Origin: Antedon mediterranea
Taxonomy: Eukaryota > Animalia > Echinodermata
Length of the DNA: 64,000 nucleotides
Assembly: GCF_964355755.1 (NCBI RefSeq)
Contig: NC_092676.1
Span: 5,743,888-5,807,887 of the forward strand
Direction: 5' to 3'
Shown: positions 1 to 64,000 of the stretch, piece after piece
Position numbering within the stretch: position 1 is the stretch's first letter
Layout: every line of letters starts with the position of its first letter
Program-made: the position numbers and the translations under genes
The notes under the pieces: generated by a model
Database searches by the model: none
What the model was told of the DNA's origin: nothing
What the model saw: only the letters and a program-made list of their open reading frames with translations

Positions 1-3000
1 AAAAATTATTGATAATCTTTAAAAAATGAATAATTTATTAATAATGGTTAAATAATGTTACTGCATAATATTCAGTATTATAAATTATTTTATTATTTAT
101 TTAAAAACAAATTAAACGAAGGAATTAATATGAGTCAAAATACTTACAGATGTGTCAGTGCTGTCAATCTATCAAATACATTGGCTGGCAATGTGCTTAT
201 TTGGTTACCGTACAAATACCTTCAAAGTAAACATATATACTTATACATTTTGAATTATTTTAATAGTCTTTCAGTCAATGATAGTGACATTATCTACATA
301 GTAAATGCTGATGAGTATTCTTTATTTAGGCAAAAAGTAACTGTTAAAATGATAATGTGTTATTCTCATTATCACAAATTCTATAGAAAATTCAAAATAT
401 TTATTATCATCTTAATGTATTGATCATTTTTATGTATTTAATTAAATCTCTTTAAATAATAATCAATGAACAATTATTGATAATCTTTAAAAAATGAATA
501 ATTTATTAATAAATACTGGTTAAATAATGTTACTGCATAATATTCAGTATTATAAATTATTTTATTATTTATTTAAAAACAAATTACACGAAGGAATTAA
601 TATGAGTCAAAATACTTACAGCTGTGTCAGTGCTGTCAATCTATCAAATACATTGGCTGGCAATGTGCTTATTTGGTTACTGTTCAACCTCCTTCAAAGT
701 AAAAACAATGTACAGTAACAATTACAATATTCAAGCTGTTTGATATGTCAACTTTTATTTTCGGTATACATTTTTTTTTAATTATTTGTATAGTCTTTCA
801 GTCAATGATAGGGACATTATCTACATAGTAAATGCTGATGAGTATTCTTTAATTAGGCAAAAATTAACTGTTAAAATAATAATGTGTTATTTATTATCAC
901 AAATTCTATAGTAAATTCTAAATATTTATTATCATCTTTATGTATTTATCATTTTTATGTATTTAATTAAATCTCTATAATGACCAATGAACAATTATCG
1001 ATAATCTTTTAAAAATGAAAAATGTATGAATAATGGCCTCTTCAAGTCAGCTGTATACTGCTCTAGTACTCTTATAGATACCATTGTAAAACAAATTTGA
1101 ATTAATAAATAAATTTATTTTTTATAGCAAATTCTAATTATTATTTGTTTTATTATTATCCTAATGTTTTATTATCATTTATCATTTATTATCTACATAA
1201 TAAATACTGATGGCCTGGGTATACTTTAATTAGGCTAAAATATATGTTTTATTTTGTTATTCTCATGAACATAATTTTTATAGGAAATCATACAAATTTG
1301 TTATCATCTTTATGTATTTAATAATATAATTATTTAATTTACCTAAATAATGACCAATAAACAATTATTAATATCTTTAAACAATGAATAATGTAATGAA
1401 AATTGTTAATACTGTATGTGATTTTTTTTTAAATACTGTGTTTGTTGATCAAATTATGAATGATAAACTGCATTATATTCATTGTTATGAATTATTTCAT
1501 TTGTTTTCTTTTTAAGTAAATTAAAACAAATAAATTAATTTTAGAAAAATACTTACAGTTTTGTCAGTGCTGTCAATCTATCAAATACATTGGCTGGCAA
1601 TGTACTTATTTGGTTACTGTTCAACCTCCTTCAAAGTAAAAACAATGTACAGTAACAATTACAATATTCAAGGTGTTTGAAATGTCAACTTTTATTTTCA
1701 ATATACATTTTTGAATTATTTCTATAGTCTTTCAGTCAATGATAGGGACATTATCTACATAGTAAATGCTGATGAGTATTCTTTAATTAGGCAAAAATTA
1801 ACTGTTAAAATGATAATGTGTTATTCTCATTATCACAAATTCTATAGAAAATTCTAAATATTTATTATCATCTTAATGTATTTATCATTTTTATGTATTT
1901 AATTAAATCTCTTTAAATAATGATCAATGAACAATTATTGATAATCTTTAAAAAATGAATAATTTATTAATACTGGTTAAATAATGTTACTGCATAATAT
2001 TTAGTATTATAAATTATTTTATTATTTATTTAAAAACAAATTAAACGAAGGAATTAATATGAGTCAAAATACTTACAGCTGTGTCAGTGCTGTCAATCTA
2101 TCAAATACATTGGCTGGCAATGTGCTTATTTGGTTACTGTTCAACCTCCTTCAAAGTAAAAACAATGTACAGTAACAATTACAATATTCAAGCTGTTTGA
2201 TATGTCAGCTTTTATTTTCGGTATACATTTTTTTAAAATTATTTTGTATAGTCTTTCAGTCAATGATAGGGACATTATCTACATAGTAAATGCTGATGAG
2301 TATTCTTTAATTAGGCAAAAATTAACTGTTAAAATAATAATGTGTTATTTATTATCACAAATTCTATAGTAAATTCTAAATATTTATTATCATCTTTATG
2401 TATTTATCATTTTTATGTATTTAATTAAATCTCTATAATGACCAATGAACAATTATCGATAATCTTTTAAAAATGAAAAATGTATGAATAATGGCCTCTT
2501 CAAGTCAGCTGTATACTGCTCTAGTACTCTTATAGATACCATTGTAAAACAAATTTGAATTAATAAATAAATTTATTTTTTATAGCAAATTCTAATTATT
2601 ATTTGTTTTATTATTATCCTAATGTTTTATTATCATTTATCATTTATTATCTACATAATAAATACTGATGGCCTGGGTATACTTTAATTAGGCTAAAATA
2701 TATGTTTTATTTTGTTATTCTCATGAACATAATTTTTATAGGAAATCATACAAATTTGTTATCATCTTTATGTATTTAATAATATAATTATTTAATTTAC
2801 CTAAATAATGACCAATAAACAATTATTAATATCTTTAAACAATGAATAATGTAATGAAAATTGTTAATACTGTATGTGATTTTTTTTTAAATACTGTGTT
2901 TGTTGATCAAATTATGAATGATAAACTGCATTATATTCATTGTTATGAATTATTTCATTTGTTTTCTTTTTAAGTAAATTAAAACAAATAAATTAATTTT

Positions 3001-6000
3001 AGAAAAATACTTACAGTTTTGTCAGTGCTGTCAATCTATCAAATACATTGACTGGCAATGTACTTATTTGGTTTCTGCCCAAATCCCTTCAAAGTAAAAA
3101 CAATGTACAGTAACAATTACAATATTCAAGTTGTTTGATATGTCAACTTTTATTTTCGGTATACATTTTTTTTTAATTATTTGTATAGTCTTTCAGTCAA
3201 TGATAGGGACATTATCTACATAGTAAATGCTGATGAGTATTCTTTAATTAGGCAAAAATTAACTGTTAAAATAATAATGTGTTATTTATTATCACAAATT
3301 CTATAGTAAATTCTAAATATTTATTATCATCTTTATGTATTTATCATTTTTATGTATTTAATTAAATCTCTATAATGACCAATGAACAATTATCGATAAT
3401 CTTTTAAAAATGAAAAATGTATGAATAATGGCCTCTTCAAGTCAGCTGTATACTGCTCTAGTACTCTTATAGATACCATTGTAAAACAAATTTGAATTAA
3501 TAAATAAATTTATTTTTTATAGCAAATTCTAATTATTATTTGTTTTATTATTATCCTAATGTTTTATTATCATTTATCATTTATTATCTACATAATAAAT
3601 ACTGATGGCCTGGGTATACTTTAATTAGGCTAAAATATATGTTTTATTTTGTTATTCTCATGAACATAATTTTTATAGGAAATCATACAAATTTGTTATC
3701 ATCTTTATGTATTTAATAATATAATTATTTAATTTACCTAAATAATGACCAATAAACAATTATTAATATCTTTAAACAATGAATAATGTAATGAAAATTG
3801 TTAATACTGTATGTGATTTTTTTTTAAATACTGTGTTTGTTGATCAAATTATGAATGATAAACTGCATTATATTCATTGTTATGAATTATTTCATTTGTT
3901 TTCTTTTTAAGTAAATTAAAACAAATAAATTAATTTTAGAAAAATACTTACAGTTTTGTCAGTGCTGTCAATCTATCAAATACATTGGCTGGCAATGTAC
4001 TTATTTGGTTACTGTGCAAATACCTTCAAAGTAAAAACAATGTACAGTAACAATTACAATATTCAAGGTGTTTGAAATGTCAACTTTTATTTTCAATATA
4101 CATTTTTGAATTATTTCTATAGTCTTTCAGTCAATGATAGGGACATTATCTACATAGTAAATGCTGATGAGTATTCTTTAATTAGGCAAAAATTAACTGT
4201 TAAAATGATAATGTGTTATTCTCATTATCACAAATTCTATAGAAAATTCTAAATATTTATTATCATCTTAATGTATTTATCATTTTTATGTATTTAATTA
4301 AATCTCTTTAAATAATGATCAATGAACAATTATTGATAATCTTTAAAAAATGAATAATTTATTAATACTGGTTAAATAATGTTACTGCATAATATTTAGT
4401 ATTATAAATTATTTTATTATTTATTTAAAAACAAATTAAACGAAGGAATTAATATGAGTCAAAATACTTACAGCTGTGTCAGTGCTGTCAATCTATCAAA
4501 TACATTGGCTGGCAATGTGCTTATTTGGTTATAGTCCAACCACCTTCAAAGTAAAAACAATGTACAGTAACAATTACAATATTCAAGTTGTTTGATATGT
4601 CAACTTTTATTTTTCTTATACATTTTGAATTATTTTTTATAGTCTTTCAGTCAATGATAGGGACATTATCTACATAGTAAATGCTGATGAGTATTCTTTA
4701 ATTAGGCAAAAATTAACTGTTAAAATAATAATGTGTTATTTATTATCACAAATTCTATAGTAAATTCTAAATATTTATTATCATCTTAATGTATTTATCA
4801 TTTTTATGTATTTAATTAAATCTCTATAATGACCAATGAACAATTATCGATAATCTTTTAAAACTGAAAAATGTATGAATAATGGCCTCTTCAAGTCAGC
4901 TGTATACTGCTCTAGTACTCTTATAGATACCATTGTAAAACAAATTTGAATTAATAAATAAATTTATTTTTTATAGAAAATTCTAATTATTATTTGTTTT
5001 ATTATTATCCTAATGTTTTATTATCATTTATCATTTATTATCTACATAATAAATACTGATGGCCTGGGTATACTTTATTTAGGCTAAAATATATGTTTAT
5101 ATTTTGTTATTCTCATGAACATAATTTTTATAGGAAATCATACAAATTTGTTATCATCTTTATGTATTTAATAATATAATTATTTAATTTACCTAAATAA
5201 TGACCAATAAACAATTATTAATATCTTTAAACAATTAATAATGTAATGAAAATTGTTAATACTGTATGTGATTTTTTTTTAAATACTGTGTTTGTTGATC
5301 AAATTATGAATGATAAACTGCATAATATTCATTATTATGAATTATTTCATTTGTTTTCTTTTTAAGTAAATTAAAACAAATAAATTAATTTTAGAAAAAT
5401 ACTTACAGTGTTGTCAGTGCTGTCAATCTATCAAATACATTGGCTGGCAATGTACGTATTTTGTTAATGTACAAATACCTTCAAAGTAAAAGAAAGATAC
5501 AGTAACAATTACAATATTCAAGCTGTTTGAAATGTCAACTTTTATTTTCAATATACATTTTTGAATTATTTGTATAGTCTTTCAGTCAATGGTAGGGACA
5601 TTATCTACATAGTAAATGCTGATGAGTATTCTTTAATTAGGCAAAAATTAACTGTTAAAATAATAATGTGTTATTCTCATTATCACAAATTCTATAGCAA
5701 ATTCTATTTATTATCATCTTTATGTATTAATCATTTTTATGTATTTAATTAAATCTCTATAATGACCAATGAACAATTATCGATAATCTTTTAAAAATGA
5801 AAAATGTATGAATAATGGCCTCTTCAAGTCAGCTGTATACTGCTCTAGTACTCTTATTGATACCCTTGTAAAACAAATTTGAATTAATAAATAAATTTAT
5901 TTTTTATAGCAAATTCTAATTATTATTTGTTTTATTATTATCCTAATGTTTTATTATCATTTATCATTTATTATCTACATAATAAATACTGATGGCCTGG

Positions 6001-6830
6001 GTATACTTTAATTAGGCTAAAATATATGTTTTATTTTGTTATTCTCATGAACATAATTTTTATAGGAAATCATACAAATTTGTTATCATCTTTATGTATT
6101 TAATAATATAATTATTTAATTTACCTAAATAATGACCAATAAACAATTATTAATATCTTTAAACAATGAATAATGTAATGAAAATTGTTAATACTGTATG
6201 TGATTTTTTTTTAAATACTGTGTTTGTTGATCAAATTATAAATGATAAACTGCATTATATTCATTGTTATGAATTATTTCATTTGTTTTCTTTTTAAGTA
6301 AATTAAAACAAATAAATTAATTTTAGAAAAATACTTACAGGCGTGTCAATGCTGTCAATTTATTAAATACATTGGCTGGCAATGTACTTATTTGGTTCCC
6401 GCTCAAACTCCTTCAAAGTAAAAACAATGTACAGTAACAATTACAATATTCAAGTTGTTTGATATGTCAACTTTTATTTTCGGTATACATTTTTTTTGAA
6501 TTATTTCTATAGTCTTTCAGTCAATGATAGGGACATTATCTACATAGTAAATGCTGATGAGTATTCTTTAATTAGGCAAAAAGTAACTGTTAAAAAAGGA
6601 ATAATTTATTAATAATGGTTAAATAATGTTACTGCATAATATTCAGTATTATAAATTATTTTCTTATTTATTTAAAAACAAATTAAACGAAGGAATTAAT
6701 ATGAGTCAAAATACTTACAGTACTGTCAGTGCTGTCAATCTATCAAATACATTGGCTGGCAATGTACGTATTTGGTTCCAGCCCAAATCCCTTCAATGTA
6801 AAAGAAAGGTACATTAACAATTACAATATT
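1..6830 (-). repeat. Tandem intron+LRR-exon array of paralog A (units ~520 and ~937 bp)
   Basis: Near-identical units, each containing plus-strand atacttac-ag...gtcagtgctgtcaatctatcaaatacattggctggcaatgt...-cttcaaagt (donor, exon, acceptor on the minus strand). Variable motifs in transcript order: DLGW, SLSG, YLYI, WLDY, YLHS, DLGR, RLNS, RLNS, RLNS, YLYG. Confidence 0.93.
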
Positions 6831-7881
6831 TGATATTCTATTCATACAGGTATAGGCCTACAGTGATTGTGCTTGGGGTATATAAAGTGACCCCACAAAA
6901 TGAAATTATTTCTGATAACTCTAAGTACTAAATTTCAAATTGTCATTAGGTCATTATTACATATTTTAAAATATATATTATATATATTTTTAAATTCCAC
7001 GTTTTATAATAAACTTACAATGAAATGTTTGCACTGACTGACTTACAATTCTGTTACTGGAATATGATCATTATACTCGTTGATGGTTGCGATGTTATTA
7101 ATACTCCATGGAGGACGACATTCCACTCTGTGACCGTAAGTAGACCTCTTAGGCGCACCACATTCACAGTCGGCTGGACATTCTGCATTTGTTAAAAACA
7201 AGACAACTCGGAGATACGTCAAGAAAGGAAAAGTGAAAACTATCTTTTTCAATATATATGTAATGTTACAAATGCAATCAAATCAAATAAAATGTCTAGC
7301 TGTGACCGCTCAATTAAATATAATTCGAATCAGATAAAAAAATTAATTCATAATCATGTAAAAATAAATACTGTATAGTACAGTATATAAACAAAAGTTG
7401 AACATTAACATTTAAATCAGATTGTCTTCGAAGTTTAATAACAGTACTGTTGTTATAAACCAACAAAACAGTATAGTTTGTATGAGGCATACTGTTCAAA
7501 GACAGGGCTACATCTATTATTAAATACAGTATCAAATACCAAACAGCTAATTAATTATTATATTAAACAATTAATAAATTAAAAAAATGAAGCAATCATA
7601 CCGGGAAGGGTATTAGGATTCCAGGCGATAGTAGTAGGATCATAGTCAAAGTTGATGACGTGATTGGTAACGTTAACGTAAGTGGAGCTTCCCCTGTCAC
7701 TGTCAACACCACTGGAAAGGGTGCCACTGCCACTGCTACCACCACTGCCACTGTCACTGCCACTACCACTACCACTATCACTTTCACTGCCACCATCGCT
7801 GTCACTAAAACAGCGATAACAAGGTAATACAACCAATACAACAATACAATACAGTAGTATGTTTCCTTTTAAGATAAACAT
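148..7881 (-). CDS. LRR-GPCR paralog A, 5' part (signal peptide, LRRNT, >=10 VLR-like LRR exons); 3' end lies left of the window
   Basis: Exons, all GT-AG: 7602-7881, 7047-7182, then 72-nt exons 6719-6790, 6339-6410, 5407-5478, 4472-4543, 3952-4023, 3015-3086, 2077-2148, 1557-1628, 620-691, 148-219. Phases 1, 2, 2... join into one open frame. Same layout as complete paralog C. Confidence 0.88.
7047..7182 (-). CDS. Paralog A exon 2: cysteine-rich LRR N-terminal cap (LRRNT)
   Basis: Acceptor TGCAG|, ECPADCECGAPKRSTYGHRVEC...IPVTEL, donor TT|GTAAGT. 136 nt, phase 1->2. CPxxCxC...VxC is the LRRNT pattern. Confidence 0.88.
7602..7881 (-). CDS. Paralog A exon 1: signal peptide plus Ser/Gly/Asp-rich linker
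   Basis: MFILKGNILLYCIVVLVVLPCYRC-FSDSDGGSESDSGSGSGSDSGSGGSSGSG...AWNPNTLP. Donor G|GTATGA at 7601, phase 1. Homologous to 47488-47689 and 28168-28382. Confidence 0.85.
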
Positions 7882-8640
7882 CTTCTTAACTTAATTCACT
7901 CGTAATCAATTAATAAACTTTACTTCTGCGAGTCCGCTCAGTATATGAACAATATACTTTGTTACTATCTTTATTTACCTGTATTTATTAAACTTTTTTT
8001 AAAATATTAAACATTTAGATACCGTCACCGGATGCATTAATAAAATTATGAGTTGTTAATATTTTATAATATCTTTTTATCCATGTGTGCACAAGATTTT
8101 TAAAACACATGGACCCAGCATTGTTGAAAAGTGCTAAGTTTGATTAAAGAGATTACATTTTGTAGGTATAATCTAGACTGGGTGCTAAGCGAATAACAAA
8201 CAAATGGGAGAAGGTGGTATCTGAAAAGTTGGAAAACATTAAAAATAAACACAATTATTAATACTATAATTTTCTATATTCCTAATACTGTATAGAGGTC
8301 GTTATATTATTGCACATTTTGATTCATATCTAGATAAAACAAGCTTATGACGATTATTTTCATGTTTTTCTTTTAATTAAAGTAAACATTATTTTGTTTC
8401 AGTTTTAGGTAAAATAGGGAAGTAGTTAAAAGTAAACAATACTGATTGGTAAGCAGGAGCTGAAATTAACAGAAAAAAAATTACAGGTGTAAATCAGTGT
8501 AAGAAATAAAGTTGACGCAGGTATATCAATCACATGTGTATTTCTAATATAGATGTACAGTAGGTGTTATTATGAATTACGCATATAACATAGTGAATTT
8601 GATGAAGTATTGATCGTTGTAAACAAAGTTAAAAATATGC

Positions 8641-8710
8641 AAGTGGAACGCCATTGCCACGTCAGCCAATCAACGACTGACAACGGTAAATGAAGATTCA
8701 GCCAATAAAA
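8641..8710. promoter_or_regulatory. Conserved upstream module of paralog A: TGCCACGTCA (bZIP CREB3/ATF6/XBP1-type) plus two CCAAT boxes
   Basis: ttgccacgtcagccaatc...gattcagccaat. The same block occurs upstream of B (30511-30575) and C (49315-49380). Confidence 0.5.
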
Positions 8711-9275
8711 TTTAAGCAGAAACATGTTAATTTTTTAGTGAAATGTGTTATGGTCATTATCAAAGCCATTTTGCTATGTGCATAATTGATAACAATGCAC
8801 TAACATTATTTTCATATGTCACAGCTTTAAATCGATATATTGAATTCAAATTGTTCGTCTTTTCGATGCTACAGATTTGAGATTTTGTTTTGAAAATTCC
8901 CAGATTTGTGTACTATTAGTTAGTTTAAATTGTAAATATCTTTTCAACTACATTATTTTCTTTATATTTCTTACGAGCTTTCCTATGTTAATCTTTTATA
9001 GGTGATGATATTCCGATCCTGTTGGAAATAAGTCCTTGTGTACTTTGATATCTTGGCTTAACCACCCCCTCCCCCGGATATACGCTGTGTTGACGTTTAC
9101 AAGAAAAATGATAACTTTACTGTTATGTTCATAACTCTTTACGCCTTTCTTGTTTTGTTTTTCAATTCCTGGCTGCTTGATACTCTTAAAAAATTAATTT
9201 TCTGCTATACGTTTATACATTTATAGCTTGTCTCCCTCTAATTAAAGACCGATATACGCGATTTAATAAGTACTA

Positions 9276-9614
9276 TTAAAGATGTAATTGTCCCCCTATA
9301 TTTTTTTCAAAATGTTTGGTTGAATATGCCATCTTAATTTCACATAATAGTTATCCATTTTTACCAAAAATTGGATCGAAAAAAAAAATTATTTATCCGA
9401 AAAAACTGTAATTTAAAGCAAAAATAGTCAGCCAATGGATTTTTGGTTGTATAGGCTATAACCATTTTTTTGTCATTTCATAAGTGAAAACATTGTTTTT
9501 TCCTCTTTTTTTTTTTCTACTGAAGTGATTAACTTTATTAAAACTACAAAATAATTAAAAGTCTTATTTAAGTAATCTTCATTTTTCATGTTTTTGAGGA
9601 CAATACATATTTAA
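9276..9614. mobile_element. Non-autonomous DNA transposon (MITE) with TTAA ends
   Basis: Terminal inverted repeats ttaaagatgtaattgtcc ... ggacaatacatatttaa. Paralogous copy at ~32250-32587 and a related element at ~29615-30163. Confidence 0.6.
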
Positions 9615-10400
9615 TAGTAAAGGATTATTTAAACTCTGTTTTATGTTTGTACCGTATAACCTCATAATATGTAATAGTTTATTTCATCTGTTTTGTTTTA
9701 CTATCAAATGTTATTTCGTTCGGACCCCATAATTGATGCATGGCTTACACAGTTCTCATTATATAACTTCCAAATTTATCCAAAGATTGTTTTATCTTTG
9801 TTTAAAGTTTGTTTTGTTGACGTTTTATATATTATTATAATTTTAATAAGGAGTTTTTTTTATATAAGGAGTTATAGTTAACTCCTTGTTACTGTCCTGT
9901 TTCTTATTGTATATTATCATCCTTTCCTTCTCCTACGTTTTTGTGTCTCAAGTATCTCTAAAACGTGTACACATAACATTTCATAATTTTGTCAACATTT
10001 GAACATTTACATTTTGTATATTGTATATCTTATATTGATGATATGCAGCAGAAACTTCCAATAGTTAGGCTAATGTTGCCCATTAAGTTGTAAGGTTGAT
10101 CGTGAAAATCAAAACGATAATGAATATTATCACTAGCGTTCTGATTTTTACCAGCTTATAGCAACCCATTCAGGAATGATAACGACATATATATGTACGG
10201 CGACTGTAGAATAGACCCGAGATATGCCATACTTCGGTTTTTAGACGATAGAAGATTGGAATATTTTGTATAATAAAGAGTGATACAATGCGTTCTGTTC
10301 GTTTTACTTTTACTAATTTTGCAAATTGCAGTATTTACAATTATTATAAATATTGCCTGCCACGTTTTACATATTCAATATTGATCTTGACCTACCCACC

Positions 10401-10573
10401 AAAGTTATCGATCACTCTGCTAATAATATCATGAAACAAACTAAAGTTATCGATCACTCTGCTAATAATATCATGAAACAAACTAAAGTTATCGATCACT
10501 CTGCTAATAATATCATGAAACAAACTAAAGTTATCGATCACTCTGCTAATAATATCATGAAACAAACTAAAGT
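10401..10573. repeat. 42-bp tandem repeat x4
   Basis: aaagttatcgatcactctgctaataatatcatgaaacaaact x4. Only a single copy at the paralogous site ~33376-33420. Confidence 0.92.
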
Positions 10574-10711
10574 CACATTCACACTAATGTTTTATTTTAC
10601 GGAAGGGAAGACGACGTAGTTATTTTTTACCAAAACGGTATCGTCTTCCGTTCCGTGAAGTGGAATTTTAAATTTTGAATGGGAGTATTAAATGTAAGCA
10701 GTATCCAGATA

Positions 10712-11038
10712 AATATAAAACTTGTTATTCTATAACTATAAGAATAACCATATATGCTTCCTTTGATGAAAATTATATTTTCACACGTCCAATCAAATGA
10801 CGTCATGATGAGTAAGGACAATAATATCGTGACAATACAACGATGTTATTGTTTTTATTTATCATGACGTCATTTGATTGGAATTTTAAAAATATCATTT
10901 TTATCAAAGACAGCACAAATGATTATCCTATACTAGTTCTAGAACGAAAACCTTTCTAATTTCTTTTGATTTATGTAAAAACAATCCATGCTTATATATT
11001 TATCGTCGATCGTTTCGTCATGGTGTAAATGAGCCTTT
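10712..11038. mobile_element. Palindromic MITE (PIF/Harbinger-like family), partial copy
   Basis: Internal inverted repeat ccaatcaaatgacgtcatga...tcatgacgtcatttgattgg. End atcgtcgatcg...gtgtaaatgagcctta. Absent at the paralogous site ~33520. Related copies at 53528-53721 and 63663-64000. Confidence 0.6.
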
Positions 11039-12434
11039 ACCAGGATAAATAACTAAGCTTGAACGGGTCCTATGATTTAAGTGAATATACGAACTTTTGT
11101 AAAAGGTACTTCAAGCTGTACCTTAAAGAAACCGAAGACAGAAAACATCTTAATATACCGTGTGGAGAAATATAGCTGTGTGTGTCCTTTGGCGAAGCAA
11201 CCTCACGATAAAGAAATATTATATATATATTTTTTTTTTAGCGAACTGTGTTGTGATGTTTTGTTTGAATACTCAAATTATAACACATTATCCTCTACTT
11301 TATATCTATGCTGCTTTTAATAGTAATAAAAGTATTAATGACAATCAAATGAAAACATAATATAAGAAATGGAATAACAGTATAATACTGTATATCGGAA
11401 GTTTGATTAAATACTCCTTAAGTTGTTCGCATTTAAGTTTGATACTCCTTAAGTTACTTTTAAAATTCCTTAATCTTACAAAAGTAGTACGTCAAAACAT
11501 TACCAAACAAAATGAATCAATTCCTTCTTCTTTAAATCTACTAAATCGTCAAATAATTAATAATATTCAAAAATTGTCGAATTGTTTAAATCTACCTAAA
11601 TCTTCACACATTATTTTACGTAACGGAAAATTTCAGTAAATCGAAGCATTAACTTCTTAAGTCTTTACTCAATGTTGTAGACAATTGGTACATTACATAC
11701 TTCAGAACCAATTTTTACTAATTTAAAACAACTTTGTAAACAAGTATTCGTTTTTGTGCACAAATTTTCAAACAAATAAAGATTCACAAATCCACTTATA
11801 ATGTATATAAAATACAATTAAACTTCAATCGATGAAATTCAACACATTGTGATCAGATATTCAAAATAATTAATCATTATTAAGAATGTATGTTTTTAGT
11901 TTAAATTTAATTCACGTTTTATGACATTGTTCTTTTCATACCTATCTAACATACAATCATCACCATATCTGGTTAATTTTAAATTGTCTTAGTACAGTAT
12001 AAGTAAAGTGTTAAATAAAATTGACTGAGAAACAATGAAATAAAATTTGATACTTCCATAATATTATTTACTTGTCATATGCGTATTTAAACGTTAAGCA
12101 AATAAATAACGTTTTTACAGATGTCAAACAACTTGATAGGTTAACTCGAGAAATTAAAAGACATTAAATAATTTATCAGGTGTATTGTTATAAACCAGTG
12201 AACGTATATAGAACTGATACAATCCTAAGATATAAACAAACAGTATTTGACAATTTCAACTTAACGTTCTGTATAATATTTGAAATAGATTACAATAAAT
12301 TTAAACCATTGTTGTAAAATATAAAATACATTTAAATCCCAAAGCGGGTGCTAAAGATTACATGAATACGATAAATGAACATTTAATAGGCAAAAACAAG
12401 ACCAAGTGTAGAGTTTGCACAATAAACAATTAAA

Positions 12435-13449
12435 TCACAATGTATTAAGTGGAATCTGTACAACTGCCGGTTGACGCACTTTGCACTTAAACATATATAC
12501 AATTGTGTAAAGATAAGGATTCACTGAGGAGTTGATGGGGATGATGAATGTCGCCGCCCAAACATATATGTCATCAGGAATCGTCATCCAACTCATCTCA
12601 GAACCAATTGCCATTACTATAATCGGACCCCAGCAACAGAAATCTGTGAAAACTATTAAGCCCAGTTTTCTCGCCATTTTCAACTGTTCTTTCCTCATCT
12701 GTCGTCTATTGACAGTGGCCCCCGATCTCTTAACCGATAAGAAGATCACGAGGTAGCTCACTGTTATTACAATGAACCCGATTCCGTTAAATACAACAAA
12801 CATGGCGACTGCATACTCCCAGCCTTGCCAATGACTTTTTGTCAGAGGTAGTGCGAGGCACACACTCTCTTTGCCATAGTAATTATCTCCAAAATATGAA
12901 ATATCTGTTATTGGAAGAAAACTCAGCACAATCCAAAATAGCCATGCCAAGCCGATAATGCTTCTACATTTTGTACGATTGAGGCGTTTTGTACTAAATG
13001 GATTAACAATGTTAATAGCTCGATCCACACTCAGCAGCATCAGTGTAAACACTGAGCATTGCCCAGAGATTGTAGAAATTGCCCCGGCAAAGCTGCAAAG
13101 AAAACTGCTCTTCCAATCCCTTGCAGCTTTAGCATACCGTCCACGATAGTGTATGTCCGCACTCGCAATGATGATCAAGTAGACTGCCATTAGCAAGTCG
13201 GACACGGCAAGATTAGTAATGAGTGTGGTCTGGACCTTATTTACATTGTTACCTAAATCATTATCCTTTTTGAACTTTCGTGATATGATGACAATCAAAT
13301 TGCCAATGACTGATGACACCCCAATGATCATCATCAATACACGGAGAACATCGCTTTTTAGCAAGTCTTCACAAGAAGCAAATGCATCAACGGGTTCGCA
13401 GACATCAATGTCACCAACAAGGCAACACAGACGAGAGAAATCGGAGTAC
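12435..13449 (-). CDS. Paralog B terminal exon: LGR type-C hinge plus rhodopsin-class 7TM domain
   Basis: Acceptor CTTAG| at 13450. YSDFSRLCC...CEPVDAFASCEDLL hinge, NLAVSDLLM (TM2), SVDRA (DRY-like), CLALP (ECL2), FTDFCCWGPI (TM6), PINSSVNPYLY (NPxxY). Intact to TGA. Confidence 0.93.
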
Positions 13450-14031
13450 CTAAGAGAGTAAAGTAACAGCAAATGTATGTGATCAGTTACTTTTTTTAAA
13501 GCCCAAATTGTTACTCTTCGAAAATTCGAGGATTTTCAGAATAAATTTATTTGATATAAAGATTGCGGTACACCACGTATATTAGTTCTGAAAAGATCTG
13601 TCGAGTTTCTCTATGTTACGATGAATCTGCGTATGATCGTCCTCATGAGTGGGAGGGATTGTGGGAGGGATAATATAGAAGAGCAAACATGATATAAACA
13701 TTTGATTTCGCCATGCAAACCTTCAAACAATGTAAATTTATTTGTAACTTTCGGATAAATTATGAATAATAAGATACTATTCGTGTATAATTATATAGCA
13801 TAATAATACAGCGAAGATAAACATGCCTTAGATTGTAAATTAACTAGTAATTTTAATATATTTATTTAAATTGAACATAATTAAAACATTTACCATATTC
13901 AATTTATCAAATTTAACTTACTTAACTAATTTGACATTCAATAAAATTATTTACTGTACATATAGCAATAAGAATAAAACAGTAGCTGCATAAGTTTGTA
14001 TGAGCATCTCTCATACTTTTATCATACTTAC

Positions 14032-14103
14032 AATTCTTTTAAATTGTTCAGTTCTTCAAAAGTTCTATCTCTGTAATTCTGTAAGTTGTTCTTTTGTAAC
14101 CAT
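14032..14103 (-). CDS. Paralog B last (divergent, non-array) LRR exon
   Basis: 72 nt, AG|...|GTAAG, WLQKNNLQNYRDRTFEELNNLKEL. Nearly identical to 36357-36428 in C. Confidence 0.85.
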
Positions 14104-15544
14104 CTATAGGATAACATATTAGAAATAAATTAAGAATAGGCTAATACATTTTGAAAAAAGTAAAGTTTTCAAACTATGGTTTATGTATGCTTTTCTTGAA
14201 GAAAATACATGAACTATGTATATTTTAACTGTTATGAATCCTCTTTATCTTTATCTTTGAATTTGGTCTGTATATTTTTGTATTGTTTTTAAGAGGGCCT
14301 CTTCAAGTCAGCTGTACTGCTGTAGTACTGTTAGAGCTACCCTTGTAAAACAAATTTGAATGAATAAATAAATATATTCATATTTTATTTATCTGTACAT
14401 AACACTATTCTAAATTCAAGACCCCTGGTGAAAACCAAATACACTTTATTTGTTTACTTGTTTGGAAGTTTTCCATTCAAATTCAGTGGTTGAATACATC
14501 CTTTGTGTTCGAAGTTCTTATTATTATTGTATGTTTATATAAATAAATTAAATTATTTTATTATTTATTTAAAAACAAATTCAACGAAAGAATCAATATG
14601 AGTCAAAATACTTACAGGTGTGTCAGTGCTGTCAATCTATCAAATACATTGACTGGCAATGTACTTATTTGGTTGCTGTTTAAACTCCTTCAAAATAAAA
14701 GAAAGGTACAGTAACAACTACAATATTCAAGTTGTTTGAAATGTCAACTTTTATTTTCAAAATACATTTTGAATGATTGTAATAGTCTTTCAGTCAATGA
14801 TAGGGACATAATCTACATAGTAAGTGCTGATAAGTATTCTCTAATTAGGCAAAAATTAACTGTTAAAATAATAATGTGTTATTCTCATTATCACGAATTC
14901 TATAGAAAATTCTAAATATTTATCATCTTAATGTATTTATCATTTTTATGTATTTAATTAAATCTCTTTAAATAATGATCAATGAACAATTATTGATAAT
15001 CTTTAAAAAATGAATAGTTTATTAATAATGGTTAAATAATGTTACTGCATAATATTCAGTATTATAAATTATTTTATTATTTATTTAACAATAAATTAAA
15101 CGAAGGAATTTATAAGAGTAAAATACTTACAGTAATGTCAGTGCTGTCAATCTATCAAATACATTGACTGGCAATGTACTTATTTGGTTACTGCCCAAAA
15201 ACCTTCAAAATAAAAGAAAGGTACAGTAACAATTACAATATTTAAGCTGTTTGAAATGTCAACTTTTATTTTCGATATACATTTTTTAATTATTTCTATA
15301 GTCTTTTAGTCAATGAGGGTCATTATCTACATAGTAAATGCTGATGAGTATTCTTTAATTAGGCAAAAATTAACTGTTAAAATAATAATGTGTTATTCTC
15401 ATTATCACAAATTCTATAGAAAATTCTTAATATTAATTATCATCTTAATGTATTTATCATTTTTATGTATTTAATTAAATCTATTTAAATAATGATCAAT
15501 GAAGAATTATTGATAATCTTTAAAAAATTAATAATTTATTAACA

Positions 15545-17272
15545 AAAATTTTTCCTGGACAAATCAGACGATTGATTAATAAACTAAAGTCAAAGAAGTC
15601 TAGTCACCCTGATGACTTGCCAATTAAACTTATAAAAGAATTCGCCTTTGAAATTGCTACCCCACTTGCCCATATTTTTAATTGTTGTCTTAATGAAGGT
15701 GTATTTCCCGAGTTATGGAAGTTAGCAACAGCCATTCCTGTTCCAAAAGTTCCTAATGTGACATCATTTCAAGACCCCAGGCCAATTTCACTTACCCCCA
15801 TCTTTGCCAAGTTGTTTGAGTCATTCCTTACTGATTGGGTGACTAGTGACATTCATCAACATTTAGATATTAAACAATTTGGTTGCCGTAAAGGCTCATC
15901 TACTAGCCATTATCTTGTGGACATGATTCAGTCTGTAATTAGTGATATTGAAAAAGGTGATTCTTTTGTGGATATTTGTGCCGTTGATTTTACGAAGGCC
16001 TTCGACCGAATTGACCATACGGTCATTGTTAGAAAGCTTGTCGACATCGGAGTGAGAACATCTATTATTCCCACCATCTGTAGCTTTCTGACGGATCGTA
16101 AAATAAATACTAAACTTAGTTCATCCTTTTCCCCTTATGCCAACATCACATGTGGGATTCCACAGGCTACAAAGCTTGGGCCAATTTTGTTTCTTATATT
16201 AGTCAATGATATCTCTATGGAAGGCTGCAGATGGTGGAAGTATGTTGATGATCTCACTCTTGGTGACACTGTTAAACATGGTAATGCCCCTAAACTTCAA
16301 TCTTGTCTTGATGACCTTACTGAGTGGTGTGATACAAATCACATGGTCCCTAAACCCTCTAAGTGTCATATCATGAGAGTTAATTTTTTGAAAAGAAATA
16401 TTCCCCCTCCTAATTATTACCTTAGCGGTACAACACTTAATGTGGTTTCGTATATAAAGCTCCTTGGACTTATAATCCAGGATGACTTGAAATGGGATAA
16501 TAATGTCAGTGACATGGTAAAAAGAGCATCCAAAAGGTTGTATACGTTATATATCCTTAGAAGGGCCAATGTACCAGTTCATGATATGATATCCGTTTAT
16601 GTTTGTTATATTCGCCCAATCTTAGAATACGCCTGCCCTGTTTGGCATGGAAGCATCAATAAGGCCCAAATGTCGACCATTGAAAGAGTGCAAAAGAGAG
16701 TTTTACGTATTATTCTGGGTCCCGCTTTCCTTACGTATGATTCAGCTCTTGAGCTTACTGATATGACCACTCTCGCATCCAGACGAGAGACGTTGATTCA
16801 AAAATTTGGAGAAAGGCTCTTGAAATCGGAATTGTACAGAACTATTTTGCCCGACTACCGCATTATTAATAGAGAGCTTAGATCAACCACGGTAGATAAA
16901 CCCCTAATTAATATACCTGTTTGCAGAACTAACCGTCTTAAGACTTCGCCTGCCCTTACCATAAGTAGAATCCTTAATTCAAACAGTACCTGATCACGCT
17001 GAAGATGGCTATGTTATAAATATTTACATATATTGGCCTATGCATTTGTATATAAATTTTGTAATCTTTTTAACATAACATAATTTTATTTTTTTAACTG
17101 ATTTTTTCAAATTTTTTAATATTTTGTATAAATTTTTGTATTTTTTTAAATGTTTCTGTTTCCATATATTTATATATATATTTTTGTAAATCAACAATTT
17201 CAGCCTTCGGGCTGCATGTTTTTTATTGTATAAACCTGAATAAATAAAATAAATAAATAAATAAATAAATAA
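15545..17272 (+). mobile_element. 5'-truncated non-LTR retrotransposon (LINE, CR1/L2-like group) in an intron of paralog B
   Basis: RT ORF 15572-16993, T-rich 3' UTR and (TAAA)n tail at ~17238-17272. The host intron consensus is interrupted at ~15542 and resumes at ~17380. Confidence 0.9.
15572..16993 (+). CDS. Reverse transcriptase (LINE ORF2 C-terminal part)
   Basis: 473 aa with RPISLT, QFG, DFTKAFD, GIPQATKLGP, YVDD, KLLG and RPILEYACPVW motifs. No endonuclease domain (truncated). Confidence 0.93.
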   Translation: MINKLKSKKSSHPDDLPIKLIKEFAFEIATPLAHIFNCCLNEGVFPELWKLATAIPVPKVPNVTSFQDPRPISLTPIFAKLFESFLTDWVTSDIHQHLDIKQFGCRKGSSTSHYLVDMIQSVISDIEKGDSFVDICAVDFTKAFDRIDHTVIVRKLVDIGVRTSIIPTICSFLTDRKINTKLSSSFSPYANITCGIPQATKLGPILFLILVNDISMEGCRWWKYVDDLTLGDTVKHGNAPKLQSCLDDLTEWCDTNHMVPKPSKCHIMRVNFLKRNIPPPNYYLSGTTLNVVSYIKLLGLIIQDDLKWDNNVSDMVKRASKRLYTLYILRRANVPVHDMISVYVCYIRPILEYACPVWHGSINKAQMSTIERVQKRVLRIILGPAFLTYDSALELTDMTTLASRRETLIQKFGERLLKSELYRTILPDYRIINRELRSTTVDKPLINIPVCRTNRLKTSPALTISRILNSNST

Positions 17273-17382
17273 AGGCCAACAGCCATAAGTTGCGTAATAA
17301 AATGCATAGTGATACCGGACCGACAGACCGACAGACCGACCGACCGACATAGGGAACTATAGAGTCGCGTCCACGCGACTAA
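17272..17382 (+). mobile_element. Short Helitron/HINE-like element with (GACC/GACA)n core and terminal hairpin
   Basis: aaggccaacagcc...gaccgacagaccgacagaccgaccgaccgac...tagagtcgcgtccacgcgactaa (stem agtcgcgt/acgcgact). Confidence 0.55.
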
Positions 17383-20300
17383 TAATGGTTAAATAATGTT
17401 ACTGCATAATATTCAGTATTATAAATTATTTTATTATTTATTTTAAAACAAATTAAACGAAGGAATTAATATGAGTCAAGATACTTACAGCTCTGTCAAT
17501 GCTGTCAATCTATCAAATACATTGGCTGGCAATGTACTTATTTGGTTACCCACCAAATCCCTTCAGAGTAAAAACAATGTACAGTAACAATTACAATATT
17601 TAAGCTGTTTGATATGTCAACTTTTATTTTCGAAATACATTTGGAATGATTGTAATAGTCTTTCAGTCAATGATAGGGACATTATATACACAGTAAATGC
17701 TGATGAGTATTCTTGAATTAGGCAAAAATTAACTGTTAAAATAATAATGTGTTATTCTCATTATCACAAATTCTATAGAAAATTCAAAATATTTATTATC
17801 ATCTTAATGTATTTATCATTTTTATGTATTTAATTAAATCTCTTTAAATAATGACCAATGAAAAATTATTGATAATCTTTAAAAAATAAATAATTTATTA
17901 ATAATGGTTAAATGTTACCGCATAATATTCAGTATTATAAATTATTTTACTATTTATTTAAAAACAAATTCAACGAAGGAATCAATATGAGTCAAAATAC
18001 TTACAGGTGTGTCAGTGCTGTCAATCTATCAAATACATTGGCTGGCAATGTACTTATTTGGTTCCAGTTCAAAGTCCTTCAAAATAAAAGAAAGGTACAG
18101 TAACAACTACAATATTCAAGTTGTTTGAAATGTCAACTTTTATTTTCGAAATACATTTTGAATAATTGTAATAGTCTTTCAGTCAATGATAGGGACATTA
18201 TCTACAGTAAATGCTGATAAGTATTCTTTAATTAGGCAAAAATTAACTGTTAAAATAATAATGTGTTATTCTCATTATCACAAATTCTATAGAAAATTCA
18301 AAATATTTATTATCATCCTAATGTATTTATCATTTTTATGTATTTAATTAAATCTCTTTAAATAATGACCAATGAAAAATTATTGATAATCTTTAAAAAA
18401 TAAATAATTTATTAATAATGGTTAAATGTTACCGCATAATATTCAGTATCATAAATTATTTTATTATTTATTTAAAAACAAATTCAACGAAGGAATCAAT
18501 ATGAGTCAAAATACTTACAGGTGTGTCAGTGCTGTCAATCTATCAAATACATTGGCTGGCAATGTACTTATTTGGTTACTGTACAAATACCTTCAAAATA
18601 AAAGAAAGGTACAGTAACAATTACAATATTCAAGCTGTTTGATATGTCAACTTTTATTTTCGAAATACATTTGGAATGATTGTAATAGTCTTTCAGTCAA
18701 TGATAGGGACATTATCTACATAGTAAATGTTGATAAGTATTCTTTAATTAGGCAAAAATTAACTCTTAAAATAATAATGTGTTATTCTCATTATCATAAA
18801 TTCTATAGAAAATTCTAAATATTTATCATCTTAATGTATTTATCAATTTTATGTATTTAATTAAATCTCTTTAAATAATGATCAATTAACAATTATTGAT
18901 AATCTTTAAAAATGAATAATTTATTAATAATGGTTAAATAATGTTACTACTATTATGAATTGTTTTATTATTTATTTAAAAACAAATTTAACGAAGGAAT
19001 TAATATGAGTCAAAATACTTACAGGTGTGTCAGTGCTGTCAATCTATCAAATACATTGGCTGGCAATGTACTTATTTGGTTACTGTACAAATACCTTCAA
19101 AGTAAAATAAAGGTACAGTAACAATTACAATATTCAAGCTGTTTAGAATCTCAACTTTTATTTTCGATATACATTTTTGAATTATTTTGTATAGTCTTTC
19201 AGTCAGTGATAGAGACATTATCTACATAGTAAATGCTGATGAGTATTCTTTAATTAGGCAAAAATTAACTCTTAAAATAATAATGTGGTATTCTCATTAT
19301 CACAAATTCTATAGCAAACTCTAAATATTTATTATCATCTTAATGTATTTATCATTTTTATGCATTTAATTAAATCTCTTTAATTAATGATCAATGAACA
19401 ATTATTGATAATCTTTAAAAAATGAATAATTTATTAATAAGGGATAAATAATGTTACTACTGTTATGAATTGTTTTATTATTTATTTAAAAACAAATTAA
19501 ACGAAGGAATCAATATGAGTCAAAATACTCACAGGTGTGTCAGTGCTGTCAATCTATCAAATACATTGGCTGGCAATGTACTTATTTTGTTACTGTACAA
19601 ATCCCTTCAAAGTAAAAACAATGTACAGTAACAATTACAATATTCAAGTTGTTTGATATGTCAACTTTTGTTTTCATATACATTTTTGAATTATTTTAAT
19701 AATCTTTCAGTCAATGATAGGGACATTATCTACATAGTAAATGCTGATGAGTACTTTTAATTAGGCAAAAATTAACTGTTACAATAATAATGTGTTATTT
19801 ATTATCACATTCTATAGTAAATTCTAAATATTTATTATCATCTTAATGTATTTATCATTTTTATGTATTTAATTAAATCTCTTTAAATAATGATCAATTA
19901 ACAATTATTGATAATCTTTAAAAAATGAATAATTTAATAAGTATGATTAAATAATGTTACAGCTTAATATTCAGTATTATGAATTATTTGATTATGTATT
20001 TAAAAACAAATTACACGAAGGAATTAATATGAGCAAAATACTTACAGTTCTGTCAGTGCTGTCAATCTATCAAATACATTGGCTGGCAATGTACTTATTT
20101 GGTTACGCCCCAAATCCCTTCAAAGTAAAAATAATGTACAGTAACAGTTACAATATTCAAGCTGTTTGATATGTCAACTTTATTTTTCATATACATTTTG
20201 AACTATTTTAATAGTCTTTCAGTCAATGGTAGGGACATTATCTACATAGTAAATGCTGATGAGTACTTTTAATTAGGCAAAAATTAACTGTTACAATAAT

Positions 20301-21719
20301 AATGTGTTATTTATTATCATTCTATAGTAAATTCTAAATATTTATTATCATCTTAATGTATTTATCATTTTTATGTATTTAATTAAATCTCTTTAAATAA
20401 TGATCAATTAACAATTATTGATAATCTTTAAAAATGAATAATTTATTAATAATGGTTAAATAATGTTACTACTATTATGAATTGTTTTATTATTTATTTA
20501 AAAACAAATACAACGAAGGAATTAATATGAGTCAAAATACTTACAGCCATGTCAGTCCTGTCAATCTATCAAATACATTGGCTGGCAATGTACTTATTTG
20601 GTTACGCCCCAAATCCCTTCAAAGTAAAACAATGTACAGTAAAAATTACAATATTAAAGCTGTTTGTCAACTATTATTTTCATATACATTATGTTATCGT
20701 CTTTCAGTCAATGATAGGGACAAAAATCTTCATAGTAAATACTGATGAGTATACTTTAATTAGGCTAAAATAAAGTGTAAAAATAAGAAAGTTTTATTCT
20801 CATATAAATACAATTTTTATAGGAAATTCTAAATATTTGTTATCATCTTTAATGTATTTAATAAAATAATAATTAGATCTCGTTAAATAATGGCAGATCG
20901 AGTAATTATTTTTATTATCTTTAAAAAGGAATAATTTATTTATAATGGTTAGATATGTTAGGCCTATATTATTACTCATTCTGATTGAGAGGGTTACACT
21001 ACTATAAGAAAACGAATTGTGCATGTCGTAGGGCCCCTCGGAAGAGCAGTTTTTATATTATTTCTACCCTACTGAAAGAAAACGAAATAAATAATTAATA
21101 AATATGTGGTGCACTCTCTCCGAACTAGTATTTCTTCCCTTTCCGATTAATAGTATATTGTACAAAATAAGACAGCTCAAAATGACGATAGTCGGTTTCA
21201 TTGCAATGAGTATCGACGTGTTCACGTTTATATTTATTTTTCGTTTTACAAACATTGAGATAACAATTATCTTCATCTACATCTTCTACTCCTCCCCACT
21301 GACTGTATCTGGAATAACACGTATTTTATAAACAATTGTCTAGGCATTGACCGCGAACCAGATAAATAAGTGTGAAATTTCTAGAAAACTAGATGTATTT
21401 CAATTTTGTTTTACCATTAAAAATGATCGGCATTATCCAGCAAGCTATTTCACGAAAACTTATTCAAAATTGTACATATAGAAACTGCTATCATCCATAA
21501 TTAAATAGTGATCAAATACAATGGTTTTTATCTTTATGGAAAGTGTTTATGTGCTCATCATTTTTTCTCAAACATTCTGTTTCTGCCTCTGTTCCATTTT
21601 ATTTCATTATAGCCTCACAACTGGGACTGCGATAAGATATTGTTAACAATATAGGAACTTGACCTTACCTCAGTCACAGAAAGAAAATCGTATTACCCAT
21701 AAAACACTGAACCGGAAAC

Positions 21720-22127
21720 AAAACTAAGATATCTCTATTAATAGAGATATCTCTATTAATAGAGATATCTTAGTTTTAAATAGATATCTCTATTAATAGA
21801 GATATCTCTGTTAATAGAGATATCTCTATTAATAGAGATATCTTAGTTTTAAATAGATATCTCTATTAATAGAGATATCTCTGTTAATAGAGATATCTCT
21901 ATTAAAAACTAAGATATCTTAATTTTAATAGAGATATCTTAGTTTTAAAAGAGATATCTCTATTAATAAAGATATAGAGATATCTCTGTTAATAGAGATA
22001 TCTCTATTAAAAACTAATATATCTTAGTTTTAAATAGAGATATCTTAGTTTTTAATAGAGATATCTTAGTTTTTAATAGAGATATCTCTATTGATAGAGA
22101 TATCTTAGTTTTAAACTAAGATATCTT
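21720..22127. repeat. Palindromic AT-rich satellite (AGAGATATCTCT / TATTAATA units)
   Basis: About 20 copies of self-complementary agatatct cores spaced by tattaata or tagttttaa. Confidence 0.88.
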
Positions 22128-23082
22128 TATTTCCGAATAAATGACAGCTTGGCGCGCCATAAAAATGATCAAATAACAACTTTCGTAGCGTACTTATATA
22201 TCGGTCGTAGTAGACACCATTTATAATTGTAAATAGAGCAAGCAACAGAAATAATCGATAATATAAACAGTGAAGGTGTTTCCCTGGTAGGCATACCAGG
22301 CCTCCTATAGTAACATTGAATCGCACCTAAATTTGATTAAATGATTAATAAATAGCATAAATAATTAGTTCAATTAGCCTCCTATAGTAAAATTGAATCG
22401 CACCTAAATAGCATAAATAATTAGTTAAATTGATAAAACAAATTGTATTTCACGTAAAGTAAAGGCCTTTATAATTGATTAGTTGAATATCTAAAACAAA
22501 TAAATTGTAGTTCACGATCGATTCAGTTGAATCGCTAAATTTACATTGTAGTTCACGTAAAAGTAAAGGCCTTCAATAATAGTTAAATTACTAAATAAAT
22601 TGTAGTTCACGTAAAGTAAATTTCTTAAATCAATATAACTGATTAGTTAAATATCTAAAACAAATTAATTGATTAATTAATTAATTAATATTTTGTATTT
22701 AATATTGAATGTCGCCACCAACGGCCATGTTGCCGGAAGTGACGGACCCGGAATCCCGTTGAACAGCGCGAGTGTGTGAAAACAAAATAACCCTGTGATA
22801 TCCACAAATTTCGATAGGTTACGCAAAATTTTGTCGTTGTAAAAGATAAAAATGGAACAATAGCGTAGTACTGAAAACAATTTTATCAAATCTACGTTTC
22901 GCGGTACATCTAAGATAGATAATGTAGGTATCCAAGGCGGAGATTTGTACGTCAGAATTAACCATAATTTATAGGCCTATATAGATAAAATGAATATTAG
23001 CAAAACAATGTAGGCCTACAGTACAAATTGCAATATTCATTTTGATATGTCAACTTTTTATTTTAAATTTTCTTTTTTTTTT

Positions 23083-23146
23083 GACGACGACGACGACAAC
23101 AATAATAATGATGATGATGATGATGATGATGATGACGATGACGATG
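23083..23146. repeat. Compound trinucleotide microsatellite (GAC/AAT/GAT)
   Basis: gacgacgacgacgacaacaataataatgatgatgat... Confidence 0.9.
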
Positions 23147-24060
23147 AATATCCTTTTAAATAATGCCCAAGGATCAATTATTATTATTTTTAATTAAAAA
23201 AAAAGAATAATTGTTGAATATTTTACAAATGATTTAAAAAATATATTGATGATGTATTGATCACATAATGAAATGATACAATGCATACAATTCATATAAA
23301 TTATCTATTTAAAAAATAAATTAAACAAAAAATTAAATATTGCACCCCTTAAACAATTTAAAAAAAAAAACATGTTGTTGTTGAATATGCCATTTTAATG
23401 TCAATAATAATAAAAAATTCTTTTTTTATTTATCCTCATTTTTTATGGTTTTTGGAGCACAATACATATTTAATAATTAATATGAGCAAAATACTTTCAG
23501 TTTTCTCAATTTATTGATAATGTTATTTTACTAATGCTTTTAAAATCTTTACTGTTTGTATAAATGTTTACATTATAAGATGATTAAATGTATATCATAC
23601 ATTATTATAACTTAATATATTACCGTATTTCTTTTTAAATCAAATTAAACAAAGAAATTAATATGAGCAAAATACTTACAGCCATGTCAATGCTGTCAAT
23701 CTATCAAATACATTGGCTGGCAATGTACTTATTATGTTATTCCTCAAATACCTTTAAAGAAAACACAATGTACATTAACAATTACAATATTCAAGCTGTT
23801 TGATATGTCAGCTTTTATTTTCGGTATACATTTTTAATTATTTTTATAGTTTTTCAGTCAATGATATTTTCTACAGAGTACATGCTGATGTGTATATTTT
23901 AAGTAGGCAAAATAAAGTGTGTTAAAAATATAAAGTATTAATAAAAAAAAATAATAATAATAATAATTAATATAATCATTATTATATATTTTAAAATACA
24001 TATTATATATATTTTTTATTCCATTTTAAATAATAAATGAAATGTTTGCACGGAAAATAA

Positions 24061-25722
24061 CTTACTTCTAGAATTTTTACTCGATGGTATATACAGTTGG
24101 TTCGTACTTTCGGTACTGATTTTAACCACCTGATGTAACCCTGTTTACTAATTAAATTGAGTTAGATAATTAGTTATTGACGATTAAAACGAATTTAGGT
24201 TCAACGATTTGCCCCAAATAGGGGTGTTTTCCAATCGTGGTATACATTGTCTAATGAATGTCCATGGAAAAATACCCGCATACAATAATACGAGGATGAT
24301 TCGCATTTTCCTATCTCCTCCTACGATAATTGTTTTTAATGGCTGAAAACGGGTTGAACAGCTCGAGTACAGTATCATAATGTTGAAGACAGGCCGATTT
24401 TCTTTAAAAAATACTATTTTGATAGATTTAAACGTTTATACAAATGTATTGATTTGCGATGAATGGAACATTCCAATCTCTGTTCGACAAGTTTTTCTCT
24501 GTTCCACAAGTGTCTATTCCCTCAGGCGTCGTAAAGGCAAGTACTGTATACTCATAACAGAAATTCGATCCATTTTTTTTTTCAATCTGTACTGCAGAGG
24601 TTGGAGATAGATTTTTTTAACGGATAATGAGCTAGCGTTTTCAGTCGCCCTATATTATGTACAAATCTTTATTATTGCAGTTAAACCACCCACATCATCA
24701 CCCTTCCCTCACTGGCATGAGTAGTAGTAGTAACTAATTAAGTTGAGTTAGATAATTTAATATTTATTGACGATTAAATCGAATTTATGATTTGCCCCGA
24801 ATGGAGGTGGTTTTCACAAATTGTTTTACATTATAAACATATACACGTCGTAGTGATGTATCGTTACATGTATACGTAAGGGCAAAATTCGGTAAATCGC
24901 GCCTTACTTCTAGAATTTTTACTCGATGGTATATACAGTTGGTTCGTACTTTCGGTACTGATTTTAACCACCAGATGTAACCATGTTTACTAATTAAATT
25001 AAGTTAGATAATTAGTTATTGACGATTAAAACGAATTTAGGTTCAACGATCTGCCCCAAATAGGGGTGTTTTCCAATCGTGGTATACATTTTCTAATGAA
25101 TGTCCATGGAAAAATACCCGCATACAATAATACGAGGATGATTCGCATTTTCCTATCTCCTCCTACGATAATTGTTTTTAATGGCTGAAAACGGGTTGAA
25201 CAGCTCGAGTACAGTATCATAATGTTGAAGACAGGCCGATTTTCTTTAAAAAATACTATTTTGATAGATTTAATATACGTTTATACAAATGTATTGATTT
25301 GCGATGAATGGAACATTCCAATCTCTGTTCGACAAGTTTTTCTCTGTTCCACACACAAGTGTCTATTCCCTGAGGCGTCGTAAAGGCAAGTACTGTATAC
25401 TCATAACAGAAATTCGATCCATTTTTTTTTTCAATCTGTACTGCAGAGGTTGGATATAGATTTTTTTTAACGGATAATGAGCTAGCGTTTTCAGTCGCCG
25501 TATATTATGTACAAATCTTTATTATTGCAGTTAAACCACCCACATCATCACCCTTCCCTCACTGGCATGAGTAGTAGTAGTAACTAATTAAGTTGAGTTA
25601 GAAAATTTAATATTTATTGACGATTAAATCGAATTTATGATTTGCCCCGAATAGAGGTGGTTTTCACAAATTGTTTTACATTATAAACATATACACGTCG
25701 TAGTGATGTATCGTTACATGTA
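24061..25722. repeat. Direct tandem duplication of a ~0.81-kb segment (offset 842 bp)
   Basis: 24061-24872 matches 24903-25722 with few differences. This explains the duplicated short ORFs 24184-24378 and 25026-25220. Confidence 0.92.
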
Positions 25723-26135
25723 CTGTACACTTTGAATCGACTAGGACGGTGATAGTTTCAACAAAGTATTACATCGCAATGTTTTACTGTGTTTAGTGGT
25801 ATATTATTTGTAAAACATGAAAACAATTAATATTTCCTTACTAAATGGATAAAGAATATATTTAAAAATTGTTCCTCCTTGCACCCATCCTCTTCCCCAT
25901 CCCTCAACCCTAATGCCACATACAAAACACAACTTATTAAGTTTGTTTAAATTTGACTTAAACAATTTTAAACAGTTTCTCTTGCGGAAGGAATTCCCAG
26001 GGTGCTAATTTTAGTTGAGTACATAAATCAAAGTGTCTATTTATTCGTTCCTGCGGTACGTACATTTGAAATCGCCAATTTTTTAACGCTGAAATTATTA
26101 TGTATTCAAGAACCATCTGTGGGCACGACCTAGAA

Positions 26136-26167
26136 GGTACGCGAGCGAAGCGAGCGTACCATCTAGT
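26136..26167 (+). mobile_element. Helitron-like 3' terminus
   Basis: GC-rich hairpin ggtacgc-gagcgaagcga-gcgtacc followed by CTAG|T. 5' end not located. Confidence 0.45.
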
Positions 26168-26302
26168 AAATTAAATTAACAATCACAGTAGAGTTAACAT
26201 AAAAATAAATACTGTATAGTACAGAATAAAAGCAAAAGTTAAAAATTAAAATTATGAATTTAATCAGATTGCCTTCGAAGTTTAATAATAGTGTAGTCCT
26301 AC

Positions 26303-27972
26303 TAGTGAGGTGCCTTAAGGTCAAAAACGTTACACGGATGACAACGTTTTCAAATTTTGCCCATATGTTCACTTGGGCATACAGATTAAAAAAATCACTG
26401 TAGCCAAGAAAACAAAATTATTTTATGACCATATTTGGAGTATTTTAAAAAATGGCCGCCAAAACAAAATGATGGTTCATATCTTAGTAACCGGTAGGGT
26501 ACAGAGTTCATTTTAGTGTTAAATTGCTTAGAACACATATGTTTCTATCCACTTTAATACAACATTTTATTAGAAAATGGCCGGAATCATCATTTCCGGA
26601 ATTGTGACCTTTGACCCTAATATGGTCATATCTCGACTACTGACCGTAAAAACATGAGGTTGGTCTTAAAATATTCACAATATACATGTTTATTTGGTCT
26701 AACGAACTATTTTTCCCAAAAGTGACTGGAAATCATAATATTAACCTTTGACCCGATAACCTCAAATTTCGTTACCGAATGCGCATAACATCAAAATATT
26801 GGGCTTAAATTGTCAAAAATGTATATTTTTGTATTAATTAAGGTAATGACTGAATTTGTCAATTGACCAGAGGTAATGATATTAACTTTTGACTTAAATT
26901 TTGTTTTATATCACAACTACAACTAACTTAGTACATCTGCCTCATTCCATAATTACTCAACTAGAAACAGGTCAAACTACTGTCCACAACTAAAACGCAC
27001 CAAAGTCGGACAGCAATGTATTTCCTACCAAGGAACACATATTTGGAACAATTTAACAGACTATATAAAACAATCCCCCACTTTAAGTTTGTTTAAACAG
27101 AGATTAAAGCAATATTATAACAATAGAAATATTTAAGTTAAGTAAATCACATTATGTTATTTTGGTTTGTTCTTTTTGTTTGTACTGATTGTTTGATCTT
27201 TTTGTTAGGGTTACATGCTTAAAGCACTTGTGCTTATTTTGTATCCCATTCCATTATCTTATTATTTGTATTGTATTTGTATATGTTTTTATTTTGATTA
27301 TGGAATAAAAATGTCGATGAATTGAAAAAATTGAAAAACTAACTTCAGTGTTATAGAGAAGCAGTGCCTTTTCGACATAATCTATTTTTTAACATTCCAA
27401 AGACCAGTTAAAATAAATCACAATATTTGTTATAATAGTTTCTATTTGAGAATAATAAATACTAATAATAACAACGATTTCATTATTTAAGGTCCATAGA
27501 ACCCCTTTTATATACAATAAATTACTAAAGTATTACCTAGACAAAGATTTCCCTCCAAAATGAGTATTCATAAAATCCGGCATTCTGATTGGCTAAAAGT
27601 TTATGAAGTCAAACGTGTTGACAGGTGGATAATTGCCAAGTGGTAAGTATTTTTATGCTGCTTTATAAGCATAAAAATACTTACCACTTGGCAATTATCC
27701 ACCTGTCAACAATCAATAGAAAAATATGTGTTCTAAGCAATTTAACACTAAAATGAAGTCTGTACCCCTACCGGTTACTAGGATATGGACCTTCATTTTG
27801 TTTTGGCAACCATTTTGAAAATACTCCAAATATGGTCATAAAATACATTTTTTTTCTTGGCTACAATGATTTTTTTAATCTGTATGTCCAAGTGAACATA
27901 TGTGCAAAAAATGAAAACTTTGTCATCCGTGTAACGTTTTTGATCATTTTTTCCCCTTAAGGCACCCCACTA
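26303..27972. mobile_element. Non-autonomous DNA transposon with ~240-bp terminal inverted repeats in intron 1 of paralog B
   Basis: tagtgaggtgccttaagg...gcttagaacacatat (26303-26540) is inverted relative to atatgtgttctaagc...ccttaaggcaccccacta (27724-27972). The flanks rejoin as the homologue of A intron 1. Confidence 0.82.
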
Positions 27973-28674
27973 TACTGTTTTTTTAAAAACTAACAAAACA
28001 TTTTGTATAATATAGAGCCTATTTTCAAAGAAAGGGCTAAATATATTATTAGACACAGTATCAAATACCAAACAGCTAATTATGAAAATAACACACTTTC
28101 TGATACTGATAGCATAATTATTATACCTATCAACATAACGTAAATTTAAAGAATGAAGCAATCATACCGGGAAGGGTATCACTATTCCATGCGATAGTAA
28201 TATTATCATAGTCAGACTCGATGACTTGATAAATTGTAAAGTTAACATCAGTTGAGTTGATAAATTCAATACTACTATAATCACTTTCACTGCCACCATC
28301 GCTGCCACTGTCACAGCGATAACAAGGTAATACAACCAATATAACAATACAATAGTAATATGATTCCTTTTAAGATGAACATCTTCTTAACTCAATTCAC
28401 TCGTAATCAATTTAATAAACTTTACTTCTGCGAGTCCACTCAGCATATGAACAATATACTTTGTTTCATATCTTCATTTACCTGTATTTATTAAACTTTT
28501 TTAAATATTAAACATTTAGATACAGTCACCGGATGCATTAATAAAATTCTGAGTTGTTAATATTTTATAATATTTTATCCATATTATATGAGCACAAGAT
28601 TTTTAAAACACATGGACCCGTGTTACTCATAATTGTTGAAAAGTGCTAAGTTTAAAAATAGAGATAAGTATAAG

Positions 28675-28805
28675 TATAATCTAGGCTGGGTGTGTCTAGC
28701 AAGGGTGTCGATTATGTCGGTATAATCTAGGCTTGGTGTGTCCAGCAAGGGTGTCGATTATGTAGGTAGAATCTAGACTGGGTGTGTCTAGCAAGGGTGT
28801 CGATT
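28675..28805. repeat. ~46-bp tandem repeat x3
   Basis: tataatctaggctgggtgtgtctagcaagggtgtcgattatgt repeated. A single partial copy lies upstream of A (~8167). Confidence 0.85.
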
Positions 28806-30954
28806 TCAAGATTTACTTTTCAATTGCGAAAAAACTCAGATTTACTAAATTATTGATCGTTCCATTATTAATCAGAGGGGAGATTTTGATATTTTAATCT
28901 TTTTCAATTAATTCTCTTTGTTTGTACTGTGTTATAAGTTTGCATACATTTATTTATTTCATGATTTTCATAATTTATTATTTGTGTTGTACGTTTAAAC
29001 GTTTACTCTATATTGAATATAGATATCATAGAGCATGAAATAACTGGGTGAAGTATGTTTACATTAACGACGAGAGTGCGTTGGACTCCATCCAAGTATC
29101 TCAACATTCACACTAATAACATTACGTTATTACTTACTTGGTAAATGACTTATATTTTGAAAAAATATATTTTGAGGGAGACAATTACATCTTTAATAGT
29201 ACTTAGTAAATCGCGTATATAATACAATCTACCTCCAAGGAAAGAATAACTTCAATCAGATCGTTATGTTAATAGGTATAATAATTAAGCTATCAGTATC
29301 AGTAACAAGTGTGTTATTTTCATAATTAGCTGTTTGGTATTTGATACTGTGTTTAATAATATATTTAGCACATCCGATAGAGATGGATACCCTTCAAATG
29401 TTAAGGGTTTTAAAAAAGAGTTGTAGGCCTTAATGGCCAATGAAAGTAAAGTATACAAACTTTAAACCATAAAAGAATTTTCTTTAAATCATAATTAAAT
29501 TGGACCTAAGCGAATAACATAACAAAAAACATGTGGGAAGGTGGTATCTGCACAGTTGGAAAACAATGAATGAACAAAATTATTAACACTATAATATGAT
29601 ATAATTATTGTATTGTATGTATTGTCCCTTTGACTAATTCCAAAAAAAAATTTTTTTTTTTATTTCGAAAAAAAGTGGGTCATTTTGAAGTATCATAATA
29701 GTTATTAAATTTCACCAAAAATTTGTCTAAAAATAAATAATTTAACCGAAATACAGATGTTTTTTTGTTCAAAAAATAACTTTGACTTCCAGTCAAAGTT
29801 TTCAATCAAAACATATCCCATAATGCAATGCGCTTGTTTGGCTACTCTGTATGCATAATCATAAAACTTCCTCGCGATATGTGTGAAAACACCTTCTCAA
29901 CCGTGGTGAGTTGTAAACAATCCTAATTAGCATCATGCATAATGCATACTCATGGTTTGAAATCTTTGTTTACTTTCGCTTCGACGATTTCTCAGACGAA
30001 ATGTAATCTAATTAATTTACCTGTTAATTACGTAAACTGTTGTTTTTGGCTCGAATTTTCGACTTAAAGTGAATAACTTTATATATTACTTTGATATGGC
30101 CAATTTAAATTTAGAATATTTTTTTTTTCATTTTTTTGTGTTTCAAGGGACAATACATCTTAATGATATATAGAGGGAGTTACATTATTGCACTTTTTGA
30201 TTCATATCTATATAAAGCAAGCTTATGACGATTAAAATGACGGTAAAATAGGGAAGTAGTTAAAAGTAAATAAAACTGATTGGTAAGCAGGAGCTCAAAT
30301 TAACAGAAATAAAAGTGTAAATAAGTGTAAGAAATAAATGTGACGCAGGTATAACAATCACATGTGTATTTCTAATATAGATGTAGGTGTTATTATGAAT
30401 TACGCATATATAACATAATGGATTTGATCAGGGAAGAGTTAAATTAATTTAACTCTTCTTTGGATTTGATGAAGTATCGATCGTTGTAAACAAAGTTAAA
30501 AATATGCAGGTGGAACGCCATTGCCACGTCAGCCAATCAACGACTGACAACGGTAAATGAAGATTCAGCCAATAAAATGTAAGCAGAAACATGTGAATTT
30601 GTTAGTGAAATATGTTAAGGTCATTATCAAAGCCATTTTGCTATGTGCATAATTGATAACAATGCACTAACATCATTATCATTTTCATATGTCACAACTT
30701 TAAATCGATATTGAATTCAAATTGTTCGTCTTTTTCATGCTACAGATTTGAGATTTTGTTTTGAAAATCCCGGATTTGTGTACTATTAGTTAAAATTGTA
30801 AATATCTTTTCAATTACATTATTTTCTTTATAGTTCTTACGAGCTTTCCTATGTTAATCTTTTATAGGTGATGATATTCCGATCCTGTTGGAAATAAGTA
30901 CGTGTGTACTTTGATATTTTGTATTGTATTGGCTTAACCACCCCTACCCCGGAT

Positions 30955-32042
30955 GCGATTTTTTTTTTCGTACATAAGTTGGGGACCCCCTCATGAAACG
31001 TCACAAAATAAACATGAATAATTCATCAGTTAAATTTTCTTGTTCCGTGTGCACCCAAGCGTATAGCAACAAGAAGTGATTACACAAGTGCGGTACGATT
31101 CTGGGCCTATCTCCGCTGTTGAAGAATAGCGGCGTTTTGTGTGGATTGTCGAAATAATCGGCCTTTAGTTTATGGTGTTTTTAATATAATTTATTACTAA
31201 AGAATTACGTGTTAAAATTATAGTTTCTATTGATACTATTAGGCCTAATTATTAGTCTCTAAACCCATGTCTATTCTAGTAGTAGCTGTGTGGATGTGTG
31301 TGACGTGTGTGTGTGTGTGTGTTAGGTATGACCAAAGATAGTTACACTATCTTTGGTATGACACAATCCGAGTAATAAGTCAGCAAAATTAAACAATAAA
31401 CATTACACAAAAATACATTTTTTTATTCTCGTGGGTCAAATCTTCCCATCTCATGTGTTCATATACGCGCATTTTTAAAGTTCCTTTGAGTACATTGCAT
31501 ATTGTTTGATAATTGATAGCAGAATTTAAAAAATACAGTACACACATTATACACATTCTTTATTCTTGTGGGTCTAAGCTTTCTTTGGGCTATGTCCAAG
31601 AACGCTTGGGTGCACACGGAACAACAATAATACGATTCTTTCTACAATAATAGGACTAGGATTCTAGGTCAATTCACGTGATTGCCTTCGCGCACTCTTC
31701 TTCACACACACGTCCACTATGCAAAATGTGTCGAGGCTAATCGACAGCTAGGCAAAACATTAAACTAAGTAGTAATTGGACATAGCCCAAATACACAAGT
31801 CACACACACCCACACAGCTACTACTAGAATATACAGGGGTTTAGAGACACACAAAACTCCGCTATTCTATTATGAAATCAGCGGAGATAGGCCTAGAATC
31901 GTACCGCACTTGTGTAATCACTTCTTGTTGCTATACGCTTGGGTGCACACGGAACAAGAAAATTTAACTGATGAATTATTCATGCTTATTTTGTGACGTT
32001 TCACGATGGGGTCCCCAACTTATGTACGAAAAAAAAAATCGC
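30955..32042. mobile_element. Mutator-like/foldback non-autonomous element with 9-bp target-site duplication
   Basis: Long TIRs (gcgatttttttttcgtacataagttggggaccc... / ...ggtccccaacttatgtacgaaaaaaaaaatcgc). TSD accccggat at 30946-30954 and 32043-32051. Empty site at ~9070-9085. Confidence 0.85.
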
Positions 32043-34906
32043 ACCCCGGATATACGCTGTGTTGACGTTTATAAGAAAAATGATAACTTTACTGTTATGT
32101 TCATAACTCTTTACGCCTTTCTTGTTTTGTTTTTCAATTCCTGGCTGCTTGTAACTCTTAAAAAATTAATCTTCTGCTATACGTTTATAAATTTATAACT
32201 TGTCTCCCGCTAATTAAAGACCGATATATACGCGATTTAATAAGTACTATTAAAGATGTAATTGTCACCCTATAATTTTTTCAAAAATGTTTGGTTGAAT
32301 ATGCCATCTTAATGTCACATAATAGTTATCCATTTTGACCAAAAATTGGATCGAACAAAAAAATTATTTATCCTAAAAAAACTGTAATTTAAAGCAAAAA
32401 TAGTCAGCCAATGGATTTTTGGTTGTATAGGCTATAACCATTTATTTTGTCATTTCATAAGTGAAAACAATGTTTTTTCCTCTTTTTTTTCTACTGAAGT
32501 GATTAACTTTATTAAAACTACAAAATAAATAAAAGTCTTATTTAAGTAATCTTCATTTTTCATGTTTTTGGGGACAATACATATTTAATAGTAAAGGATT
32601 ATTTAAACACTGTTTTATGTTTGTACCGTATAACCTCATAATATGTAATAGTTTATTTCATCTGTTTTGTTTTACTATCAAATGTTATTTTGTTCGGACC
32701 CCATAATTGATGCATGGCTTACACAGTTCTCATTATATAACTTCCAAATTTATCCAAAGATTGTTTTATCTTTGTTTAAAGTTTGTTTTGTTGACGTTTT
32801 ATATATTATTATAATTTTAATAAGGAGTTTTTTTATATAAGAAGTTATAGTTAACTCCTTGTTACTGTCCTGTTTCTTATTGTATATTATCATCCTTTCC
32901 TTCTCCTACGTTTTTGTATCTCGAGTATCTCTAAAACGTGTACACATAACATTTCATAATTTTGTCAACATTTGAACATTTACATTTGTATATTGTATAC
33001 CGTATATTGATGATATGCAGCAGAAACTTCCAATAGTTAATGTTGCCCATTAAGTTGTAAGGTTGATCGTGAAAATCAAAACGATTATGAATATTATCAC
33101 TAGCGTTCTGATTTTGACCAGCTTATAGCAACCCATTCATGGAATGATAAAGAAATCTATCTGTACGGCGACTGTAGAATAAACCCGAGATATGCCTTAC
33201 TTCTTACTACTTTTTAGACGATAAAAGATTAGAATATTTTGTATAGTAAAGAGTTATACAATGCATACTGTACGTTTTATTTTTAATAAATTGTGCAATT
33301 TGCGGTATTTACCATTATTATCAATATTGCCTGCCACGTTTTACATATTCAATATTGATCTTGACCTACCCACCAAAGTTATCGATCACTCTGCTAATAA
33401 TATCATGAAACAAACTAAAGTTACATTCACACTAATGTTTTATTTTACGGAAGGGAAGACGGCGTCGTTATTATTTACCAAAACGGTATCGTCTTCCGTT
33501 CCGTGAAGTATAATGTAAGCGGTATCCGGATAAATAACTAAGCCTGTGTCCTATGATTTAAGTGAGCATACGATCGTTGGTAAAAGTTACTGCAAGCTGT
33601 ATGTTAAAGCAACACTAAGAAGACAGAAAACATCTTAATATACTGTGTGGAACAAGCTGTGTGTGTCATTTGGCGGAGCAACCTCACGATAAAGAAATAT
33701 TGTATGTATAGTTTTTTGGCGAACTGTGTTGTGTTGTTTTTGTTTGAAAACTCAAATTATAACACAATGCCCTCTTCTTTATTTTCTTAATGCTGCTTTT
33801 AATAGCAATAAAAATATTAATGACAATCAAGTAAGAACATAATATAAATAATGGAATAACAGAATAATACTGTATATCGGAAGTTTGATTAAATACTCCT
33901 TAAGTTGTTCGCATTTAAGTTTGATACTCCTTAAGTTACTTTTCAAATTCCTTAATCTTACAAAAGTAGTACGTCAAAACATTACCAAACAAAATGAATC
34001 AATTCCTTCTTCTTTAAATCTACTAAATCCTCAAATAATTAATAATATTACAAAAATTGTCGAATTGTTTAAATCTACCTAAATCTTCACATTATTTTAC
34101 GTAACGGAAAATTTCAGTAAATCGAGCCTTAACTTCTTAAGTCTTTACTCAATGGTACATTGCATACTTCAGAACCAATTTTTACCAATTTAAAACAACT
34201 TTGTCAAAAAGTATTCGTTTTTGTGCACAAATTTTCAAACAAATAAAGATTCACAAACTCACTTATAATGTATACAAAATACAATTAAACTTCAATCGAG
34301 GAAATTCAACACATTGTGATCAGATATTCAAAATAATTAATCATTATTAAGAATGTATGTTTAAGTTTTTAGCTTAAATTTAATTCACGTTTTATCACAT
34401 TGTTCTTTTCATACCTATCTAACATACAATCATCACCATATCTGGTTAAATTTAAATTGTCTTAGTACAGTATAAGTAAAGTGTTAAATAAAATTGATTT
34501 AGAAACAATGTAAAAAAATTTGATACTTCCATAATATTATTTACTTGTCATATGCGTATTTAAACGTTAAGCAAATAAATATCGTTTTTACAGATGTCAA
34601 ACAACTTGATAGGTTAACTCGAGAAATTAAAAGACATTAAATAATTTATCAAGTGTATTGTTATAAACCAGTGAACGTATATAGGACTGATAAAATCCTA
34701 AGATATAAACGAACAGTGTTTGAAAATTTTAACTTAACGTTCTGTATAATATTTGAAATAGATTACAATAAATTTAAACCATTGTTATAAAATATATAAC
34801 ACATTTAAATCCCAAAGCGGGTGCTAAAGATTACATGAATACAATAAATGAACATTTAATAGGCAAAAACAAGACCAAAGTGTAGAGTTTGCACAATACA
34901 ATTAAA

Positions 34907-35921
34907 TTACAATGTATTAAGTGGAATCTGTACAACTGCCGGTTGACGCACTTTGCACTTAAACATATATACAATTGTGTAAAGATAAGGATTGACTGAG
35001 GAGTTGATGGGGATGATGAATGTCGCCGCCCAAACATATATGTCATCAGGAATTGTCATCCAACCCATCTCAGAACCAATTGCCATTACTATAATCGGAC
35101 CCCAGCAACAGAAATCTGTGAAAACTATTAAGCCTAGTTTCCTCGCCATTTTCAACTGTTCTTTCCTCATCTGTCGTCTATTGACAGTGGCCCCCGATCT
35201 CTTAACCGATAAGAAGATTACGAGGTAGCTCACTGTTATTACAATGAACCCGATTCCGTTAAATACAACAAACATGGCGACTGCATACTCCCAGCCTTGC
35301 CAATGACTTTTTGTCAGAGGTAGTGCGAGGCACACACTCTCTTTGCCATAGTAATTATCCCCAAAATATGAAATATCTGTTATTGGAAGAAAACTCAGCA
35401 CAATCCAGAAAAGCCATGCGAAGCCGATAATGATTCGACATTTTGTACGATTGAGGCGTTTCGTACTAAATGGATTAACAATGTTAATAGCTCGATCCAC
35501 ACTCAGCAGCATCAGTGTAAACACTGAGCATTGCCCAGAGAGTGTAGAAATTGCCCCGGCAAAGCTGCAAAGGAAACTGCTCTTCCAATCCCTTGCAACT
35601 TTGGCATACCGTCCACGATAGTGTACATCCACACTCGCAATGATGATTAAGTAGACAGCCATTAGCAAGTCAGACACGGCAAGATTAGTAATGAGTGTGG
35701 TTTGAACCTTATTTACATTGTTACCTGAATCATTATCCTTTTTAAACTTTCGTGATATGATGACAATCAAATTTCCAATGACTGATGACACCCCAATGAT
35801 CATCATCAATACACGGAGAACTTCGCTTTTTAGTAAGTCTTCACAAGAAGCAAATGCATCAACGGGTTCGCAGACATCAATGACACCAACAAGGCAACAG
35901 AGACGAGAAAAATCCGATTTC
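34907..35921 (-). CDS. Paralog C terminal exon: hinge plus 7TM
   Basis: Acceptor CATAG| at 35922. KSDFSRLCC...SCEDLL...NPYLY...NTL*. About 10 aa differences from the paralog B exon. Confidence 0.93.
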
Positions 35922-38900
35922 CTATGAGAGAGTAAAGTAAACTTGGCAAATGAATTTGAATAGTTATTTTTTTCGGAGGCCCAAATTGTTACTCTTCGAT
36001 CCCAAAAATAATGAGTAAAGGTTTAGAATAGTCGAAGATTAATTGTGAAAGTACATTTTTATGATACTTTCGGATAAATAAGAATAATAAAATACTATCT
36101 GTTTATAAGCATAATAACACATCGAATATCATGATTGTAACATAGCCGAATTAACTATTAATTTTAATATATCTATTTAAATTGAACATAATTAAAACAT
36201 TTACCACATTCAAATTATCAAATGTAACTTACTTAACTAAAACACCGACAAATTTAACATTCAATAAAATTATTTACTGTACATATAGCAAAGAGAATAA
36301 ATACTAATAGCTGCATAAGTTTGTATGAGCATCTCTCATACTTTTATCATACTTACAATTCTTTTAAATTGTTCAGTTCTTCAAAAGTTCTATCTCTGTA
36401 ATTCTGTAAGTTGTTCTTTTGTAACAATCTATAGGATAACATATTAGAAATAAATTAAGAATAGGCTAATACATTTTGAAAAAAGTAAAGTTTTCAAACT
36501 ATGGTTTATGTATGCTTTTCTTGAAGAAAATACATGAACTATGTATATTTTAACTGTTATGAATCCTCTTTATCTTTATCTTTGAATGTGGTCTGTATAT
36601 TTTTGTATTGTTTTTAAGATGGCCTCTTCAAGTCAGCTGTACTGCTGTAGTACTGTTAGAGCTACCCTTGTAAAACAAATTTGAATGAATAAATACATAT
36701 ATTAATAATTTATTTATCTGTACATAACACTATTCTAAATTCAAGACCCCTGATGAAAACAAAATACACTTTCTTTGTTTACTTGTTTGCGAAGTTTTCC
36801 ATTCAAATTCAGTGGTTGAATACATCCTTTGTGTTCGAAGTTCTGATTATTATTGTATGTTTTTTTAACGTTTTGTACTGTAATGCCTATAGCACTGATA
36901 CATATAACTATTCAAATACAAAGCTTCCTCACATTTTGACATTGAATCGTACAGCAAAAACTTTATTTTTTATTTGTTTACAGCAATAACTCCTTTACGG
37001 CTTCACAAGTGTGTTATAAAATCATGTTAACTTACAAACGTGAAAGTGATGAAGCAAAAGAAGAAAATGCACCTGGTTCTATGGTAGTTATAGCGTTTTC
37101 CTGTAAATACCTGTTAAGATAACCAATATGTATTATTATATATCTTGTTTTTCACATTACATTAAGTAAAGTACAGATACAAGTATTATTGTATTACACA
37201 TTGCATAATATTCAATACTCTCATATACATTAATTCCTTGTCTCTTCTGGGTATTTTTTTTTAATAAGGGGATAAAAAGTTCACTTTTTTATTGAATCTC
37301 ATCAAATAATTGTTTGTTAATTATTGTTTGTTAATCTTAATATTCTATTGATTTTTTACAACAATTGATAACACAGTGACTGGTTATAATACAACAAATG
37401 TAAATTAGACTGGATCATAATAATAGAAAGTAGTTCTGTTTCTGGGATATACGTCAGTAAATACTGATGGCCTGGGTATACTTTAATCAGGCTTAAATAT
37501 ATGTTTATTTTGTTATTTTTATAGGAAATCATAACAATTTGTTATCATCTTTATGTATTTAATAATATAATTATTTAATTTACCTAAATAATGACCAATA
37601 CACAATTATTAATATCTTTAAACAATGAATAATTTAATGAAAATTGTTAATACTGTATGTGATTTTTTTTTTAAATACTGTGTTTTTTGATCAAATTATG
37701 AATGATAAACTGCATAATATTCATTATTATGAATTATTTCATTTGTTTTCTTTTTAAATAAATTAAAACAAACAAATTAATTTTAGAAAAATACTTACAG
37801 TTCTGTCAGTGCTGCCAATCTATCAAATACATTGGCTGGCAATGTACGTATTTTGTTATTGTACAAATACCTTCAAAGTAAAAGAAAGATACAGTAACAA
37901 TTACAATATTCAAGCTGTTTGAAATGTCAACTTTTATTTTCAATATACATTTTTGAATTATTTGTATAGTCTTTCAGTCAATGGTAGGGACATTATCTAC
38001 ATAGTAAATGCTGATGAGTATTCTTTAATTAGGCAAAAATTAACTGTTAAAATAATAATGTGTTATTTATTATCACAAATTCTATAGTAAATTCTAAATA
38101 TTTATTATCATCTTTATGTATTTATCATTTTTATGTATTTAATTAAATCTCTATAATGACCAATGAACAATTATCGATAATCTTTTAAAAATGAAAAATG
38201 TATGAATAATGGCCTCTTCAAGTCAGCTGTATACTGCTCTAGTACTCTTATAGATACCCTTGTAAACAAATTTGAATTAATAAATAAATTTATTTTTTAT
38301 AGCAAATTCTAATTATTATTTGTTTTATTATTATCCTAATGTTTTATTATCATTTATCATTTATTATCTACATAATAAATACTGATGGCCTGGGTATACT
38401 TTAATTAGGCTAAAATATATGTTTTATTTTGTTATTCTCATGAACATAATTTTTATAGGAAATCATACAAATTTGTTATCATCTTTATGTATTTAATAAT
38501 ATAATTATTTAATTTACCTAAATAATGACCAATAAACAATTATTAATATCTTTAAACAATGAATAATGTAATGAAAATTGTTAATACTGTATGTGATTTT
38601 TTTTTAAATACTGTGTTTGTTGATCAAATTATGAATGATAAACTGCATTATATTCATTGTTATGAATTATTTCATTTGTTTTCTTTTTAAGTAAATTAAA
38701 ACAAATAAATTAATTTTAGAAAAATACTTACAGTTTTGTCAGTGCTGTCAATCTATCAAATACATTGGCTGGCAATGTACTTATTTGGTTTCTGTCCAAA
38801 TGCCTTCAAAGTAAAAACAATGTACAGTAACAATTACAATATTCAAGTTGTTTGATGTGTCAACTTTTATTTTCGGTATACATTTTTTTTTAATTATTTG

Positions 38901-41900
38901 TATAGTCTTTCAGTCAATGATAGGGACATTATCTACATAGTAAATGCTGATGAGTATTCTTTAATTAGGCAAAAATTAACTGTTAAAATGAGAATGTGTT
39001 ATTCTCATTATCACAAATTCTATAGAAGATTCTAAATATTTATTATCATCTTAATGTATTTATCATTTTTATGTATTTAATTAATTCTCTTTAAATAATT
39101 ATCAATGAACAATTATTGATAATCTTTAAAAAATGAATGATTTATTAATAATGGGTAAATAATGTTACTGCATAATATTCAGTATTATAAATTATTTTAT
39201 TATTTATTTAAAAACAAATTAGACGAAGGAATTAATATGAGTCAAAATACTTACAGCCATGTCAGTGCTGTCAATCTATCAAATACATTGGCTGGCAATG
39301 TGCTTATTTGGTTACCGCTCAAATCCCTTCAAAGTAAAAACAATGTACAGTAACAATTACAATATTCAAGCTGTTTGATATGTCAACTTTTATTTTCGGT
39401 ATACATTTTTTTTGAATTATTTCTATAGTCTTTCAGTCAATGATAGGGACATTATCTACATAGTAAATGCTGATGAGTATTCTTTAATTAGGCAAAAATT
39501 AACTGTTAAAATAATAATGTGTTATTTATTATCACAAATTCTATAGTAAATTCTAAATATTTATTATCATCTTTATGTATTTATCATTTTTATGTATTTA
39601 ATTAAATCTCTATAATGACCAATGAACAATTATCGATAATCTTTTAAAAATGAAAAATGTATGAATAATGGCCTCTTCAAGTCAGCTGTATACTGCTCTA
39701 GTACTCTTATAGATACCCTTGTAAAACAAATTTGAATTAATAAATAAATTTATTTTTTATAGCAAATTCTAATTATTATTTGTTTTATTATTATCCTAAT
39801 GTTTTATTATCATTTATCATTTATTATCTACATAATAAATACTGATGGCCTGGGTATACTTTAATTAGGCTAAAATATATGTTTTATTTTGTTATTCTCA
39901 TGAACATAATTTTTATAGGAAATCATACAAATTTGTTATCATCTTTATGTATTTAATAATATAATTATTTAATTTACCTAAATAATGACCAATAAACAAT
40001 TATTAATATCTTTAAACAATGAATAATGTAATGAAAATTGTTAATACTGTATGTGATTTTTTTTTAAATACTGTGTTTGTTGATCAAATTATGAATGATA
40101 AACTGCATTATATTCATTGTTATGAATTATTTCATTTGTTTTCTTTTCAAATAAATTAAAACAAATAAATTAATTTTAGAAAAATACTTACAGTTTTTTC
40201 AGTGCTGCCAATCTATCAAATACATTGGCTGGCAATGTACTTATTTGGTTATAGCTCAAATACCTTCAAAGTAAAAACAATGTACAGTAGCAATTACAAT
40301 ATTCAAGCTGTTTGAAATGTCAACTTTTATTTTCAATATACATTTTTGAATTATTTTAATAGTCTTTCAGTCAATGATAGGGACATTATCTACATAGTAA
40401 ATGCTGATGAGTATTCTTTAATTAGGCAAAAATTAACTGTTAAAATGATAATGTGTTATTCTCATTATCACAAATTCTATAGAAGATTCTAAATATTTAT
40501 TATCATCTTAATGTATTTCCCATTTTTATGTATTTAATTAAATCTCTTTAAAAAATGATCAATGAACAATTATTGATAATCTTTAAAAAATGAATAATTT
40601 ATTAATAATTGTTAAATAATGTTACTGCATAATATTTAGTATTATAAATTATTTTATTATTTATTTAAAAACAAATTACACGAAGGAATTAATATGAGTC
40701 AAAATACTTACAGTGTTGTCAGTGCTGTCAATCTATCAAATACATTGGCTGGCAATGTACTTATTTGGTTTCTGCTCAAACTCCTTCAAAGTAAAAACAA
40801 TGTACAGTAACAATTACAATATTCAAGGTGTTTGATATGTCAACTTTTATTTTCGGTATACATTTTTTTTGAATTATTTCTATAGTCTTTCAGTCAATGA
40901 TAAGGACATTATCTACATAGTAAATGCTGATGAGTATTCTTTAATTAGGCAAAAAGTAACTGTTAAAATAATAATGTGTTATTTATTATCACAAATTCTA
41001 TAGTAAATTCTAAATATTTATTATCATCTTTATGTATTTATCATTTTTATGTATTTAATTAAATCTCTTTAAATAATGACCAATGAACAATTATTGATAA
41101 TCTTTAAAAAATGAATGATTTATTAATAATGGGTAAATAATGTTACTGCATAATATTCAGTATTATAAATTATTTTATTATTTATTTAAAAACGAATTAC
41201 ACGAAGGAATTAATATGAGTCAAAATACTTACAGCCATGTCAGTGCTGTCAATCTATCAAATACATTGGCTGGCAATGTGCTTATTTGGTTACCGCTCAA
41301 ACCCCTTCAAAGTAAAAACAATGTACAGTAGCAATTACAATATTCAAGCTGTTTGAAATGTCAACTTTTATTTTCAATATACATTTTTGAATTATTTTAA
41401 TAGTCTTTCAGTCAATGATAGGGACATTATCTACATAGTAAATGCTGATGAGTATTCTTTAATTAGGCAAAAATTAACTGTTAAAATGATAATGTGTTAT
41501 TCTCATTATCACAAATTCTATAGAAGATTCTAAATATTTATTATCATCTTAATGTATTTATCATTTTTATGTATTTAATTAAATCTCTTTAAATAATGAC
41601 CAATGAACAATTATTGATAATCTTTAAAAAATGAATAATTTATTAATACTGGTTAAATAATGTTACTGCATAATATTTAGTATTATAAATTATTTTATTA
41701 TTTATTTAAAAACAAATTAAACGAAGGAATAATATGAGTCAAAATACTTACAGTTCTGTCAGTGCTGTCAATCTATCAAATACATTGGCTGGCAATGTGC
41801 TTATTTGGTTATACCACAAATTCCTTCAAAGTAAAAACAATGTACAGTAACAATTACAATATTCAAGCTGTTTAGAACCTCAACTTTTATTTTCGGTATA

Positions 41901-44900
41901 CATTTTTTTTGAATTATTTGTATAGTCTTTCAGTCAATGATAGGGACATTATCTACATAGTAAATGCTGATGAGTATTCTTTAATTAGGCAAAAAGTAAC
42001 TGTTAAAATAATAATGTGTTATTTATTATCACAAATTCTATAGTAAATTCTAAATATTTATTATCATCTTTATGTATTTATCATTTTTATGTATTTAATT
42101 AAATCTCTATAATGACCAATGAACAATTATCGATAATCTTTTAAAAATGAAAAATGTATGAATAATGGCCTCTTCAAGTCAGCTGTATACTGCTTTAGTA
42201 CTCTTATAGATACCATTGTAAAACAAATTTGAATTAATAAATAAATTTATTTTTTATAGCAAATTCTAATTATTATTTGTTTTATTATTATCCTAATGTT
42301 TTATTATCATTTATCATTTATTATCTACATAATAAATACTGATGGACTGGGTATACTTTAATTAGGCTAAAATATATGTTTTATTTTGTTATTCTCATGA
42401 ACATAATTTTTATAGGAAATCATACAAATTTGTTATCATCTTTATGTATTTAATAATATAATTATTTAATTTACCTAAATAATGACCAATAAACAATTAT
42501 TAATATCTTTAAACAATGAATAATGTAATGAAAATTGTTAATACTGTATGTGATTTTTTTTTAAATACTGTGTTTGTTGATCAAATTATGAATGATAAAC
42601 TGCATAATATTCATTATTATGAATTATTTCATTTGTTTTCTTTTTAAATAAATTAAAACAAACAAATTAATTTTAGAAAAATACTTACAGTTCTGTCAGT
42701 GCTGCCAATCTATCAAATACATTGGCTGGCAATGTACTTATTTGGTTATAGGTCAAATACCTTCAAAGTAAAAACAATGTACAGTAGCAATTACAATATT
42801 CAAGCTGTTTGAAATGTCAACTTTTATTTTCAATATACATTTTTGAATTATTTTAATAGTCTTTCAGTCAATGATAGGGACATTATCTACATAGTAAATG
42901 CTGATGAGTATTCATTAATTAGGCAAAAATTAACTGTTAAAATGATAATGTGTTATTCTTATTATCACAAATTCTATAGAAGATTCTAAATATTTATTAT
43001 CATCTTAATGTATTTCCCATTTTTATGTATTTAATTAAATCTCTTTAAAAAATGATCAATGAACAATTATTGATAATCTTTAAAAAATGAATAATTTATT
43101 AATAATGGTTAAATAATGTTACTGCATAATATTCAGTATTATAAATTATTTTATTATTTATTTAAAAACAAATTACACGAAGGAATTAATATGAGTCAAA
43201 ATACTTACAGCCATGTCAGTGCTGTCAATCTATCAAATACATTGGCTGGCAATGTACTTATTTGGTTACTGTGCAAATACCTTCAAAGTAAAAACAATGT
43301 ACAGTAACAATTACAATATTCAAGGTGTTTGAAATGTCAACTTTTATTTTCAATATACATTTTTGAATTATTTCTATAGTCTTTCAGTCAATGATAGGGA
43401 CATTATCTACATAGTAAATGCTGATGAGTATTCTTTAATTAGGCAAAAATTAACTGTTAAAATGATAATGTGTTATTTATTATCACAAATTCTATAGTAA
43501 ATTCTAAATATTTATTATCATCTTAATGTATTTATCATTTTTATGTATTTAATTAAATCTCTTTAAATAATGATCAATGAACAATTATTGATAATCTTTA
43601 AAAAATGAATAATTTATTAATACTGGTTAAATAATGTTACTGCATAATATTTAGTATTATAAATTATTTTATTATTTATTTAAAAACAAATTAAACGAAG
43701 GAATTAATATGAGTCAAAATACTTACAGTTCTGTCAGTGCTGTCAATCCATCAAATACATTGGCTGGCAATGTACTTATTTGGTTATCGTGCAAATCCCT
43801 TCAAAGTAAAAACAATGTACAGTAACAATTACAATATTCAAGTTGTTTGATATGTCAACTTTTATTTTCGGTATACATTTTTTTTGAATTATTTCTATAG
43901 TCTTTCAGTCAATGATAGGGACATTATCTACATAGTAAATGCTGATGAGTATTCTTTAATTAGGCAAAAATTAACTGTTAAAATGATAATGTGTTATTCT
44001 CATTATCACAAATTCTATAGAAGATTCTAAATATTTATTATCATCTTAATGTATTTCCCATTTTTATGTATTTAATTAAATCTCTTTAAAAAATGATCAA
44101 TGAACAATTATTGATAATCTTTAAAAAATGAATAATTTATTAATAATGGTTAAATAATGTTACTGCATAATATTTAGTATTATAAATTATTTTATTATTT
44201 ATTTAAAAACAAATTAAACGGAGGAATTAATATGAGTCAAAATACTTACAGCTGTGTCAGTGCTGTCAATCTATCAAATACATTGGCTGGCAATGTGCTT
44301 ATTTGGTTACTGTTCAACCTCCTTCAAAGTAAAAACAATGTACAGTAACAATTACAATATTCAAGCTGTTTGATATGTCAGCTTTTATTTTCAGTATACA
44401 TTTTTTTTGAATTATTTGTATAGTCTTTCAATCAATGATAAGGAAATTATCTACATAGTAAATGCTGATGAGTATACTTTAATTAGGCAAAAATTAACTG
44501 TTAAAATAATAATGTGTTATTTATTATCACAAATTTTATAGTAAATTCTAAATATTTATTATCATCTTAATGTATTTATCATTTTTATGTATTTAATTAA
44601 TTCTCTTTAAATAATTATCAATGAACAATTATTGATAATCTTTAAAAAATGAATGATTTATTAATAATGGGTAAATAATGTTACTGCATAATATTCAGTA
44701 TTATAAATTATTTTATTATTTATTTAAAAACAAATTACACGAAGGAATTAATATGAGTCAAAATACTTACAGCCATGTCAGTGCTGTCAATCTATCAAAT
44801 ACATTGGCTGGCAATGTGCTTATTTGGTTACCGCTCAAACCCCTTCAAAGTAAAAACAATGTACAGTAGCAATTACAATATTCAAGCTGTTTCAAATGTC

Positions 44901-47689
44901 AACTTTTATTTTCAATATACATTTTTGAATTATTTTAATAGTCTTTCAGTCAATGATAGGGACATTATCTACATAGTAAATGCTGATGAGTATTCTTTAA
45001 TTAGGCAAAAATTAACTGTTAAAATGATAATGTGTTATTCTCATTATCACAAATTCTATAGAAGATTCTAAATATTTATTATCATCTTAATGTATTTCCC
45101 ATTTTTATGTATTTAATTAAATCTCTTTAAAAAATGATCAATGAACAATTATTGATAATCTTTAAAAAATGAATAATTTATTAATAATTGTTAAATAATG
45201 TTACTGCATAATATTTAGTATTATAAATTATTTTATTATTTATTTAAAAACAAATTAAACGAAGGAATTAATATGAGTCAAAATACTTACAGGTGTGTCA
45301 ATGCTGTCAATCTATCAAATACATTGGCTGGCAATGTGCTTATTTGGTTACCGTTCAAATCCCTTCAAAGTAAAAACAATGTACAGTAACAATTACAATA
45401 TTCAAGCTGTTTGATATGTCAGCTTTTATTTTCGGTATACATTTTTTTTGAATTATTTGTATAGTCTTTCAGTCAATGATAGGACATTATCTACATAGTA
45501 AATGCTGATGAGTATTCTTTAATTAGGCAAAAAGTAACTGTTAAAATAATAATGTGTTATTTATTATCACAAATTCTATAGTAAATTCTAAATATTTATT
45601 ATCATCTTAATGTATTTATCATTTTTATGTATTTAATTAAATCTCTATAATGACCAATGAACAATTATCGATAATCTTTTAAAAATGAAAAATGTATGAA
45701 TAATGGCCTCTTCAAGTCAGCTGTATACTGCTCTAGTACTCTTATAGATACCCTTGTAAAACAAATTTGAATTAATAAATAAATTTATTTTTTATAGCAA
45801 ATTCTAATTATTATTTGTTTTATTATTATCCTAATGTTTTATTATCATTTATCATTTATTATCTACATAATAAATACTGATGGACTGGGTATACTTTAAT
45901 TAGGCTAAAATATATGTTTTATTTTGTTATTCTCATGAACATAATTTTTATAGGAAATCATACAAATTTGTTATCATCTTTATGTATTTAATAATATAAT
46001 TATTTAATTTACCTAAATAATGACCAATAAACAATTATTAATATCTTTAAACAATGAATAATGTAATGAAAATTGTTAATACTGTATGTGATTTTTTTTT
46101 AAATACTGTGTTTGTTGATCAAATTATGAATGATAAACTGCATTATATTCATTGTTATGAATTATTTCATTTGTTTTCTTTTTAAGTAAATTAAAACAAA
46201 TAAATTAATTTTAGAAAAATACTTACAGTTTTGTCAGTGCTGTCAATCTATCAAATACATTGGCTGGCCATGTACTTATTTGGTTACCGTACAACAACCT
46301 TCAAAGTAAAAACAATGTACAGTAACAATTACAATATTCAAGCTGTTTGAAATGTCAACTTTTATTTTCGGTATACATTTTTTTTGAATTATTTCTATAG
46401 TCTTTCAGTCAATGATAGGACATTATCTACATAGTAAATGCTGATGAGTATTCTTTAATTAGGCAAAAAGTAACTGTTAAAAAAGGAATAATTTATTAAT
46501 AATGGTTAAATAATGTTACTGCATAATATTCAGTATTATAAATTATTTTCTTATTTATTTAAAAACAAATTAAACGAAGGAATTAATATGAGTCGAAATA
46601 CTTACAGGTGTGTCAATGCTGTCAATCTATCAAATACATTGGCTGGCAATGTACTTATCCGGTTATAACTCAAATCCCTTCAATGTAAAAAAAAGTTCAT
46701 TAACAATTACAATATTTGATATTCCATTCATACAGGTATAGGCCTACAGTGATTGTGCTTGGGGTATATAAAGTGACCCCACAAAATGAAATTATTTCTG
46801 ATAACTCTAAGTACTAAATTTCAAATTGTCATTAGGTCATTATTACATATTTTAAAATATATATTATATATATTTTTAAATTCCACGTTTTATAATAAAC
46901 TTACAATGAAATGTTTGCACTGACTGACTTACAATTCTGTTACTGGAATATGATCATTATACTCGTTGATGGTTGCGATGTTATTAATACTCCATGGAGG
47001 ACGACATTCCACTCTGTGACCGTAAGTAGACCTCTTAGGCGCACCACATTCACAGTCGGCTGGACATTCTGCATTTGTTAAAAACAAGACAACTCGGAGA
47101 TACGTCAAGAAAGGAAAAGTGGAAACTATCTTTTTCAATATATATGTAATGTTACAAATGCAATCAAATCAAATAAAATGTCTAGCTGTGACCGCTCAAT
47201 TAAATATAATTCGAATCAGATAAAAAAATTAATTCATAATCATGTAAAAATAAATACTGTATAGTACAGTATATAAACAAAAGTTGAACATTAACATTTA
47301 AATCAGATTGTCTTCGAAGTTTAATAACAGTACTGTTGTTATAAACCAACAAAACAGTATAGTTTGTATGAGGCATACTGTTCAAAGACAGGGCTACATC
47401 TATTATTAAATACAGTATCAAATACCAAACAGCTAATTAATTATTATATTAAACAATTAATAAATTAAAAAAATGAAGCAATCATACCGGGAAGGGTATT
47501 AGGATTCCAGGCGATAGTAGTAGGATCATAGTCAGAGTTGATGACGTGATTGGTAACGTTAACGTAAGTAGAGCTGCCACTGTCACTGTCACCACCACTG
47601 GGAAGGGTGTCACTAAAACAACGAGAACAAGGTAATACAACCAATATAACAATACAATACAGTAGTATGATTCCTTTTAAGATGAACAT
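34907..47689 (-). CDS. LRR-GPCR paralog C, complete (20 coding exons, ~859 aa; LGR type-C/GRL101-like 7TM with 15 VLR-like variable LRRs plus 2 capping LRRs)
   Basis: Exons: 47488-47689, 46933-47068, 72-nt exons starting 46606, 46227, 45291, 44771, 44250, 43727, 43209, 42689, 41752, 41233, 40712, 40192, 39255, 38732, 37799, then 37036-37110 (75 nt, YLQENAITTIEPGAFSSFASSLSR), 36357-36428, 34907-35921. Total 2580 nt, all GT-AG, no internal stop. Confidence 0.9.
37450..46720 (-). repeat. Tandem intron+LRR-exon array of paralog C
   Basis: 15 units. Motifs in transcript order: DLSY, LLYG, DLNG, GLSG, RLNS, DLHD, YLHS, YLTY, NLWY, GLSG, SLSR, YLSY, DLSG, HLDR, YLYN. Confidence 0.93.
46933..47068 (-). 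CDS. Paralog C exon 2 (LRRNT)
   Basis: Same translation as A exon 2, canonical splice sites. Confidence 0.88.
47488..47689 (-). CDS. Paralog C exon 1 (signal peptide plus short Ser/Gly linker)
   Basis: MFILKGIILLYCIVILVVLPCSRCFSDTLPSGGDSDSGSSTYVNVT...NTLP. 202 nt, phase 1. Confidence 0.85.
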
Positions 47690-48167
47690 CTTCTTAACTT
47701 AATTCACTCGTAATCAATTTAATAAACTTTACTTCTGCGAGTCTGCTCAGCATATAAACAATTTTGTTTACAATCTTCATTTACCTGTAGATATTGCTTT
47801 TAATTATTAAACATTTAGATAAAGTACATCACCGGATGCATTAATACAATTGTTAATATTTAATACTATATTGATATTATATAATATTCATGTAATAAGC
47901 ACAACATTTATAAAACACATGGACTAGTTAACTAGGATTGTTGAAATGGAATAATAAGCTGAACTCTGTTTTACTGACTACGACGTCATGATGTATACTG
48001 TACAACCAAATTCATCCATGATTTGTGTTTTCTACTTCCATTAGATATAGGCAGAGTGAGGCTGGGTGTGTCTAGAAAACTCCTATTTCAAGATCTGAAT
48101 TTTATAGTTTCATTAAAAAAAAATAATAAATGGATCATTTCATTATTATCCGTGGAAGAATTTTTAA

Positions 48168-48418
48168 AATGTTATATATACCGTTCAAAAATGCTATATA
48201 CCTTTTTAAATGTAATATACCTTTTTAAATGTTACATACCTTTTTAAATGTTATAGACCCTTTTAAACGTTATAGACCTTTTTAAATGTTATATACCTTT
48301 TGAAATGTTATATACCTTTTTAAATGTTATATACCTTTTAAATGCTATATACCTTTTTAAATGTTATAGACCTTCTTGAATGTTATATACCTTTTAAAAT
48401 GTTATATACCTTTTAAAC
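48168..48418. repeat. ~20-bp minisatellite
   Basis: aatgttatatacctttttaa, about 12 copies. Confidence 0.9.
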
Positions 48419-49314
48419 TAATGCATATGTCATCATAACCACCAAGCCACAACACCACTTCACTCCACTTGATCAATGGAAAGCGACAGTTTAAATAATC
48501 AATTGTAATCTATTGTATTAATCTTCATTTTGCTCATTTTGTTCAATTCTGTATATTTTTTGTATAATGTATTTAACTACTCAGTTCGCAATTCAGTTTA
48601 TACTGCCATGAATTGTTTTATGTATATACTTATTTGATGAATAAAAGATACCGAAATATAATCAATCGTTTGAGGTTGATCAAATGTCTTACATTGCGCC
48701 TACGTCTTCCGGTTGCGTCCTGGTGGAGCCAAGCTATTTAATTTATTTCTTTATTCTGACATAAAATCATAAAAAAAAGGATAAAAAACACAATAAAGTA
48801 CCGAGACGGCAAACTTATTTCCATTGTGGTCCTAAACAACAACAAATAACATTACAACACCATCTATAACTAGCTTGAAAAGGTCAGTATTTGATATTAG
48901 CAATAGAGATGTGGTTTCTATGAATGGCTGTCGAATTTTGTGGGAAAGGGCTTTTTTATTTTGTTGTATTGTTTTATAGTTTTTATAAATAGAAGTGAGT
49001 ATACAAACTTTGAATGAAAAGTGATTTTCTGTGTCTAGATTGAATCTGAAAAGTATTGGAACAATAAACCCGTTTTCTGGGCAAAATAGAGAAGTGGTTA
49101 AGAATAAAAAATACGACTGGTTGGCAGGGCGAACCTCAAACTTTAATAAAAAGTGTTGACAGAAAAGGCGAACAAGTTGAATTCAAAATAATAACAATAT
49201 TATTAATCATCGTGTATTTCTAATAATATTGTTAGTATTGTTATGAATTATGCATATATCATAATGGATTTGATGCAGCAACTGTCGTTGTACAGGAAGT
49301 TCAAAATACGCAAG

Positions 49315-49380
49315 TGGAACGACATTGCCACGTCAGCCAATCAACAACTCACAACAGTTACCAAAGATTCAGCCAATCAA
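49315..49380. promoter_or_regulatory. Conserved upstream module of paralog C (TGCCACGTCA plus 2 CCAAT)
   Basis: Motifs retained although the surrounding DNA is clearly diverged from the A/B upstream regions. Confidence 0.5.
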
Positions 49381-50297
49381 ATCTAAGTCGAAGCTTGTTA
49401 ATTTTTTAGTGAAATATGTTACGATCATTATCAAAGCCATTATGTTATATTCATAATTCATATTGAATTCAGGTTTTTTGTCTTGTCATGCTTAAGGAGG
49501 TTTTCACACCTGAAAATAAACTGGAGCCGCTACCGGAGCAGGTGTGAAAGAGGCTTTAGATAATATGAGGGAAATTCCCCAGATTTGTGTACTACTGTGT
49601 TAGTTTAAAGTGTAAATATCTGTTCAATTACATTATTTTCTTACTTCTTTCTTGTATATTATGTATAACATCAAAATGTATAAACACTGTTTTGTTTTAT
49701 TATCGGATGTTCATTTCGTTTTGACCTCACAATTTAAGCATTGTTTGCTTCACGGACCGAATCTAGCTGGGCCGTGATAATGACGTCATACAGTTTAGGG
49801 TGAGGTATTAATGAGGAGCATTGATCGAAGTGTTAACATTTACAAAACATCTACAAAACATCTTTTTTATGTCTAATTATTTTAGTTTTAAGATTGAAAT
49901 TCTCCATCTCAAACCCATATTATAAATCCAAAATGTATCCAACGATTATTTTATCTTAGTTTAAAGGGTTTTCTTGTTTACGTTTTACTGTATATATTGT
50001 AGGCTTTAGACAATTTAACATTTCTTGAATATAAATTTTATTAAGATAATATTACCGCAGGGAAGTTGACCAACGATAATTCAAATAATCCATCGCTTGT
50101 GATTGGTCAAATTACTTACAGTATTATCTTCTACTCTATTTCTAATTTATTTCGCTTTCCCGTGAATATTATGGTTATGTATCATGGTTTTCTTTTATGC
50201 CTTATGTTTTGTTGCGATTAAATATTCTTCTTTTTTTCCGAAATCTAAGAAATAAAACAATCGGCTATCAATAATCTCAACCAAGGACTGTAAGCAG

Positions 50298-50849
50298 GGG
50301 TGGATTGCTATAAAACAGTCTTAACTGATGGTCTTAACTCCCCGATTAAAGCCGGCTTTATCAGATAGACGGTCTTACTAAAGCCACCCTGTTAGACCAT
50401 TGCTATAAAACAGTCTTAGATAAGACCGCGCAAAGTATTTTGCACGTAGAATGCCAAATAAGGTAATGTTCGTCACGCTTATTCAATTCACAATCATAAC
50501 AGTGTGTACACTTATACGCGAGAAAATCTATTCTAAGCCTATATAAGAATAAAATCACCGTTATTACCTAATGTAACACTTAAAACTCGTTCAATTGGTT
50601 ATCTTTTACGATAAATAATACATAAAAGCAATAAAAAGAGAGGTTTAAGACTGTTTTAAGACTCCTTCGAGTAGGCTTTAATTTTAAAGACCGTTTACAG
50701 GTTAGAACACGGACCTATAAATTAGATAGGTCCATGGTTAGACCGCGGTATTGCAATGTTCTATTATTAATAAAGACTACTTGCTACGTCACGAATTATA
50801 GCAGGCTAAGCGCTAAAACCGGTTATAGACCGCTTTTAGCAATCCGCCC
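50298..50849. mobile_element. MITE, PIF/Harbinger-like, 3-bp CAG TSD
   Basis: cag|gggtggattgctataaaacagtct ... agaccgcttttagcaatccgccc|cag. Confidence 0.7.
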
Positions 50850-51409
50850 CAGGACTCGAAACCTTCGATATAACGTACTGTATTGATAGAAAACAGATAT
50901 GTTTAATTCAAATAGATAATAATTAGTAATGTCAGTTTTGACGCAGGAAGATAACACGTGCATTTCTAATATTGTATCAATATCAATTATGTATATATTA
51001 TAATGGCTTTGATGCAGCTAATGATATAAACAGAAGTCAATAAAACATTAACATTTCTAGGTATAATTTGTCCTCACGAAGTCACGTATGCTTCATAAAT
51101 GTAACATACATTACATCGTCTCTCATCGCACCGCGCGCCGCTGTCAACTTCCGTTCGTCTGGTTAGGACTTTTTGAATTTGATTGGCTGAATCTTTGGTT
51201 ACCTGAGTCTTTTATTGGCGCACTTGGCAATGTACAACGATTGGAAAACGTTTTTGAGTTACTATTTTAAAAGGTCAAACACACGGGATCTTTAACCAGA
51301 AAGCTATTCCTCGAAAGGATCAGATGAATACGAAACATATACACGACGACAAGACATGTGCCTATTATTTATATAGCATTATTTTCTCGCATAATAATTG
51401 ATATTTAAA

Positions 51410-52940
51410 AAGTCGATATAGCATATTTTTATTTTTTTATTTTGTATATAACTGGTTGACATGCGCAGATGCACATCATATTTTCTGCGCATTGAAACAT
51501 TTTTCAAAAAAATCCTAGTACAGAGAAATTTCCGAAATTTGGCCATGTTAGTGCAAAATTTCGACCTTTTTATTTTTGCACATAACTAGTTGAAATTTGA
51601 CCATAGCATGATAAGCATGCGCAGAGTCGAATATTGGGTTCTGCGCATTTCAATTATGCTATATCAACCAGTTTTAGTGAAAAATAAAAAGGTCGAAATT
51701 TGAGCATTTTTTGTAAAAATCCATGTACTATAGTGCAGGAAAATTTTGGAAAAATTGACGTTTTTTTACACTTTTATTTTTTGCCATAAATGGTTACTAG
51801 GCCTATAGCGTGATAAACATGCGCAGAATCGAATATAGGGTTCAATTATGCTATAGTAACCAGTTTTAGCAAAAAATAAAAAGGTCGAAATTTGACTTTT
51901 TTTTTAAAAATCCCTGTACTATAGTACAGGAAAATTTTCGAAAAAATTGCCGTTTTTTGACAGTTTTATTTTTTGTCGTAAATGGTTACTATAGCATGAT
52001 AAACATGCGCAGATTCAAATATTGGGTTATGCGCATGTCAATTATGCTATAGTAACCAGTTTTAGCAAAAAATAAAAAGGACGAAATTTGACTATTTTTT
52101 GAAAAAATCCCTGTACAGGAAAATTTTCGAAAAATAACCATTTTCGACCCTTTTATTTTTTGACATAAATGGTTACTATAGCATGATAAACATACGCAGA
52201 GTCAAATATTGGGTTCTGCGCATTTCAATTATGCTATAGTAACCAGTTTTAGCGAAAAAAGAGGTCGAAATTTGACAATTTTAACAAACAATTTTTTTTT
52301 TATTTGTTATTTGTTTGTTTGTTTGTTATTTTTTGACATAAATGATTACTATAGCATGATAAACATGCGCAGAGTCGGATATTGTCGGTACAGGAAAATT
52401 TTCTAAAAATGACACTTTTTCGACCCTTTTATTTTTTCCATAAATGGTTACTATAGCATGATAAACACGAGCATAGTCGAATATTGGGTTCTGCGCATGT
52501 CAATTATGCTATAGTAACCAGTTTTAGCAAAAAATAAAAAGGACGAAATTTGACCATTTTTTGAAAAAATCCCTGTACATCCCTGTACTATAGTACAGGA
52601 AAATTTTCGAAAAATAACCATTTTTCGACCCTTTTATTTTTTGACATAAATGGTTACTATAGCATGATAAACATGCTCAGAGTCGAATATTGTTTTTTTT
52701 TTCGGAAAATGGCCAAATTTGGACATAAATAGTTACTATGACTCTATAAGGTGATGATAACACAATATATGCGCATATATGGCAATATTATCGCATAATA
52801 ACTGAATTTTAAATAGTGGATATTTTAGCCATTTAAAAAAAAATCCCAGTACTATTAGTACCCCTACGAGGAAATTTTCGAAAAATGCCAAAATTTCGAC
52901 ATTTTTTATTTTGGACATAACTAGTTACTATGACTCTAAA
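51410..52940. repeat. Satellite of ~170-185-bp internally palindromic units
   Basis: About 8 degenerate copies of ggttactatagcat...atgcgcaga...tctgcgcat...atgctatagtaacc plus aaaaataaaaaggtcgaaa...cctgtactatagtacagg...tttcgaccctttattttt. Confidence 0.85.
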
Positions 52941-53527
52941 TGTGTATAAATAATATAATGTAGGTACCCCATTATTACTTTTTAAGCAAAGTCGTAACCT
53001 GGAATGACGCAGATGCAATGCAAGCGATGTTGACAAGTGACACGCACTAGTTCGAATCTATCGCTTGTGATTGGTTGCGGTGCGCTTACGTCCTAGTGGA
53101 AACCAAGCTTTAATTCGTAGTGTCCTAATGTCAGGCGCGTACGACCAGATCCATACAATTTCACACAGGGGTAAAAGGCAGGAGGTAGGCCTACGTCAGA
53201 AGCATACATACAAAAATACATTATAATAACATGTATGTAATAACATTAAGGTATTAACGCCTGTTTTCCATTAGGCTTGGTTCTCACTAGTATATGCAAC
53301 GCAAACAATGACGTAGATGCAACGCAAGTTGAAAAGCGACAGTTCGAAAAATCCATCGCTTGATCAAATCACCTGCGTTGTTCTTACGTCTTTTTACTTG
53401 AATATGCAAATTAGCTTTTACAGTATAGTGGAAAATAATTGGACAAATAGAGGAAGTAAAACCTCTGTGATTGGACAATGGGTAACTCATGAATAGTATT
53501 CCATTTGTTAAGGAATTCCTAAATTGT

Positions 53528-53721
53528 AAAGGCCCATTTACACTAGGGCGATAATGATCGAATATAACAAGATAAATATGCATTTTTCATACCTAAAACA
53601 AAAGAAATAAATGGTTATCCTATAGTTATAGAATGAAAACCTTTCTAATTTCTTTTGTTGTTGTTGGGAATTATTATCTATTTATCATCGATCGTTATCA
53701 TCCTAGTGTAAATGTGCCTTA
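53528..53721. mobile_element. Internally deleted MITE (same family as 10712-11038 and 63663-64000)
   Basis: Inverted termini aaggcccatttacactagg...cctagtgtaaatgtgcctt. Confidence 0.65.
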
Positions 53722-54624
53722 AGAGTTTTTAGCTTAGTCTTAGTTTGGTTAACGAGTTCGGATTTGTTGCACAATTTTTCACTTCACAAAATATAAATGC
53801 GAAATCAATTAACAATACATTTTTCTAGTAAAAAAAAACAGACTATAGTATTTTTGCCATGAAAACCATTATACAATAACACTAATATATAAACATTTTG
53901 GCTAACAGTTTGTGAAAAGTGTTTTAGATTATACAGTATCCACATTTTATTGGGAAAACAGGAATCAAAGACTGTACTATTCATCTTTTTACAGTTTAAT
54001 ATCTTAGGCATATGAAAATCACAATGATATAAATGGTCAACAATTTAAGTATGAAAATCTTTTAAAGATTTTTTAATATTTAACTATTATATACATTTTG
54101 TATTCATATATTCAGAGGCTCCTTGTTTTAAAATGTAAAAAAAAATATGTGTGGCATAATGGTTAGGTGCCTATCTTGTAAATGATTGTCATTAGATTCG
54201 ACTTCATCTGGATGTTTTACAATGCAGATTTTTAAAGAAAAAAGTCAGCGGTAATGCTGAAAGATGTTTTTAATTAAAATATTAGGAAGCTTTTAATTTG
54301 AGAAGACTTTTTGTCATTTTAATTCTTTGTGCATGTAGACGTGCTTCCACCTCGACACAGGTTTGGTGGTTTCTAGGTCCAGGTGTAGACCAACGACATA
54401 TGGAATGAACTAATTTCTTCCTATGTCATCGCAAATCAAAAGCTCTATTAAGTCATAAACTTCCCCAGCTATAGAGGGCAGCAGATCATTCGCCCACTGC
54501 CTGTAATAAAACACAACATTCAATATTCATGGTTTAATATCGGCGTAAAATGGCAAGCCAAAACAAAAAATGTACTACTATTCAGTGTTTGCCAAGACAA
54601 AAGAAACACTATGTTGATACAGCT

Positions 54625-55020
54625 TAACCAATGACCCCACATCAGCTGTTAAATTCCCAACACTTGACCAATGACTGTTCATTTCCTATCTGTTGAATAT
54701 TCATACTGTACAACTTGACCAATGACTGTTCAGTATAATTTCCTATCTGTTGAATATTCATACCTGTTGACCAATCCTTATTGACTTCTTTTTTAAACCA
54801 CATCAACTGTTACAATATTCACAACATTTGACCAATGACTTTACAGTATCATTTTCTATCTGTTGAATATTCATACTACAGTAGTTGACCAATCCACATT
54901 GACTTTCTGTTTTTAAACCACATCAACTGTTAAATATTCACAACATTTGACCAATGACTTTACAGTATCATTTTCTATCTGTTGAATATTTATATCTGTT
55001 GACCAATAAGTGTTCAATAT
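54625..55020. repeat. Irregular tandem repeat (ttgaccaatgact...ctatctgttgaatattcatac)
   Basis: Four to five copies with ~50-120-bp periodicity. Confidence 0.8.
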
Positions 55021-55199
55021 TCCAAAAATTAGCATAATATATTCACGGTGGGTTTCATACCATTTGGTTGTGATCTTCAAATCGTGATACAACCTAAAAA
55101 AAAAATATGATTGATAATTTTACAAATTAATAATAATTGATTTATGATTTTATTTTTATTATTTGCCAGGATCTATCGACAGGAGCAATGTCCTCTGCA

Positions 55200-55918
55200 T
55201 TTAAGCTCTGTTTGACCAAAAAAAGTCTGATGTACCCGAATGTGGTAGTGATATGCCCAAATATGGTAGTGATATGACATCATCATGTCCATATATAGGC
55301 ACATTATAATTTTTGTTACATAAAGTTTGATAGTGTAGAAAGAGCTAAAAGCTATGTCTACACTATCAAACTAGTTTGACCAAACAAGTGTGATGCACCC
55401 GAATATGGTAATGATATGCCAAAATATGGTAGTGATATGACATCATCATGTCCATATAAAGGCACATCATATTTGTTGTCACTATAATAAAGTTCTATCA
55501 GTGCACTATCAAATTAGTTTGACCAAACAAGTGTGATGCACCCGAATATGGTAGTGATATGCCAAAATATGGTAGTGATATGACATCATCATGTCCATAT
55601 AAAGGCACATCATATTTGTTGTCACTATAATAAAGTTCTATCAGTGCACTATCAAATTAGTTTGACCAAACAAGTGTGATGCACCCGAATATGGTAGTGA
55701 TATGCCAAAATATGGTAGTGATATGACATCATCATGTCCATATAAAGGCACATCATATTTGTTGTCACTATAATAAAGTTCTATCAGTACACTATCAAAC
55801 TAGCTTGACCCAAAAAAAGTGTGATGCACCCGAATATGGTAGTGATATGACATCATCATGTCTATATATTAATATAGGCACATCATATTTTTTGTCACAT
55901 GAAGTTTGATAGAGCTTT
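55200..55918. repeat. Tandem array of a ~142-bp MITE-derived unit
   Basis: cactatcaaactagtttgacc...gtgtgatgcacccgaatatggtagtgatatg...catcatgtccatata x5. A solo copy with TIRs (ctacact...atagtatagacagagc) lies at ~62203-62352. Confidence 0.85.
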
Positions 55919-55996
55919 AGAAATCAATTCTGGACAATAAGCCTAAATGGACAATGACAAGTGACTTCTTAAAATCAGAGGGGATATTTATAATTA

Positions 55997-56408
55997 CAGT
56001 AGAACCTGCATTTTACCTACGGTACGGGACCGAAAGACGTACGTATAACACAGGATTCGTAAAATCCAGGTTGACCTTCAACTGACCCCCAACTACGTAG
56101 ATCGTAGCTAAAATGTGAAACCTAGCTGTGAGGCCTAACTAGAAAAGTATATGCAGGCTGTGCGATGTTTAAATAAAGTAAAAAAATCAATGTTCTTGTA
56201 TTTTCTATCAATAAATAAAAACAGTCGCTGCTGTAAGGGAATGCATGCGTGTGGCTTGTCTCACAAGTTAATATGGATTTATTGTTGTTAAATAGCTCCC
56301 TCAATGTAAGAAAATATCACTATGTAATAAAAGACTAAAAAATGATGACATCATCGGTCATTTTATGCATACGTAAAATCCAGGGAACGTAAAATCATGG
56401 TTTTACTG
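55997..56408. mobile_element. Tc1/mariner(pogo)-type MITE
   Basis: ta|cagtagaacctgcattttac ... gtaaaatcatggttttactg|ta. Confidence 0.72.
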
Positions 56409-56476
56409 TATACGGTTATTTTTAACCTTTTGGATCACCACCATGCTTTGATTTATTAATAATTCTATAAATTAAA

Positions 56477-59400
56477 ACTAGATTTGAACTCGTCACGTTG
56501 ACGAGTTAGGCTATCGCCCAACGCATCGAAACACGCACATGTTATTTATTATGCTTAGTCTACAATAGGCTGCACTACAACGATTGTAAAAAACAGCTGG
56601 AATACATCAAAATCGTTTAATAAGTGTCAACAGTTGACGGTATTAGCATTGTAAACGGTTTAGTTGACGGTTATTTTTTATTTTACACCACTCACGTTTA
56701 TTCAATTGTTTGAAAATGATGACCGTTTCAAATAAAAAAAAAAAGTTCATAAGTCTAAAAAGGAATTATTTTAGTAATAAAATATTGAAAATTGGAAGAA
56801 AATTGATAACGTTTACGCGGTATGCGCTTTATTGAATGTGACGAACAGTGTCGAAAGAGACAAAATCCCTATATTTTACATTTGTGTGGCCATACGATGA
56901 CGTCACAACAGCCCAGAGGTAAAAATTTTGCATGAATTCATATCTACAATATATCTGCTTACATATTAAGTTAAAAAAATTGGGGGTCACCAGACATCCC
57001 GGAGAGCTATAATCGATTCAAAATAGGCATATTTTTACACAAATTTGCATAAAATTACCAATTTTCAAGCGCACGATTTTTAAAGTTTGACGTGCACGTG
57101 TGTCATTATTTTGCATTCATAATTCATCAAATATGAAAGAAATATATCATAAAACTATGAAAAACAATAATCAAGCGCAAAAACGGGCTTTCTAGGCTGC
57201 GTACGAGCGAAGTGCGCAATAGCGCGCGCGCAACGCAATTTTTTTTGAAAAATGTGAAATGCTTAAAATGTCCTGAAACGTGTAGAAAGTTGATTAGAAA
57301 TTGATTTTGAGCATTTTTAACTTTCAAAGCGCGCGTACGCGCCATTTGACCAATGTTCAAAATTTTGCTGATGATACAGGAAGATGACCCTTGACATGAA
57401 GCATAGCTACAGTACAGATAAAAACTACTGCAACATTTGCCACGCGTAGGTAACGTAGTCAACGCGTGGCGGGTGCGTGGCGGTTGCGTGGCGTAGCATT
57501 CGTAGTGCGTAGGCTACGCGTAGCATTCGTAGCCTACGTTGTGATCAACTGTGTGTGGGAATTCCCCAAACTCAACTGTGTACAAGTAAATTGTCGACGG
57601 CTAAGCAGGCTACGAAAAGTTTGAATAAATAGAAATGATACGATTGTTATTCAATAATATCATCATCATTATTAAACATACTTGAAATTCAAATTTTTCT
57701 AAAGGAAATAGCAATTAAAATTGCTCAAAGCCTAGGCTAGACGCGAAAAGTCTACTGCTGACTGCTGTACATTCACCATCGCCGGCCAGGCAGTAGTGTA
57801 CAAAATGAATTGATGACGGGCCGTTATTATGACTACCTTTCATAGTAATAGTAACTATTAGTAGTAGGCCTAAAATTGCAAGTTAATTTTTTATAAGTAA
57901 TTAATACAGTACTCAGTATGTTTCATTTAAACAAACAATATCCAGGTTTGAAACTTTCGTCGTAACTGTACATCAAACTCCATTAATATTAGCTATTGTA
58001 ACAACCTGCAGCAGAGGATCGGTGTGGAGGGTCAAGTTACAGGTCGTTTAGAACATCGTCATCAGCAGAGAGGAGGAGGATCGGAGGACACTAACATGTG
58101 CTTGCCTGATCTTGTTGTTTTGTTTTTTTTAGTCATGCGCAATAATAGTAGATAGTATTTAAATAAATGTTATTTTAGTTATAAATAAAAATAAATTATA
58201 ATTAACATTTTAGGGTTAGGAAATATGCAAGACTTTATTTAATAAAAGTTGAACTTCACTAAATTGAAGGTTAAAATCAAAACATAAAAGTACAGTTCAG
58301 AGAGAGTATCCATCCGCGGATCATAAACACGTGGATATAAACACACTGGGCGAATGAATTACGAATGGAGTGATCCGTCTCGATTTCCGTTGGAGCAAAA
58401 ATAATATCGCATTTGTATTCTATTATTTTGACATTTACAGTATTTAAACAATTCATATTATCCCATAGTACTAAATAAGCGTAATATTTCATTTAAACGC
58501 ATTTTTAAAACGAAACATCGTTCATTATATAGCCTAGTAAACAAACATAGTTCAGACAGTAGAGAGTTGTACTGCGCGATACAAACACGTGGATAAACAG
58601 CAGCTTCACGGCGAAAACTGTCGTATCGAGGAAATATCCTTCTGTCACGTCCTAGGCTATACCACATTATTTCACATTTTCACGCCATGTACATCGTATT
58701 TAACGCTTGTACACAGTATGGATTATCATACAGTACTACTACTAAGTAGGCCTATAAGTACTATAGGCGTACCACATATTTTAAAATTAAACTGTCGGTA
58801 GGTACGCCGGTAACCCTACCTTTTTAGCTAGCTAGCTAGGCCTAGCCGGAGGCCATTTCACACAAACAGATGACGACCGCCGTCCACCGTACGTTGGCCG
58901 ATCGGTGATAGATGTACACTTGTTCTTCTTTCATAAAAATAAATGTCCCATTTTAACACAACCAACACACAGTAATTAATACTAATATAAATACATTTAT
59001 TATTACTTCACAGTAATTAACTCGCATTTTAAAATTGATGAAAACTAGTATTCAAATTCGTTAACAAATTCCGTGTGTGGTGCAGCAGCACAGTACACAA
59101 TAATCTGAACATTGGAATTTCCCCTCCTAGCTCTCGCTTCGTAGGCTACGCGTAGACTACGCGTAGCATGTTAGCTTGCGTAGATTACGCCACGCGAAAC
59201 CTACGAAGTTGCCACGCGTACGAAACGTAGTCTACGCGTCCAAATGTTGCAGTATTTATTATCTGTACTGTATTGGTTTTCAAGTTATAGTCAATCTAAG
59301 AATTTCAGAAAATTGCGCGTAGTTACGCTACGCGACCATATTTTCATTAAACCAAAGTTTGTTGCACAACTACATATATACGTGCATCTGCTGGCCAAGT

Positions 59401-59516
59401 TACAACATAACTGCTATTGCCATTTTTGAGATATGCGACCAACAAAAAATGAGCAGAAAAAATGAAATCTCTGACAATAACAATAGGCTATCGCTCTACA
59501 GAGAGCGATAGCCTAA
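56477..59516 (+). mobile_element. Helentron/HINE-like non-autonomous element hosting a nested insertion
   Basis: 5' aactagatttg-aactcgtc..gacgagtt-aggctatcgc. 3' hairpin taggctatcgctct-ac-agagagcgatagccta shares the taggctatcgc subterminal motif. Confidence 0.55.
57410..59270. mobile_element. TA-flanked TIR element nested in the Helentron-like element
   Basis: ta|cagtacagataa..tactgcaacatttg ... caaatgttgcagta..ttatctgtactg|ta, with subterminal acgcgtag/ctacgcgt arrays at both ends. Confidence 0.72.
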
Positions 59517-62379
59517 TAATAATAATATATAAATATAACTTACTGAGTTGATTCCTGGAAGATACAATATAGTTCCTATAATAGGCACTCGTCTTAAAAA
59601 GTTTATTGCGACTGGGAAAAATCCTCTGAAAGAAAGTACAGTATGAAATGAACTTAATTAAGAAGTTCTTGGGAAAAATGGAAAAAAGTTCTTTTAAGGA
59701 GAACTCCCTTTAAGGAAAAACATGAATCGTTTAAAGCTTAATTGTTTATTATTAATTCTTGATGCTTAAAAATAATGAGCAATTATTTATAAATGACAAA
59801 TTGACATCGATAAACAGAAATTTATCATCAAATACAATTCATTTTAAGACTGTTTTAACAGGATCAAATGCAAGTGTGGAAATACCATTCATTCCCGAGA
59901 CATCCATGGATTTTTGTCTCAGCTAAGTTTTTTTTTCAGTTTCTCACCCCGGGCCCTTCAAACCTGTTTCACAGCCTAAAGAGATTGCAAAACTTTGCAT
60001 TTAATTTCTTAGCCCTTATTACTGTATATTTAGGGACCATGTCATAATTATTCTACTGCGGTTACTGCAGTAACTACATTTGTTGTTGTTTATTACAGTA
60101 TGAGTCGGTCTTTTCAATAAATCGGTGTGTACTGTATGATTACAGAAACACAGTGACTAATTTGGACAAGGTCCCTTAGTAAAGAAACAAATTGTTTATA
60201 GTATCAAAATGATAATAATTTTTTGATAAAAATTTAGCTTACCTAAACAACAAAAAGAATCCGTAAGTTTCCACACACATTCCTACAATAGGCCAACCAA
60301 TTAACACCACTACCATACCACCAACAAAGAACCCTGTGGCTTTTAATTTGTGCGTTTGAAAGAAGAAACGGAATGTTCTCTCTAGACCGATAACTAAGGC
60401 TAAACCCGATAAAAATAATATCTGAAAAAAAATTTAGAAAAAATCAAATTATTAAATGATTAACATTTTTATTATAACAATAATAATAAAAAAATGATGA
60501 TTTAATTAAAAAAAATTAACATTAACTAATATTTAAATCCAAATTAAACTGATTTTCCAAAAGGTTGAAATTTACATTTCCGATTGCTAAGAGTCCGCCA
60601 TCAAAGAAGAATAAAACACCTAGAAATAAAAAGAACACACCAAATCCGGCAAGACCAACGCCAATTTCTGTAAAGAGAAATTTAAATTTGATTGATAATA
60701 TGTGGGATAAATGAGTTTAAGCATTCTTTCAGTAGGCCTACTGTAGCCTAGGTTCTCGGTCAGACTGGCCTACTGCTTGCCATTTACTATAGACTGAAAA
60801 CCACCATCAACACGACCACAAAATCTTACTCTAAACAATAACAAAACATTCCTCTACGTAAATGGTGGCTAAAAAGCCGACTAGCCTGTCTATGTCTTAT
60901 TATTTTATTATTAATACAATAGATGAGATAGCGTAGGGCCTAGGCCTACAGGCTAATTAATTTATTTAAATAAATTATTTAATTAGGCCTAGTTAGAGGC
61001 TAGCTAGCTAGGCTAGGCCTGGAATTAAACATTATTTTATTGAAATAGGTAAAGCTATACAATACAGAAATGCTTAATATTATATAATTTAACCCAAAGA
61101 TATATATTATGTATATACATAATAGTAGGATCACAATTTATATTTCGAGGCTAGGCCTAGACCTTGTCACAACTGGAGAAACCATGCGGGGACTTGAGCA
61201 TTTCTTCCGGGCAGGTGAAACACCCGAAAGAGCTTGATTCAAGAGGCCTCGACAATTTAAGTAATAGGTCAAAACGCTATACTTATCTTCATAAAACAGT
61301 TTTAAAATGTAAACTTACTTTGAAGATCTGTTATTTCAATCATAATTCTGTCTCCTTAACAACTATTTTGTTAAAATATTGTTTTGTACCGTCAGGCTAG
61401 GCCAACCCACACGTCAACACAATAGACGTGGAACTGTTGAAAAAATAGCAAAGGCTATTTGGACGGCGGCCTGTGAGGTTAACCAAACACGATTGTTTGT
61501 ACGGTAAAAATCGTCATTGGCCATTGGATCGCATACCGGCCGTACCACAACAGATTAGTTCACACGCCCAGTCGTCGTGCGAATAACACCAGCCTTCGGA
61601 AAAATACGAGTAATTGATATAGCGCCACCTACAATTTAAAACTTTATTATAAATTTAAACAAGAAATATTTCTTACAAAAAACGCCGCGTAACTTTTTGA
61701 CTGGACAGTCTTCATTAATCTAATATAATAGGTCGGCCAATCAAAACGCAAGTGAACAATTGGGACTTTACTTGTGATTTATGTCATTGGCCTGTCAGCA
61801 CAGTCGTTTCTTTCTAGAATTAAACGCACAAACTTGTATTGGGTATAATTTATGTTTATGTGGTTATTACTATCGCATTTAGGTATTGATAATAATAATA
61901 ATATGGCTTTTGAATATATAATTACTGTCTGTAGAATAACATTTATACATTTTCGGTTCGCGATGAAAAGTTATATGAATGGATTTGTAATAGGTATTTA
62001 TAATAATAGTATATGGGTTGTATTATTGATAAGCTATCACCAAATCGCGTTATACCATTATTTCTCAGGGTTTTTTGCACCATTGATCAATACCAAACGC
62101 GTATCGGTATTATAGTTTTTAATGAATCATTACATTAATAAAAATACCCAATTAAATCAATCGCGTCAGTCCAATTCCGACTTATGTTTCGATCACATAG
62201 TTCTGTGTCTACACTGTCCCAACTAGTTTAACAAAAAAAGTGTGATGTGCCCAAATATGGTAGTGATATGCCCGAATATCGTAGTGGACATCGTCATGTC
62301 TATATAATAATATGGGCACATCATATTTAGTTTGATAGTATAGACAGAGCTTAAGGATTATATTTAAAAAATGTTTTCT

Positions 62380-63470
62380 TTCATTTTGAAAAAAAGTATT
62401 TATTTGTTTATAAGCCCAATTTTCCAGTCTTAATTTTACATTTTGAAAAAAAAGTATTTTATTTGTTGATAAGCCCAATTGTGCAGTCTTATTTTACATT
62501 TTGAACAAAAGTATTTATTTGTTGATAAGCCCAATTTTGCAGTCTTATTTTACATTTTAAACGAAAGTATTTATTTGTTGATAAGCCGAATTTCCAGTTT
62601 AATAATAATGACCCCTTCCACAGTGCTTATACCATATATATTTTACATGATATTGACCGTGGGTTCTTTACGCCTCTGATGCATTTGTTTTTATTGTACC
62701 TTTTTAATAAATTATTATATGTTTAGGCCTAATCACACCCAATTTAATGAAACGGTCAGATTCCGATTTCAATTGAACAAAAGTAGTACTGTATTTATTA
62801 TTCATTGATAAGCCAAGGGTCCCATGGCGTTAGCCGATATCTTGAGCATTTGACTCATGTGTCAACCTGTAACACAAATCATTCTTCAAAATCTAAAGAA
62901 AGAACCTCACACGTCTTTTTTGTGAGTGATGGATATGCCAACGGAAATAATATGTGGACATTGCAAACAATCATAGGCCCGATCATAGGCCTACAGTAAC
63001 AAACATAACATGGCTAATAAGCATAACATTCAGACTTGTTTGTTTTCTAGTGGATTTTATTTACTTTAGCATGTAGAATAAAACTAGTAACAGTGGCTAT
63101 ATTAATAATTATACTGATTATCCTTGATGTTATCGCGTCTAATAATAAAATATTTTGTTGTTGATAAGCCCAATTTTTCAGCCTTGATTTTACATTTTGA
63201 ACGAAAGTATTTATTTGTTGATAAGCCCAATTTTGCAGTCTTAATAATGACCCTTCCACAGTGCATTTTACATGATATTGACCGAGGGTTTATACGCCTC
63301 TATAGCCACTGATCAATACCATAATTAATGTACTTTTTTAAATGAATATTGAAATGTTTCAACATACCCAATTCAAAAAAACGGTCCGTTTTCGAGTTCA
63401 ATCTTTTAGAGAGGTTGGAGTTTCATTTTGAACGAAAGTATTTATTTGATTGTGATAAGCCAAATTTCTA
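62380..63470. repeat. ~55-60-bp repeats and local duplication
   Basis: aaagtatttatttgttgataagcccaattt...ttttacattttgaa x4 at 62380-62600, x2 at 63150-63245 and x1 at ~63430. Downstream atgaccccttccacagtgc...gatattgaccg is duplicated. Confidence 0.75.
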
Positions 63471-63662
63471 GTCCTAATGATTTGAGATTCAACGGGTTTT
63501 GCTTTCAATTGTATAATAACAGCCACATGTTAAGGAATATGAATCTCTTTATGATTTTAATATGGTTCGAAATGATATTACACAACGATTAGACAGCAAC
63601 TGTGCAAGAGTCCAACTAATAAAATGAAAACGGAATGATCAATTAATTGAAAATTTACAGCA

Positions 63663-64000
63663 TAAGGCCCATACACTAGGACGATAACGATCGACGATAA
63701 GACAAATGTGCATTTTTAATACATAAACCAAAAGGAATATAAACAATTCCTTTGATGAAAATTATATTTTCACACGTCCAATCAAATGACGTCATGATTA
63801 GTAAGACCAATAATATCGTGACAATACAGCGATTTTATTGTTTTTATTTATCATGACGTCATTTGATTGGAATTTGAAAAACATTATTTTTATCAAAGGC
63901 AGCATAAATGATTATCCTATAGGTCTAGAACGAAAACCTTTCCAATTTCTTTTGGTTTATGTAAAAAAAATGCATGCTATATATTTATCGTCCGTCGTTA
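63663..64000. mobile_element. Palindromic MITE, runs off the window end
   Basis: taaggcccatacactaggacgataacgatcgacgat start. The interior matches 10760-11010. Confidence 0.7.

Follow-up and report, generated by a model that had tools for sequence, protein, structure and literature searches.

What does a receptor recognise whose ectodomain is built from a row of near-identical exons that differ in the same few codons? A stretch of 64,000 nucleotides from the crinoid Antedon mediterranea (the whole of it is called the window here) raises this question, since a preliminary description had seen in it three same-strand paralogs carrying 35 exons of 72 nt. The count holds exactly: all 35 lie on the minus strand, 15 in gene C (46677-37799), 10 in gene B (23751-14616) and 10 in gene A (6790-148), and AG precedes and GT follows every one of them (35/35). 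Each sits inside a duplicated intron+exon unit, as had been described, with introns mostly of about 450 or about 865 nt. The whole feature extends from position 148, the end of the last gene A exon, to 47689, the ATG of gene C. All repeat exons are 72 nt long, have phase 2-2 and encode one LRR each, so that the reading frame would survive the gain, loss or exchange of units, and the order of units differs between the near-identical genes A and C. This pattern of 35 exons is far beyond chance. No inverted or orphan copies of the repeat exon were found within the 64-kb window, and an Rfam search gave no match. An assembly artefact as the source of the arrays is ruled out, because 31 of the 35 exons differ in sequence and short-read contigs of run X1 align to parts of gene C with 0-4 differences.

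Gene C can be followed from start to stop:

47488..47689, minus strand: exon 1 with ATG, signal peptide (judged by eye) and a Ser/Thr/Asp-rich linker; 202 nt, ending in phase 1
46933..47068, minus strand: exon 2, Cys-rich N-terminal cap (LRRNT-like, assigned from the cysteine pattern); 136 nt, phase 1 to 2
37799..46677, minus strand: array of 15 exons of 72 nt, starting at 46677, 46298, 45362, 44842, 44321, 43798, 43280, 42760, 41823, 41304, 40783, 40263, 39326, 38803 and 37870
37036..37110, minus strand: first capping LRR exon, 75 nt, in agreement with the 25-aa repeat of Antedon homologues
36357..36428, minus strand: second capping LRR exon, 72 nt
34907..35921, minus strand: last exon with short Cys hinge, CEDL motif, 7TM, short C-tail and stop

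Splicing these exons in silico yielded the LRR-GPCR frame that had been expected of this paralog: 859 aa, in frame and with no internal stops, running from the signal peptide through the Cys-rich N-cap, 15 repeats and two capping LRRs to a hinge of about 30 residues and a 7TM that Pfam recognises as 7tm_1 (E 3e-33). The same architecture had been proposed for all three paralogs, but it is complete in gene C only, since gene A runs past the window edge, with its 7TM outside, and gene B is broken. The part of gene A within the window comprises the signal peptide, the N-cap and 10 repeats:

7602..7881, minus strand: exon 1 of gene A, encoding the signal peptide and a linker extended by a repeated Ser/Gly hexamer
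7047..7182, minus strand: gene A N-cap exon, identical to C in protein and 99.6% identical over 551 nt including flanks
148..6790, minus strand: gene A array of 10 exons of 72 nt, starting at 6790, 6410, 5478, 4543, 4023, 3086, 2148, 1628, 691 and 219

For gene B, the features are:

28168..28382, minus strand: exon 1, frameshifted, with a stop at codon 24
24054..26200, no strand assigned: unrelated DNA of about 2.1 kb, including a tandem duplication of 820 nt, in the place where A and C have the N-cap exon, which is missing here
14616..23751, minus strand: array of 10 exons of 72 nt, all open and with intact splice sites, starting at 23751, 20616, 20117, 19604, 19094, 18590, 18076, 17560, 15202 and 14687
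15524..16993, plus strand: LINE-type reverse transcriptase ORF, 489 aa from stop to stop, within a gene B intron and antisense to the gene (RVT_1, E 2.6e-17)
14032..14103, minus strand: second capping LRR exon
12435..13449, minus strand: exon with hinge and 7TM, in an open frame and sharing 96% identity with C (pN 0.016 vs pS 0.10)

Neither tblastn nor blastn found the N-cap exon or the first capping exon of gene B, and an alternative N-cap exon was likewise not found. Ten repeats, the second capping exon and the 7TM are still open, and since the 7TM was formerly under purifying selection, gene B may have died recently.

The receptor family to which these genes belong can be named. The best match of the 7TM protein among solved structures is RXFP1 (E 4.5e-46), the 10 PDB matches with an E of 1e-15 or below all belong to RXFP1, FSHR, LHCGR, TSHR or a nematode LGR, and the nearest relatives carry the NCBI name GRL101-like. 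In the gene C model, a rhodopsin-family 7TM is joined in one frame to a signal peptide, an LRR ectodomain and a hinge, as in LGRs, and the AlphaFold model of the Antedon relative P0066, standing in for the window ectodomain, matches LGR structures. The 7TM is under purifying selection and keeps the motifs DRA, FTDFCCWGP and NPYLY. The preliminary description had called for a 7TM phylogeny against the LGR types. In a quick tree, with SH-aLRT support only, the window genes fall on the type C side, apart from type A and B rows (100), in an 18-row clade of crinoids only (support 99), but apart from the canonical GRL101 rows of arthropods, molluscs and sea urchin, which form a separate 10-row clade (96).

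Type C LGRs (RXFP1/2 as C1, GRL101 as C2) likewise consist of an LRR ectodomain, a short Cys hinge and a rhodopsin 7TM. By definition, however, they carry one (C1) or several (C2) N-terminal LDLa modules, and the spliced models of genes C and A contain none. PF00057 was not found in the 13 nearest crinoid proteins either, several of which look N-terminally truncated; it is present in three basal crinoid rows, which suggests that LDLa was lost in the branch of the window genes. On sequence grounds, the receptor is a GRL101-like type C LGR of an LDLa-less, crinoid-only branch and not an orthologue of canonical GRL101. The locus had been put forward as a new recognition system; the family is a known one, and it is the mode of diversification that is new. 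Most relatives have few and divergent repeats, whereas gene C has 15 near-identical ones with four hypervariable codons each, and a pair of LRRs at least 70% identical occurs in only 5 of 63 related proteins. The crinoid family has several paralogues per genome.

The hypervariable codons of each repeat encode the LRR positions x3, x5, x7 and x8 (exon nt 2-4, 8-10, 11-13 and 68-70). Their pN is 0.59, compared with 0.026 (pS 0.057) in the other 19 codons, and the diversity of the flanking introns is 0.124 over 259 columns. At each of these positions between 8 and 11 residues occur, with Y, S, G, D, H, R, N and W prominent among them, and 29 of 32 variable strands are distinct. Between nearest-neighbour units (24 pairs), 133 of 288 hypervariable sites differ, as against 284 of 8197 sites in flanks and scaffold. 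In a tree-free test, all four bases occur at 7 of the 12 first and second positions of six concave-face x codons and at 6 of 259 intron columns (P 2.6e-9), and three or more bases were seen at 0 of 34 first and second codon positions outside concave-face x codons. A codon site model of 32 of the 35 units favours M2a over M1a (2dlnL 200-214) and selects x3, x5, x7 and x8 only; the omega of these sites (47-62) is inflated by recombination. The variable residues are predicted to lie on the concave, ligand-facing beta-sheet, an assignment taken from LRR motif position and not from a model of the window protein.

The synonymous sites next to the variable codons are fixed in 35/35 units (N9, x2) or 34/35 units (L6), and hence the variation ends at the codon borders. 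Third positions of the hypervariable codons are faster than introns on the tree (4.7 vs 0.79) and these codons include six synonymous allele pairs, which indicates that old alleles or raised local mutation contribute. Where it is free, the third base is mostly unchanged (22 of 27 distinct hypervariable codons), and the lack of stop codons among 45 distinct hypervariable codons (1.8 expected) is not significant (P 0.15). Furthermore, the units recombine across the conserved exon core, with each of two 5′ haplotypes found together with each of two downstream intron classes and an adjacent-site incompatibility of 0.095 vs 0.248 in shuffled data (P 0.004). We infer that unequal crossing-over and gene conversion cause this recombination and that diversifying selection causes the variety of residues at x3, x5, x7 and x8. 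The earlier claim that a rhodopsin-type 7TM here carries an LRR ectodomain of variable length and rapid diversification is borne out.

Public reads bear on the splicing of the exons and on their variation in a second species. Run X5, a single run that is only presumed to be RNA, has contigs with head-to-tail exons at period 72, whose ends read as repeat-to-cap and N-cap-to-repeat joins; these junctions come from paralogous alleles of the family and not from gene C itself. Spliced transcripts using the 72-nt exons, on which the earlier reading was to stand or fall, are thus seen at the level of the family in one putative RNA run, but none is tied to gene C. X5 also has contigs that cross intron-exon borders. 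For runs X1, X6 and X8, with a single-exon stretch as query, no exon-exon joints were listed, and no splice-type joint ends on the 14-kb gene C region were among the 15 of 65 contig rows listed. As a source of the X5 junctions, no intronless genomic copy was found in the window, and no such joint was listed in three other runs. In a 156-base stretch, 23 of the 33 variant rows listed fall in the 12 hypervariable bases, with paralogues pooled; such rows also occur in organism B. Depth is lower at the variable sites, so that the 2% listing threshold is more easily reached there. The same hypervariable codons vary in this second species, which answers the earlier question whether the arrays are invariant among species. 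The repeat exon and the 7TM have a much greater summed contig depth than a unique flank, although such a depth does not amount to a copy number.

How do these genes compare with known systems? For the papers cited by PMC number or DOI, we draw on the available parts of their text. One repeat per exon is described there as ordinary in LGRs, and crinoid hormone-receptor LGRs as single-copy (PMC8286064). A lineage-expanded GRL101-like cluster, SudRes2, which is tandem like the window genes, is reported from a region of Biomphalaria sudanica associated with schistosome resistance (PMC11398393). The parallel that had been drawn with exon shuffling in brown algae proved close: their ROCO LRR-GTPases also have 72-nt phase-2 exons with one LRR each, copy number varies between recent duplicates, recombination occurs within the LRR domain, and the selected concave sites 14, 16, 18 and 19 have the spacing of x3, x5, x7 and x8 (PMC3341825, PMC11378527). 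However, ROCO proteins are stramenopile and have a ROC-COR GTPase domain, whereas here an extracellular array stands on an animal GPCR without ROC-COR, with the 7TM as C-terminal domain. Unlike in ROCO, the exon border splits the variable strand, with x3 in one exon and x5, x7 and x8 in the next, and the inverted intronic exon copies of ROCO were not found in the window. As an analogy, brown-algal exon shuffling is the closest working one.

The repeats had also been called VLR-like cassettes. VLRA, VLRB and VLRC of lampreys and hagfish share the 24-residue typical-class LRR, the near-constant scaffold and the concave-face variation with them, and one exon peptide matches VLRs in the PDB, along with repebodies and designed consensus LRR proteins. 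The peptide likeness is thus real, but what is shared is the typical-class consensus, which designed proteins, LRRC15, Slit and LGR4 show as well. Germline copies of VLR genes are incomplete, and cytidine deaminases help to assemble them somatically from cassettes (PMC13428168). VLR donor cassettes are non-exonic, whereas gene C is complete, in frame and 7TM-bearing, and splice sites flank each of the 35 repeats. Convergence on the LRR consensus is the best reading of the likeness. VLR identity of the window genes is ruled out, as the gene is complete in the assembly, the likeness is that of typical LRRs and one LRR per exon is normal in LGRs.

Fungal NLRs with internally conserved repeats (HET-E type) and the zinc-finger arrays of PRDM9 also have recombination-homogenised units in which a few contact residues diversify. 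These repeats lie inside a single exon of unrelated, intracellular proteins, as opposed to one per exon in the window. Group 3 of an octopus-specific adhesion GPCR expansion has LRR domains and positive selection on branches, with no selected sites in a site test; these are adhesion-class receptors with a GPS motif, not rhodopsin LGRs, and hypervariable exon arrays are not described in the available text (PMC6408891). A term search found no LRR exon arrays in the available text of a coral tandem-duplication preprint (10.1101/2022.05.17.492263) or a holothurian GPCR paper (PMC7042368), and in the literature searched no description of hypervariable LRR-exon LGR genes was found.

We lean, by a little, towards the view that these tandem GRL101-like LRR-GPCRs are inherited, evolve fast and sense foreign proteins or glycans, with signalling that would run via G proteins. 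In-frame 72-nt phase 2-2 units would be gained, lost and swapped, giving an ectodomain of variable length, whose scaffold would stay uniform through unequal crossing-over and gene conversion and in which diversifying selection would vary x3, x5, x7 and x8. By LRR and LGR structure, these residues would form a concave beta-sheet. Ligands, putatively made by microbes, parasites or symbionts, would on binding move the ectodomain, so that the conserved hinge segment is engaged and the conserved 7TM switched on. This hinge segment aligns with the FNPCEDIM stretch of glycoprotein-hormone receptors. The selected concave sites of brown-algal ROCO proteins and the snail cluster in the resistance-associated region are precedents in favour of the sensor reading. 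That one of the three genes is broken weighs against the sensor reading.

The hypervariability, site-model and recombination results fit equally well with the same germline diversification towards ligands from other feather stars or the habitat, such as gamete surface proteins, allorecognition factors, pheromone peptides or settlement cues. Reproductive and self-recognition proteins are likewise under diversifying selection. A GRL101-like gene is reported to be overexpressed in starfish sensory tentacles (PMC6267866), in line with such ligands and with a chemosensory role as well. The 29/32 distinct strands, several paralogues and gene loss would, however, suit birth-and-death families better than a one-to-one gamete pair, and we regard ligands of this kind as possible but rather unlikely. 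Diversification within the individual, with exon skipping or somatic recombination acting on the array and broken paralogues such as B as donors, as in Dscam or VLR, could exploit the common phase and length of the 35 exons, any subset of which stays in frame. It would also go with the 10 open exons and intact splice sites that gene B keeps despite three lesions elsewhere, and brown-algal ROCO LRR exons are reported to be alternatively spliced (PMC11378527). Yet gene C needs no rearrangement, being complete as assembled, the window has no inverted or orphan exon copies, the mostly constant free third bases (22/27 distinct codons) are unlike a deaminase-type patch, the purifying selection on its 7TM suggests that B may be recently dead, and the X5 junctions are as compatible with ordinary splicing as with skipping. 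We consider such diversification improbable, and a shade more so an anticipatory repertoire on a GPCR chassis, where each cell would skip exons, or recombine somatically with broken paralogues as donors, to arrive at its own choice or order of in-frame 72-nt LRR units and would couple VLR-like surfaces directly to G proteins in an invertebrate deuterostome.

Relatedness to relaxin and glycoprotein-hormone receptors, one broken gene and somewhat raised third positions of the variable codons would be expected of an ordinary endogenous-peptide receptor whose LRR exons expanded like satellite DNA, with drift or local mutation in the variable codons. This is very improbable: variation ends at codon borders, with adjoining synonymous sites fixed in 35/35 or 34/35 units, the changes hit concave-face positions only and recur in a second species, crinoid hormone-receptor LGRs are reported as single-copy (PMC8286064), and canonical GRL101 forms a separate clade. 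The satellite-like, drift-based reading of the variable codons is largely refuted.

LGRs are known as fixed-ligand hormone receptors. Judged from its sequences, one LGR branch shows an apparent arms-race signature: its exons are modular and in frame, its scaffold is uniform, each repeat has four diversifying contact residues, and the G-protein output is conserved. If the ligands of the proposed sensors are indeed foreign, they would be a class of variable pattern-recognition receptors absent from a 2026 review of animal immune diversification, the available text of which mentions neither GPCRs nor crinoids (PMC13428168), and would have arrived independently at the solution of VLRs and brown-algal ROCO proteins. 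The sensor reading is directly testable, because the output of a GPCR is easily assayed and specificity would be encoded by four residues in each repeat. In the annotated relatives from Antedon mediterranea, the arrays are shorter and less uniform, a point against the sensor reading; this difference may be real or may reflect annotation gaps. Short-read annotation probably collapses arrays of this kind, so that similar genes may be missed in other invertebrates.

The array genes described here are real and well supported. The kind of receptor and the way in which it is diversified are both known, and the setting is new: a known mode, LRR exon shuffling, is put to use in a type C LGR-like GPCR. 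A fuzzy search of the window (28% GC, no N) with the repeat core found 35 exons, all on the minus strand, each exactly 72 nt long, preceded by AG and followed by GT; 31 of them are distinct in sequence. They lie in three arrays (15 in gene C, 10 each in B and A), in which the introns, mostly of about 450 or 865 nt, were duplicated along with the exons, which bears out the same-strand, one-LRR exons in intron-plus-exon units of the preliminary description. Further features are as follows.

47689-47488, minus strand: exon 1 of gene C
47068-46933, minus strand: exon 2 of gene C
37110-37036 and 36428-36357, minus strand: two capping exons of gene C
35921-34907, minus strand: last exon of gene C, rhodopsin 7TM
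15524-16993, plus strand: ORF for a LINE-type reverse transcriptase, antisense to gene B within one of its LRR introns; the whole insert spans about 15545-17380

Splicing gene C in silico (exons 1 and 2, 15 repeats, two caps, last exon) gives the expected frame of 859 aa without internal stop. The full architecture had been claimed for three paralogues and holds for gene C, but gene A, which has the same layout, runs out of the window past 10 repeats, and gene B is broken: its exon 1 is frameshifted, the N-cap exon (Cys-rich, LRRNT-like) and the first capping exon are missing, and a LINE sits in one intron, while its repeats and 7TM exon are still open. The foreign DNA at the expected N-cap position of gene B contains an 820-nt tandem duplication (24061-25722, 97.8%), probably a mobile element; the 3-kb first array intron of this gene holds an AT-rich minisatellite (21720-22132; periods 18, 55, 73 and 105) with self-matches in inverted orientation as well. 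A hexamer repeat (7722-7806) in the first exon of gene A makes the Ser/Gly linker 26 residues longer than that of gene C; this gives the ectodomain another, simpler way to vary in length. Since intergenic DNA is duplicated as well (9072-10449 with 32044-33423, and 11043-13521 with 33528-35999, 93-95%), the cluster expanded through tandem duplication of whole genes.

In each unit, four codons are hypervariable. Numbered by the LxxLxLxxN pattern, they are x3 at an exon's end and x5, x7 and x8 at the start of the exon after it. They specify 9, 11, 10 and 8 different residues, respectively, the remaining 19 codons only 1-4 each, and 29 of 32 reconstructed strands are distinct. At these codons pN is 0.59, as compared to 0.026 elsewhere, with a pS of 0.057 there and a diversity of 0.124 in introns. 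The 140 hypervariable residues include 45 of Y, W, H or F and none of P, C, M or A; such Y/W/H/F-rich variable residues resemble the contact surfaces of antibodies and VLRs. Among 24 pairs of nearest-neighbour units, hypervariable sites differ in 46%, versus 3.5% for flank and scaffold sites, and 16 of the 48 mismatches in the alignment of A with C (2111 columns) fall within 24 hypervariable bases. Relative rates were estimated on one tree common to 32 units, the first units C01, A01 and B01 being excluded for their non-homologous upstream introns. Introns evolve at 0.79, scaffold positions at 0.31 and 0.19, and hypervariable codons at 13.7 (positions 1-2) and 4.7 (position 3). A comparison of models M1a and M2a in our own implementation gave 2dlnL of 214 and 200 under two choices of codon frequencies, the selected class consisting of only the four hypervariable sites. 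Because recombination inflates such codon site-model tests, we rely more on allele counts: all four bases occur at 7 of the 12 first and second positions of six predicted concave-face x codons, but in introns at 6 of 259 columns (P 2.6e-9). The proposed rapid diversification of the LRR ectodomain is upheld.

With respect to local mutation as a cause, selection on residues is favoured, because synonymous sites adjoining the variable codons show little or no variation and the common third base is kept in 22 of the 27 distinct x5, x7 and x8 codons able to keep it. Six synonymous allele pairs at the hypervariable codons count against pure residue selection, and the absence of stop codons there is not significant (P 0.15). 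Third positions of the variable codons evolve faster than introns, so that either the alleles predate the homogenised scaffold or their mutation rate is somewhat raised. As to shuffling, both downstream intron classes are found with each of two 5′ haplotypes, and informative sites (43 in all) are incompatible at 0.33 across the exon core versus 0.17 on the same side; an adjacent-site incompatibility test for recombination gave P 0.004. Genes A and C are 99.6% identical in the N-cap region and differ in unit order.

The best 7TM matches are crinoid proteins annotated as GRL101-like, the nearest three, all from Antedon mediterranea, at 86-87% identity; these named matches make a feather star the likely source. 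In a quick tree with SH-aLRT support only (58 rows: two window 7TMs and 56 of 181 fetched proteins, picked mainly for a named source), the window genes fall within an 18-row crinoid clade (99), and canonical GRL101 rows form a clade apart (96). LDLa modules are present in the three basal rows of the crinoid clade and lacking from the 15-row subclade (99) to which the window genes belong; several of these models look truncated, and LDLa absence is therefore safe only for C, A and the related proteins P0066 (Antedon) and P0004. By its type C 7TM and hinge the receptor is an LGR, but the LDLa modules that characterise C1 and C2 are missing, and it is not the GRL101 orthologue. Its closest relative of solved structure is RXFP1, and an AlphaFold model of P0066 (pLDDT 78.8) matches TSHR, LGR4 and FSHR structures. 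At its end, the hinge can be aligned with FNPCEDIM, a stretch of FSHR, LHCGR and TSHR that serves as a tethered agonist in glycoprotein-hormone receptors. The 7TM is conserved: between B and C its exon shows 24 synonymous differences and no more than 12 non-synonymous ones, and its activation motifs are intact. According to Veenstra 2021 (PMC8286064), crinoids have a single gene for each of the GRL101, dilp7 and gonadulin receptors, with no further LGRs found, and each LRR in such genes is usually an exon by itself; the window family is therefore additional to the hormone receptors, and one repeat per exon is ordinary.

Ten public sequencing runs contain the stretch, none recorded as RNA, and four (X1, X5, X6, X8) were compared. 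In X5, a second sample of organism A that is RNA by the tool's guess, contigs covering one exon (156 bases) re-enter the exon start after 8 and 17 letters with a period of exactly 72, the head-to-tail joints are in frame (K-L and T-L-D-L-S), and loose ends, judged by eye, run on into a capping exon or arrive from an N-cap exon; unspliced contigs are also present. Among the joints listed for X1, X6 and X8 on the same bases, no exon-exon joint was found. As the X5 junctions derive from paralogous alleles, the proposed spliced use of 72-nt exons is shown for the family rather than for gene C itself. Loose ends of X5, X6 and X8 at 41195-41350 reveal a second repeat-exon scaffold ending in SDLTAL, which resembles the Antedon protein P0005 and adjoins the next repeat exon in X5 and an intron in X6 and X8. 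In organism A and in organism B, a second species, 23 of 33 variant rows listed lie within the 12 hypervariable bases, with paralogues pooled and depth lower there. Across 13 distinct repeats taken from A. mediterranea proteins, whose arrays are shorter and less uniform than those of the window, x3, x7 and x8 vary most, followed by x12 and x5.

The sequence shows that the exons are modular and in frame, that units recombine, that four codons diversify and that the 7TM is conserved; the four variable residues would line the concave sheet, and binding of a ligand, probably foreign, would engage the hinge and activate a G protein. We lean, if only slightly, towards germline-encoded non-self sensing. 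In this context, parts of PMC11398393 describe a snail cluster of 12 GRL101-like genes within a region associated with schistosome resistance, the validated variant being in a neighbouring gene. In a starfish, sensory tentacles show enrichment of a GRL101-like gene (PMC6267866), and gamete, self or chemosensory ligands are a rather unlikely but serious alternative. That somatic or splicing diversification is added to germline sensing we regard as improbable; a hormone receptor that merely carries a neutral repeat is very improbable.

The cassettes had been called VLR-like, and one exon peptide does match VLRs, but it also matches designed consensus LRRs. Identity with VLRs was rejected, since a VLR gene is incomplete in the germline and is put together by somatic assembly (PMC13428168). 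The brown-algal parallel was confirmed: according to PMC3341825 and PMC11378527, ROCO genes have exons of 72 nt that are shuffled, and sites under selection on the concave face. LRR number ranges from 7 to 26 in sponge and ctenophore LGRs (excerpts of PMC4079206), and octopus adhesion GPCRs have LRR domains with branch-level selection and no selected sites (excerpts of PMC6408891). Full-text searches, mainly of non-subscription papers and of main texts alone, listed none on hypervariable LRR exon arrays in an LGR or in crinoids; some of the present crinoid genes may be among those in the supplements of PMC8286064 and PMC4079206.

A brittle star protein, P0036, is GRL101-like, LDLa-less and has 20 LRRs, 8 of 190 pairs of which are at least 70% identical; this is possibly an independent array. 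The Capsaspora receptor kinases P0098 and P0132 have similar LRR runs. In the window, none of 19 ORFs of at least 70 aa at 47700-64000, inspected by eye, is a convincing protein-coding frame, and this region has several tandem repeats (periods 119, 143 and 187). Finally, an 85-nt element is common to long-type array introns and the intercap intron (36619-36703, 14296-14378), where very high contig depth suggests a dispersed repeat.

Follow-up and report, generated by a model that had tools for sequence, protein, structure and literature searches.

Same-phase leucine-rich repeat exons with four hypervariable codons, and probable exchange among them, in three tandem G-protein-coupled receptor genes of Antedon mediterranea

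We report that a stretch of 64,000 nucleotides from Antedon mediterranea (assembly GCF_964355755.1, contig NC_092676.1; hereafter the window) comprises three tandem genes (A, B and C) for G-protein-coupled receptors (GPCRs) containing leucine-rich repeats (LRRs), and that the ectodomains of these receptors are encoded by arrays of 72-nt exons, one LRR per exon and all of the same phase. Most probably the arrays evolved in the germline as blocks were duplicated, crossing-over was unequal and gene conversion copied long and short tracts within and between the paralogs, and diversifying selection likely keeps four putatively ligand-facing codons of each repeat different; it is also likely that the copying and swapping of exon pieces among repeats and genes varies receptor binding. 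This evolutionary mode is already known; the receptor class is unexpected. LRR-containing GPCRs (LGRs) are known as conserved hormone receptors, and the lineage-specific branch found here behaves as a recognition family of the immune or chemosensory type would.

The LRR units were identified using a 41-nt invariant core as probe with at most 3 mismatches per unit. This gave 35 canonical exons across the three genes, each 72 nt long, of phase 1-1 and on the minus strand. All 35 are open and flanked by AG and GTAAGT, the single exception having GTGAGT. Gene A has ten canonical exons (148..6790, minus strand), which start at 148, 620, 1557, 2077, 3015, 3952, 4472, 5407, 6339 and 6719 and run from start to start+71; the gene extends past the left edge of the window and its seven-transmembrane (7TM) exon is thus outside. 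This array contains 620-5478, the region to which the initial annotation referred. The exon for the N-terminal cysteine cap (LRRNT) of gene A (7047..7182, minus strand) was located by tblastn, with boundaries set by offset from gene C, and the LRRNT proteins of the two genes are identical (45/45 aa, tblastn). The coding part of exon 1 (7602..7881, minus strand) encodes the Met, a hydrophobic leader and a Ser/Gly/Asp-rich stretch, which is longer in gene A than in gene C, and no Pfam family was found in this exon of gene A.

In gene B the last exon (12435..13449, minus strand; Pfam 7tm_1, E 4.3e-33) covers the hinge, the 7TM domain and the tail with the stop codon, and next to it are the last, divergent 72-nt LRR exon (14032..14103, minus strand) and an array of ten canonical exons (14616..23751, minus strand) starting at 14616, 15131, 17489, 18005, 18519, 19023, 19533, 20046, 20545 and 23680. 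Two introns of this array are enlarged, to 2,286 and 3,063 nt, and the 2,286-nt intron holds a retroelement reverse-transcriptase ORF (15524..16993, plus strand; RVT_1, E 2.6e-17). An exon-1-like ORF encoding a leader and an acidic/Ser stretch (28133..28369, minus strand) lies ~4.4 kb upstream of the first LRR exon of gene B; between this ORF and the array neither tblastn nor a cysteine-motif scan found an LRRNT exon, and gene B, having no detectable one, may be decaying.

Gene C, likewise on the minus strand, has a last exon with hinge, 7TM domain, tail and stop (34907..35921; Pfam 7tm_1, E 4e-33; supported by a splice joint), two divergent LRR exons, one of 72 nt (36357..36428, LLQKNNLQNYRDRTFEELNNLKE) and one of 75 nt (37036..37110, YLQENAITTIEPGAFSSFASSLSR), and fifteen canonical 72-nt exons (37799..46677). 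These start at 37799, 38732, 39255, 40192, 40712, 41233, 41752, 42689, 43209, 43727, 44250, 44771, 45291, 46227 and 46606, and the LRRNT exon (CPADCEC...) and the coding part of exon 1 follow at 46933..47068 and 47488..47689. Introns of a long (about 865-nt) type, e.g. 692..1556 (minus strand), are present in 10 copies and correspond to two short-intron-like copies in tandem with the intervening exon deleted. A Pfam scan of 55 flanking ORFs gave zero matches above the cut-off.

A second sample of the same organism, run X5 (labelled 'RNA?'), was analysed as short contigs, which do not span units and are uninformative on exon skipping, on copy number and on somatic variation. These RNA-like contigs contain three splice-like joints with GT..AG sites in gene C, including 47068>47488, which splices exon 1 directly to the LRRNT exon, and 35920>36356, which connects the last LRR exon to the 7TM exon (edges 36357/35921). 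Gene C is spliced as annotated in these contigs, and none of them has a splice joint of gene B. In genes B and C the 7tm_1 exons lie downstream of the LRR exons on the same strand, and for gene C only, splice joints support an LRR ectodomain and 7TM domain on one polypeptide. Single LRR exons scored 19 bits against Pfam LRR_8 (E ~1e-3), short of the 27-bit cut-off, as a lone repeat would be expected to do. The 7TM domains of genes B and C are of the rhodopsin family (Pfam 7tm_1), as in LGRs. The top database matches are crinoid GRL101-like LGRs (55-61% identity), and the best solved relative is RXFP1 (E 1.2e-46), with FSHR, LHCGR and TSHR also among the best PDB relatives; the 7TM sequence is accordingly nearest to GRL101/RXFP, i.e. 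to the type C LGR / GRL101 / relaxin-receptor subfamily. No LDLa module was detected between exon 1 and the LRRNT exon or among the ORFs scanned with Pfam, and since that interval has none the genes are without the GRL101/RXFP architecture. When the LRR part of P0004, a crinoid protein, served as the query instead, the best 120 of 1,227 matches were generic LRR proteins (chaoptin, Toll, bacterial) and uninformative on the present family.

Variation among the LRR exons is concentrated in codons 1, 3, 4 and 23. In LxxLxLxxN they correspond to x5, x7, x8 and x3, positions which we take from textbook LRR structure to be on the concave face, and the four codons would line the binding surface there. 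The 12 variable bases of the exon have a nucleotide diversity of 0.54, vs 0.03 for its 60 core bases; in 12 typical A and C units the values are 0.51 and 0.012, with 0.05 and 0.03 for the introns. The third positions of codons 1, 3 and 4 are T, C and T in 29, 29 and 28 of the 35 exons, respectively, and the first positions are near-random. Each repeat has four near-free, putatively ligand-facing residues rich in Tyr, Ser, Gly, Asp, His, Arg, Trp and Asn (22, 21, 15, 13, 12, 11, 10 and 10, respectively, of 140). For the variable codons pN is 0.56, compared with a scaffold pS of 0.058 and an intron diversity of 0.03-0.05. Within the variable codons the Nei-Gojobori pN/pS is 1.5, a value from saturated sites with few synonymous ones, and because of this saturation the argument for selection is built on the comparison with introns and scaffold synonymous sites. 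The variable codons also evolve by single-base steps, many variable blocks being one base apart. We infer that selection for new binding specificities maintains the diversity of these codons and that the receptors would recognise varied ligands.

The initial annotation had listed exons shared whole or in part between repeats and paralogs, and these were recovered. Specifically, the RLNS..TQ exon at 620, 2077 and 44250, the GLSG..TW exon at 41233 and 44771 and the YLYS..TH exon at 18519 and 19023 are exact copies (72/72 nt in each case), and the repeat numbers assigned to such exons (9, 7 and 3 in gene A; 5 and 15 in gene C) agree with a count from the N-terminal end. Recombinant half-cassettes, with one 5' block (codons 1, 3 and 4) and different codons 23, have identical 5' block codons: RLNS with K (1557) or Q, YLHS with K (3952) or W (43209), and DLGR with W (20545) or E (20046). 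DLGR of the gene A exon at 3015 is coded GGC AGA and that of the gene B exons at 20046 and 20545 GGG CGT, and this likeness is therefore at the protein level only. The YLYxNKIR exons at 5407 (gene A) and 37799 (gene C) are, as had been observed, adjoined by common intron markers, of which AGAAAGATACAG is present at 5491 and 37883 only and CAATGGTAGGG at 5587, 37979 and 20224.

When the three codon columns were shuffled independently, 1.48 pairs with the whole 5' variable block in common were expected; 10 were observed, a number reached in 2 of 10,000 shuffles. Pairs with all four variable codons in common number 5, vs 0.16 expected (0/10,000 shuffles). Exon 1557 combines the RLNS 5' block of 620/2077/44250 with the codon-8 AGT, the codon-23 K and the long intron of exon 3952, while exon 3952 equals the gene C exon at 43209 across 280 nt save codon 23; both indicate breakpoints inside the invariant exon core. 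The WLDY cassette has no second copy within the window, and some exchange donors may lie outside it.

Long tracts of identity are also present. In gene A, 737..2192 (1,456 nt, minus strand) equals 3132-4587 save 8 bases, every one of which belongs to variable codon 1, 3 or 4 in the exon pairs 1557/3952 and 2077/4472. Hence 8 differences are found among 18 variable bases and 0 in the remaining 1,438, for which the probability under uniform placement is (18/1456)^8, about 5e-16. The variant in both exons of the tract is the same 12-nt RLNS string as at 620 and 44250, and this recurrence points to templated copying. Moreover, exons 1557 (A) and 38732 (C) have a 584-nt tract in common with 5 differences, all at variable-codon bases, vs ~4% between genes A and C elsewhere. 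Some of the exon identity simply reflects a recent duplication of a block, as 620 and 2077 lie within a 1.7-kb duplicate (97% identical), and the identity of 2077 and 44250 could be retained ancestry because their flanks differ at the background of ~4%. Higher-order block duplicates have offsets of 2393, 2503 and 3537 and 95-97% identity. The youngest duplicate has two detectable changes, each a short patch on the 5' variable block (no longer than about 68 nt in exon 1557), with no changes in about 1.4 kb of intron. Overall the units are 91-97% alike, some stretches are identical over more than 1 kb, and 31-mers taken from the units have about 8 occurrences each within the window.

PHI tests gave 0/1000 permutations for S_AC, L_AC and S_all and a weaker 23/1000 for S_B; with exons removed, and for the upstream intron alone, the result was 0/2000. 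Trees of the sub-segments were computed and are incongruent, not as simple duplication would have left them: with one set of 12 exons, the downstream-intron tree is rejected on the upstream-intron data (AU p = 1.45e-11), as is the upstream-intron tree on the downstream-intron data (AU p = 0.002). Differences are clustered by position at p<=0.01 in at least 11 of 66 S_AC pairs in a GENECONV-like test, for which global correction is uninformative as near-identical pairs set the maximum. Codon 23 correlates with the downstream intron (Mantel r 0.34, 12/5000), the 5' block weakly with the upstream intron (r 0.15, 205/5000) and the 5' block hardly with codon 23 (r 0.11, 451/5000). The arrays thus have mosaic identity tracts and incongruent segment trees, as in concerted evolution with gene conversion. 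That crossovers or conversions fall in both the exon core and the introns, as originally proposed, is supported by the PHI and AU tests, the tracts and exons 1557 and 3952, and we infer that templated conversion or crossing-over, and not mutation, accounts for the exchanges.

According to the mechanism that we propose, near-identical introns and exon cores would allow repeats to pair out of register or between genes. Resolution of a breakpoint in an intron would move whole exons, and resolution in the 55-nt invariant core would join a 5' block to codon 23 and the downstream intron of another repeat; short patches would replace the 5' block alone, and diversifying selection would keep the four ligand-facing codons of each repeat different. 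A role for the homogenised introns as recombination platforms, also suggested in the initial annotation, is plausible.

Could the arrays have arisen without exchange, from repeats that were simply duplicated in tandem and then altered through point mutation and selection, the shared halves being due to shared ancestry or convergence? The evident block duplicates, the many variable blocks one base apart and the two origins of DLGR with different codons agree with this, and neither the 620/2077 block duplicate nor, possibly, the ancestry of 2077/44250 needs recombination. However, PHI is significant even for introns alone, the intron-half trees conflict in both AU tests, and all of the differences (8/8) in the 1,456-nt tract are in variable codons with the same RLNS string in both exons, and we consider a history of this kind highly improbable. 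Somewhat less improbable, yet still very doubtful, is that the identical and mosaic units are collapsed or chimeric tandem units, i.e. products of assembly or polishing. Units so alike are the hardest case for assemblers, and the unit order and recombinant exons are known from the assembly, the contigs being too short to span units; but an artefact would not leave frame and splice sites intact in 35/35 exons or arrange differences exactly in the codons expected to face the ligand, and the X5 contigs, with proper splice joints, match 39582-39959 with 0 differences and 45965-46261 with 1.

A programmed, possibly somatic, diversification targeted to the variable patches, by templated conversion as in variable lymphocyte receptors (VLRs) or by directed mutagenesis, we rate just as low as an artefact. 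The patches of the youngest duplicate hit exactly the 5' variable block and spare the intron, the design of scaffold plus variable face resembles lamprey VLR cassettes, and contigs from DNA runs have alternative joints within the array, e.g. 39381>44458, although other paralogs or repeat paths in unitigs can explain these. However, the genes are already complete, their splice sites are canonical and no assembly is required, the conserved third positions fit amino-acid selection and not blind hypermutation, and the intron mosaics imply exchange beyond the variable patches. Use of the arrays as a cassette library within the animal, through Dscam-like exon choice per cell or VLR-like somatic patch conversion, is conceivable because the LRR exons are all 72 nt and of the same phase with near-identical introns. 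We regard it as very unlikely, if marginally less so than programmed diversification; if true, the outcome would be a GPCR-based repertoire of variable binding surfaces in an echinoderm. Germline duplication and exchange under diversifying selection is the reading that we prefer.

Literature searches, with supplements outside their scope, found no paper on such arrays, and several known systems have parts of the design. In plant LRR resistance genes and receptor-like proteins (the Cf-4/Cf-9, Xa21 and RPP5 clusters) the solvent-exposed x of xxLxLxx is hypervariable, paralogs exchange sequence and repeat number varies. The genes studied here are like them in the hypervariable x residues and in the exchange between tandem paralogs that we measured, but are animal GPCRs with one exon per repeat, co-homogenised introns and a far sharper contrast between variable positions and scaffold. 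Slit genes also have individual LRRs on 72-bp exons, which permits in-frame skipping; their repeats are old and diverged and are not known to have homogenised introns or hypervariable codons.

With the LGR family (RXFP1/2, GRL101 and the FSH, LH and TSH receptors) the genes have in common a rhodopsin-type 7TM domain in one last exon preceded by an LRR ectodomain, and genes for glycoprotein-hormone receptors classically have each LRR on a small exon of its own, all in the same phase. The present genes differ from the family as tandem paralogs of 10-17 LRRs in which the scaffold is near-invariant, the introns are homogenised and every repeat has four hypervariable codons, and from GRL101 and RXFP in having no LDLa module. 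One study found just one GRL101 ortholog in each ambulacrarian species (PMC8286064). Sea urchin Toll-like receptors are likewise echinoderm LRR receptors, and their positively selected sites cluster in the beta-strands of the concave face (PMC3367398); gene conversion and recombination have 0 occurrences in the text of that paper. These receptors differ in signalling through TIR. Should the present family be large genome-wide, a GPCR-coupled class would be added to the expanded recognition receptors of echinoderms.

Lamprey and hagfish VLRs resemble the present genes in their invariant LRR scaffold, concave-face diversity and cassettes copied by a gene-conversion-like process. VLR genes are incomplete in the germline and somatically assembled from flanking cassettes, whereas genes A (as far as the edge of the window) and C have a leader, LRRNT and LRR exons with canonical splice sites (gene C also the 7TM exon), the genes here are complete and spliced, and exchange is between functional exons and fixed in the assembly. 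As a natural record of conversion the locus is unusually clean, with tracts that range in size from <70 nt to >1.4 kb and with breakpoints within the 55-nt invariant exon core.

A scan of the window found 35 copies of the 41-nt string from the initial finding, all on one strand and each with at most three mismatches. Each copy is a 72-nt minus-strand exon with ...ttgaAG before it and GTAAGT (GTGAGT in one) after it; all 35 have an open frame and phase 1-1. The product, x-L-x-x-N-Q-I-S-T-L-P-A-N-V-F-D-R-L-T-A-L-T-x plus a split Leu codon, is one 24-residue LRR, and single exons match Pfam LRR_8 with E about 1e-3. In-frame stops flank all exons, so intron retention would truncate the protein. 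The exons form three minus-strand arrays, A (10 exons, 148-6790), B (10 exons, 14616-23751) and C (15 exons, 37799-46677), and the GC content is 0.21 inside the arrays vs 0.25-0.36 in the rest of the AT-rich window.

Genes B and C have, on the same strand downstream of the array, one large exon coding for a 7TM domain of the rhodopsin type (7tm_1, E about 4e-33), while gene A crosses the left edge of the window. The gene C model, all on the minus strand, comprises exon 1 (47488-47689; Met, a hydrophobic leader and an acidic/Ser stretch), an LRRNT exon (46933-47068; CPADCEC...), the 15 canonical LRR exons (within 37799-46677), two divergent LRR exons (37036-37110 and 36357-36428) and a hinge and 7TM exon (34907-35921). 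Run X5, derived from a second sample of that organism and flagged 'RNA?' (no run is recorded as RNA), yielded contigs that connect 47488 with 47068 and 36357 with 35921 at GT..AG sites and also link exons 40712 and 40192, which indicates that gene C is spliced as modelled. The proteins nearest to the 7TM exon are crinoid GRL101-like (Antedon, Anneissia; 55-61% identity; 41 hits at E≤0.001), and the nearest solved structures are RXFP1 (E 1.2e-46) followed by FSHR, LHCGR and TSHR. One of the Antedon relatives, P0004, uses a comparable LRR scaffold (NQIxTLPANxFxDLTAL). No LDLa module is present, since the splice from exon 1 leads directly to the LRRNT exon, and the genes are thus LGR-like but without the GRL101/relaxin-receptor architecture; one survey reports just one true GRL101 ortholog in each ambulacrarian species (PMC8286064).

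Free variation among the 35 exons is confined to codons 1, 3, 4 and 23, with codons 6 and 8 being semi-variable (NQIS, NKIR, NQIR, NRIS, NIIS and NKIS). Diversity is 0.54 at the 12 variable bases vs 0.03 at the other 60; for 12 typical short-intron units (exon plus flanking introns) of genes A and C it is 0.51 at the variable bases vs 0.012 for the exon core, with 0.050 in the upstream intron and 0.030 in the downstream one (300 nt each). Codons 1, 3, 4 and 23 correspond to x5, x7, x8 and x3 of the LRR motif LxxLxLxxN. In LRR structures the side chains at x3, x5, x7 and x8 point out of the concave beta-sheet, and on this textbook structure the variable codons would face the ligand on the concave side. 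Their 140 residues include Y22, S21, G15, D13, H12, R11, W10 and N10, a composition typical of protein-binding hot spots, and no Cys codon is present at the variable positions of the 35 exons. The repertoire is limited to hydrophilic or aromatic residues, resembling an N-R-Y-like codon set. Specifically, bases at the first position of the variable codons are close to random, A or G predominates at the second (35 exons), and third positions of codons 1, 3 and 4 are T, C and T in 29/35, 29/35 and 28/35 exons; judged from the sequences, this pattern is as selection on amino-acid change, and not blind hypermutation, would predict. The non-synonymous difference at the variable codons, 0.56, is approximately ten times as large as the synonymous difference in the scaffold (0.058) and as the intron diversity, while pN/pS within these codons is only 1.5 because the variable sites are saturated.

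The initial annotation held that whole and half exon cassettes are shuffled within and between the paralogs, and every exon identity and recombinant half it named is exact at the nucleotide level. The 5' variable block is common to 10 exon pairs compared with 1.48 expected when the columns of codons 1, 3 and 4 were shuffled independently (2/10,000 shuffles), and all four variable codons are common to five pairs (0.16 expected; 0/10,000); codon 23 differs in half of the 10 pairs. For the DLGR block (four-letter names denote residues 1-4), the codons in exon 3015 of gene A (GAT TTG GGC AGA) and in exons 20046 and 20545 of gene B (GAT TTG GGG CGT) argue for protein-level convergence or chance, and against a shared cassette.

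The clearest case of exchange is 737-2192 vs 3132-4587, where eight bases differ over 1,456 nt, all in codons 1, 3 and 4 of the tract's two exons (1557 vs 3952; 2077 vs 4472). The chance that eight randomly placed changes all fall on those 18 bases is about 5e-16 (our arithmetic). Both exons of the first copy carry the RLNS string also found in 620 and in C44250 (exon 44250 of gene C), and for this tract copying from a template is a far more parsimonious explanation than eight mutations. Markers at -45 and +24 delimit the patch in exon 1557, giving it a length of 7 to about 68 nt. Moreover, C38732 has 584 nt in common with A1557, with only five variable-base differences, and likewise with A3952, with three; since A and C elsewhere differ by about 4% (0.96^584 is about 4e-11, our arithmetic), recent A-C conversion is indicated. 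Exon 1557 has RLNS as in 620, 2077 and 44250, yet AGT at codon 8, K and the long intron as in 3952. Between exon 3952 and C43209, 280 nt (upstream intron, 5' block and core) are identical except at codon 23, after which the intron type changes. Half-exon recombinants are thus directly visible, as had been proposed, with breakpoints that by sequence appear to lie inside the invariant core of these two exons. The short X5 contigs match pieces of the window exactly, e.g. 39582-39959.

With units at array ends or with interrupted flanks excluded, PHI gave 0/1000 permutations for 12 short-intron A+C units, for 8 long-intron units and for 19 A+B+C units, and 23/1000 for 7 B units. The accompanying proposal of exchange within introns also held: PHI gave 0/2000 with the exon removed, 0/2000 for the upstream intron alone and 3/2000 for the downstream intron alone, and the maximum-likelihood trees built, for the same 12 exons, from the upstream intron halves and from the downstream ones rejected each other (AU p = 1.45e-11 and 0.002). 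Pairwise differences were clustered along the unit for at least 11 of the 66 pairs with short introns and 12 of the 28 with long introns (permutation p≤0.01, without a usable global correction). In Mantel tests, from which nine of the 35 units were excluded (148, 6339, 6719, 14616, 17489, 20545, 23680, 46227 and 46606), codon 23 tracks the downstream intron (r 0.34, 12/5000) and the 5' block weakly the upstream intron (r 0.15, 205/5000); the 5' block and codon 23 (r 0.11, 451/5000) are hardly associated, nor are the two introns of one exon (r 0.14, 230/5000). K at codon 23 goes with the long intron type, and downstream introns are identical over 250 nt in five K exons (A1557, A3015, A3952, C38732 and C46227). 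The parts of one unit are largely uncoupled.

Self-matches at offsets 2393 (A), 2503 and 3537 (C), with 95-97% identity, and A vs C matches of up to 3.2 kb, also 95-97%, compared with about 90-91% for B vs A and C, clearly point to array growth through multi-unit block duplication, but this alone does not explain the data. The match of 9072-13521 to 32044-35999 (93.6-95% identity) extends the B/C duplicated unit several kb downstream of the 7TM exon, which indicates that the paralogs arose by duplicating segments of about 22-23 kb. The data are most simply explained by concerted evolution, in the germline, of an array of tandem exons, in which near-identical units would pair out of register and between genes, giving crossovers or conversion tracts from under 70 nt to over 1.4 kb, and selection likely keeps or favours differences at the four ligand-facing codons. 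Some variable blocks are single-base neighbours (YLYS/DLYS/YLHS/YLYG/YLYN/YLYI), showing that new states arise by point mutation and are then spread by exchange. The short patches on the variable block may reflect targeting, or retention of such events only. There are LGRs that bind their hormones on the concave LRR face, and the paralogs would, by analogy, bind different ligands. Paratope-like residues and fast turnover suggest varied external or fast-evolving ligands, not one conserved hormone; if so, chemical cues, microbes or conspecific peptides are possible ligands.

A classical feature of plant resistance genes is diversifying selection on the concave side of the LRRs, coupled with the exchange of sequence. 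LRR cassettes are described as being used somatically in VLRs. For sea-urchin TLRs positive selection on the concave face is reported (PMC3367398). No published description of arrays such as the present ones was found in the literature searched. New are the receptor class, an LGR-type GPCR without LDLa; the strict one LRR per exon with co-homogenised introns; the extreme contrast of variable codons near saturation within tracts otherwise identical up to 1.4 kb; and the direct visibility of half-exon recombinants.

Gene B has an exon-1-like ORF (28133-28369); in the interval 23752-28150, between it and the first LRR exon, no LRRNT exon was detected, and the X5 contigs have no gene B splice joints. 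An enlarged gene B intron holds a retroelement with an open 489-aa RT ORF (15524-16993, plus strand; RVT_1 E 2.6e-17), over which run contigs have raised depth, as for a repeated element. The gene B 5' interval holds high-depth repeats, e.g. 22726-23527 and 23929-24300. Gene B may be a decaying copy, despite its LRR exons being intact (10/10).

The long introns (692-1556 and nine others, about 865 nt) are each made of two tandem copies resembling a short intron, with a likeness to it of 67% over the first 429 nt and 86% over the last 425 nt, and the LRR exon expected between the halves is deleted. The long intron has the look of a relic of exon loss, which later spread to 10 copies in genes A and C. 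Finally, the Ser/Gly/Asp-rich stretch of exon 1 is longer in gene A (7602-7881) than in gene C (47488-47689), and DNA-run contigs on gene C exon 1 have joints skipping 107-108 nt (47502>47610/47611), which suggests length variants of this low-complexity stretch among alleles or paralogs.

Follow-up and report, generated by a model that had tools for sequence, protein, structure and literature searches.

How can the introns of two genes be more alike than the exons that they flank? This question is raised by a stretch of 64,000 nucleotides of the Antedon mediterranea genome (the window), in which a sequence-only reading had singled out two genes with near-identical introns and differing leucine-rich repeat (LRR) codons, proposing very fast replacement of binding residues after a recent duplication or conversion.

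Three tandem receptor genes

The window holds three tandem crinoid genes, A, B and C, all on the minus strand. Their structure could be read directly: a signal peptide and a Cys-rich cap, an array of 72-nt exons with a single LRR each, and a rhodopsin-type seven-transmembrane (7TM) domain. Gene C (34907-47689) provides a complete model of 20 exons, with GT-AG introns throughout and a coding sequence of 2580 nt (859 aa) free of internal stops, running from exon 1 (47488-47689) through the cap exon (46933-47068), 15 hypervariable LRR exons (from 46606 to 37799), a 75-nt LRR exon (37036-37110) and a last 72-nt LRR exon (36357-36428) to the hinge and 7TM exon (34907-35921). In gene A, which extends past the left edge of the window, exon 1 (7602-7881), recognised by translation and by tblastn with exon 1 of C, carries the start codon, the signal peptide and a Ser/Gly/Asp-rich stretch, and is longer than that of C by 78 nt, at about 7717-7794. 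Beyond its first two LRR exons, the remaining array of gene A occupies 148-5478, with exons at 5407, 4472, 3952, 3015, 2077, 1557, 620 and 148 (each +71). Gene B (12435-28382) is a more diverged middle copy, with a 7TM open reading frame at 12435-13535, a last LRR exon at 14032-14103, ten hypervariable LRR exons (from 14616 to 23680) and an exon 1 that was read in two frames (28169-28382). No match for the cap exon or the 75-nt LRR exon was found in this gene.

Splice joints were taken from contigs of one sequencing run, X5, whose status as RNA is a guess, under a rule of 31 letters for the shorter side. Three joints were seen, all in this run, and two of them have just 29 letters on the shorter side and so fall below the rule: that between exons 1 and 2 of gene A (7182 to 7602) and that between the last LRR exon and the 7TM exon of gene C, each in one contig. 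Among the X5 contigs no joint connected the 75-nt exon with the hypervariable array. Some stretches, such as 6847-7028 and 36698-37474, lack contig cover in X5, X6 and X8, and these gaps were left out as evidence. One odd X5 joint, running from 5466 to 5406 with 11 intervening letters, may represent a junction between two LRR exons in some further member of the family.

The 7TM domain is of the rhodopsin family and closest to those of the known LGR receptors. Pfam 7tm_1 was matched with E=4e-33 in both C (34907-36022) and B (12435-13535), and a PDB sequence search returned RXFP1 (1.2e-46), FSHR (1e-34), LHCGR (2e-32) and TSHR (9e-30), with adrenergic receptors at about 1e-14. LRR ectodomain and 7TM are in frame in the gene C model, and the paralogue models P0008 and P0064 likewise combine LRRs, hinge and 7TM in one protein. 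The 7TM open reading frame matches GPCRs of A. mediterranea, which NCBI calls 'GRL101-like', at up to about 100% identity. We considered whether these genes are GRL101 orthologues and ruled this out: as PMC8286064 describes it, GRL101 proper carries LDLa repeats and is represented by one orthologue in each ambulacrarian species. Here exons 1 and 2, scanned singly, matched no Pfam family and thus no LDLa module, and since the coding sequence begins at exon 1 the model has no room for one.

The nearest named protein is a 299-aa model consisting of the 7TM only; the best of the longer 7TM relatives reach 55-61% identity, and none corresponds to the full-length product of these genes. No homologue of exon 1 was found among longer proteins, exon 2 had just three weak partial matches in the representative library (39-45% identity), and no predicted protein in the searched collections contains either exon, suggesting that such genes are probably under-annotated in echinoderm genomes.

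Inverted exon and intron conservation

To compare the two genes, A 5037-7900 was globally aligned with C 44964-47790 and mismatches were counted per feature. The two LRR exons of gene A closest to its cap, LRR1 (6719-6790, 72 nt, phase 1-1) and LRR2 (6339-6410, 72 nt), differ from C 46606-46677 and C 46227-46298 at 11/72 and 13/72 positions, respectively. Around them the genes are almost the same: exon 2 (7047-7182, 136 nt), which encodes the cap (CPADCEC...VEC), has 0/136 mismatches with C 46933-47068, intron 1 (7183-7601) has 1/419, intron 2 has 3/255 and one 1-nt gap, and intron 3 (6411-6718) has 3/307 and one 1-nt gap. Over 6339-7601 the LRR exons thus carry 24/144 mismatches and all other bases 7/1117 (odds ratio 32, Fisher p=5.2e-18), and the difference holds against introns 1-3 alone (7/981, p=7.6e-17). 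The inversion of the usual exon and intron conservation is therefore confirmed, and the introns do serve as an internal neutral control.

The shortened intron 3 noted earlier as diagnostic of A and C is indeed common to them: it measures 308 nt in A and 307 nt in C, and the other introns of the arrays about 448 or 865 nt. The window contains the string GTTAAAAAAGGAATAATTT exactly two times (6589-6607 and 46476-46494), and none of 100 shuffles contains it. The earlier translations of the LRR exons were exact (DLGWNQIRTLPANVFDRLTALTV and SLSGNQISTLPANVFNKLTALTR in A, DLSYNRISTLPANVFDRLTALTH and LLYGNQISTWPANVFDRLTALTK in C), and the differing residues are those of the variable LRR positions. At exon positions 2-4, 8-13 and 68-70 the two exons mismatch at 9/12 and 7/12 bases, compared with 4/60 and 4/60 elsewhere, so the expected clustering in the variable codons is real. 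The pattern is not special to A and C, however, since it is found in all 35 LRR units of the window.

LRR and cap assignments rest on motifs and paralogues, and the Pfam scans took contiguous exons one by one. All 35 LRR exons have 72 nt, an open frame and a common splice context, with 0-4 substitutions in a 54-nt core; by motif they read xLxxNQISTLPANVFDRLTALTx, with a Leu codon split between exons, and all 35 appear to follow the typical 24-residue LRR periodicity LxxLxLxxNxIxxLPxxxFxxLxxL. Per-site diversity is about 0 across most of the core and reaches 0.5-0.75 at exon positions 2-3, 8-9, 11 and 68-70. The corresponding hypervariable (HV) codons, 1, 3, 4 and 23, are close to saturated and represent four of the five x positions of LxxLxLxxN. 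These positions form the concave beta-strand/turn region in the LRR account of PMC3138743, and the four HV residues of each repeat are predicted to face the ligand.

How far the HV codons have come apart from their surroundings is seen in gene A itself, where 737-2192 repeats 3132-4587 over 1456 nt save 8 bases, all in HV codons 1, 3 or 4 of two LRR exons (P=1.5e-15). Across the 330 unit pairs with alignable flanks (of 561), HV differences amount to 5.5-7.2 of 12 in every bin of flank identity. Their coupling to flank divergence is weak (Spearman rho 0.23, compared with 0.52 for the core; Mantel-type p=0.013). On a tree of the flanking introns of 34 units, a quick tree that ignores recombination, codons 1, 3 and 4 change 19, 24 and 22 times, with shuffled means of 21.1, 23.9 and 22.1; codon 23 keeps some link to the flanks (19 changes vs a shuffled mean of 23.4, and 3/300 shuffles as low). 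Moreover, one 12-nt patch, AGGTTGAACAGT (RLNS), is present in the units A2077, A1557, A620 and C44250 with different codons 23, and the flanks of A1557 are identical at 500/500 positions to those of A3952, whose patch differs (YLHS). This sharing shows that entire patches do travel from unit to unit.

Returning to A and C, the range 6411-7601 had been described as almost base-identical; the near-identity stands, but that range includes the LRR1 exon, and the true block is wider, about 1.9 kb (5730-7648 in A, 45618-47534 in C). Its mosaic structure is directly visible. Outside two islands there are 5 differences in 1664 nt. Within its 123 nt, the LRR2 island (6341-6463) has 15 differences, of which those at -45 and -53 are intronic, and the LRR1 island (6708-6839) has 16 in 132 nt, five of them in the flanking introns (+11, -14, -18, -21 and -49). 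Both contain a silent, non-HV difference at exon position 62, a site that is variable across the whole array, as are at least intron positions -14, -18, -45 and -53. Leaving the HV codons aside, divergence within the islands is 6/111 and 9/120, about 5-7%, which is the level between unrelated units, and many HV codons differ by 2-3 bases.

Since the silent and intronic differences are linked, the islands look like segments of different ancestry rather than products of point replacement in place: short conversion tracts that were imported, or segments that a large tract spared. No donor for the four island sequences was found within the window, where the nearest other unit differs at 6-33/144 positions. 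The A-C identity is also local: upstream of 7769 it is about 80%, and within the arrays 92-95%.

Probable selection and exchange, and the alternatives

We next consider what drives the HV codons apart. In comparisons among paralogues, they show a pN of 0.565 per site against a framework pS of 0.058. The Nei-Gojobori pS within the HV codons (0.385) was discarded, being inflated by multi-step paths, and replaced by same-residue codon comparisons and third-base counts. The third base proved position-specific and almost frozen, with T43:C1 in codons 1 and 4 and T1:C25 in codon 3 (p=1e-16), so that the diversity is made by replacement changes at the first and second bases. The Leu codon 2, lying between HV codons, is equally constant (T35, T35 and G34/A1 at exon positions 5, 6 and 7). 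Silent sites inside the variable patch are thus without variation and the excess is nonsynonymous only, which means that the local mutation rate is not raised. At the second base, codons 1, 3 and 4 have A49, G50, T4 and C2 of 105; no stop codon occurs at HV codons, where 6.9 were expected, and Y, S, G, D, H, R, N and W make up 114/140 HV residues. As judged from these paralogue comparisons, the excess would be due to selection, not mutation.

In the reading that we consider probable, concerted evolution acts together with diversifying selection, and variable patches are exchanged. Unequal crossing-over and gene conversion likely keep the 72-nt LRR exons and their introns near-identical, and diversifying selection likely keeps the four predicted ligand-facing codons of each repeat different. 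A recent exchange of about 1.9 kb would have made the 5' ends of A and C alike; the two LRR exons in the exchanged block would have escaped it, or short tracts of other units would have overwritten them later. Such tracts would leave visible traces mostly in variable codons because donors and acceptors are identical almost everywhere else. The alphabet of the variable codons would itself have been built by nonsynonymous point changes fixed by selection, and the proteins may be a diversified set of chemosensory or immune recognition receptors with G-protein signalling.

The proposal of very fast replacement accordingly survives in part. It stands for the family as a whole, whose HV codons outpace silent sites; it does not stand as point replacement in place after a recent A-C exchange. 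On that account, a very recent duplication or conversion made A and C identical, and untemplated point mutations under strong positive selection then changed the binding codons of the LRR1 and LRR2 exons, in line with the roughly tenfold excess of replacement over silent differences in the family, with the changes confined to first and second bases, and with the missing donor for these exons in the window. We judge it unlikely, since 24 changes would have had to be fixed in 144 nt while about 0.3% accumulated nearby, several codons differ at two or three bases, non-HV divergence is raised in the islands and not outside them, and the linked silent and intronic differences fall in several cases on sites that vary array-wide; the travelling RLNS patch speaks against it as well. 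The process might instead be programmed, through germline or somatic hypermutation or VLR-like cassette assembly acting on the variable patches. Differences limited to a few bases within otherwise perfect repeats and an HV residue make-up resembling that of binding sites would suit this, as would a summed word depth over the LRR units 10-100x that of unique introns in runs from two organisms, a figure that hints at many potential donor units without counting copies. Against this, the silent sites of the patch, where a raised mutation rate would show, do not vary; moreover, transversions about equal transitions in the 32 differences (own count), so there is no deaminase-like bias, and all units are complete exons with splice sites, with no incomplete germline gene and flanking cassettes. 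We regard programmed mutation as the least credible of the alternatives.

Could the introns be functional, through splicing control or embedded RNAs, and the exons merely drift? The intron parts adjoining LRR exons are similar in all units and at least 95% covered by contigs of a second organism. Yet the unique introns 1 and 2, equally identical between A and C, are only 68-86% alike in gene B, Rfam gave 0 matches in the whole window, and exon variation that is codon-specific, spares silent sites and creates no stop codon is not drift, making this account very improbable. There is a similarly slight chance that the assembly misleads, by mis-joined repeat units or by two haplotypes placed in tandem: the arrays are very rich in repeats, perfect ones reaching 1456 nt, and contigs from the likely source sample do not count as independent support. 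Against this, the near-identity is confined to a block of about 1.9 kb with sharp edges, with A and C differing in array layout and upstream DNA; the differences respect the reading frame and specific codons; and a run from another sample has contigs matching the region, including spliced joints.

Meaning and comparison with known systems

The known ligands of LGR-type receptors are a small number of hormones and growth factors. Here a clonal framework and four near-saturated concave positions per repeat, rich in Tyr, Ser, Gly, Asp, His, Arg, Asn and Trp, point to recognition of many ligands. It is possible, and we offer it only tentatively, that these genes represent an undescribed class of hypervariable-LRR GPCRs: a crinoid repertoire of diversified immune or chemosensory receptors, built from single-LRR exon cassettes that probably number far beyond 35 genome-wide and trade four-residue patches by templated micro-conversion. 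We found no description of hypervariable LRR-GPCRs in echinoderms in open-access full text. All cassettes have 72 nt, phase 1-1 and the same splice sites, so exon skipping could also mix them. If the proposal is true, such receptors would be a functional parallel of VLRs and plant R genes wired directly to a 7TM signalling domain, and would add a basal echinoderm to the cases in which receptor diversity is encoded in the germline. In any case the locus is an unusually clean natural experiment on gene conversion and selection, with repeats of up to 1.4 kb that differ at selected codons only and silent sites in the same 12-nt patch as a built-in control for a normal mutation rate.

The VLRs of lampreys and hagfish likewise string together 24-residue LRR modules in which the framework is fixed and the concave residues, many of them Tyr, Ser, Asp, Asn or Trp, are hypervariable. 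Their genes are put together from cassettes in somatic cells, whereas every unit here is a complete, spliceable germline exon with AG/GT sites, contributing in gene C to an open model of 859 aa. A specific kinship of the LRR frameworks found no support: among the best 60 solved chains for P0064 none was deposited as a VLR, the best being LRRC15, IGFALS, RXFP1 and LGR4/5 and the sole mention of a VLR an engineered LGR4-VLR fusion (4qxe). In the homogenised introns of the MHC and around the accelerated exons of venom PLA2 and conotoxin genes, too, introns resemble each other more than do the exons for binding or active surfaces; those are single-exon effects between alleles or paralogues, in contrast to the repeated cassette array within one gene seen here.

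With the LGR receptors (RXFP1/2, GRL101 and the glycoprotein-hormone receptors) these genes share, in their predicted proteins, an LRR ectodomain, a Cys-rich hinge before TM1 and, following the account of LGR genes in PMC8286064, one LRR per exon. They differ in the number of LRRs, which reaches 17, with 15 near-clonal copies that each have four hypervariable positions, in having no LDLa in exons 1 and 2, and in forming tandem multi-gene arrays. Plant LRR resistance genes and highly variable NLRs resemble them in varying at the concave-face x residues of LxxLxLxx, as PMC3138743 and PMC8226289 report, and in lying in clusters that exchange sequence, as PMC3924837 reports for R genes. The crinoid genes are in contrast animal genes whose output is a GPCR rather than a kinase or NB-ARC; each of their repeats is followed by an intron, and their framework is far more uniform.

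The pattern itself is known as a "peak of divergence", which selection upholds under gene conversion, the example in PMC3924837 being exon 5 of the red/green opsins. As in the duplicates described there, little-diverged flanking introns surround a sharp peak at a few specificity residues, and the present locus shows the mosaic ancestry, the sharing of patches across different flanks and, by paralogue comparison, the nonsynonymous excess of a selected peak. What sets the locus apart is its place in a hypervariable LRR-GPCR family, where instead of a single peak there are dozens, two per repeat unit, in exon-intron modules within and between genes, and where the patches also move between units.

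Architecture of the receptor genes

The window is AT-rich eukaryotic DNA (G+C 21-36%). Arrays of 72-nt exons run along its minus strand; every such exon lies between TTGAAG and GTAAGT and encodes one leucine-rich repeat (LRR). Self-comparison of the window together with exon mapping revealed three tandem minus-strand genes, A, B and C. Gene C (34907-47689) is complete, with 20 exons (2580 nt, 859 codons), no internal stop and GT-AG introns throughout. Its first exon encodes a signal peptide and a Ser/Gly/Asp-rich stretch, and its second a Cys-rich cap. Fifteen near-clonal LRR exons come next, then two divergent ones of 75 and 72 nt, and a single large last exon encodes a Cys-rich hinge and the 7TM domain. 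This domain, a 371-codon ORF at 34907-36022, is of the rhodopsin type (Pfam 7tm_1, E=4e-33), and the nearest solved structure is the relaxin receptor RXFP1 (1.2e-46), followed by FSHR, LHCGR and TSHR. In protein searches the ORF matched GRL101-like GPCRs of Antedon mediterranea at up to about 100% identity, which places the DNA in this feather star or in one of its very close relatives. Gene A begins as C does, with its first exon at 7602-7881 and its cap exon at 7047-7182, and has 10 LRR exons before leaving the window at its left edge. The first exons of A and C differ in length by 78 nt, in frame, within the Ser/Gly/Asp-rich repeat just past the signal peptide (A 7717-7794, C 47602-47603), with 6 further substitutions clustered alongside (7649-7716).

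In gene B, lying between A and C (12435-28382), the 7TM ORF (12435-13535) and all 10 hypervariable LRR exons are open. The match to its exon 1 is split between two frames that overlap (28382-28323 and 28354-28169), and tblastn searches for its cap exon and 75-nt LRR exon returned no match. Gene B looks damaged or degenerate, and could be a pseudogene that still acts as a conversion donor. Within a 2.3-kb intron of its LRR array, on the opposite strand, lies a 489-codon open frame (15524-16993, plus strand) that encodes a reverse-transcriptase domain (Pfam RVT_1, E=2.6e-17), likely a non-LTR retroelement insertion.

The combination of cap, LRRs, hinge and 7TM is supported by two same-species paralogue models, P0008 and P0064, in which these parts occur together in one protein. 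Contigs from sequencing run X5, a different sample whose RNA nature is only a guess, so that RNA evidence is thin, skip exactly at three predicted introns: intron 1 (7182 to 7602, side 29), intron 4 (5478 to 6344, side 42, with C-type letters) and the intron between the last LRR exon and the 7TM exon (35920 to 36356, cut +1, side 29). None of the X5 contig joints spans the step from the hypervariable array to the 75-nt exon, and this link is therefore inferred only. At codon 23 of the second LRR exon (LRR2; 6341-6343) a spliced X5 contig has the C version, and one with a C-like intron 4 has a third version, neither A nor C, which may represent allelic variation or another paralogue.

Other repeats are scattered through the window. 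An element of ~85 nt, 88-91% alike between copies, occurs in the long (~865-nt) array introns and in the intron that precedes the final LRR exon in B and in C (5815-5901, 14296-14378 and 36619-36703, among others); its summed contig word depth in run X1 is very high, 4728 versus about 150 alongside, and it could represent either a dispersed repeat or the relic of an exon. A tandem duplication of ~820 nt (97.8%; 24061-25722) and two inverted-repeat pairs (88-93%; 26303-26548 with 27716-27972, and 30945-31143 with 31848-32052), placed in the long first intron of B and its upstream region, and downstream of C, are probably transposon remnants. Tandem-repeat blocks at 51499-52693, 55210-55898 and 62203-63402, with units of roughly 100-300 nt, 70-90% alike, occupy parts of the gene-poor right third of the window, which has no open frame of at least 130 codons.

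Hypervariable codons in conserved surroundings

All 35 LRR exons in the window fit xLxxNQISTLPANVFDRLTALTx, with a Leu codon split over each intron, and their 54-nt core carries 0-4 substitutions. Per-site diversity is ~0 through most of the core, 0.5-0.75 at exon positions 2-3, 8-9, 11 and 68-70, and 0.3-0.4 at positions 4, 10, 12 and 13; the peaks therefore define codons 1, 3, 4 and 23 as hypervariable (HV). Across the intron the motif reads L-T-x followed by L-x-L-x-x-N. Of the five x positions in LxxLxLxxN, the HV codons fill four; according to PMC3138743, these positions make up the beta-strand/turn of the concave face, usually the one that binds ligand.

Differences at these codons hardly depend on flank similarity, amounting to 5.5-7.2 of 12 bases in every flank-identity bin, including 99-100% (330 of 561 unit pairs, those with alignable flanks). 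Spearman correlation with the flanks was 0.23 for the HV codons (Mantel-type p=0.013) and 0.52 for the core. On a quick tree of the flanking introns of 34 units (A148 was omitted for insufficient flank), codons 1, 3 and 4 changed 19, 24 and 22 times, with shuffled means of 21.1, 23.9 and 22.1; codon 23 retains some link to the flanks (19 changes, shuffled mean 23.4, 3 of 300 shuffles as low). The most extreme decoupling is found in gene A, where 737-2192 equals 3132-4587 over 1456 ungapped nt except for 8 bases, all of them within two exons and at HV codon 1, 3 or 4 (P=1.5e-15).

The sequence-only reading had described near-identical introns in A and C around LRR exons that differ at the variable codons (6339-7601). 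When A 5037-7900 and C 44964-47790 were aligned globally and mismatches were scored per feature, this inversion of the usual exon/intron conservation was confirmed: 11/72 mismatches in LRR1 and 13/72 in LRR2, as against 1/419, 3/255 and 3/307 in introns 1, 2 and 3 and 0/136 in the cap exon, or 24/144 in the LRR exons versus 7/1117 in the rest (Fisher p=5e-18). The translations of LRR1 and LRR2 and the shortened intron common to A and C were correctly reported, and the logic of using introns as an internal control holds. The near-identical block extends further than had been described, to about 5730-7648 (A coordinates), and has sharp edges, identity being ~80% upstream of 7769 and 92-95% in the arrays.

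Origin of the variation

Untemplated hypermutation of the variable patch is unlikely, since the sites in it where change would be silent are invariant, which indicates that the local mutation rate is not raised: the Leu codon that separates HV codon 1 from HV codon 3 reads T35, T35, G34/A1. In two-fold codons the third base is dictated by position (T43:C1 for codons 1 and 4 versus T1:C25 for codon 3, p=1e-16). Tyr is written TAT at codon 1 or 4 and TAC at codon 3, and Asn, His, Asp and Ser follow the same rule. Changes at first and second bases, starting from a shared ancestral unit, produced the HV variety. Replacement difference per site is 0.565 at HV codons; in the framework the silent value is 0.058 and the replacement value 0.026. 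Of 105 second bases at HV codons, 99 are purines, stop codons number 0 against 6.9 expected (P=0.001), and 114 of the 140 HV residues belong to the set Y, S, G, D, H, R, N and W. As judged from paralogues in one assembly, these features carry the signature of diversifying selection that favours polar and aromatic residues, predicted to bind ligand, within an unchanging scaffold.

At the level of the family, the rapid turnover of binding residues proposed in the sequence-only reading holds; in-place replacement of LRR1 and LRR2 codons after an A-C exchange is not supported. The A/C differences within 5730-7648 fall into two islands, 6341-6463 (13 differences in the exon, others at intron positions -45 and -53) and 6708-6839 (11 in the exon, others at intron positions +11, -14, -18, -21 and -49), with 5 differences in the 1664 nt outside them. 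Several HV codons differ at 2-3 bases, both exons carry a silent Leu difference at position 62, and this position and intron positions -14, -18, -45 and -53 vary throughout the array. Non-HV divergence in the islands (6/111 and 9/120, counted manually) is at the level seen between unrelated units. With these linked silent and intronic variants, the islands look like segments of different ancestry within a recently homogenised block. Either a 1.9-kb exchange would have spared both, or short tracts from other units would have overwritten them later; no donor was found within the window. An assembly error behind the A/C pattern is unlikely.

Whole patches do move between units. The 12-nt patch encoding RLNS is identical in the LRR units starting at 2077, 1557 and 620 in gene A and 44250 in gene C, with codon 23 differing, and the flanks of the unit at 1557 equal those of the unit at 3952 (500/500 nt), whose patch is YLHS. 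Elsewhere the units are identical nearly throughout, so conversion over a tract of typical length alters the variable codons only. The three RLNS units of gene A are consecutive (620-2148), and their counterparts one higher-order repeat away (4472, 3952 and 3015) read WLDY, YLHS and DLGR; patch spread can also lower diversity. Summed word depth of LRR units, which is not a copy count, is 10-100x that of unique introns in runs of two organism labels, hinting at many more units than those seen here. Concerted evolution with peaks of divergence that selection would maintain and exchange would sometimes move is the better reading of these paralogues from one assembly.

Comparison with known systems

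The genes are LGR-like receptors. Type C LGRs and GRL101 are defined by LDLa modules, and true GRL101 has one orthologue per ambulacrarian species, as PMC8286064 states; no LDLa was found in exons 1 and 2 of the window genes, and the GRL101-like database name is therefore an automatic label only. The closest named protein to 34907-36022, the 299-aa model P0003, starts at an internal Met of the 7TM exon. Neither exon 1 nor exon 2 was found in predicted proteins of the collections searched, from which the LRR ectodomain appears to be missing, and open-access full text yielded no description of hypervariable LRR-GPCRs in echinoderms.

Each LRR unit of the window is a complete germline exon. In function the receptors would resemble plant LRR resistance genes and lamprey VLRs. 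No specific sequence kinship with VLRs was found: for the paralogue P0064, the 60 best solved chains included none deposited as a VLR. The pattern matches the 'peak of divergence' described in PMC3924837 for duplicates under gene conversion such as red/green opsin exon 5, and it also matches the conversion-shuffled variation of MHC, R-gene and immunoglobulin families treated there.

Follow-up and report, generated by a model that had tools for sequence, protein, structure and literature searches.

The analysed window, a stretch of 64,000 nucleotides of the Antedon mediterranea genome, contains three tandem GRL101-like GPCR genes, A, B and C, whose LRR ectodomains are encoded by 72-nt exons on the minus strand, as are all features described below unless otherwise indicated. 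Thirty-five such exons are present, 15 in gene C, 10 in gene B and 10 in gene A, which runs off the end of the window. All of them begin with G after an intronic ag and end with CT before gt, and each of the 35 is a symmetric phase-2 exon encoding one 24-residue LRR. The original prediction assigned all 35 to 37799..46677; the 15 exons of gene C do lie there, while the other 20 are located outside that interval. No further same-strand copies of the LRR exon were found in the window, and a DNA profile search of the same region (43 matches, the six weakest of which were inspected) returned, beyond the 35 exons, weak opposite-strand self-matches only.

The spliced model of gene C is open, encodes 859 amino acids with 17 LRRs and ends in an intact 7TM; all 19 of its introns are GT-AG. 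Exon 1 (47488..47689) contains the ATG, a hydrophobic stretch resembling a signal peptide by hydropathy and a Ser/Gly/Asp linker. Exon 2 (46933..47068) encodes a Cys-rich segment with four Cys, which resembles an N-cap and may act as that of the LRR domain. Neither exon matched a Pfam family (for exon 2, none at E 0.1). The array itself (37799..46677) is composed of 15 tandem exon plus intron units, with introns of about 448 or 865 nt. It is followed by a divergent 75-nt LRR exon (37036..37110), whose counterpart is absent from gene B, by a divergent last LRR exon of 72 nt (36357..36428), and by an intact exon encoding the hinge and a rhodopsin-family 7TM (34907..35921). The last two exons are 100% identical to the A. 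mediterranea database protein P0182, the hinge/7TM exon over 337 amino acids. This database model leaves out the LRR array, so that surveys based on annotation would miss receptors of this kind.

Gene A starts with an exon 1 (7602..7881) in which the Ser/Gly linker is expanded, followed by an exon 2 (7047..7182) identical to that of gene C and by an array (148..6790) with 10 exons inside the window, which continues beyond its end. Gene B has an array of 10 exons, all open (14616..23751), a last LRR exon (14032..14103) and an intact hinge/7TM exon (12435..13449), which differs from that of gene C with pN 0.014 and pS 0.11 (pN/pS 0.13). Gene B looks damaged; its exon 1 homologue (28168..28382) is frameshifted, with stops in the ATG frame. 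One of its introns hosts, on the plus strand, a reverse-transcriptase ORF (RVT_1, 15524..16993), probably a fragment of a non-LTR retrotransposon.

That the host proteins are GPCRs had been overlooked in the earlier reading. The 7TM of both genes B and C matches Pfam 7tm_1 with E 3e-33, and in the predicted model of gene C the LRR ectodomain is in frame with hinge and 7TM. A PDB sequence search with the paralog P0146 gave RXFP1 (7tmw) as best match, with E 1e-88. No LDLa was found in the gene C model, in a six-frame motif search (0 matches) or in the paralogs P0186 and P0188. In a 7TM tree (FastTree, 54 rows) the window genes fall in an Antedon clade with support 1.0, within crinoid LGRs and apart from the clade of insect, urchin and hemichordate GRL101 (0.895), the deep nodes being weak; orthology to single-copy GRL101 was rejected on this placement. 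The family includes at least 18 proteins, distributed on 9 contigs.

Within each 72-nt exon, variation is concentrated in four codons, at nt 2-4, 8-10, 11-13 and 68-70, corresponding to x5, x7, x8 and x3 of the LxxLxLxxN motif; in the example unit C07 (43209..43280) they occupy 43277-43279, 43271-43273, 43268-43270 and 43211-43213, respectively. All counts originally given for them were reproduced: 9, 11, 10 and 8 different residues occur at x3, x5, x7 and x8 over the 35 exons, the xLxx motifs number 27, with 14 different ones in the 15 repeats of gene C, and none of the 140 variable codons is a stop. The interleaved Leu codon is spared as described (TTG in 34/35, TTA in 1/35); taken together, the interleaved Leu and Asn codons show one synonymous variant in 70.

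Since long, nearly identical repeats are difficult to assemble, variation of this kind might arise from assembly error. The same nucleotides, those of unit C07 included, are variable in contigs of all four public sequencing runs compared, which carry two organism labels, and assembly error was therefore discarded as the source. Three exon-to-exon joints with a 72-nt period were detected in one of the four runs, guessed to be RNA; these splice-type joints belong to family members, cannot be assigned to gene C and come from contigs, which cannot reveal exon skipping. When the whole of gene C was compared with the four runs, no intron-skipping joint was present among the matches listed.

Nucleotide diversity is 0.54 in the four codons and 0.032 in the framework. 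In adjacent introns it is 0.069 upstream, and 0.019 and 0.063 downstream, so that the four codons exceed the intron level about 8-28 times. The framework had been described as almost invariant even at silent sites; this is correct, but it is not a peculiarity of the framework, because its pS (0.058) equals intron diversity, which indicates recent homogenisation of the repeats. One could imagine that surface residues free of constraint drift neutrally in an array resembling a satellite, gene B being in decay, yet the excess over introns is beyond what relaxation alone gives, and the comparisons of genes A and C and of recombining units, reported below, contradict both drift and misassembly, which together were judged most improbable.

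Recombination is evident both within and between genes. Proceeding along genes A and C, differences amount to 1/419 in the first intron segment, 0/136 in exon 2, 3/255 in the following intron, 11/72 in LRR1, 3/307 in the next intron, 13/72 in LRR2 and 17/857 in the intron beyond: flanking introns differ by about 1%. Identical LRR exons are shared by the two genes. Among 22 units of genes A and C, 189 of 990 site pairs are incompatible (Rm 7), with clustering at P 0.0005. Three of the five unit pairs having an identical 186-nt upstream flank differ at 4/9 variable bases, and in Mantel tests the flanks correlate weakly with the variable codons (r 0.01-0.19; P < 0.05 in 2 of 6). The spreading of variants by recombination between repeats was missing from the earlier reading.

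Two sources had been proposed for the diversity, strong diversifying selection or a targeted mutational process. The tests for selection consist of allele counts and of our own simulations under simple models, rather than of recombination-aware codon likelihood, and concern four sites originally chosen because they were variable. Changes of 2-3 bases, stressed in the original prediction, do separate 1318 of the 2380 codon pairs compared, but single-base steps make up 40 of the 41 links in the network that joins the 45 codon alleles, the exception being TGG at x3. The 12 variable nucleotides could carry 36 derived bases, of which 32 occur, the figure for introns being 0.53 per site, and the Ewens ratio is 13-15, with P about 1e-7 per codon. 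Compared with a neutral model confined to these codons, the 45 alleles encode more amino acids than expected (38 against 31.6, P about 0.007), and each of the four sites includes Trp among its residues (P 7e-5). Cys, Pro, Ala and Met are jointly absent from the four sites (P 0.002), the absence of Cys alone not being significant (P 0.11-0.12). The paratope-like bias claimed originally, tested as Y/W/H/D/S/G/R/N, is weak overall (P 0.02-0.07). Third-base conservation showed no excess over the neutral model (P about 0.2). Within the four codons pN/pS is only modest (1.47; 1.9 after JC correction).

Targeted mutation, or a somatic assembly like that of VLRs, would account for the fact that synonymous diversity is likewise raised in the four codons (0.385, against 0.058 in the framework; 2-6 of the 42 network steps), an excess for which saturation and path-averaging are an incomplete explanation; motifs moreover travel as short cassettes, and gene B contains a reverse-transcriptase ORF. 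Both possibilities were considered very unlikely, given the single-step network, the near absence of silent change in the interleaved codons, the lack of transition bias (17 of 42 network steps by hand count, against 43 of 97 in introns) and, for somatic assembly, the completeness of gene C in the genome assembly. Diversity-generating retroelements mutagenize by adenine-directed change from a template repeat. They were rejected, as eight silent third-position adenines of the framework are invariant in the 35 exons and all four bases vary, with no adenine bias. Single-step alleles, the lack of transition or adenine bias, the amino acid excess and the presence of Trp at 4/4 sites support selection over a targeted mutator as the explanation of the pattern.

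The position of the variable residues was evaluated on a structure model of the paralog P0186 (pLDDT 91.7), standing in for the gene C ectodomain; this protein has a different framework but the same variable sites, and its model matches the folds of LGR4, TSHR and FSHR. In it x3-L-x5 lie on the beta-strand, as expected for the predicted concave face, while x7 and x8, also originally attributed to the strand, map to the loop directly after it.

On the whole, the exons encode the LRR ectodomain of tandem GRL101-like GPCRs, in which germline recombination among the repeats, together with positive selection, probably rewrites four predicted binding-face residues, most likely tracking foreign ligands that change. 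Point mutations at the four codons would be ordinary and retained by selection; unequal crossing-over may alter the number of repeats (15, 10, and 10 or more), and exon-sized conversion would carry motifs between repeats and paralogs, homogenising framework and introns. As the intron splits the strand, x3 coming from one exon and x5, x7 and x8 from the next, exon shuffling would also generate new strand combinations.

Foreign molecules are the most likely ligands, and an immune role may be proposed by analogy with earlier cases linked to the recognition of nonself (PMC3341825, PMC4986451, PMC12297450). The same evolutionary mechanism could serve chemosensory receptors for environmental or settlement cues, the role attributed to GRL101-like expansions elsewhere: tentacles and palps of apple snails express a GRL101 tandem expansion (PMC6573481), and a starfish has a GRL101-like gene with raised expression in its sensory tentacles (PMC6267866). 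This was held unlikely, because turnover of the LRR face next to a nearly constant 7TM would better suit an evolving ligand than small, stable odorants. Equally, the species itself could supply a fast-evolving ligand (a gamete, mate or self/nonself marker), or the receptor could be a host protein escaping parasite binding, since either arms race leaves an identical sequence signature and parasite recognition of GRL101 genes is raised as an option in PMC12297450. The odds of this were again rated low: the window showed no hypervariable gene for a matching ligand, and a family of this size on 9 contigs suits a repertoire better than a single ligand-receptor pair. A bolder extension of the immune reading is quite unlikely: crinoids would have converted hormone-receptor-type GPCRs to a repertoire of variable antigen receptors, convergent with the VLRs of lampreys, and a single individual would diversify it further in its immune cells by splicing the interchangeable LRR exons alternatively or converting them somatically.

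If the immune reading is true, a basal deuterostome would possess, encoded in its germline, a varied set of LRR receptors coupled to G-protein signalling, with a bearing on the origin of VLR-like recognition and on GPCRs as pattern receptors. With four codons per repeat, specificity is directly testable. Literature searches for Antedon LRR receptors and for diversifying selection in echinoderm LGRs returned no papers, and the consulted portion of PMC6321704 contains nothing on LRR-GPCRs. No report was found of homogenised repeats with few hypervariable binding residues in an animal GPCR, a point that supplementary data to the snail and algal papers could modify.

In overall architecture, i.e. 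LRR ectodomain, Cys hinge and rhodopsin-family 7TM, the Antedon genes resemble GRL101/type C LGRs and RXFP1 (PMC8286064), but differ from GRL101 in lacking LDLa, in being multi-copy and in having, in gene C, 17 LRRs rather than the six of Lymnaea GRL101. The SudRes2 region of Biomphalaria sudanica likewise contains a tandem, under-annotated GRL101-like cluster and is associated with parasite resistance, the top variants falling in a neighbouring gene (PMC12297450); unlike the Antedon genes, its members have CTL and LDL domains, and no homogenised hypervariable LRR array was found in the consulted parts of that report. Agnathan VLRs share 24-residue typical-class LRRs and concave-surface variability (consensus and variable surfaces from PMC4598782 and PMC3900441), the concave placement being a prediction in Antedon. 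In VLRs somatic assembly completes a partial gene, and the product bears LRRCT and an invariant stalk (PMC3900441), whereas gene C is complete in the germline, its array leads into hinge and 7TM and no additional same-strand exon copies were found in the window; identity with VLRs was therefore rejected. VLR assembly is deaminase-driven and draws on donor cassettes flanking the germline gene; the germline alleles of Antedon show no transition bias.

The combination of homogenised repeats with few hypervariable binding residues has already been described in algal ROCO and fungal NLR sensors. In brown-algal LRR-ROCO genes each LRR has its own 72-bp phase-2 exon, exons are shuffled, selection acts on four sites of the concave face and an immune role has been proposed (Zambounis 2012, PMC3341825; Teng 2024, PMC11378527); they are LRR-GTPases of algae, while here an animal cell-surface GPCR is involved and introns are homogenised too. 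Fungal NWD/NLR genes such as het-e evolve in concert, inside one gene as well as across genes, have four positions per repeat under diversifying selection and serve nonself recognition (PMC4986451); their repeats belong to the WD, ANK and TPR types, on NOD proteins without LRR or GPCR. The Antedon genes work like these exon-shuffling repeat receptors, with symmetric one-repeat exons, repeat exchange and few selected sites on a predicted binding face, but with a 7TM in place of the ROC-COR or NOD signalling domain.

A fuzzy search of the window revealed 35 LRR exons of 72 nt, all on the minus strand, forming the arrays of three tandem GPCR genes, A, B and C: 15 exons in array C (37799-46677), 10 in array B (14616-23751) and 10 in the portion of array A lying in the window (148-6790), which extends past the window edge. 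All are bordered by ag/G...CT/gt, with a Leu codon divided over every junction. The variable sites of each repeat are x3, x5, x7 and x8 in the LxxLxLxxNxL numbering. A recount of the 35 exons reproduced the figures of the original prediction: 9, 11, 10 and 8 residues at these sites, 27 motifs overall, 14 of them within the 15 repeats of array C, and no stop codons. Variation at x10 is slight (Q 30, K 3, R 1, I 1), and Thr occupies x2 in 34/35 exons. The hypervariable LRR array is a real, well supported feature. Repeat C02 (46227-46298, minus strand) contains the sole framework Leu to Trp change in the 35 exons (TTG vs TGG), which may disturb the repeat. Two types of intron, about 448 and about 865 nt long, occur at 37871-46605; in 7/10 cases a long intron comes after an exon ending in Lys, and the median divergence between long introns is only about 1.3%.

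An intact exon located 3' of arrays C and B encodes a Cys hinge and a rhodopsin-family 7TM domain (Pfam 7tm_1, E 3e-33). The gene C model includes 20 exons (47689 to 34907), with all introns GT-AG, and codes for 859 aa without stops: a hydrophobic N-terminus, a Cys-rich cap, the 15 array repeats, two divergent repeats, the hinge and the 7TM, an LGR type. Its last two exons are contained in P0182, an Antedon mediterranea protein named GRL101-like, with 100% match of the 7TM exon over 337 aa; the P0182 model is 366 aa long and misses the array. The window accordingly derives from this feather star or from a nearly identical genome. In a 7TM tree (FastTree, 54 rows selected from about 190 proteins), genes B and C group with 18 Antedon proteins from 9 different contigs (support 1.0). 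At deep nodes, which are weak, this clade has an Anneissia group as sister, is nested among LDLa-bearing crinoid receptors and is separate from the insect, urchin and hemichordate GRL101 clade. Given this position, and since the 64-kb window yielded no LDLa motif, 'GRL101-like' is a label, and the window genes are not GRL101 orthologues. Two scallop long-LRR GPCRs (P0072, P0073), which have diverged repeats and no LDLa in their Pfam lists, are a possible parallel expansion. Exon 1 of gene A (7602-7881, minus strand) carries an in-frame Ser/Gly hexamer expansion, a linker of variable length adding 26 residues relative to gene C. Non-coding tandem arrays, with periods of 19, 187, 119 and 143 nt, lie upstream of gene C (48189-48414, 51603-52282, 54715-55849).

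The paralog P0186, folded with a 54-row alignment (pLDDT 91.7), matches the LGR4, TSHR and FSHR folds and shows a three-residue strand at x3-L-x5, with a period of 24 residues. LRR strands of this type form the concave face and the following loop the ascending surface, ligands binding both (PMC4598782, PMC3900441). On these grounds x3 and x5 are predicted to lie on the concave face, as originally proposed for all four sites, but x7 and x8 on the adjoining loop. Splicing of family members as modelled, rather than of gene C specifically, is supported by three intronless contig joints of 72-nt period, crossing the split Leu codon, in public run X5 (RNA by guess, and including intron contigs); the other three runs contain none.

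At the 12 variable bases nucleotide diversity reaches 0.538. The framework has 0.032, the upstream intron 0.069 (32/35 units, after removal of three whose flanks are non-homologous or deleted) and the two downstream intron types 0.019 and 0.063 (10 and 24 units), so that the variable codons exceed adjacent intron. Framework diversity is low, as predicted even for silent sites, but the latter (0.058) match introns, which indicates homogenisation and not special constraint. At variable bases 32/36 possible derived states are present, vs 0.53 per intron site. Taking each codon as one locus, a test insensitive to recombination but approximate, as repeats are not a population sample, the presence of 11-12 alleles calls for a mutation parameter 13-15 times that of introns (P about 1e-7 to 1e-8). 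The clearest contrast comes from matching positions of A and C, which differ, in order, at 1/419 (intron), 0/136 (exon 2), 3/255 (intron), 11/72 (LRR1), 3/307 (intron), 13/72 (LRR2) and 17/857 (intron). The same bases vary in contigs of all four public runs, under two organism labels, and there the intervening Leu, predicted to be spared, and Asn codons are nearly unchanged. In P0186, where the framework differs, variation among the 10 repeats falls at x2 (3 residues), x3 (6), x5 (4), x7 (6) and x8 (3), and no other position has more than 2 residues. Drift or artefact is a scarcely credible source of this pattern.

The original prediction left diversifying selection and a targeted mutational process side by side. 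Changes of 2-3 bases per codon, a point it stressed, do occur in 1318/2380 variable-codon pairs, but the 45 codon alleles join by single steps, TGG at x3 excepted. Transitions make up 17/42 network steps (hand count) vs 43/97 in introns, hence no deaminase-like bias. Eight silent third-position framework adenines never vary, which counts against the adenine-directed mutagenesis of diversity-generating retroelements. The alleles encode 38 amino acids, whereas a neutral mutator acting at the four codons alone predicts 31.6 (P 0.007, with the transition ratio estimated from introns). Trp is present at all four sites (P 7e-5), but the wider 'paratope' set of the original prediction is only weakly enriched (P 0.02-0.07); Cys, Pro, Ala and Met occur at none (P 0.002). 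Selection is opposed by a pN/pS of just 1.47 within the codons, a synonymous diversity of 0.385, 2-6/42 synonymous steps and a non-significant third-base conservation at variable codons. A local rise in mutation or conversion rate is still conceivable from these sequences; selection on amino acids nevertheless appears to be needed, and a targeted or somatic mutator is highly improbable.

Among 22 A and C units, the four-gamete test fails for 189/990 pairs of sites outside the variable codons. A minimum of 7 breakpoints is required, and compatibility is higher between neighbouring sites than after shuffling (P 0.0005). Exons C05, A07 and A09 are identical, while 3/5 pairs sharing an identical 186-nt upstream flank differ at 4/9 variable bases; A vs C differences concentrate in exons and within about 25 nt of them. 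These data point to conversion tracts of exon size together with unequal crossing-over. Gene B, which could still serve as a conversion donor, has a frameshifted exon 1 (28168-28382, minus strand) and lacks exon 2 and the 75-nt LRR exon (loss interval 14104-14615, minus strand). Since the LRR exons and 7TM of gene B have stayed open (pN 0.014, pS 0.11 vs gene C), the gene probably became a pseudogene recently or else starts elsewhere. An RVT_1 reverse-transcriptase frame of 489 aa (15524-16993, plus strand), probably a truncated non-LTR retrotransposon, lies inside one intron. An AT-rich, GATATC-rich tandem array (21720-22132; periods 18 and 73 nt) separates the first two LRR exons, and a non-coding direct duplication of about 0.8 kb (24060-25720, by eye) lies between exon 1 and the first LRR exon.

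The best explanation is a germline cycle in which point mutations arise, four codons of the binding face are under selection and exon units are shuffled, feeding into a signalling module that stays nearly constant. This mechanism as such is very probable; joined to recognition of foreign ligands, the statement is somewhat favoured. The zinc fingers of PRDM9 offer another analogue. The window gene is not a VLR. A literature search covering main texts, few of them from subscription journals, found no published description of a hypervariable LRR array in an animal GPCR. A survey reports one GRL101 per ambulacrarian (PMC8286064), and in a snail a GRL101-like cluster falls in a region associated with resistance to schistosomes (PMC12297450). 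Chemosensing is an unlikely function, although apple-snail and starfish GRL101-like genes are interpreted as sensory (PMC6573481, PMC6267866); equally unlikely is an arms race over a conspecific ligand or escape from a parasite. In the way it works the gene resembles two known systems: brown-algal ROCO genes, which combine 72-bp LRR exons of phase 2 with exon shuffling, alternative splicing and selection at four sites of the concave face (PMC3341825, PMC11378527), and fungal NWD genes, with concerted evolution and four selected positions per repeat (PMC4986451).
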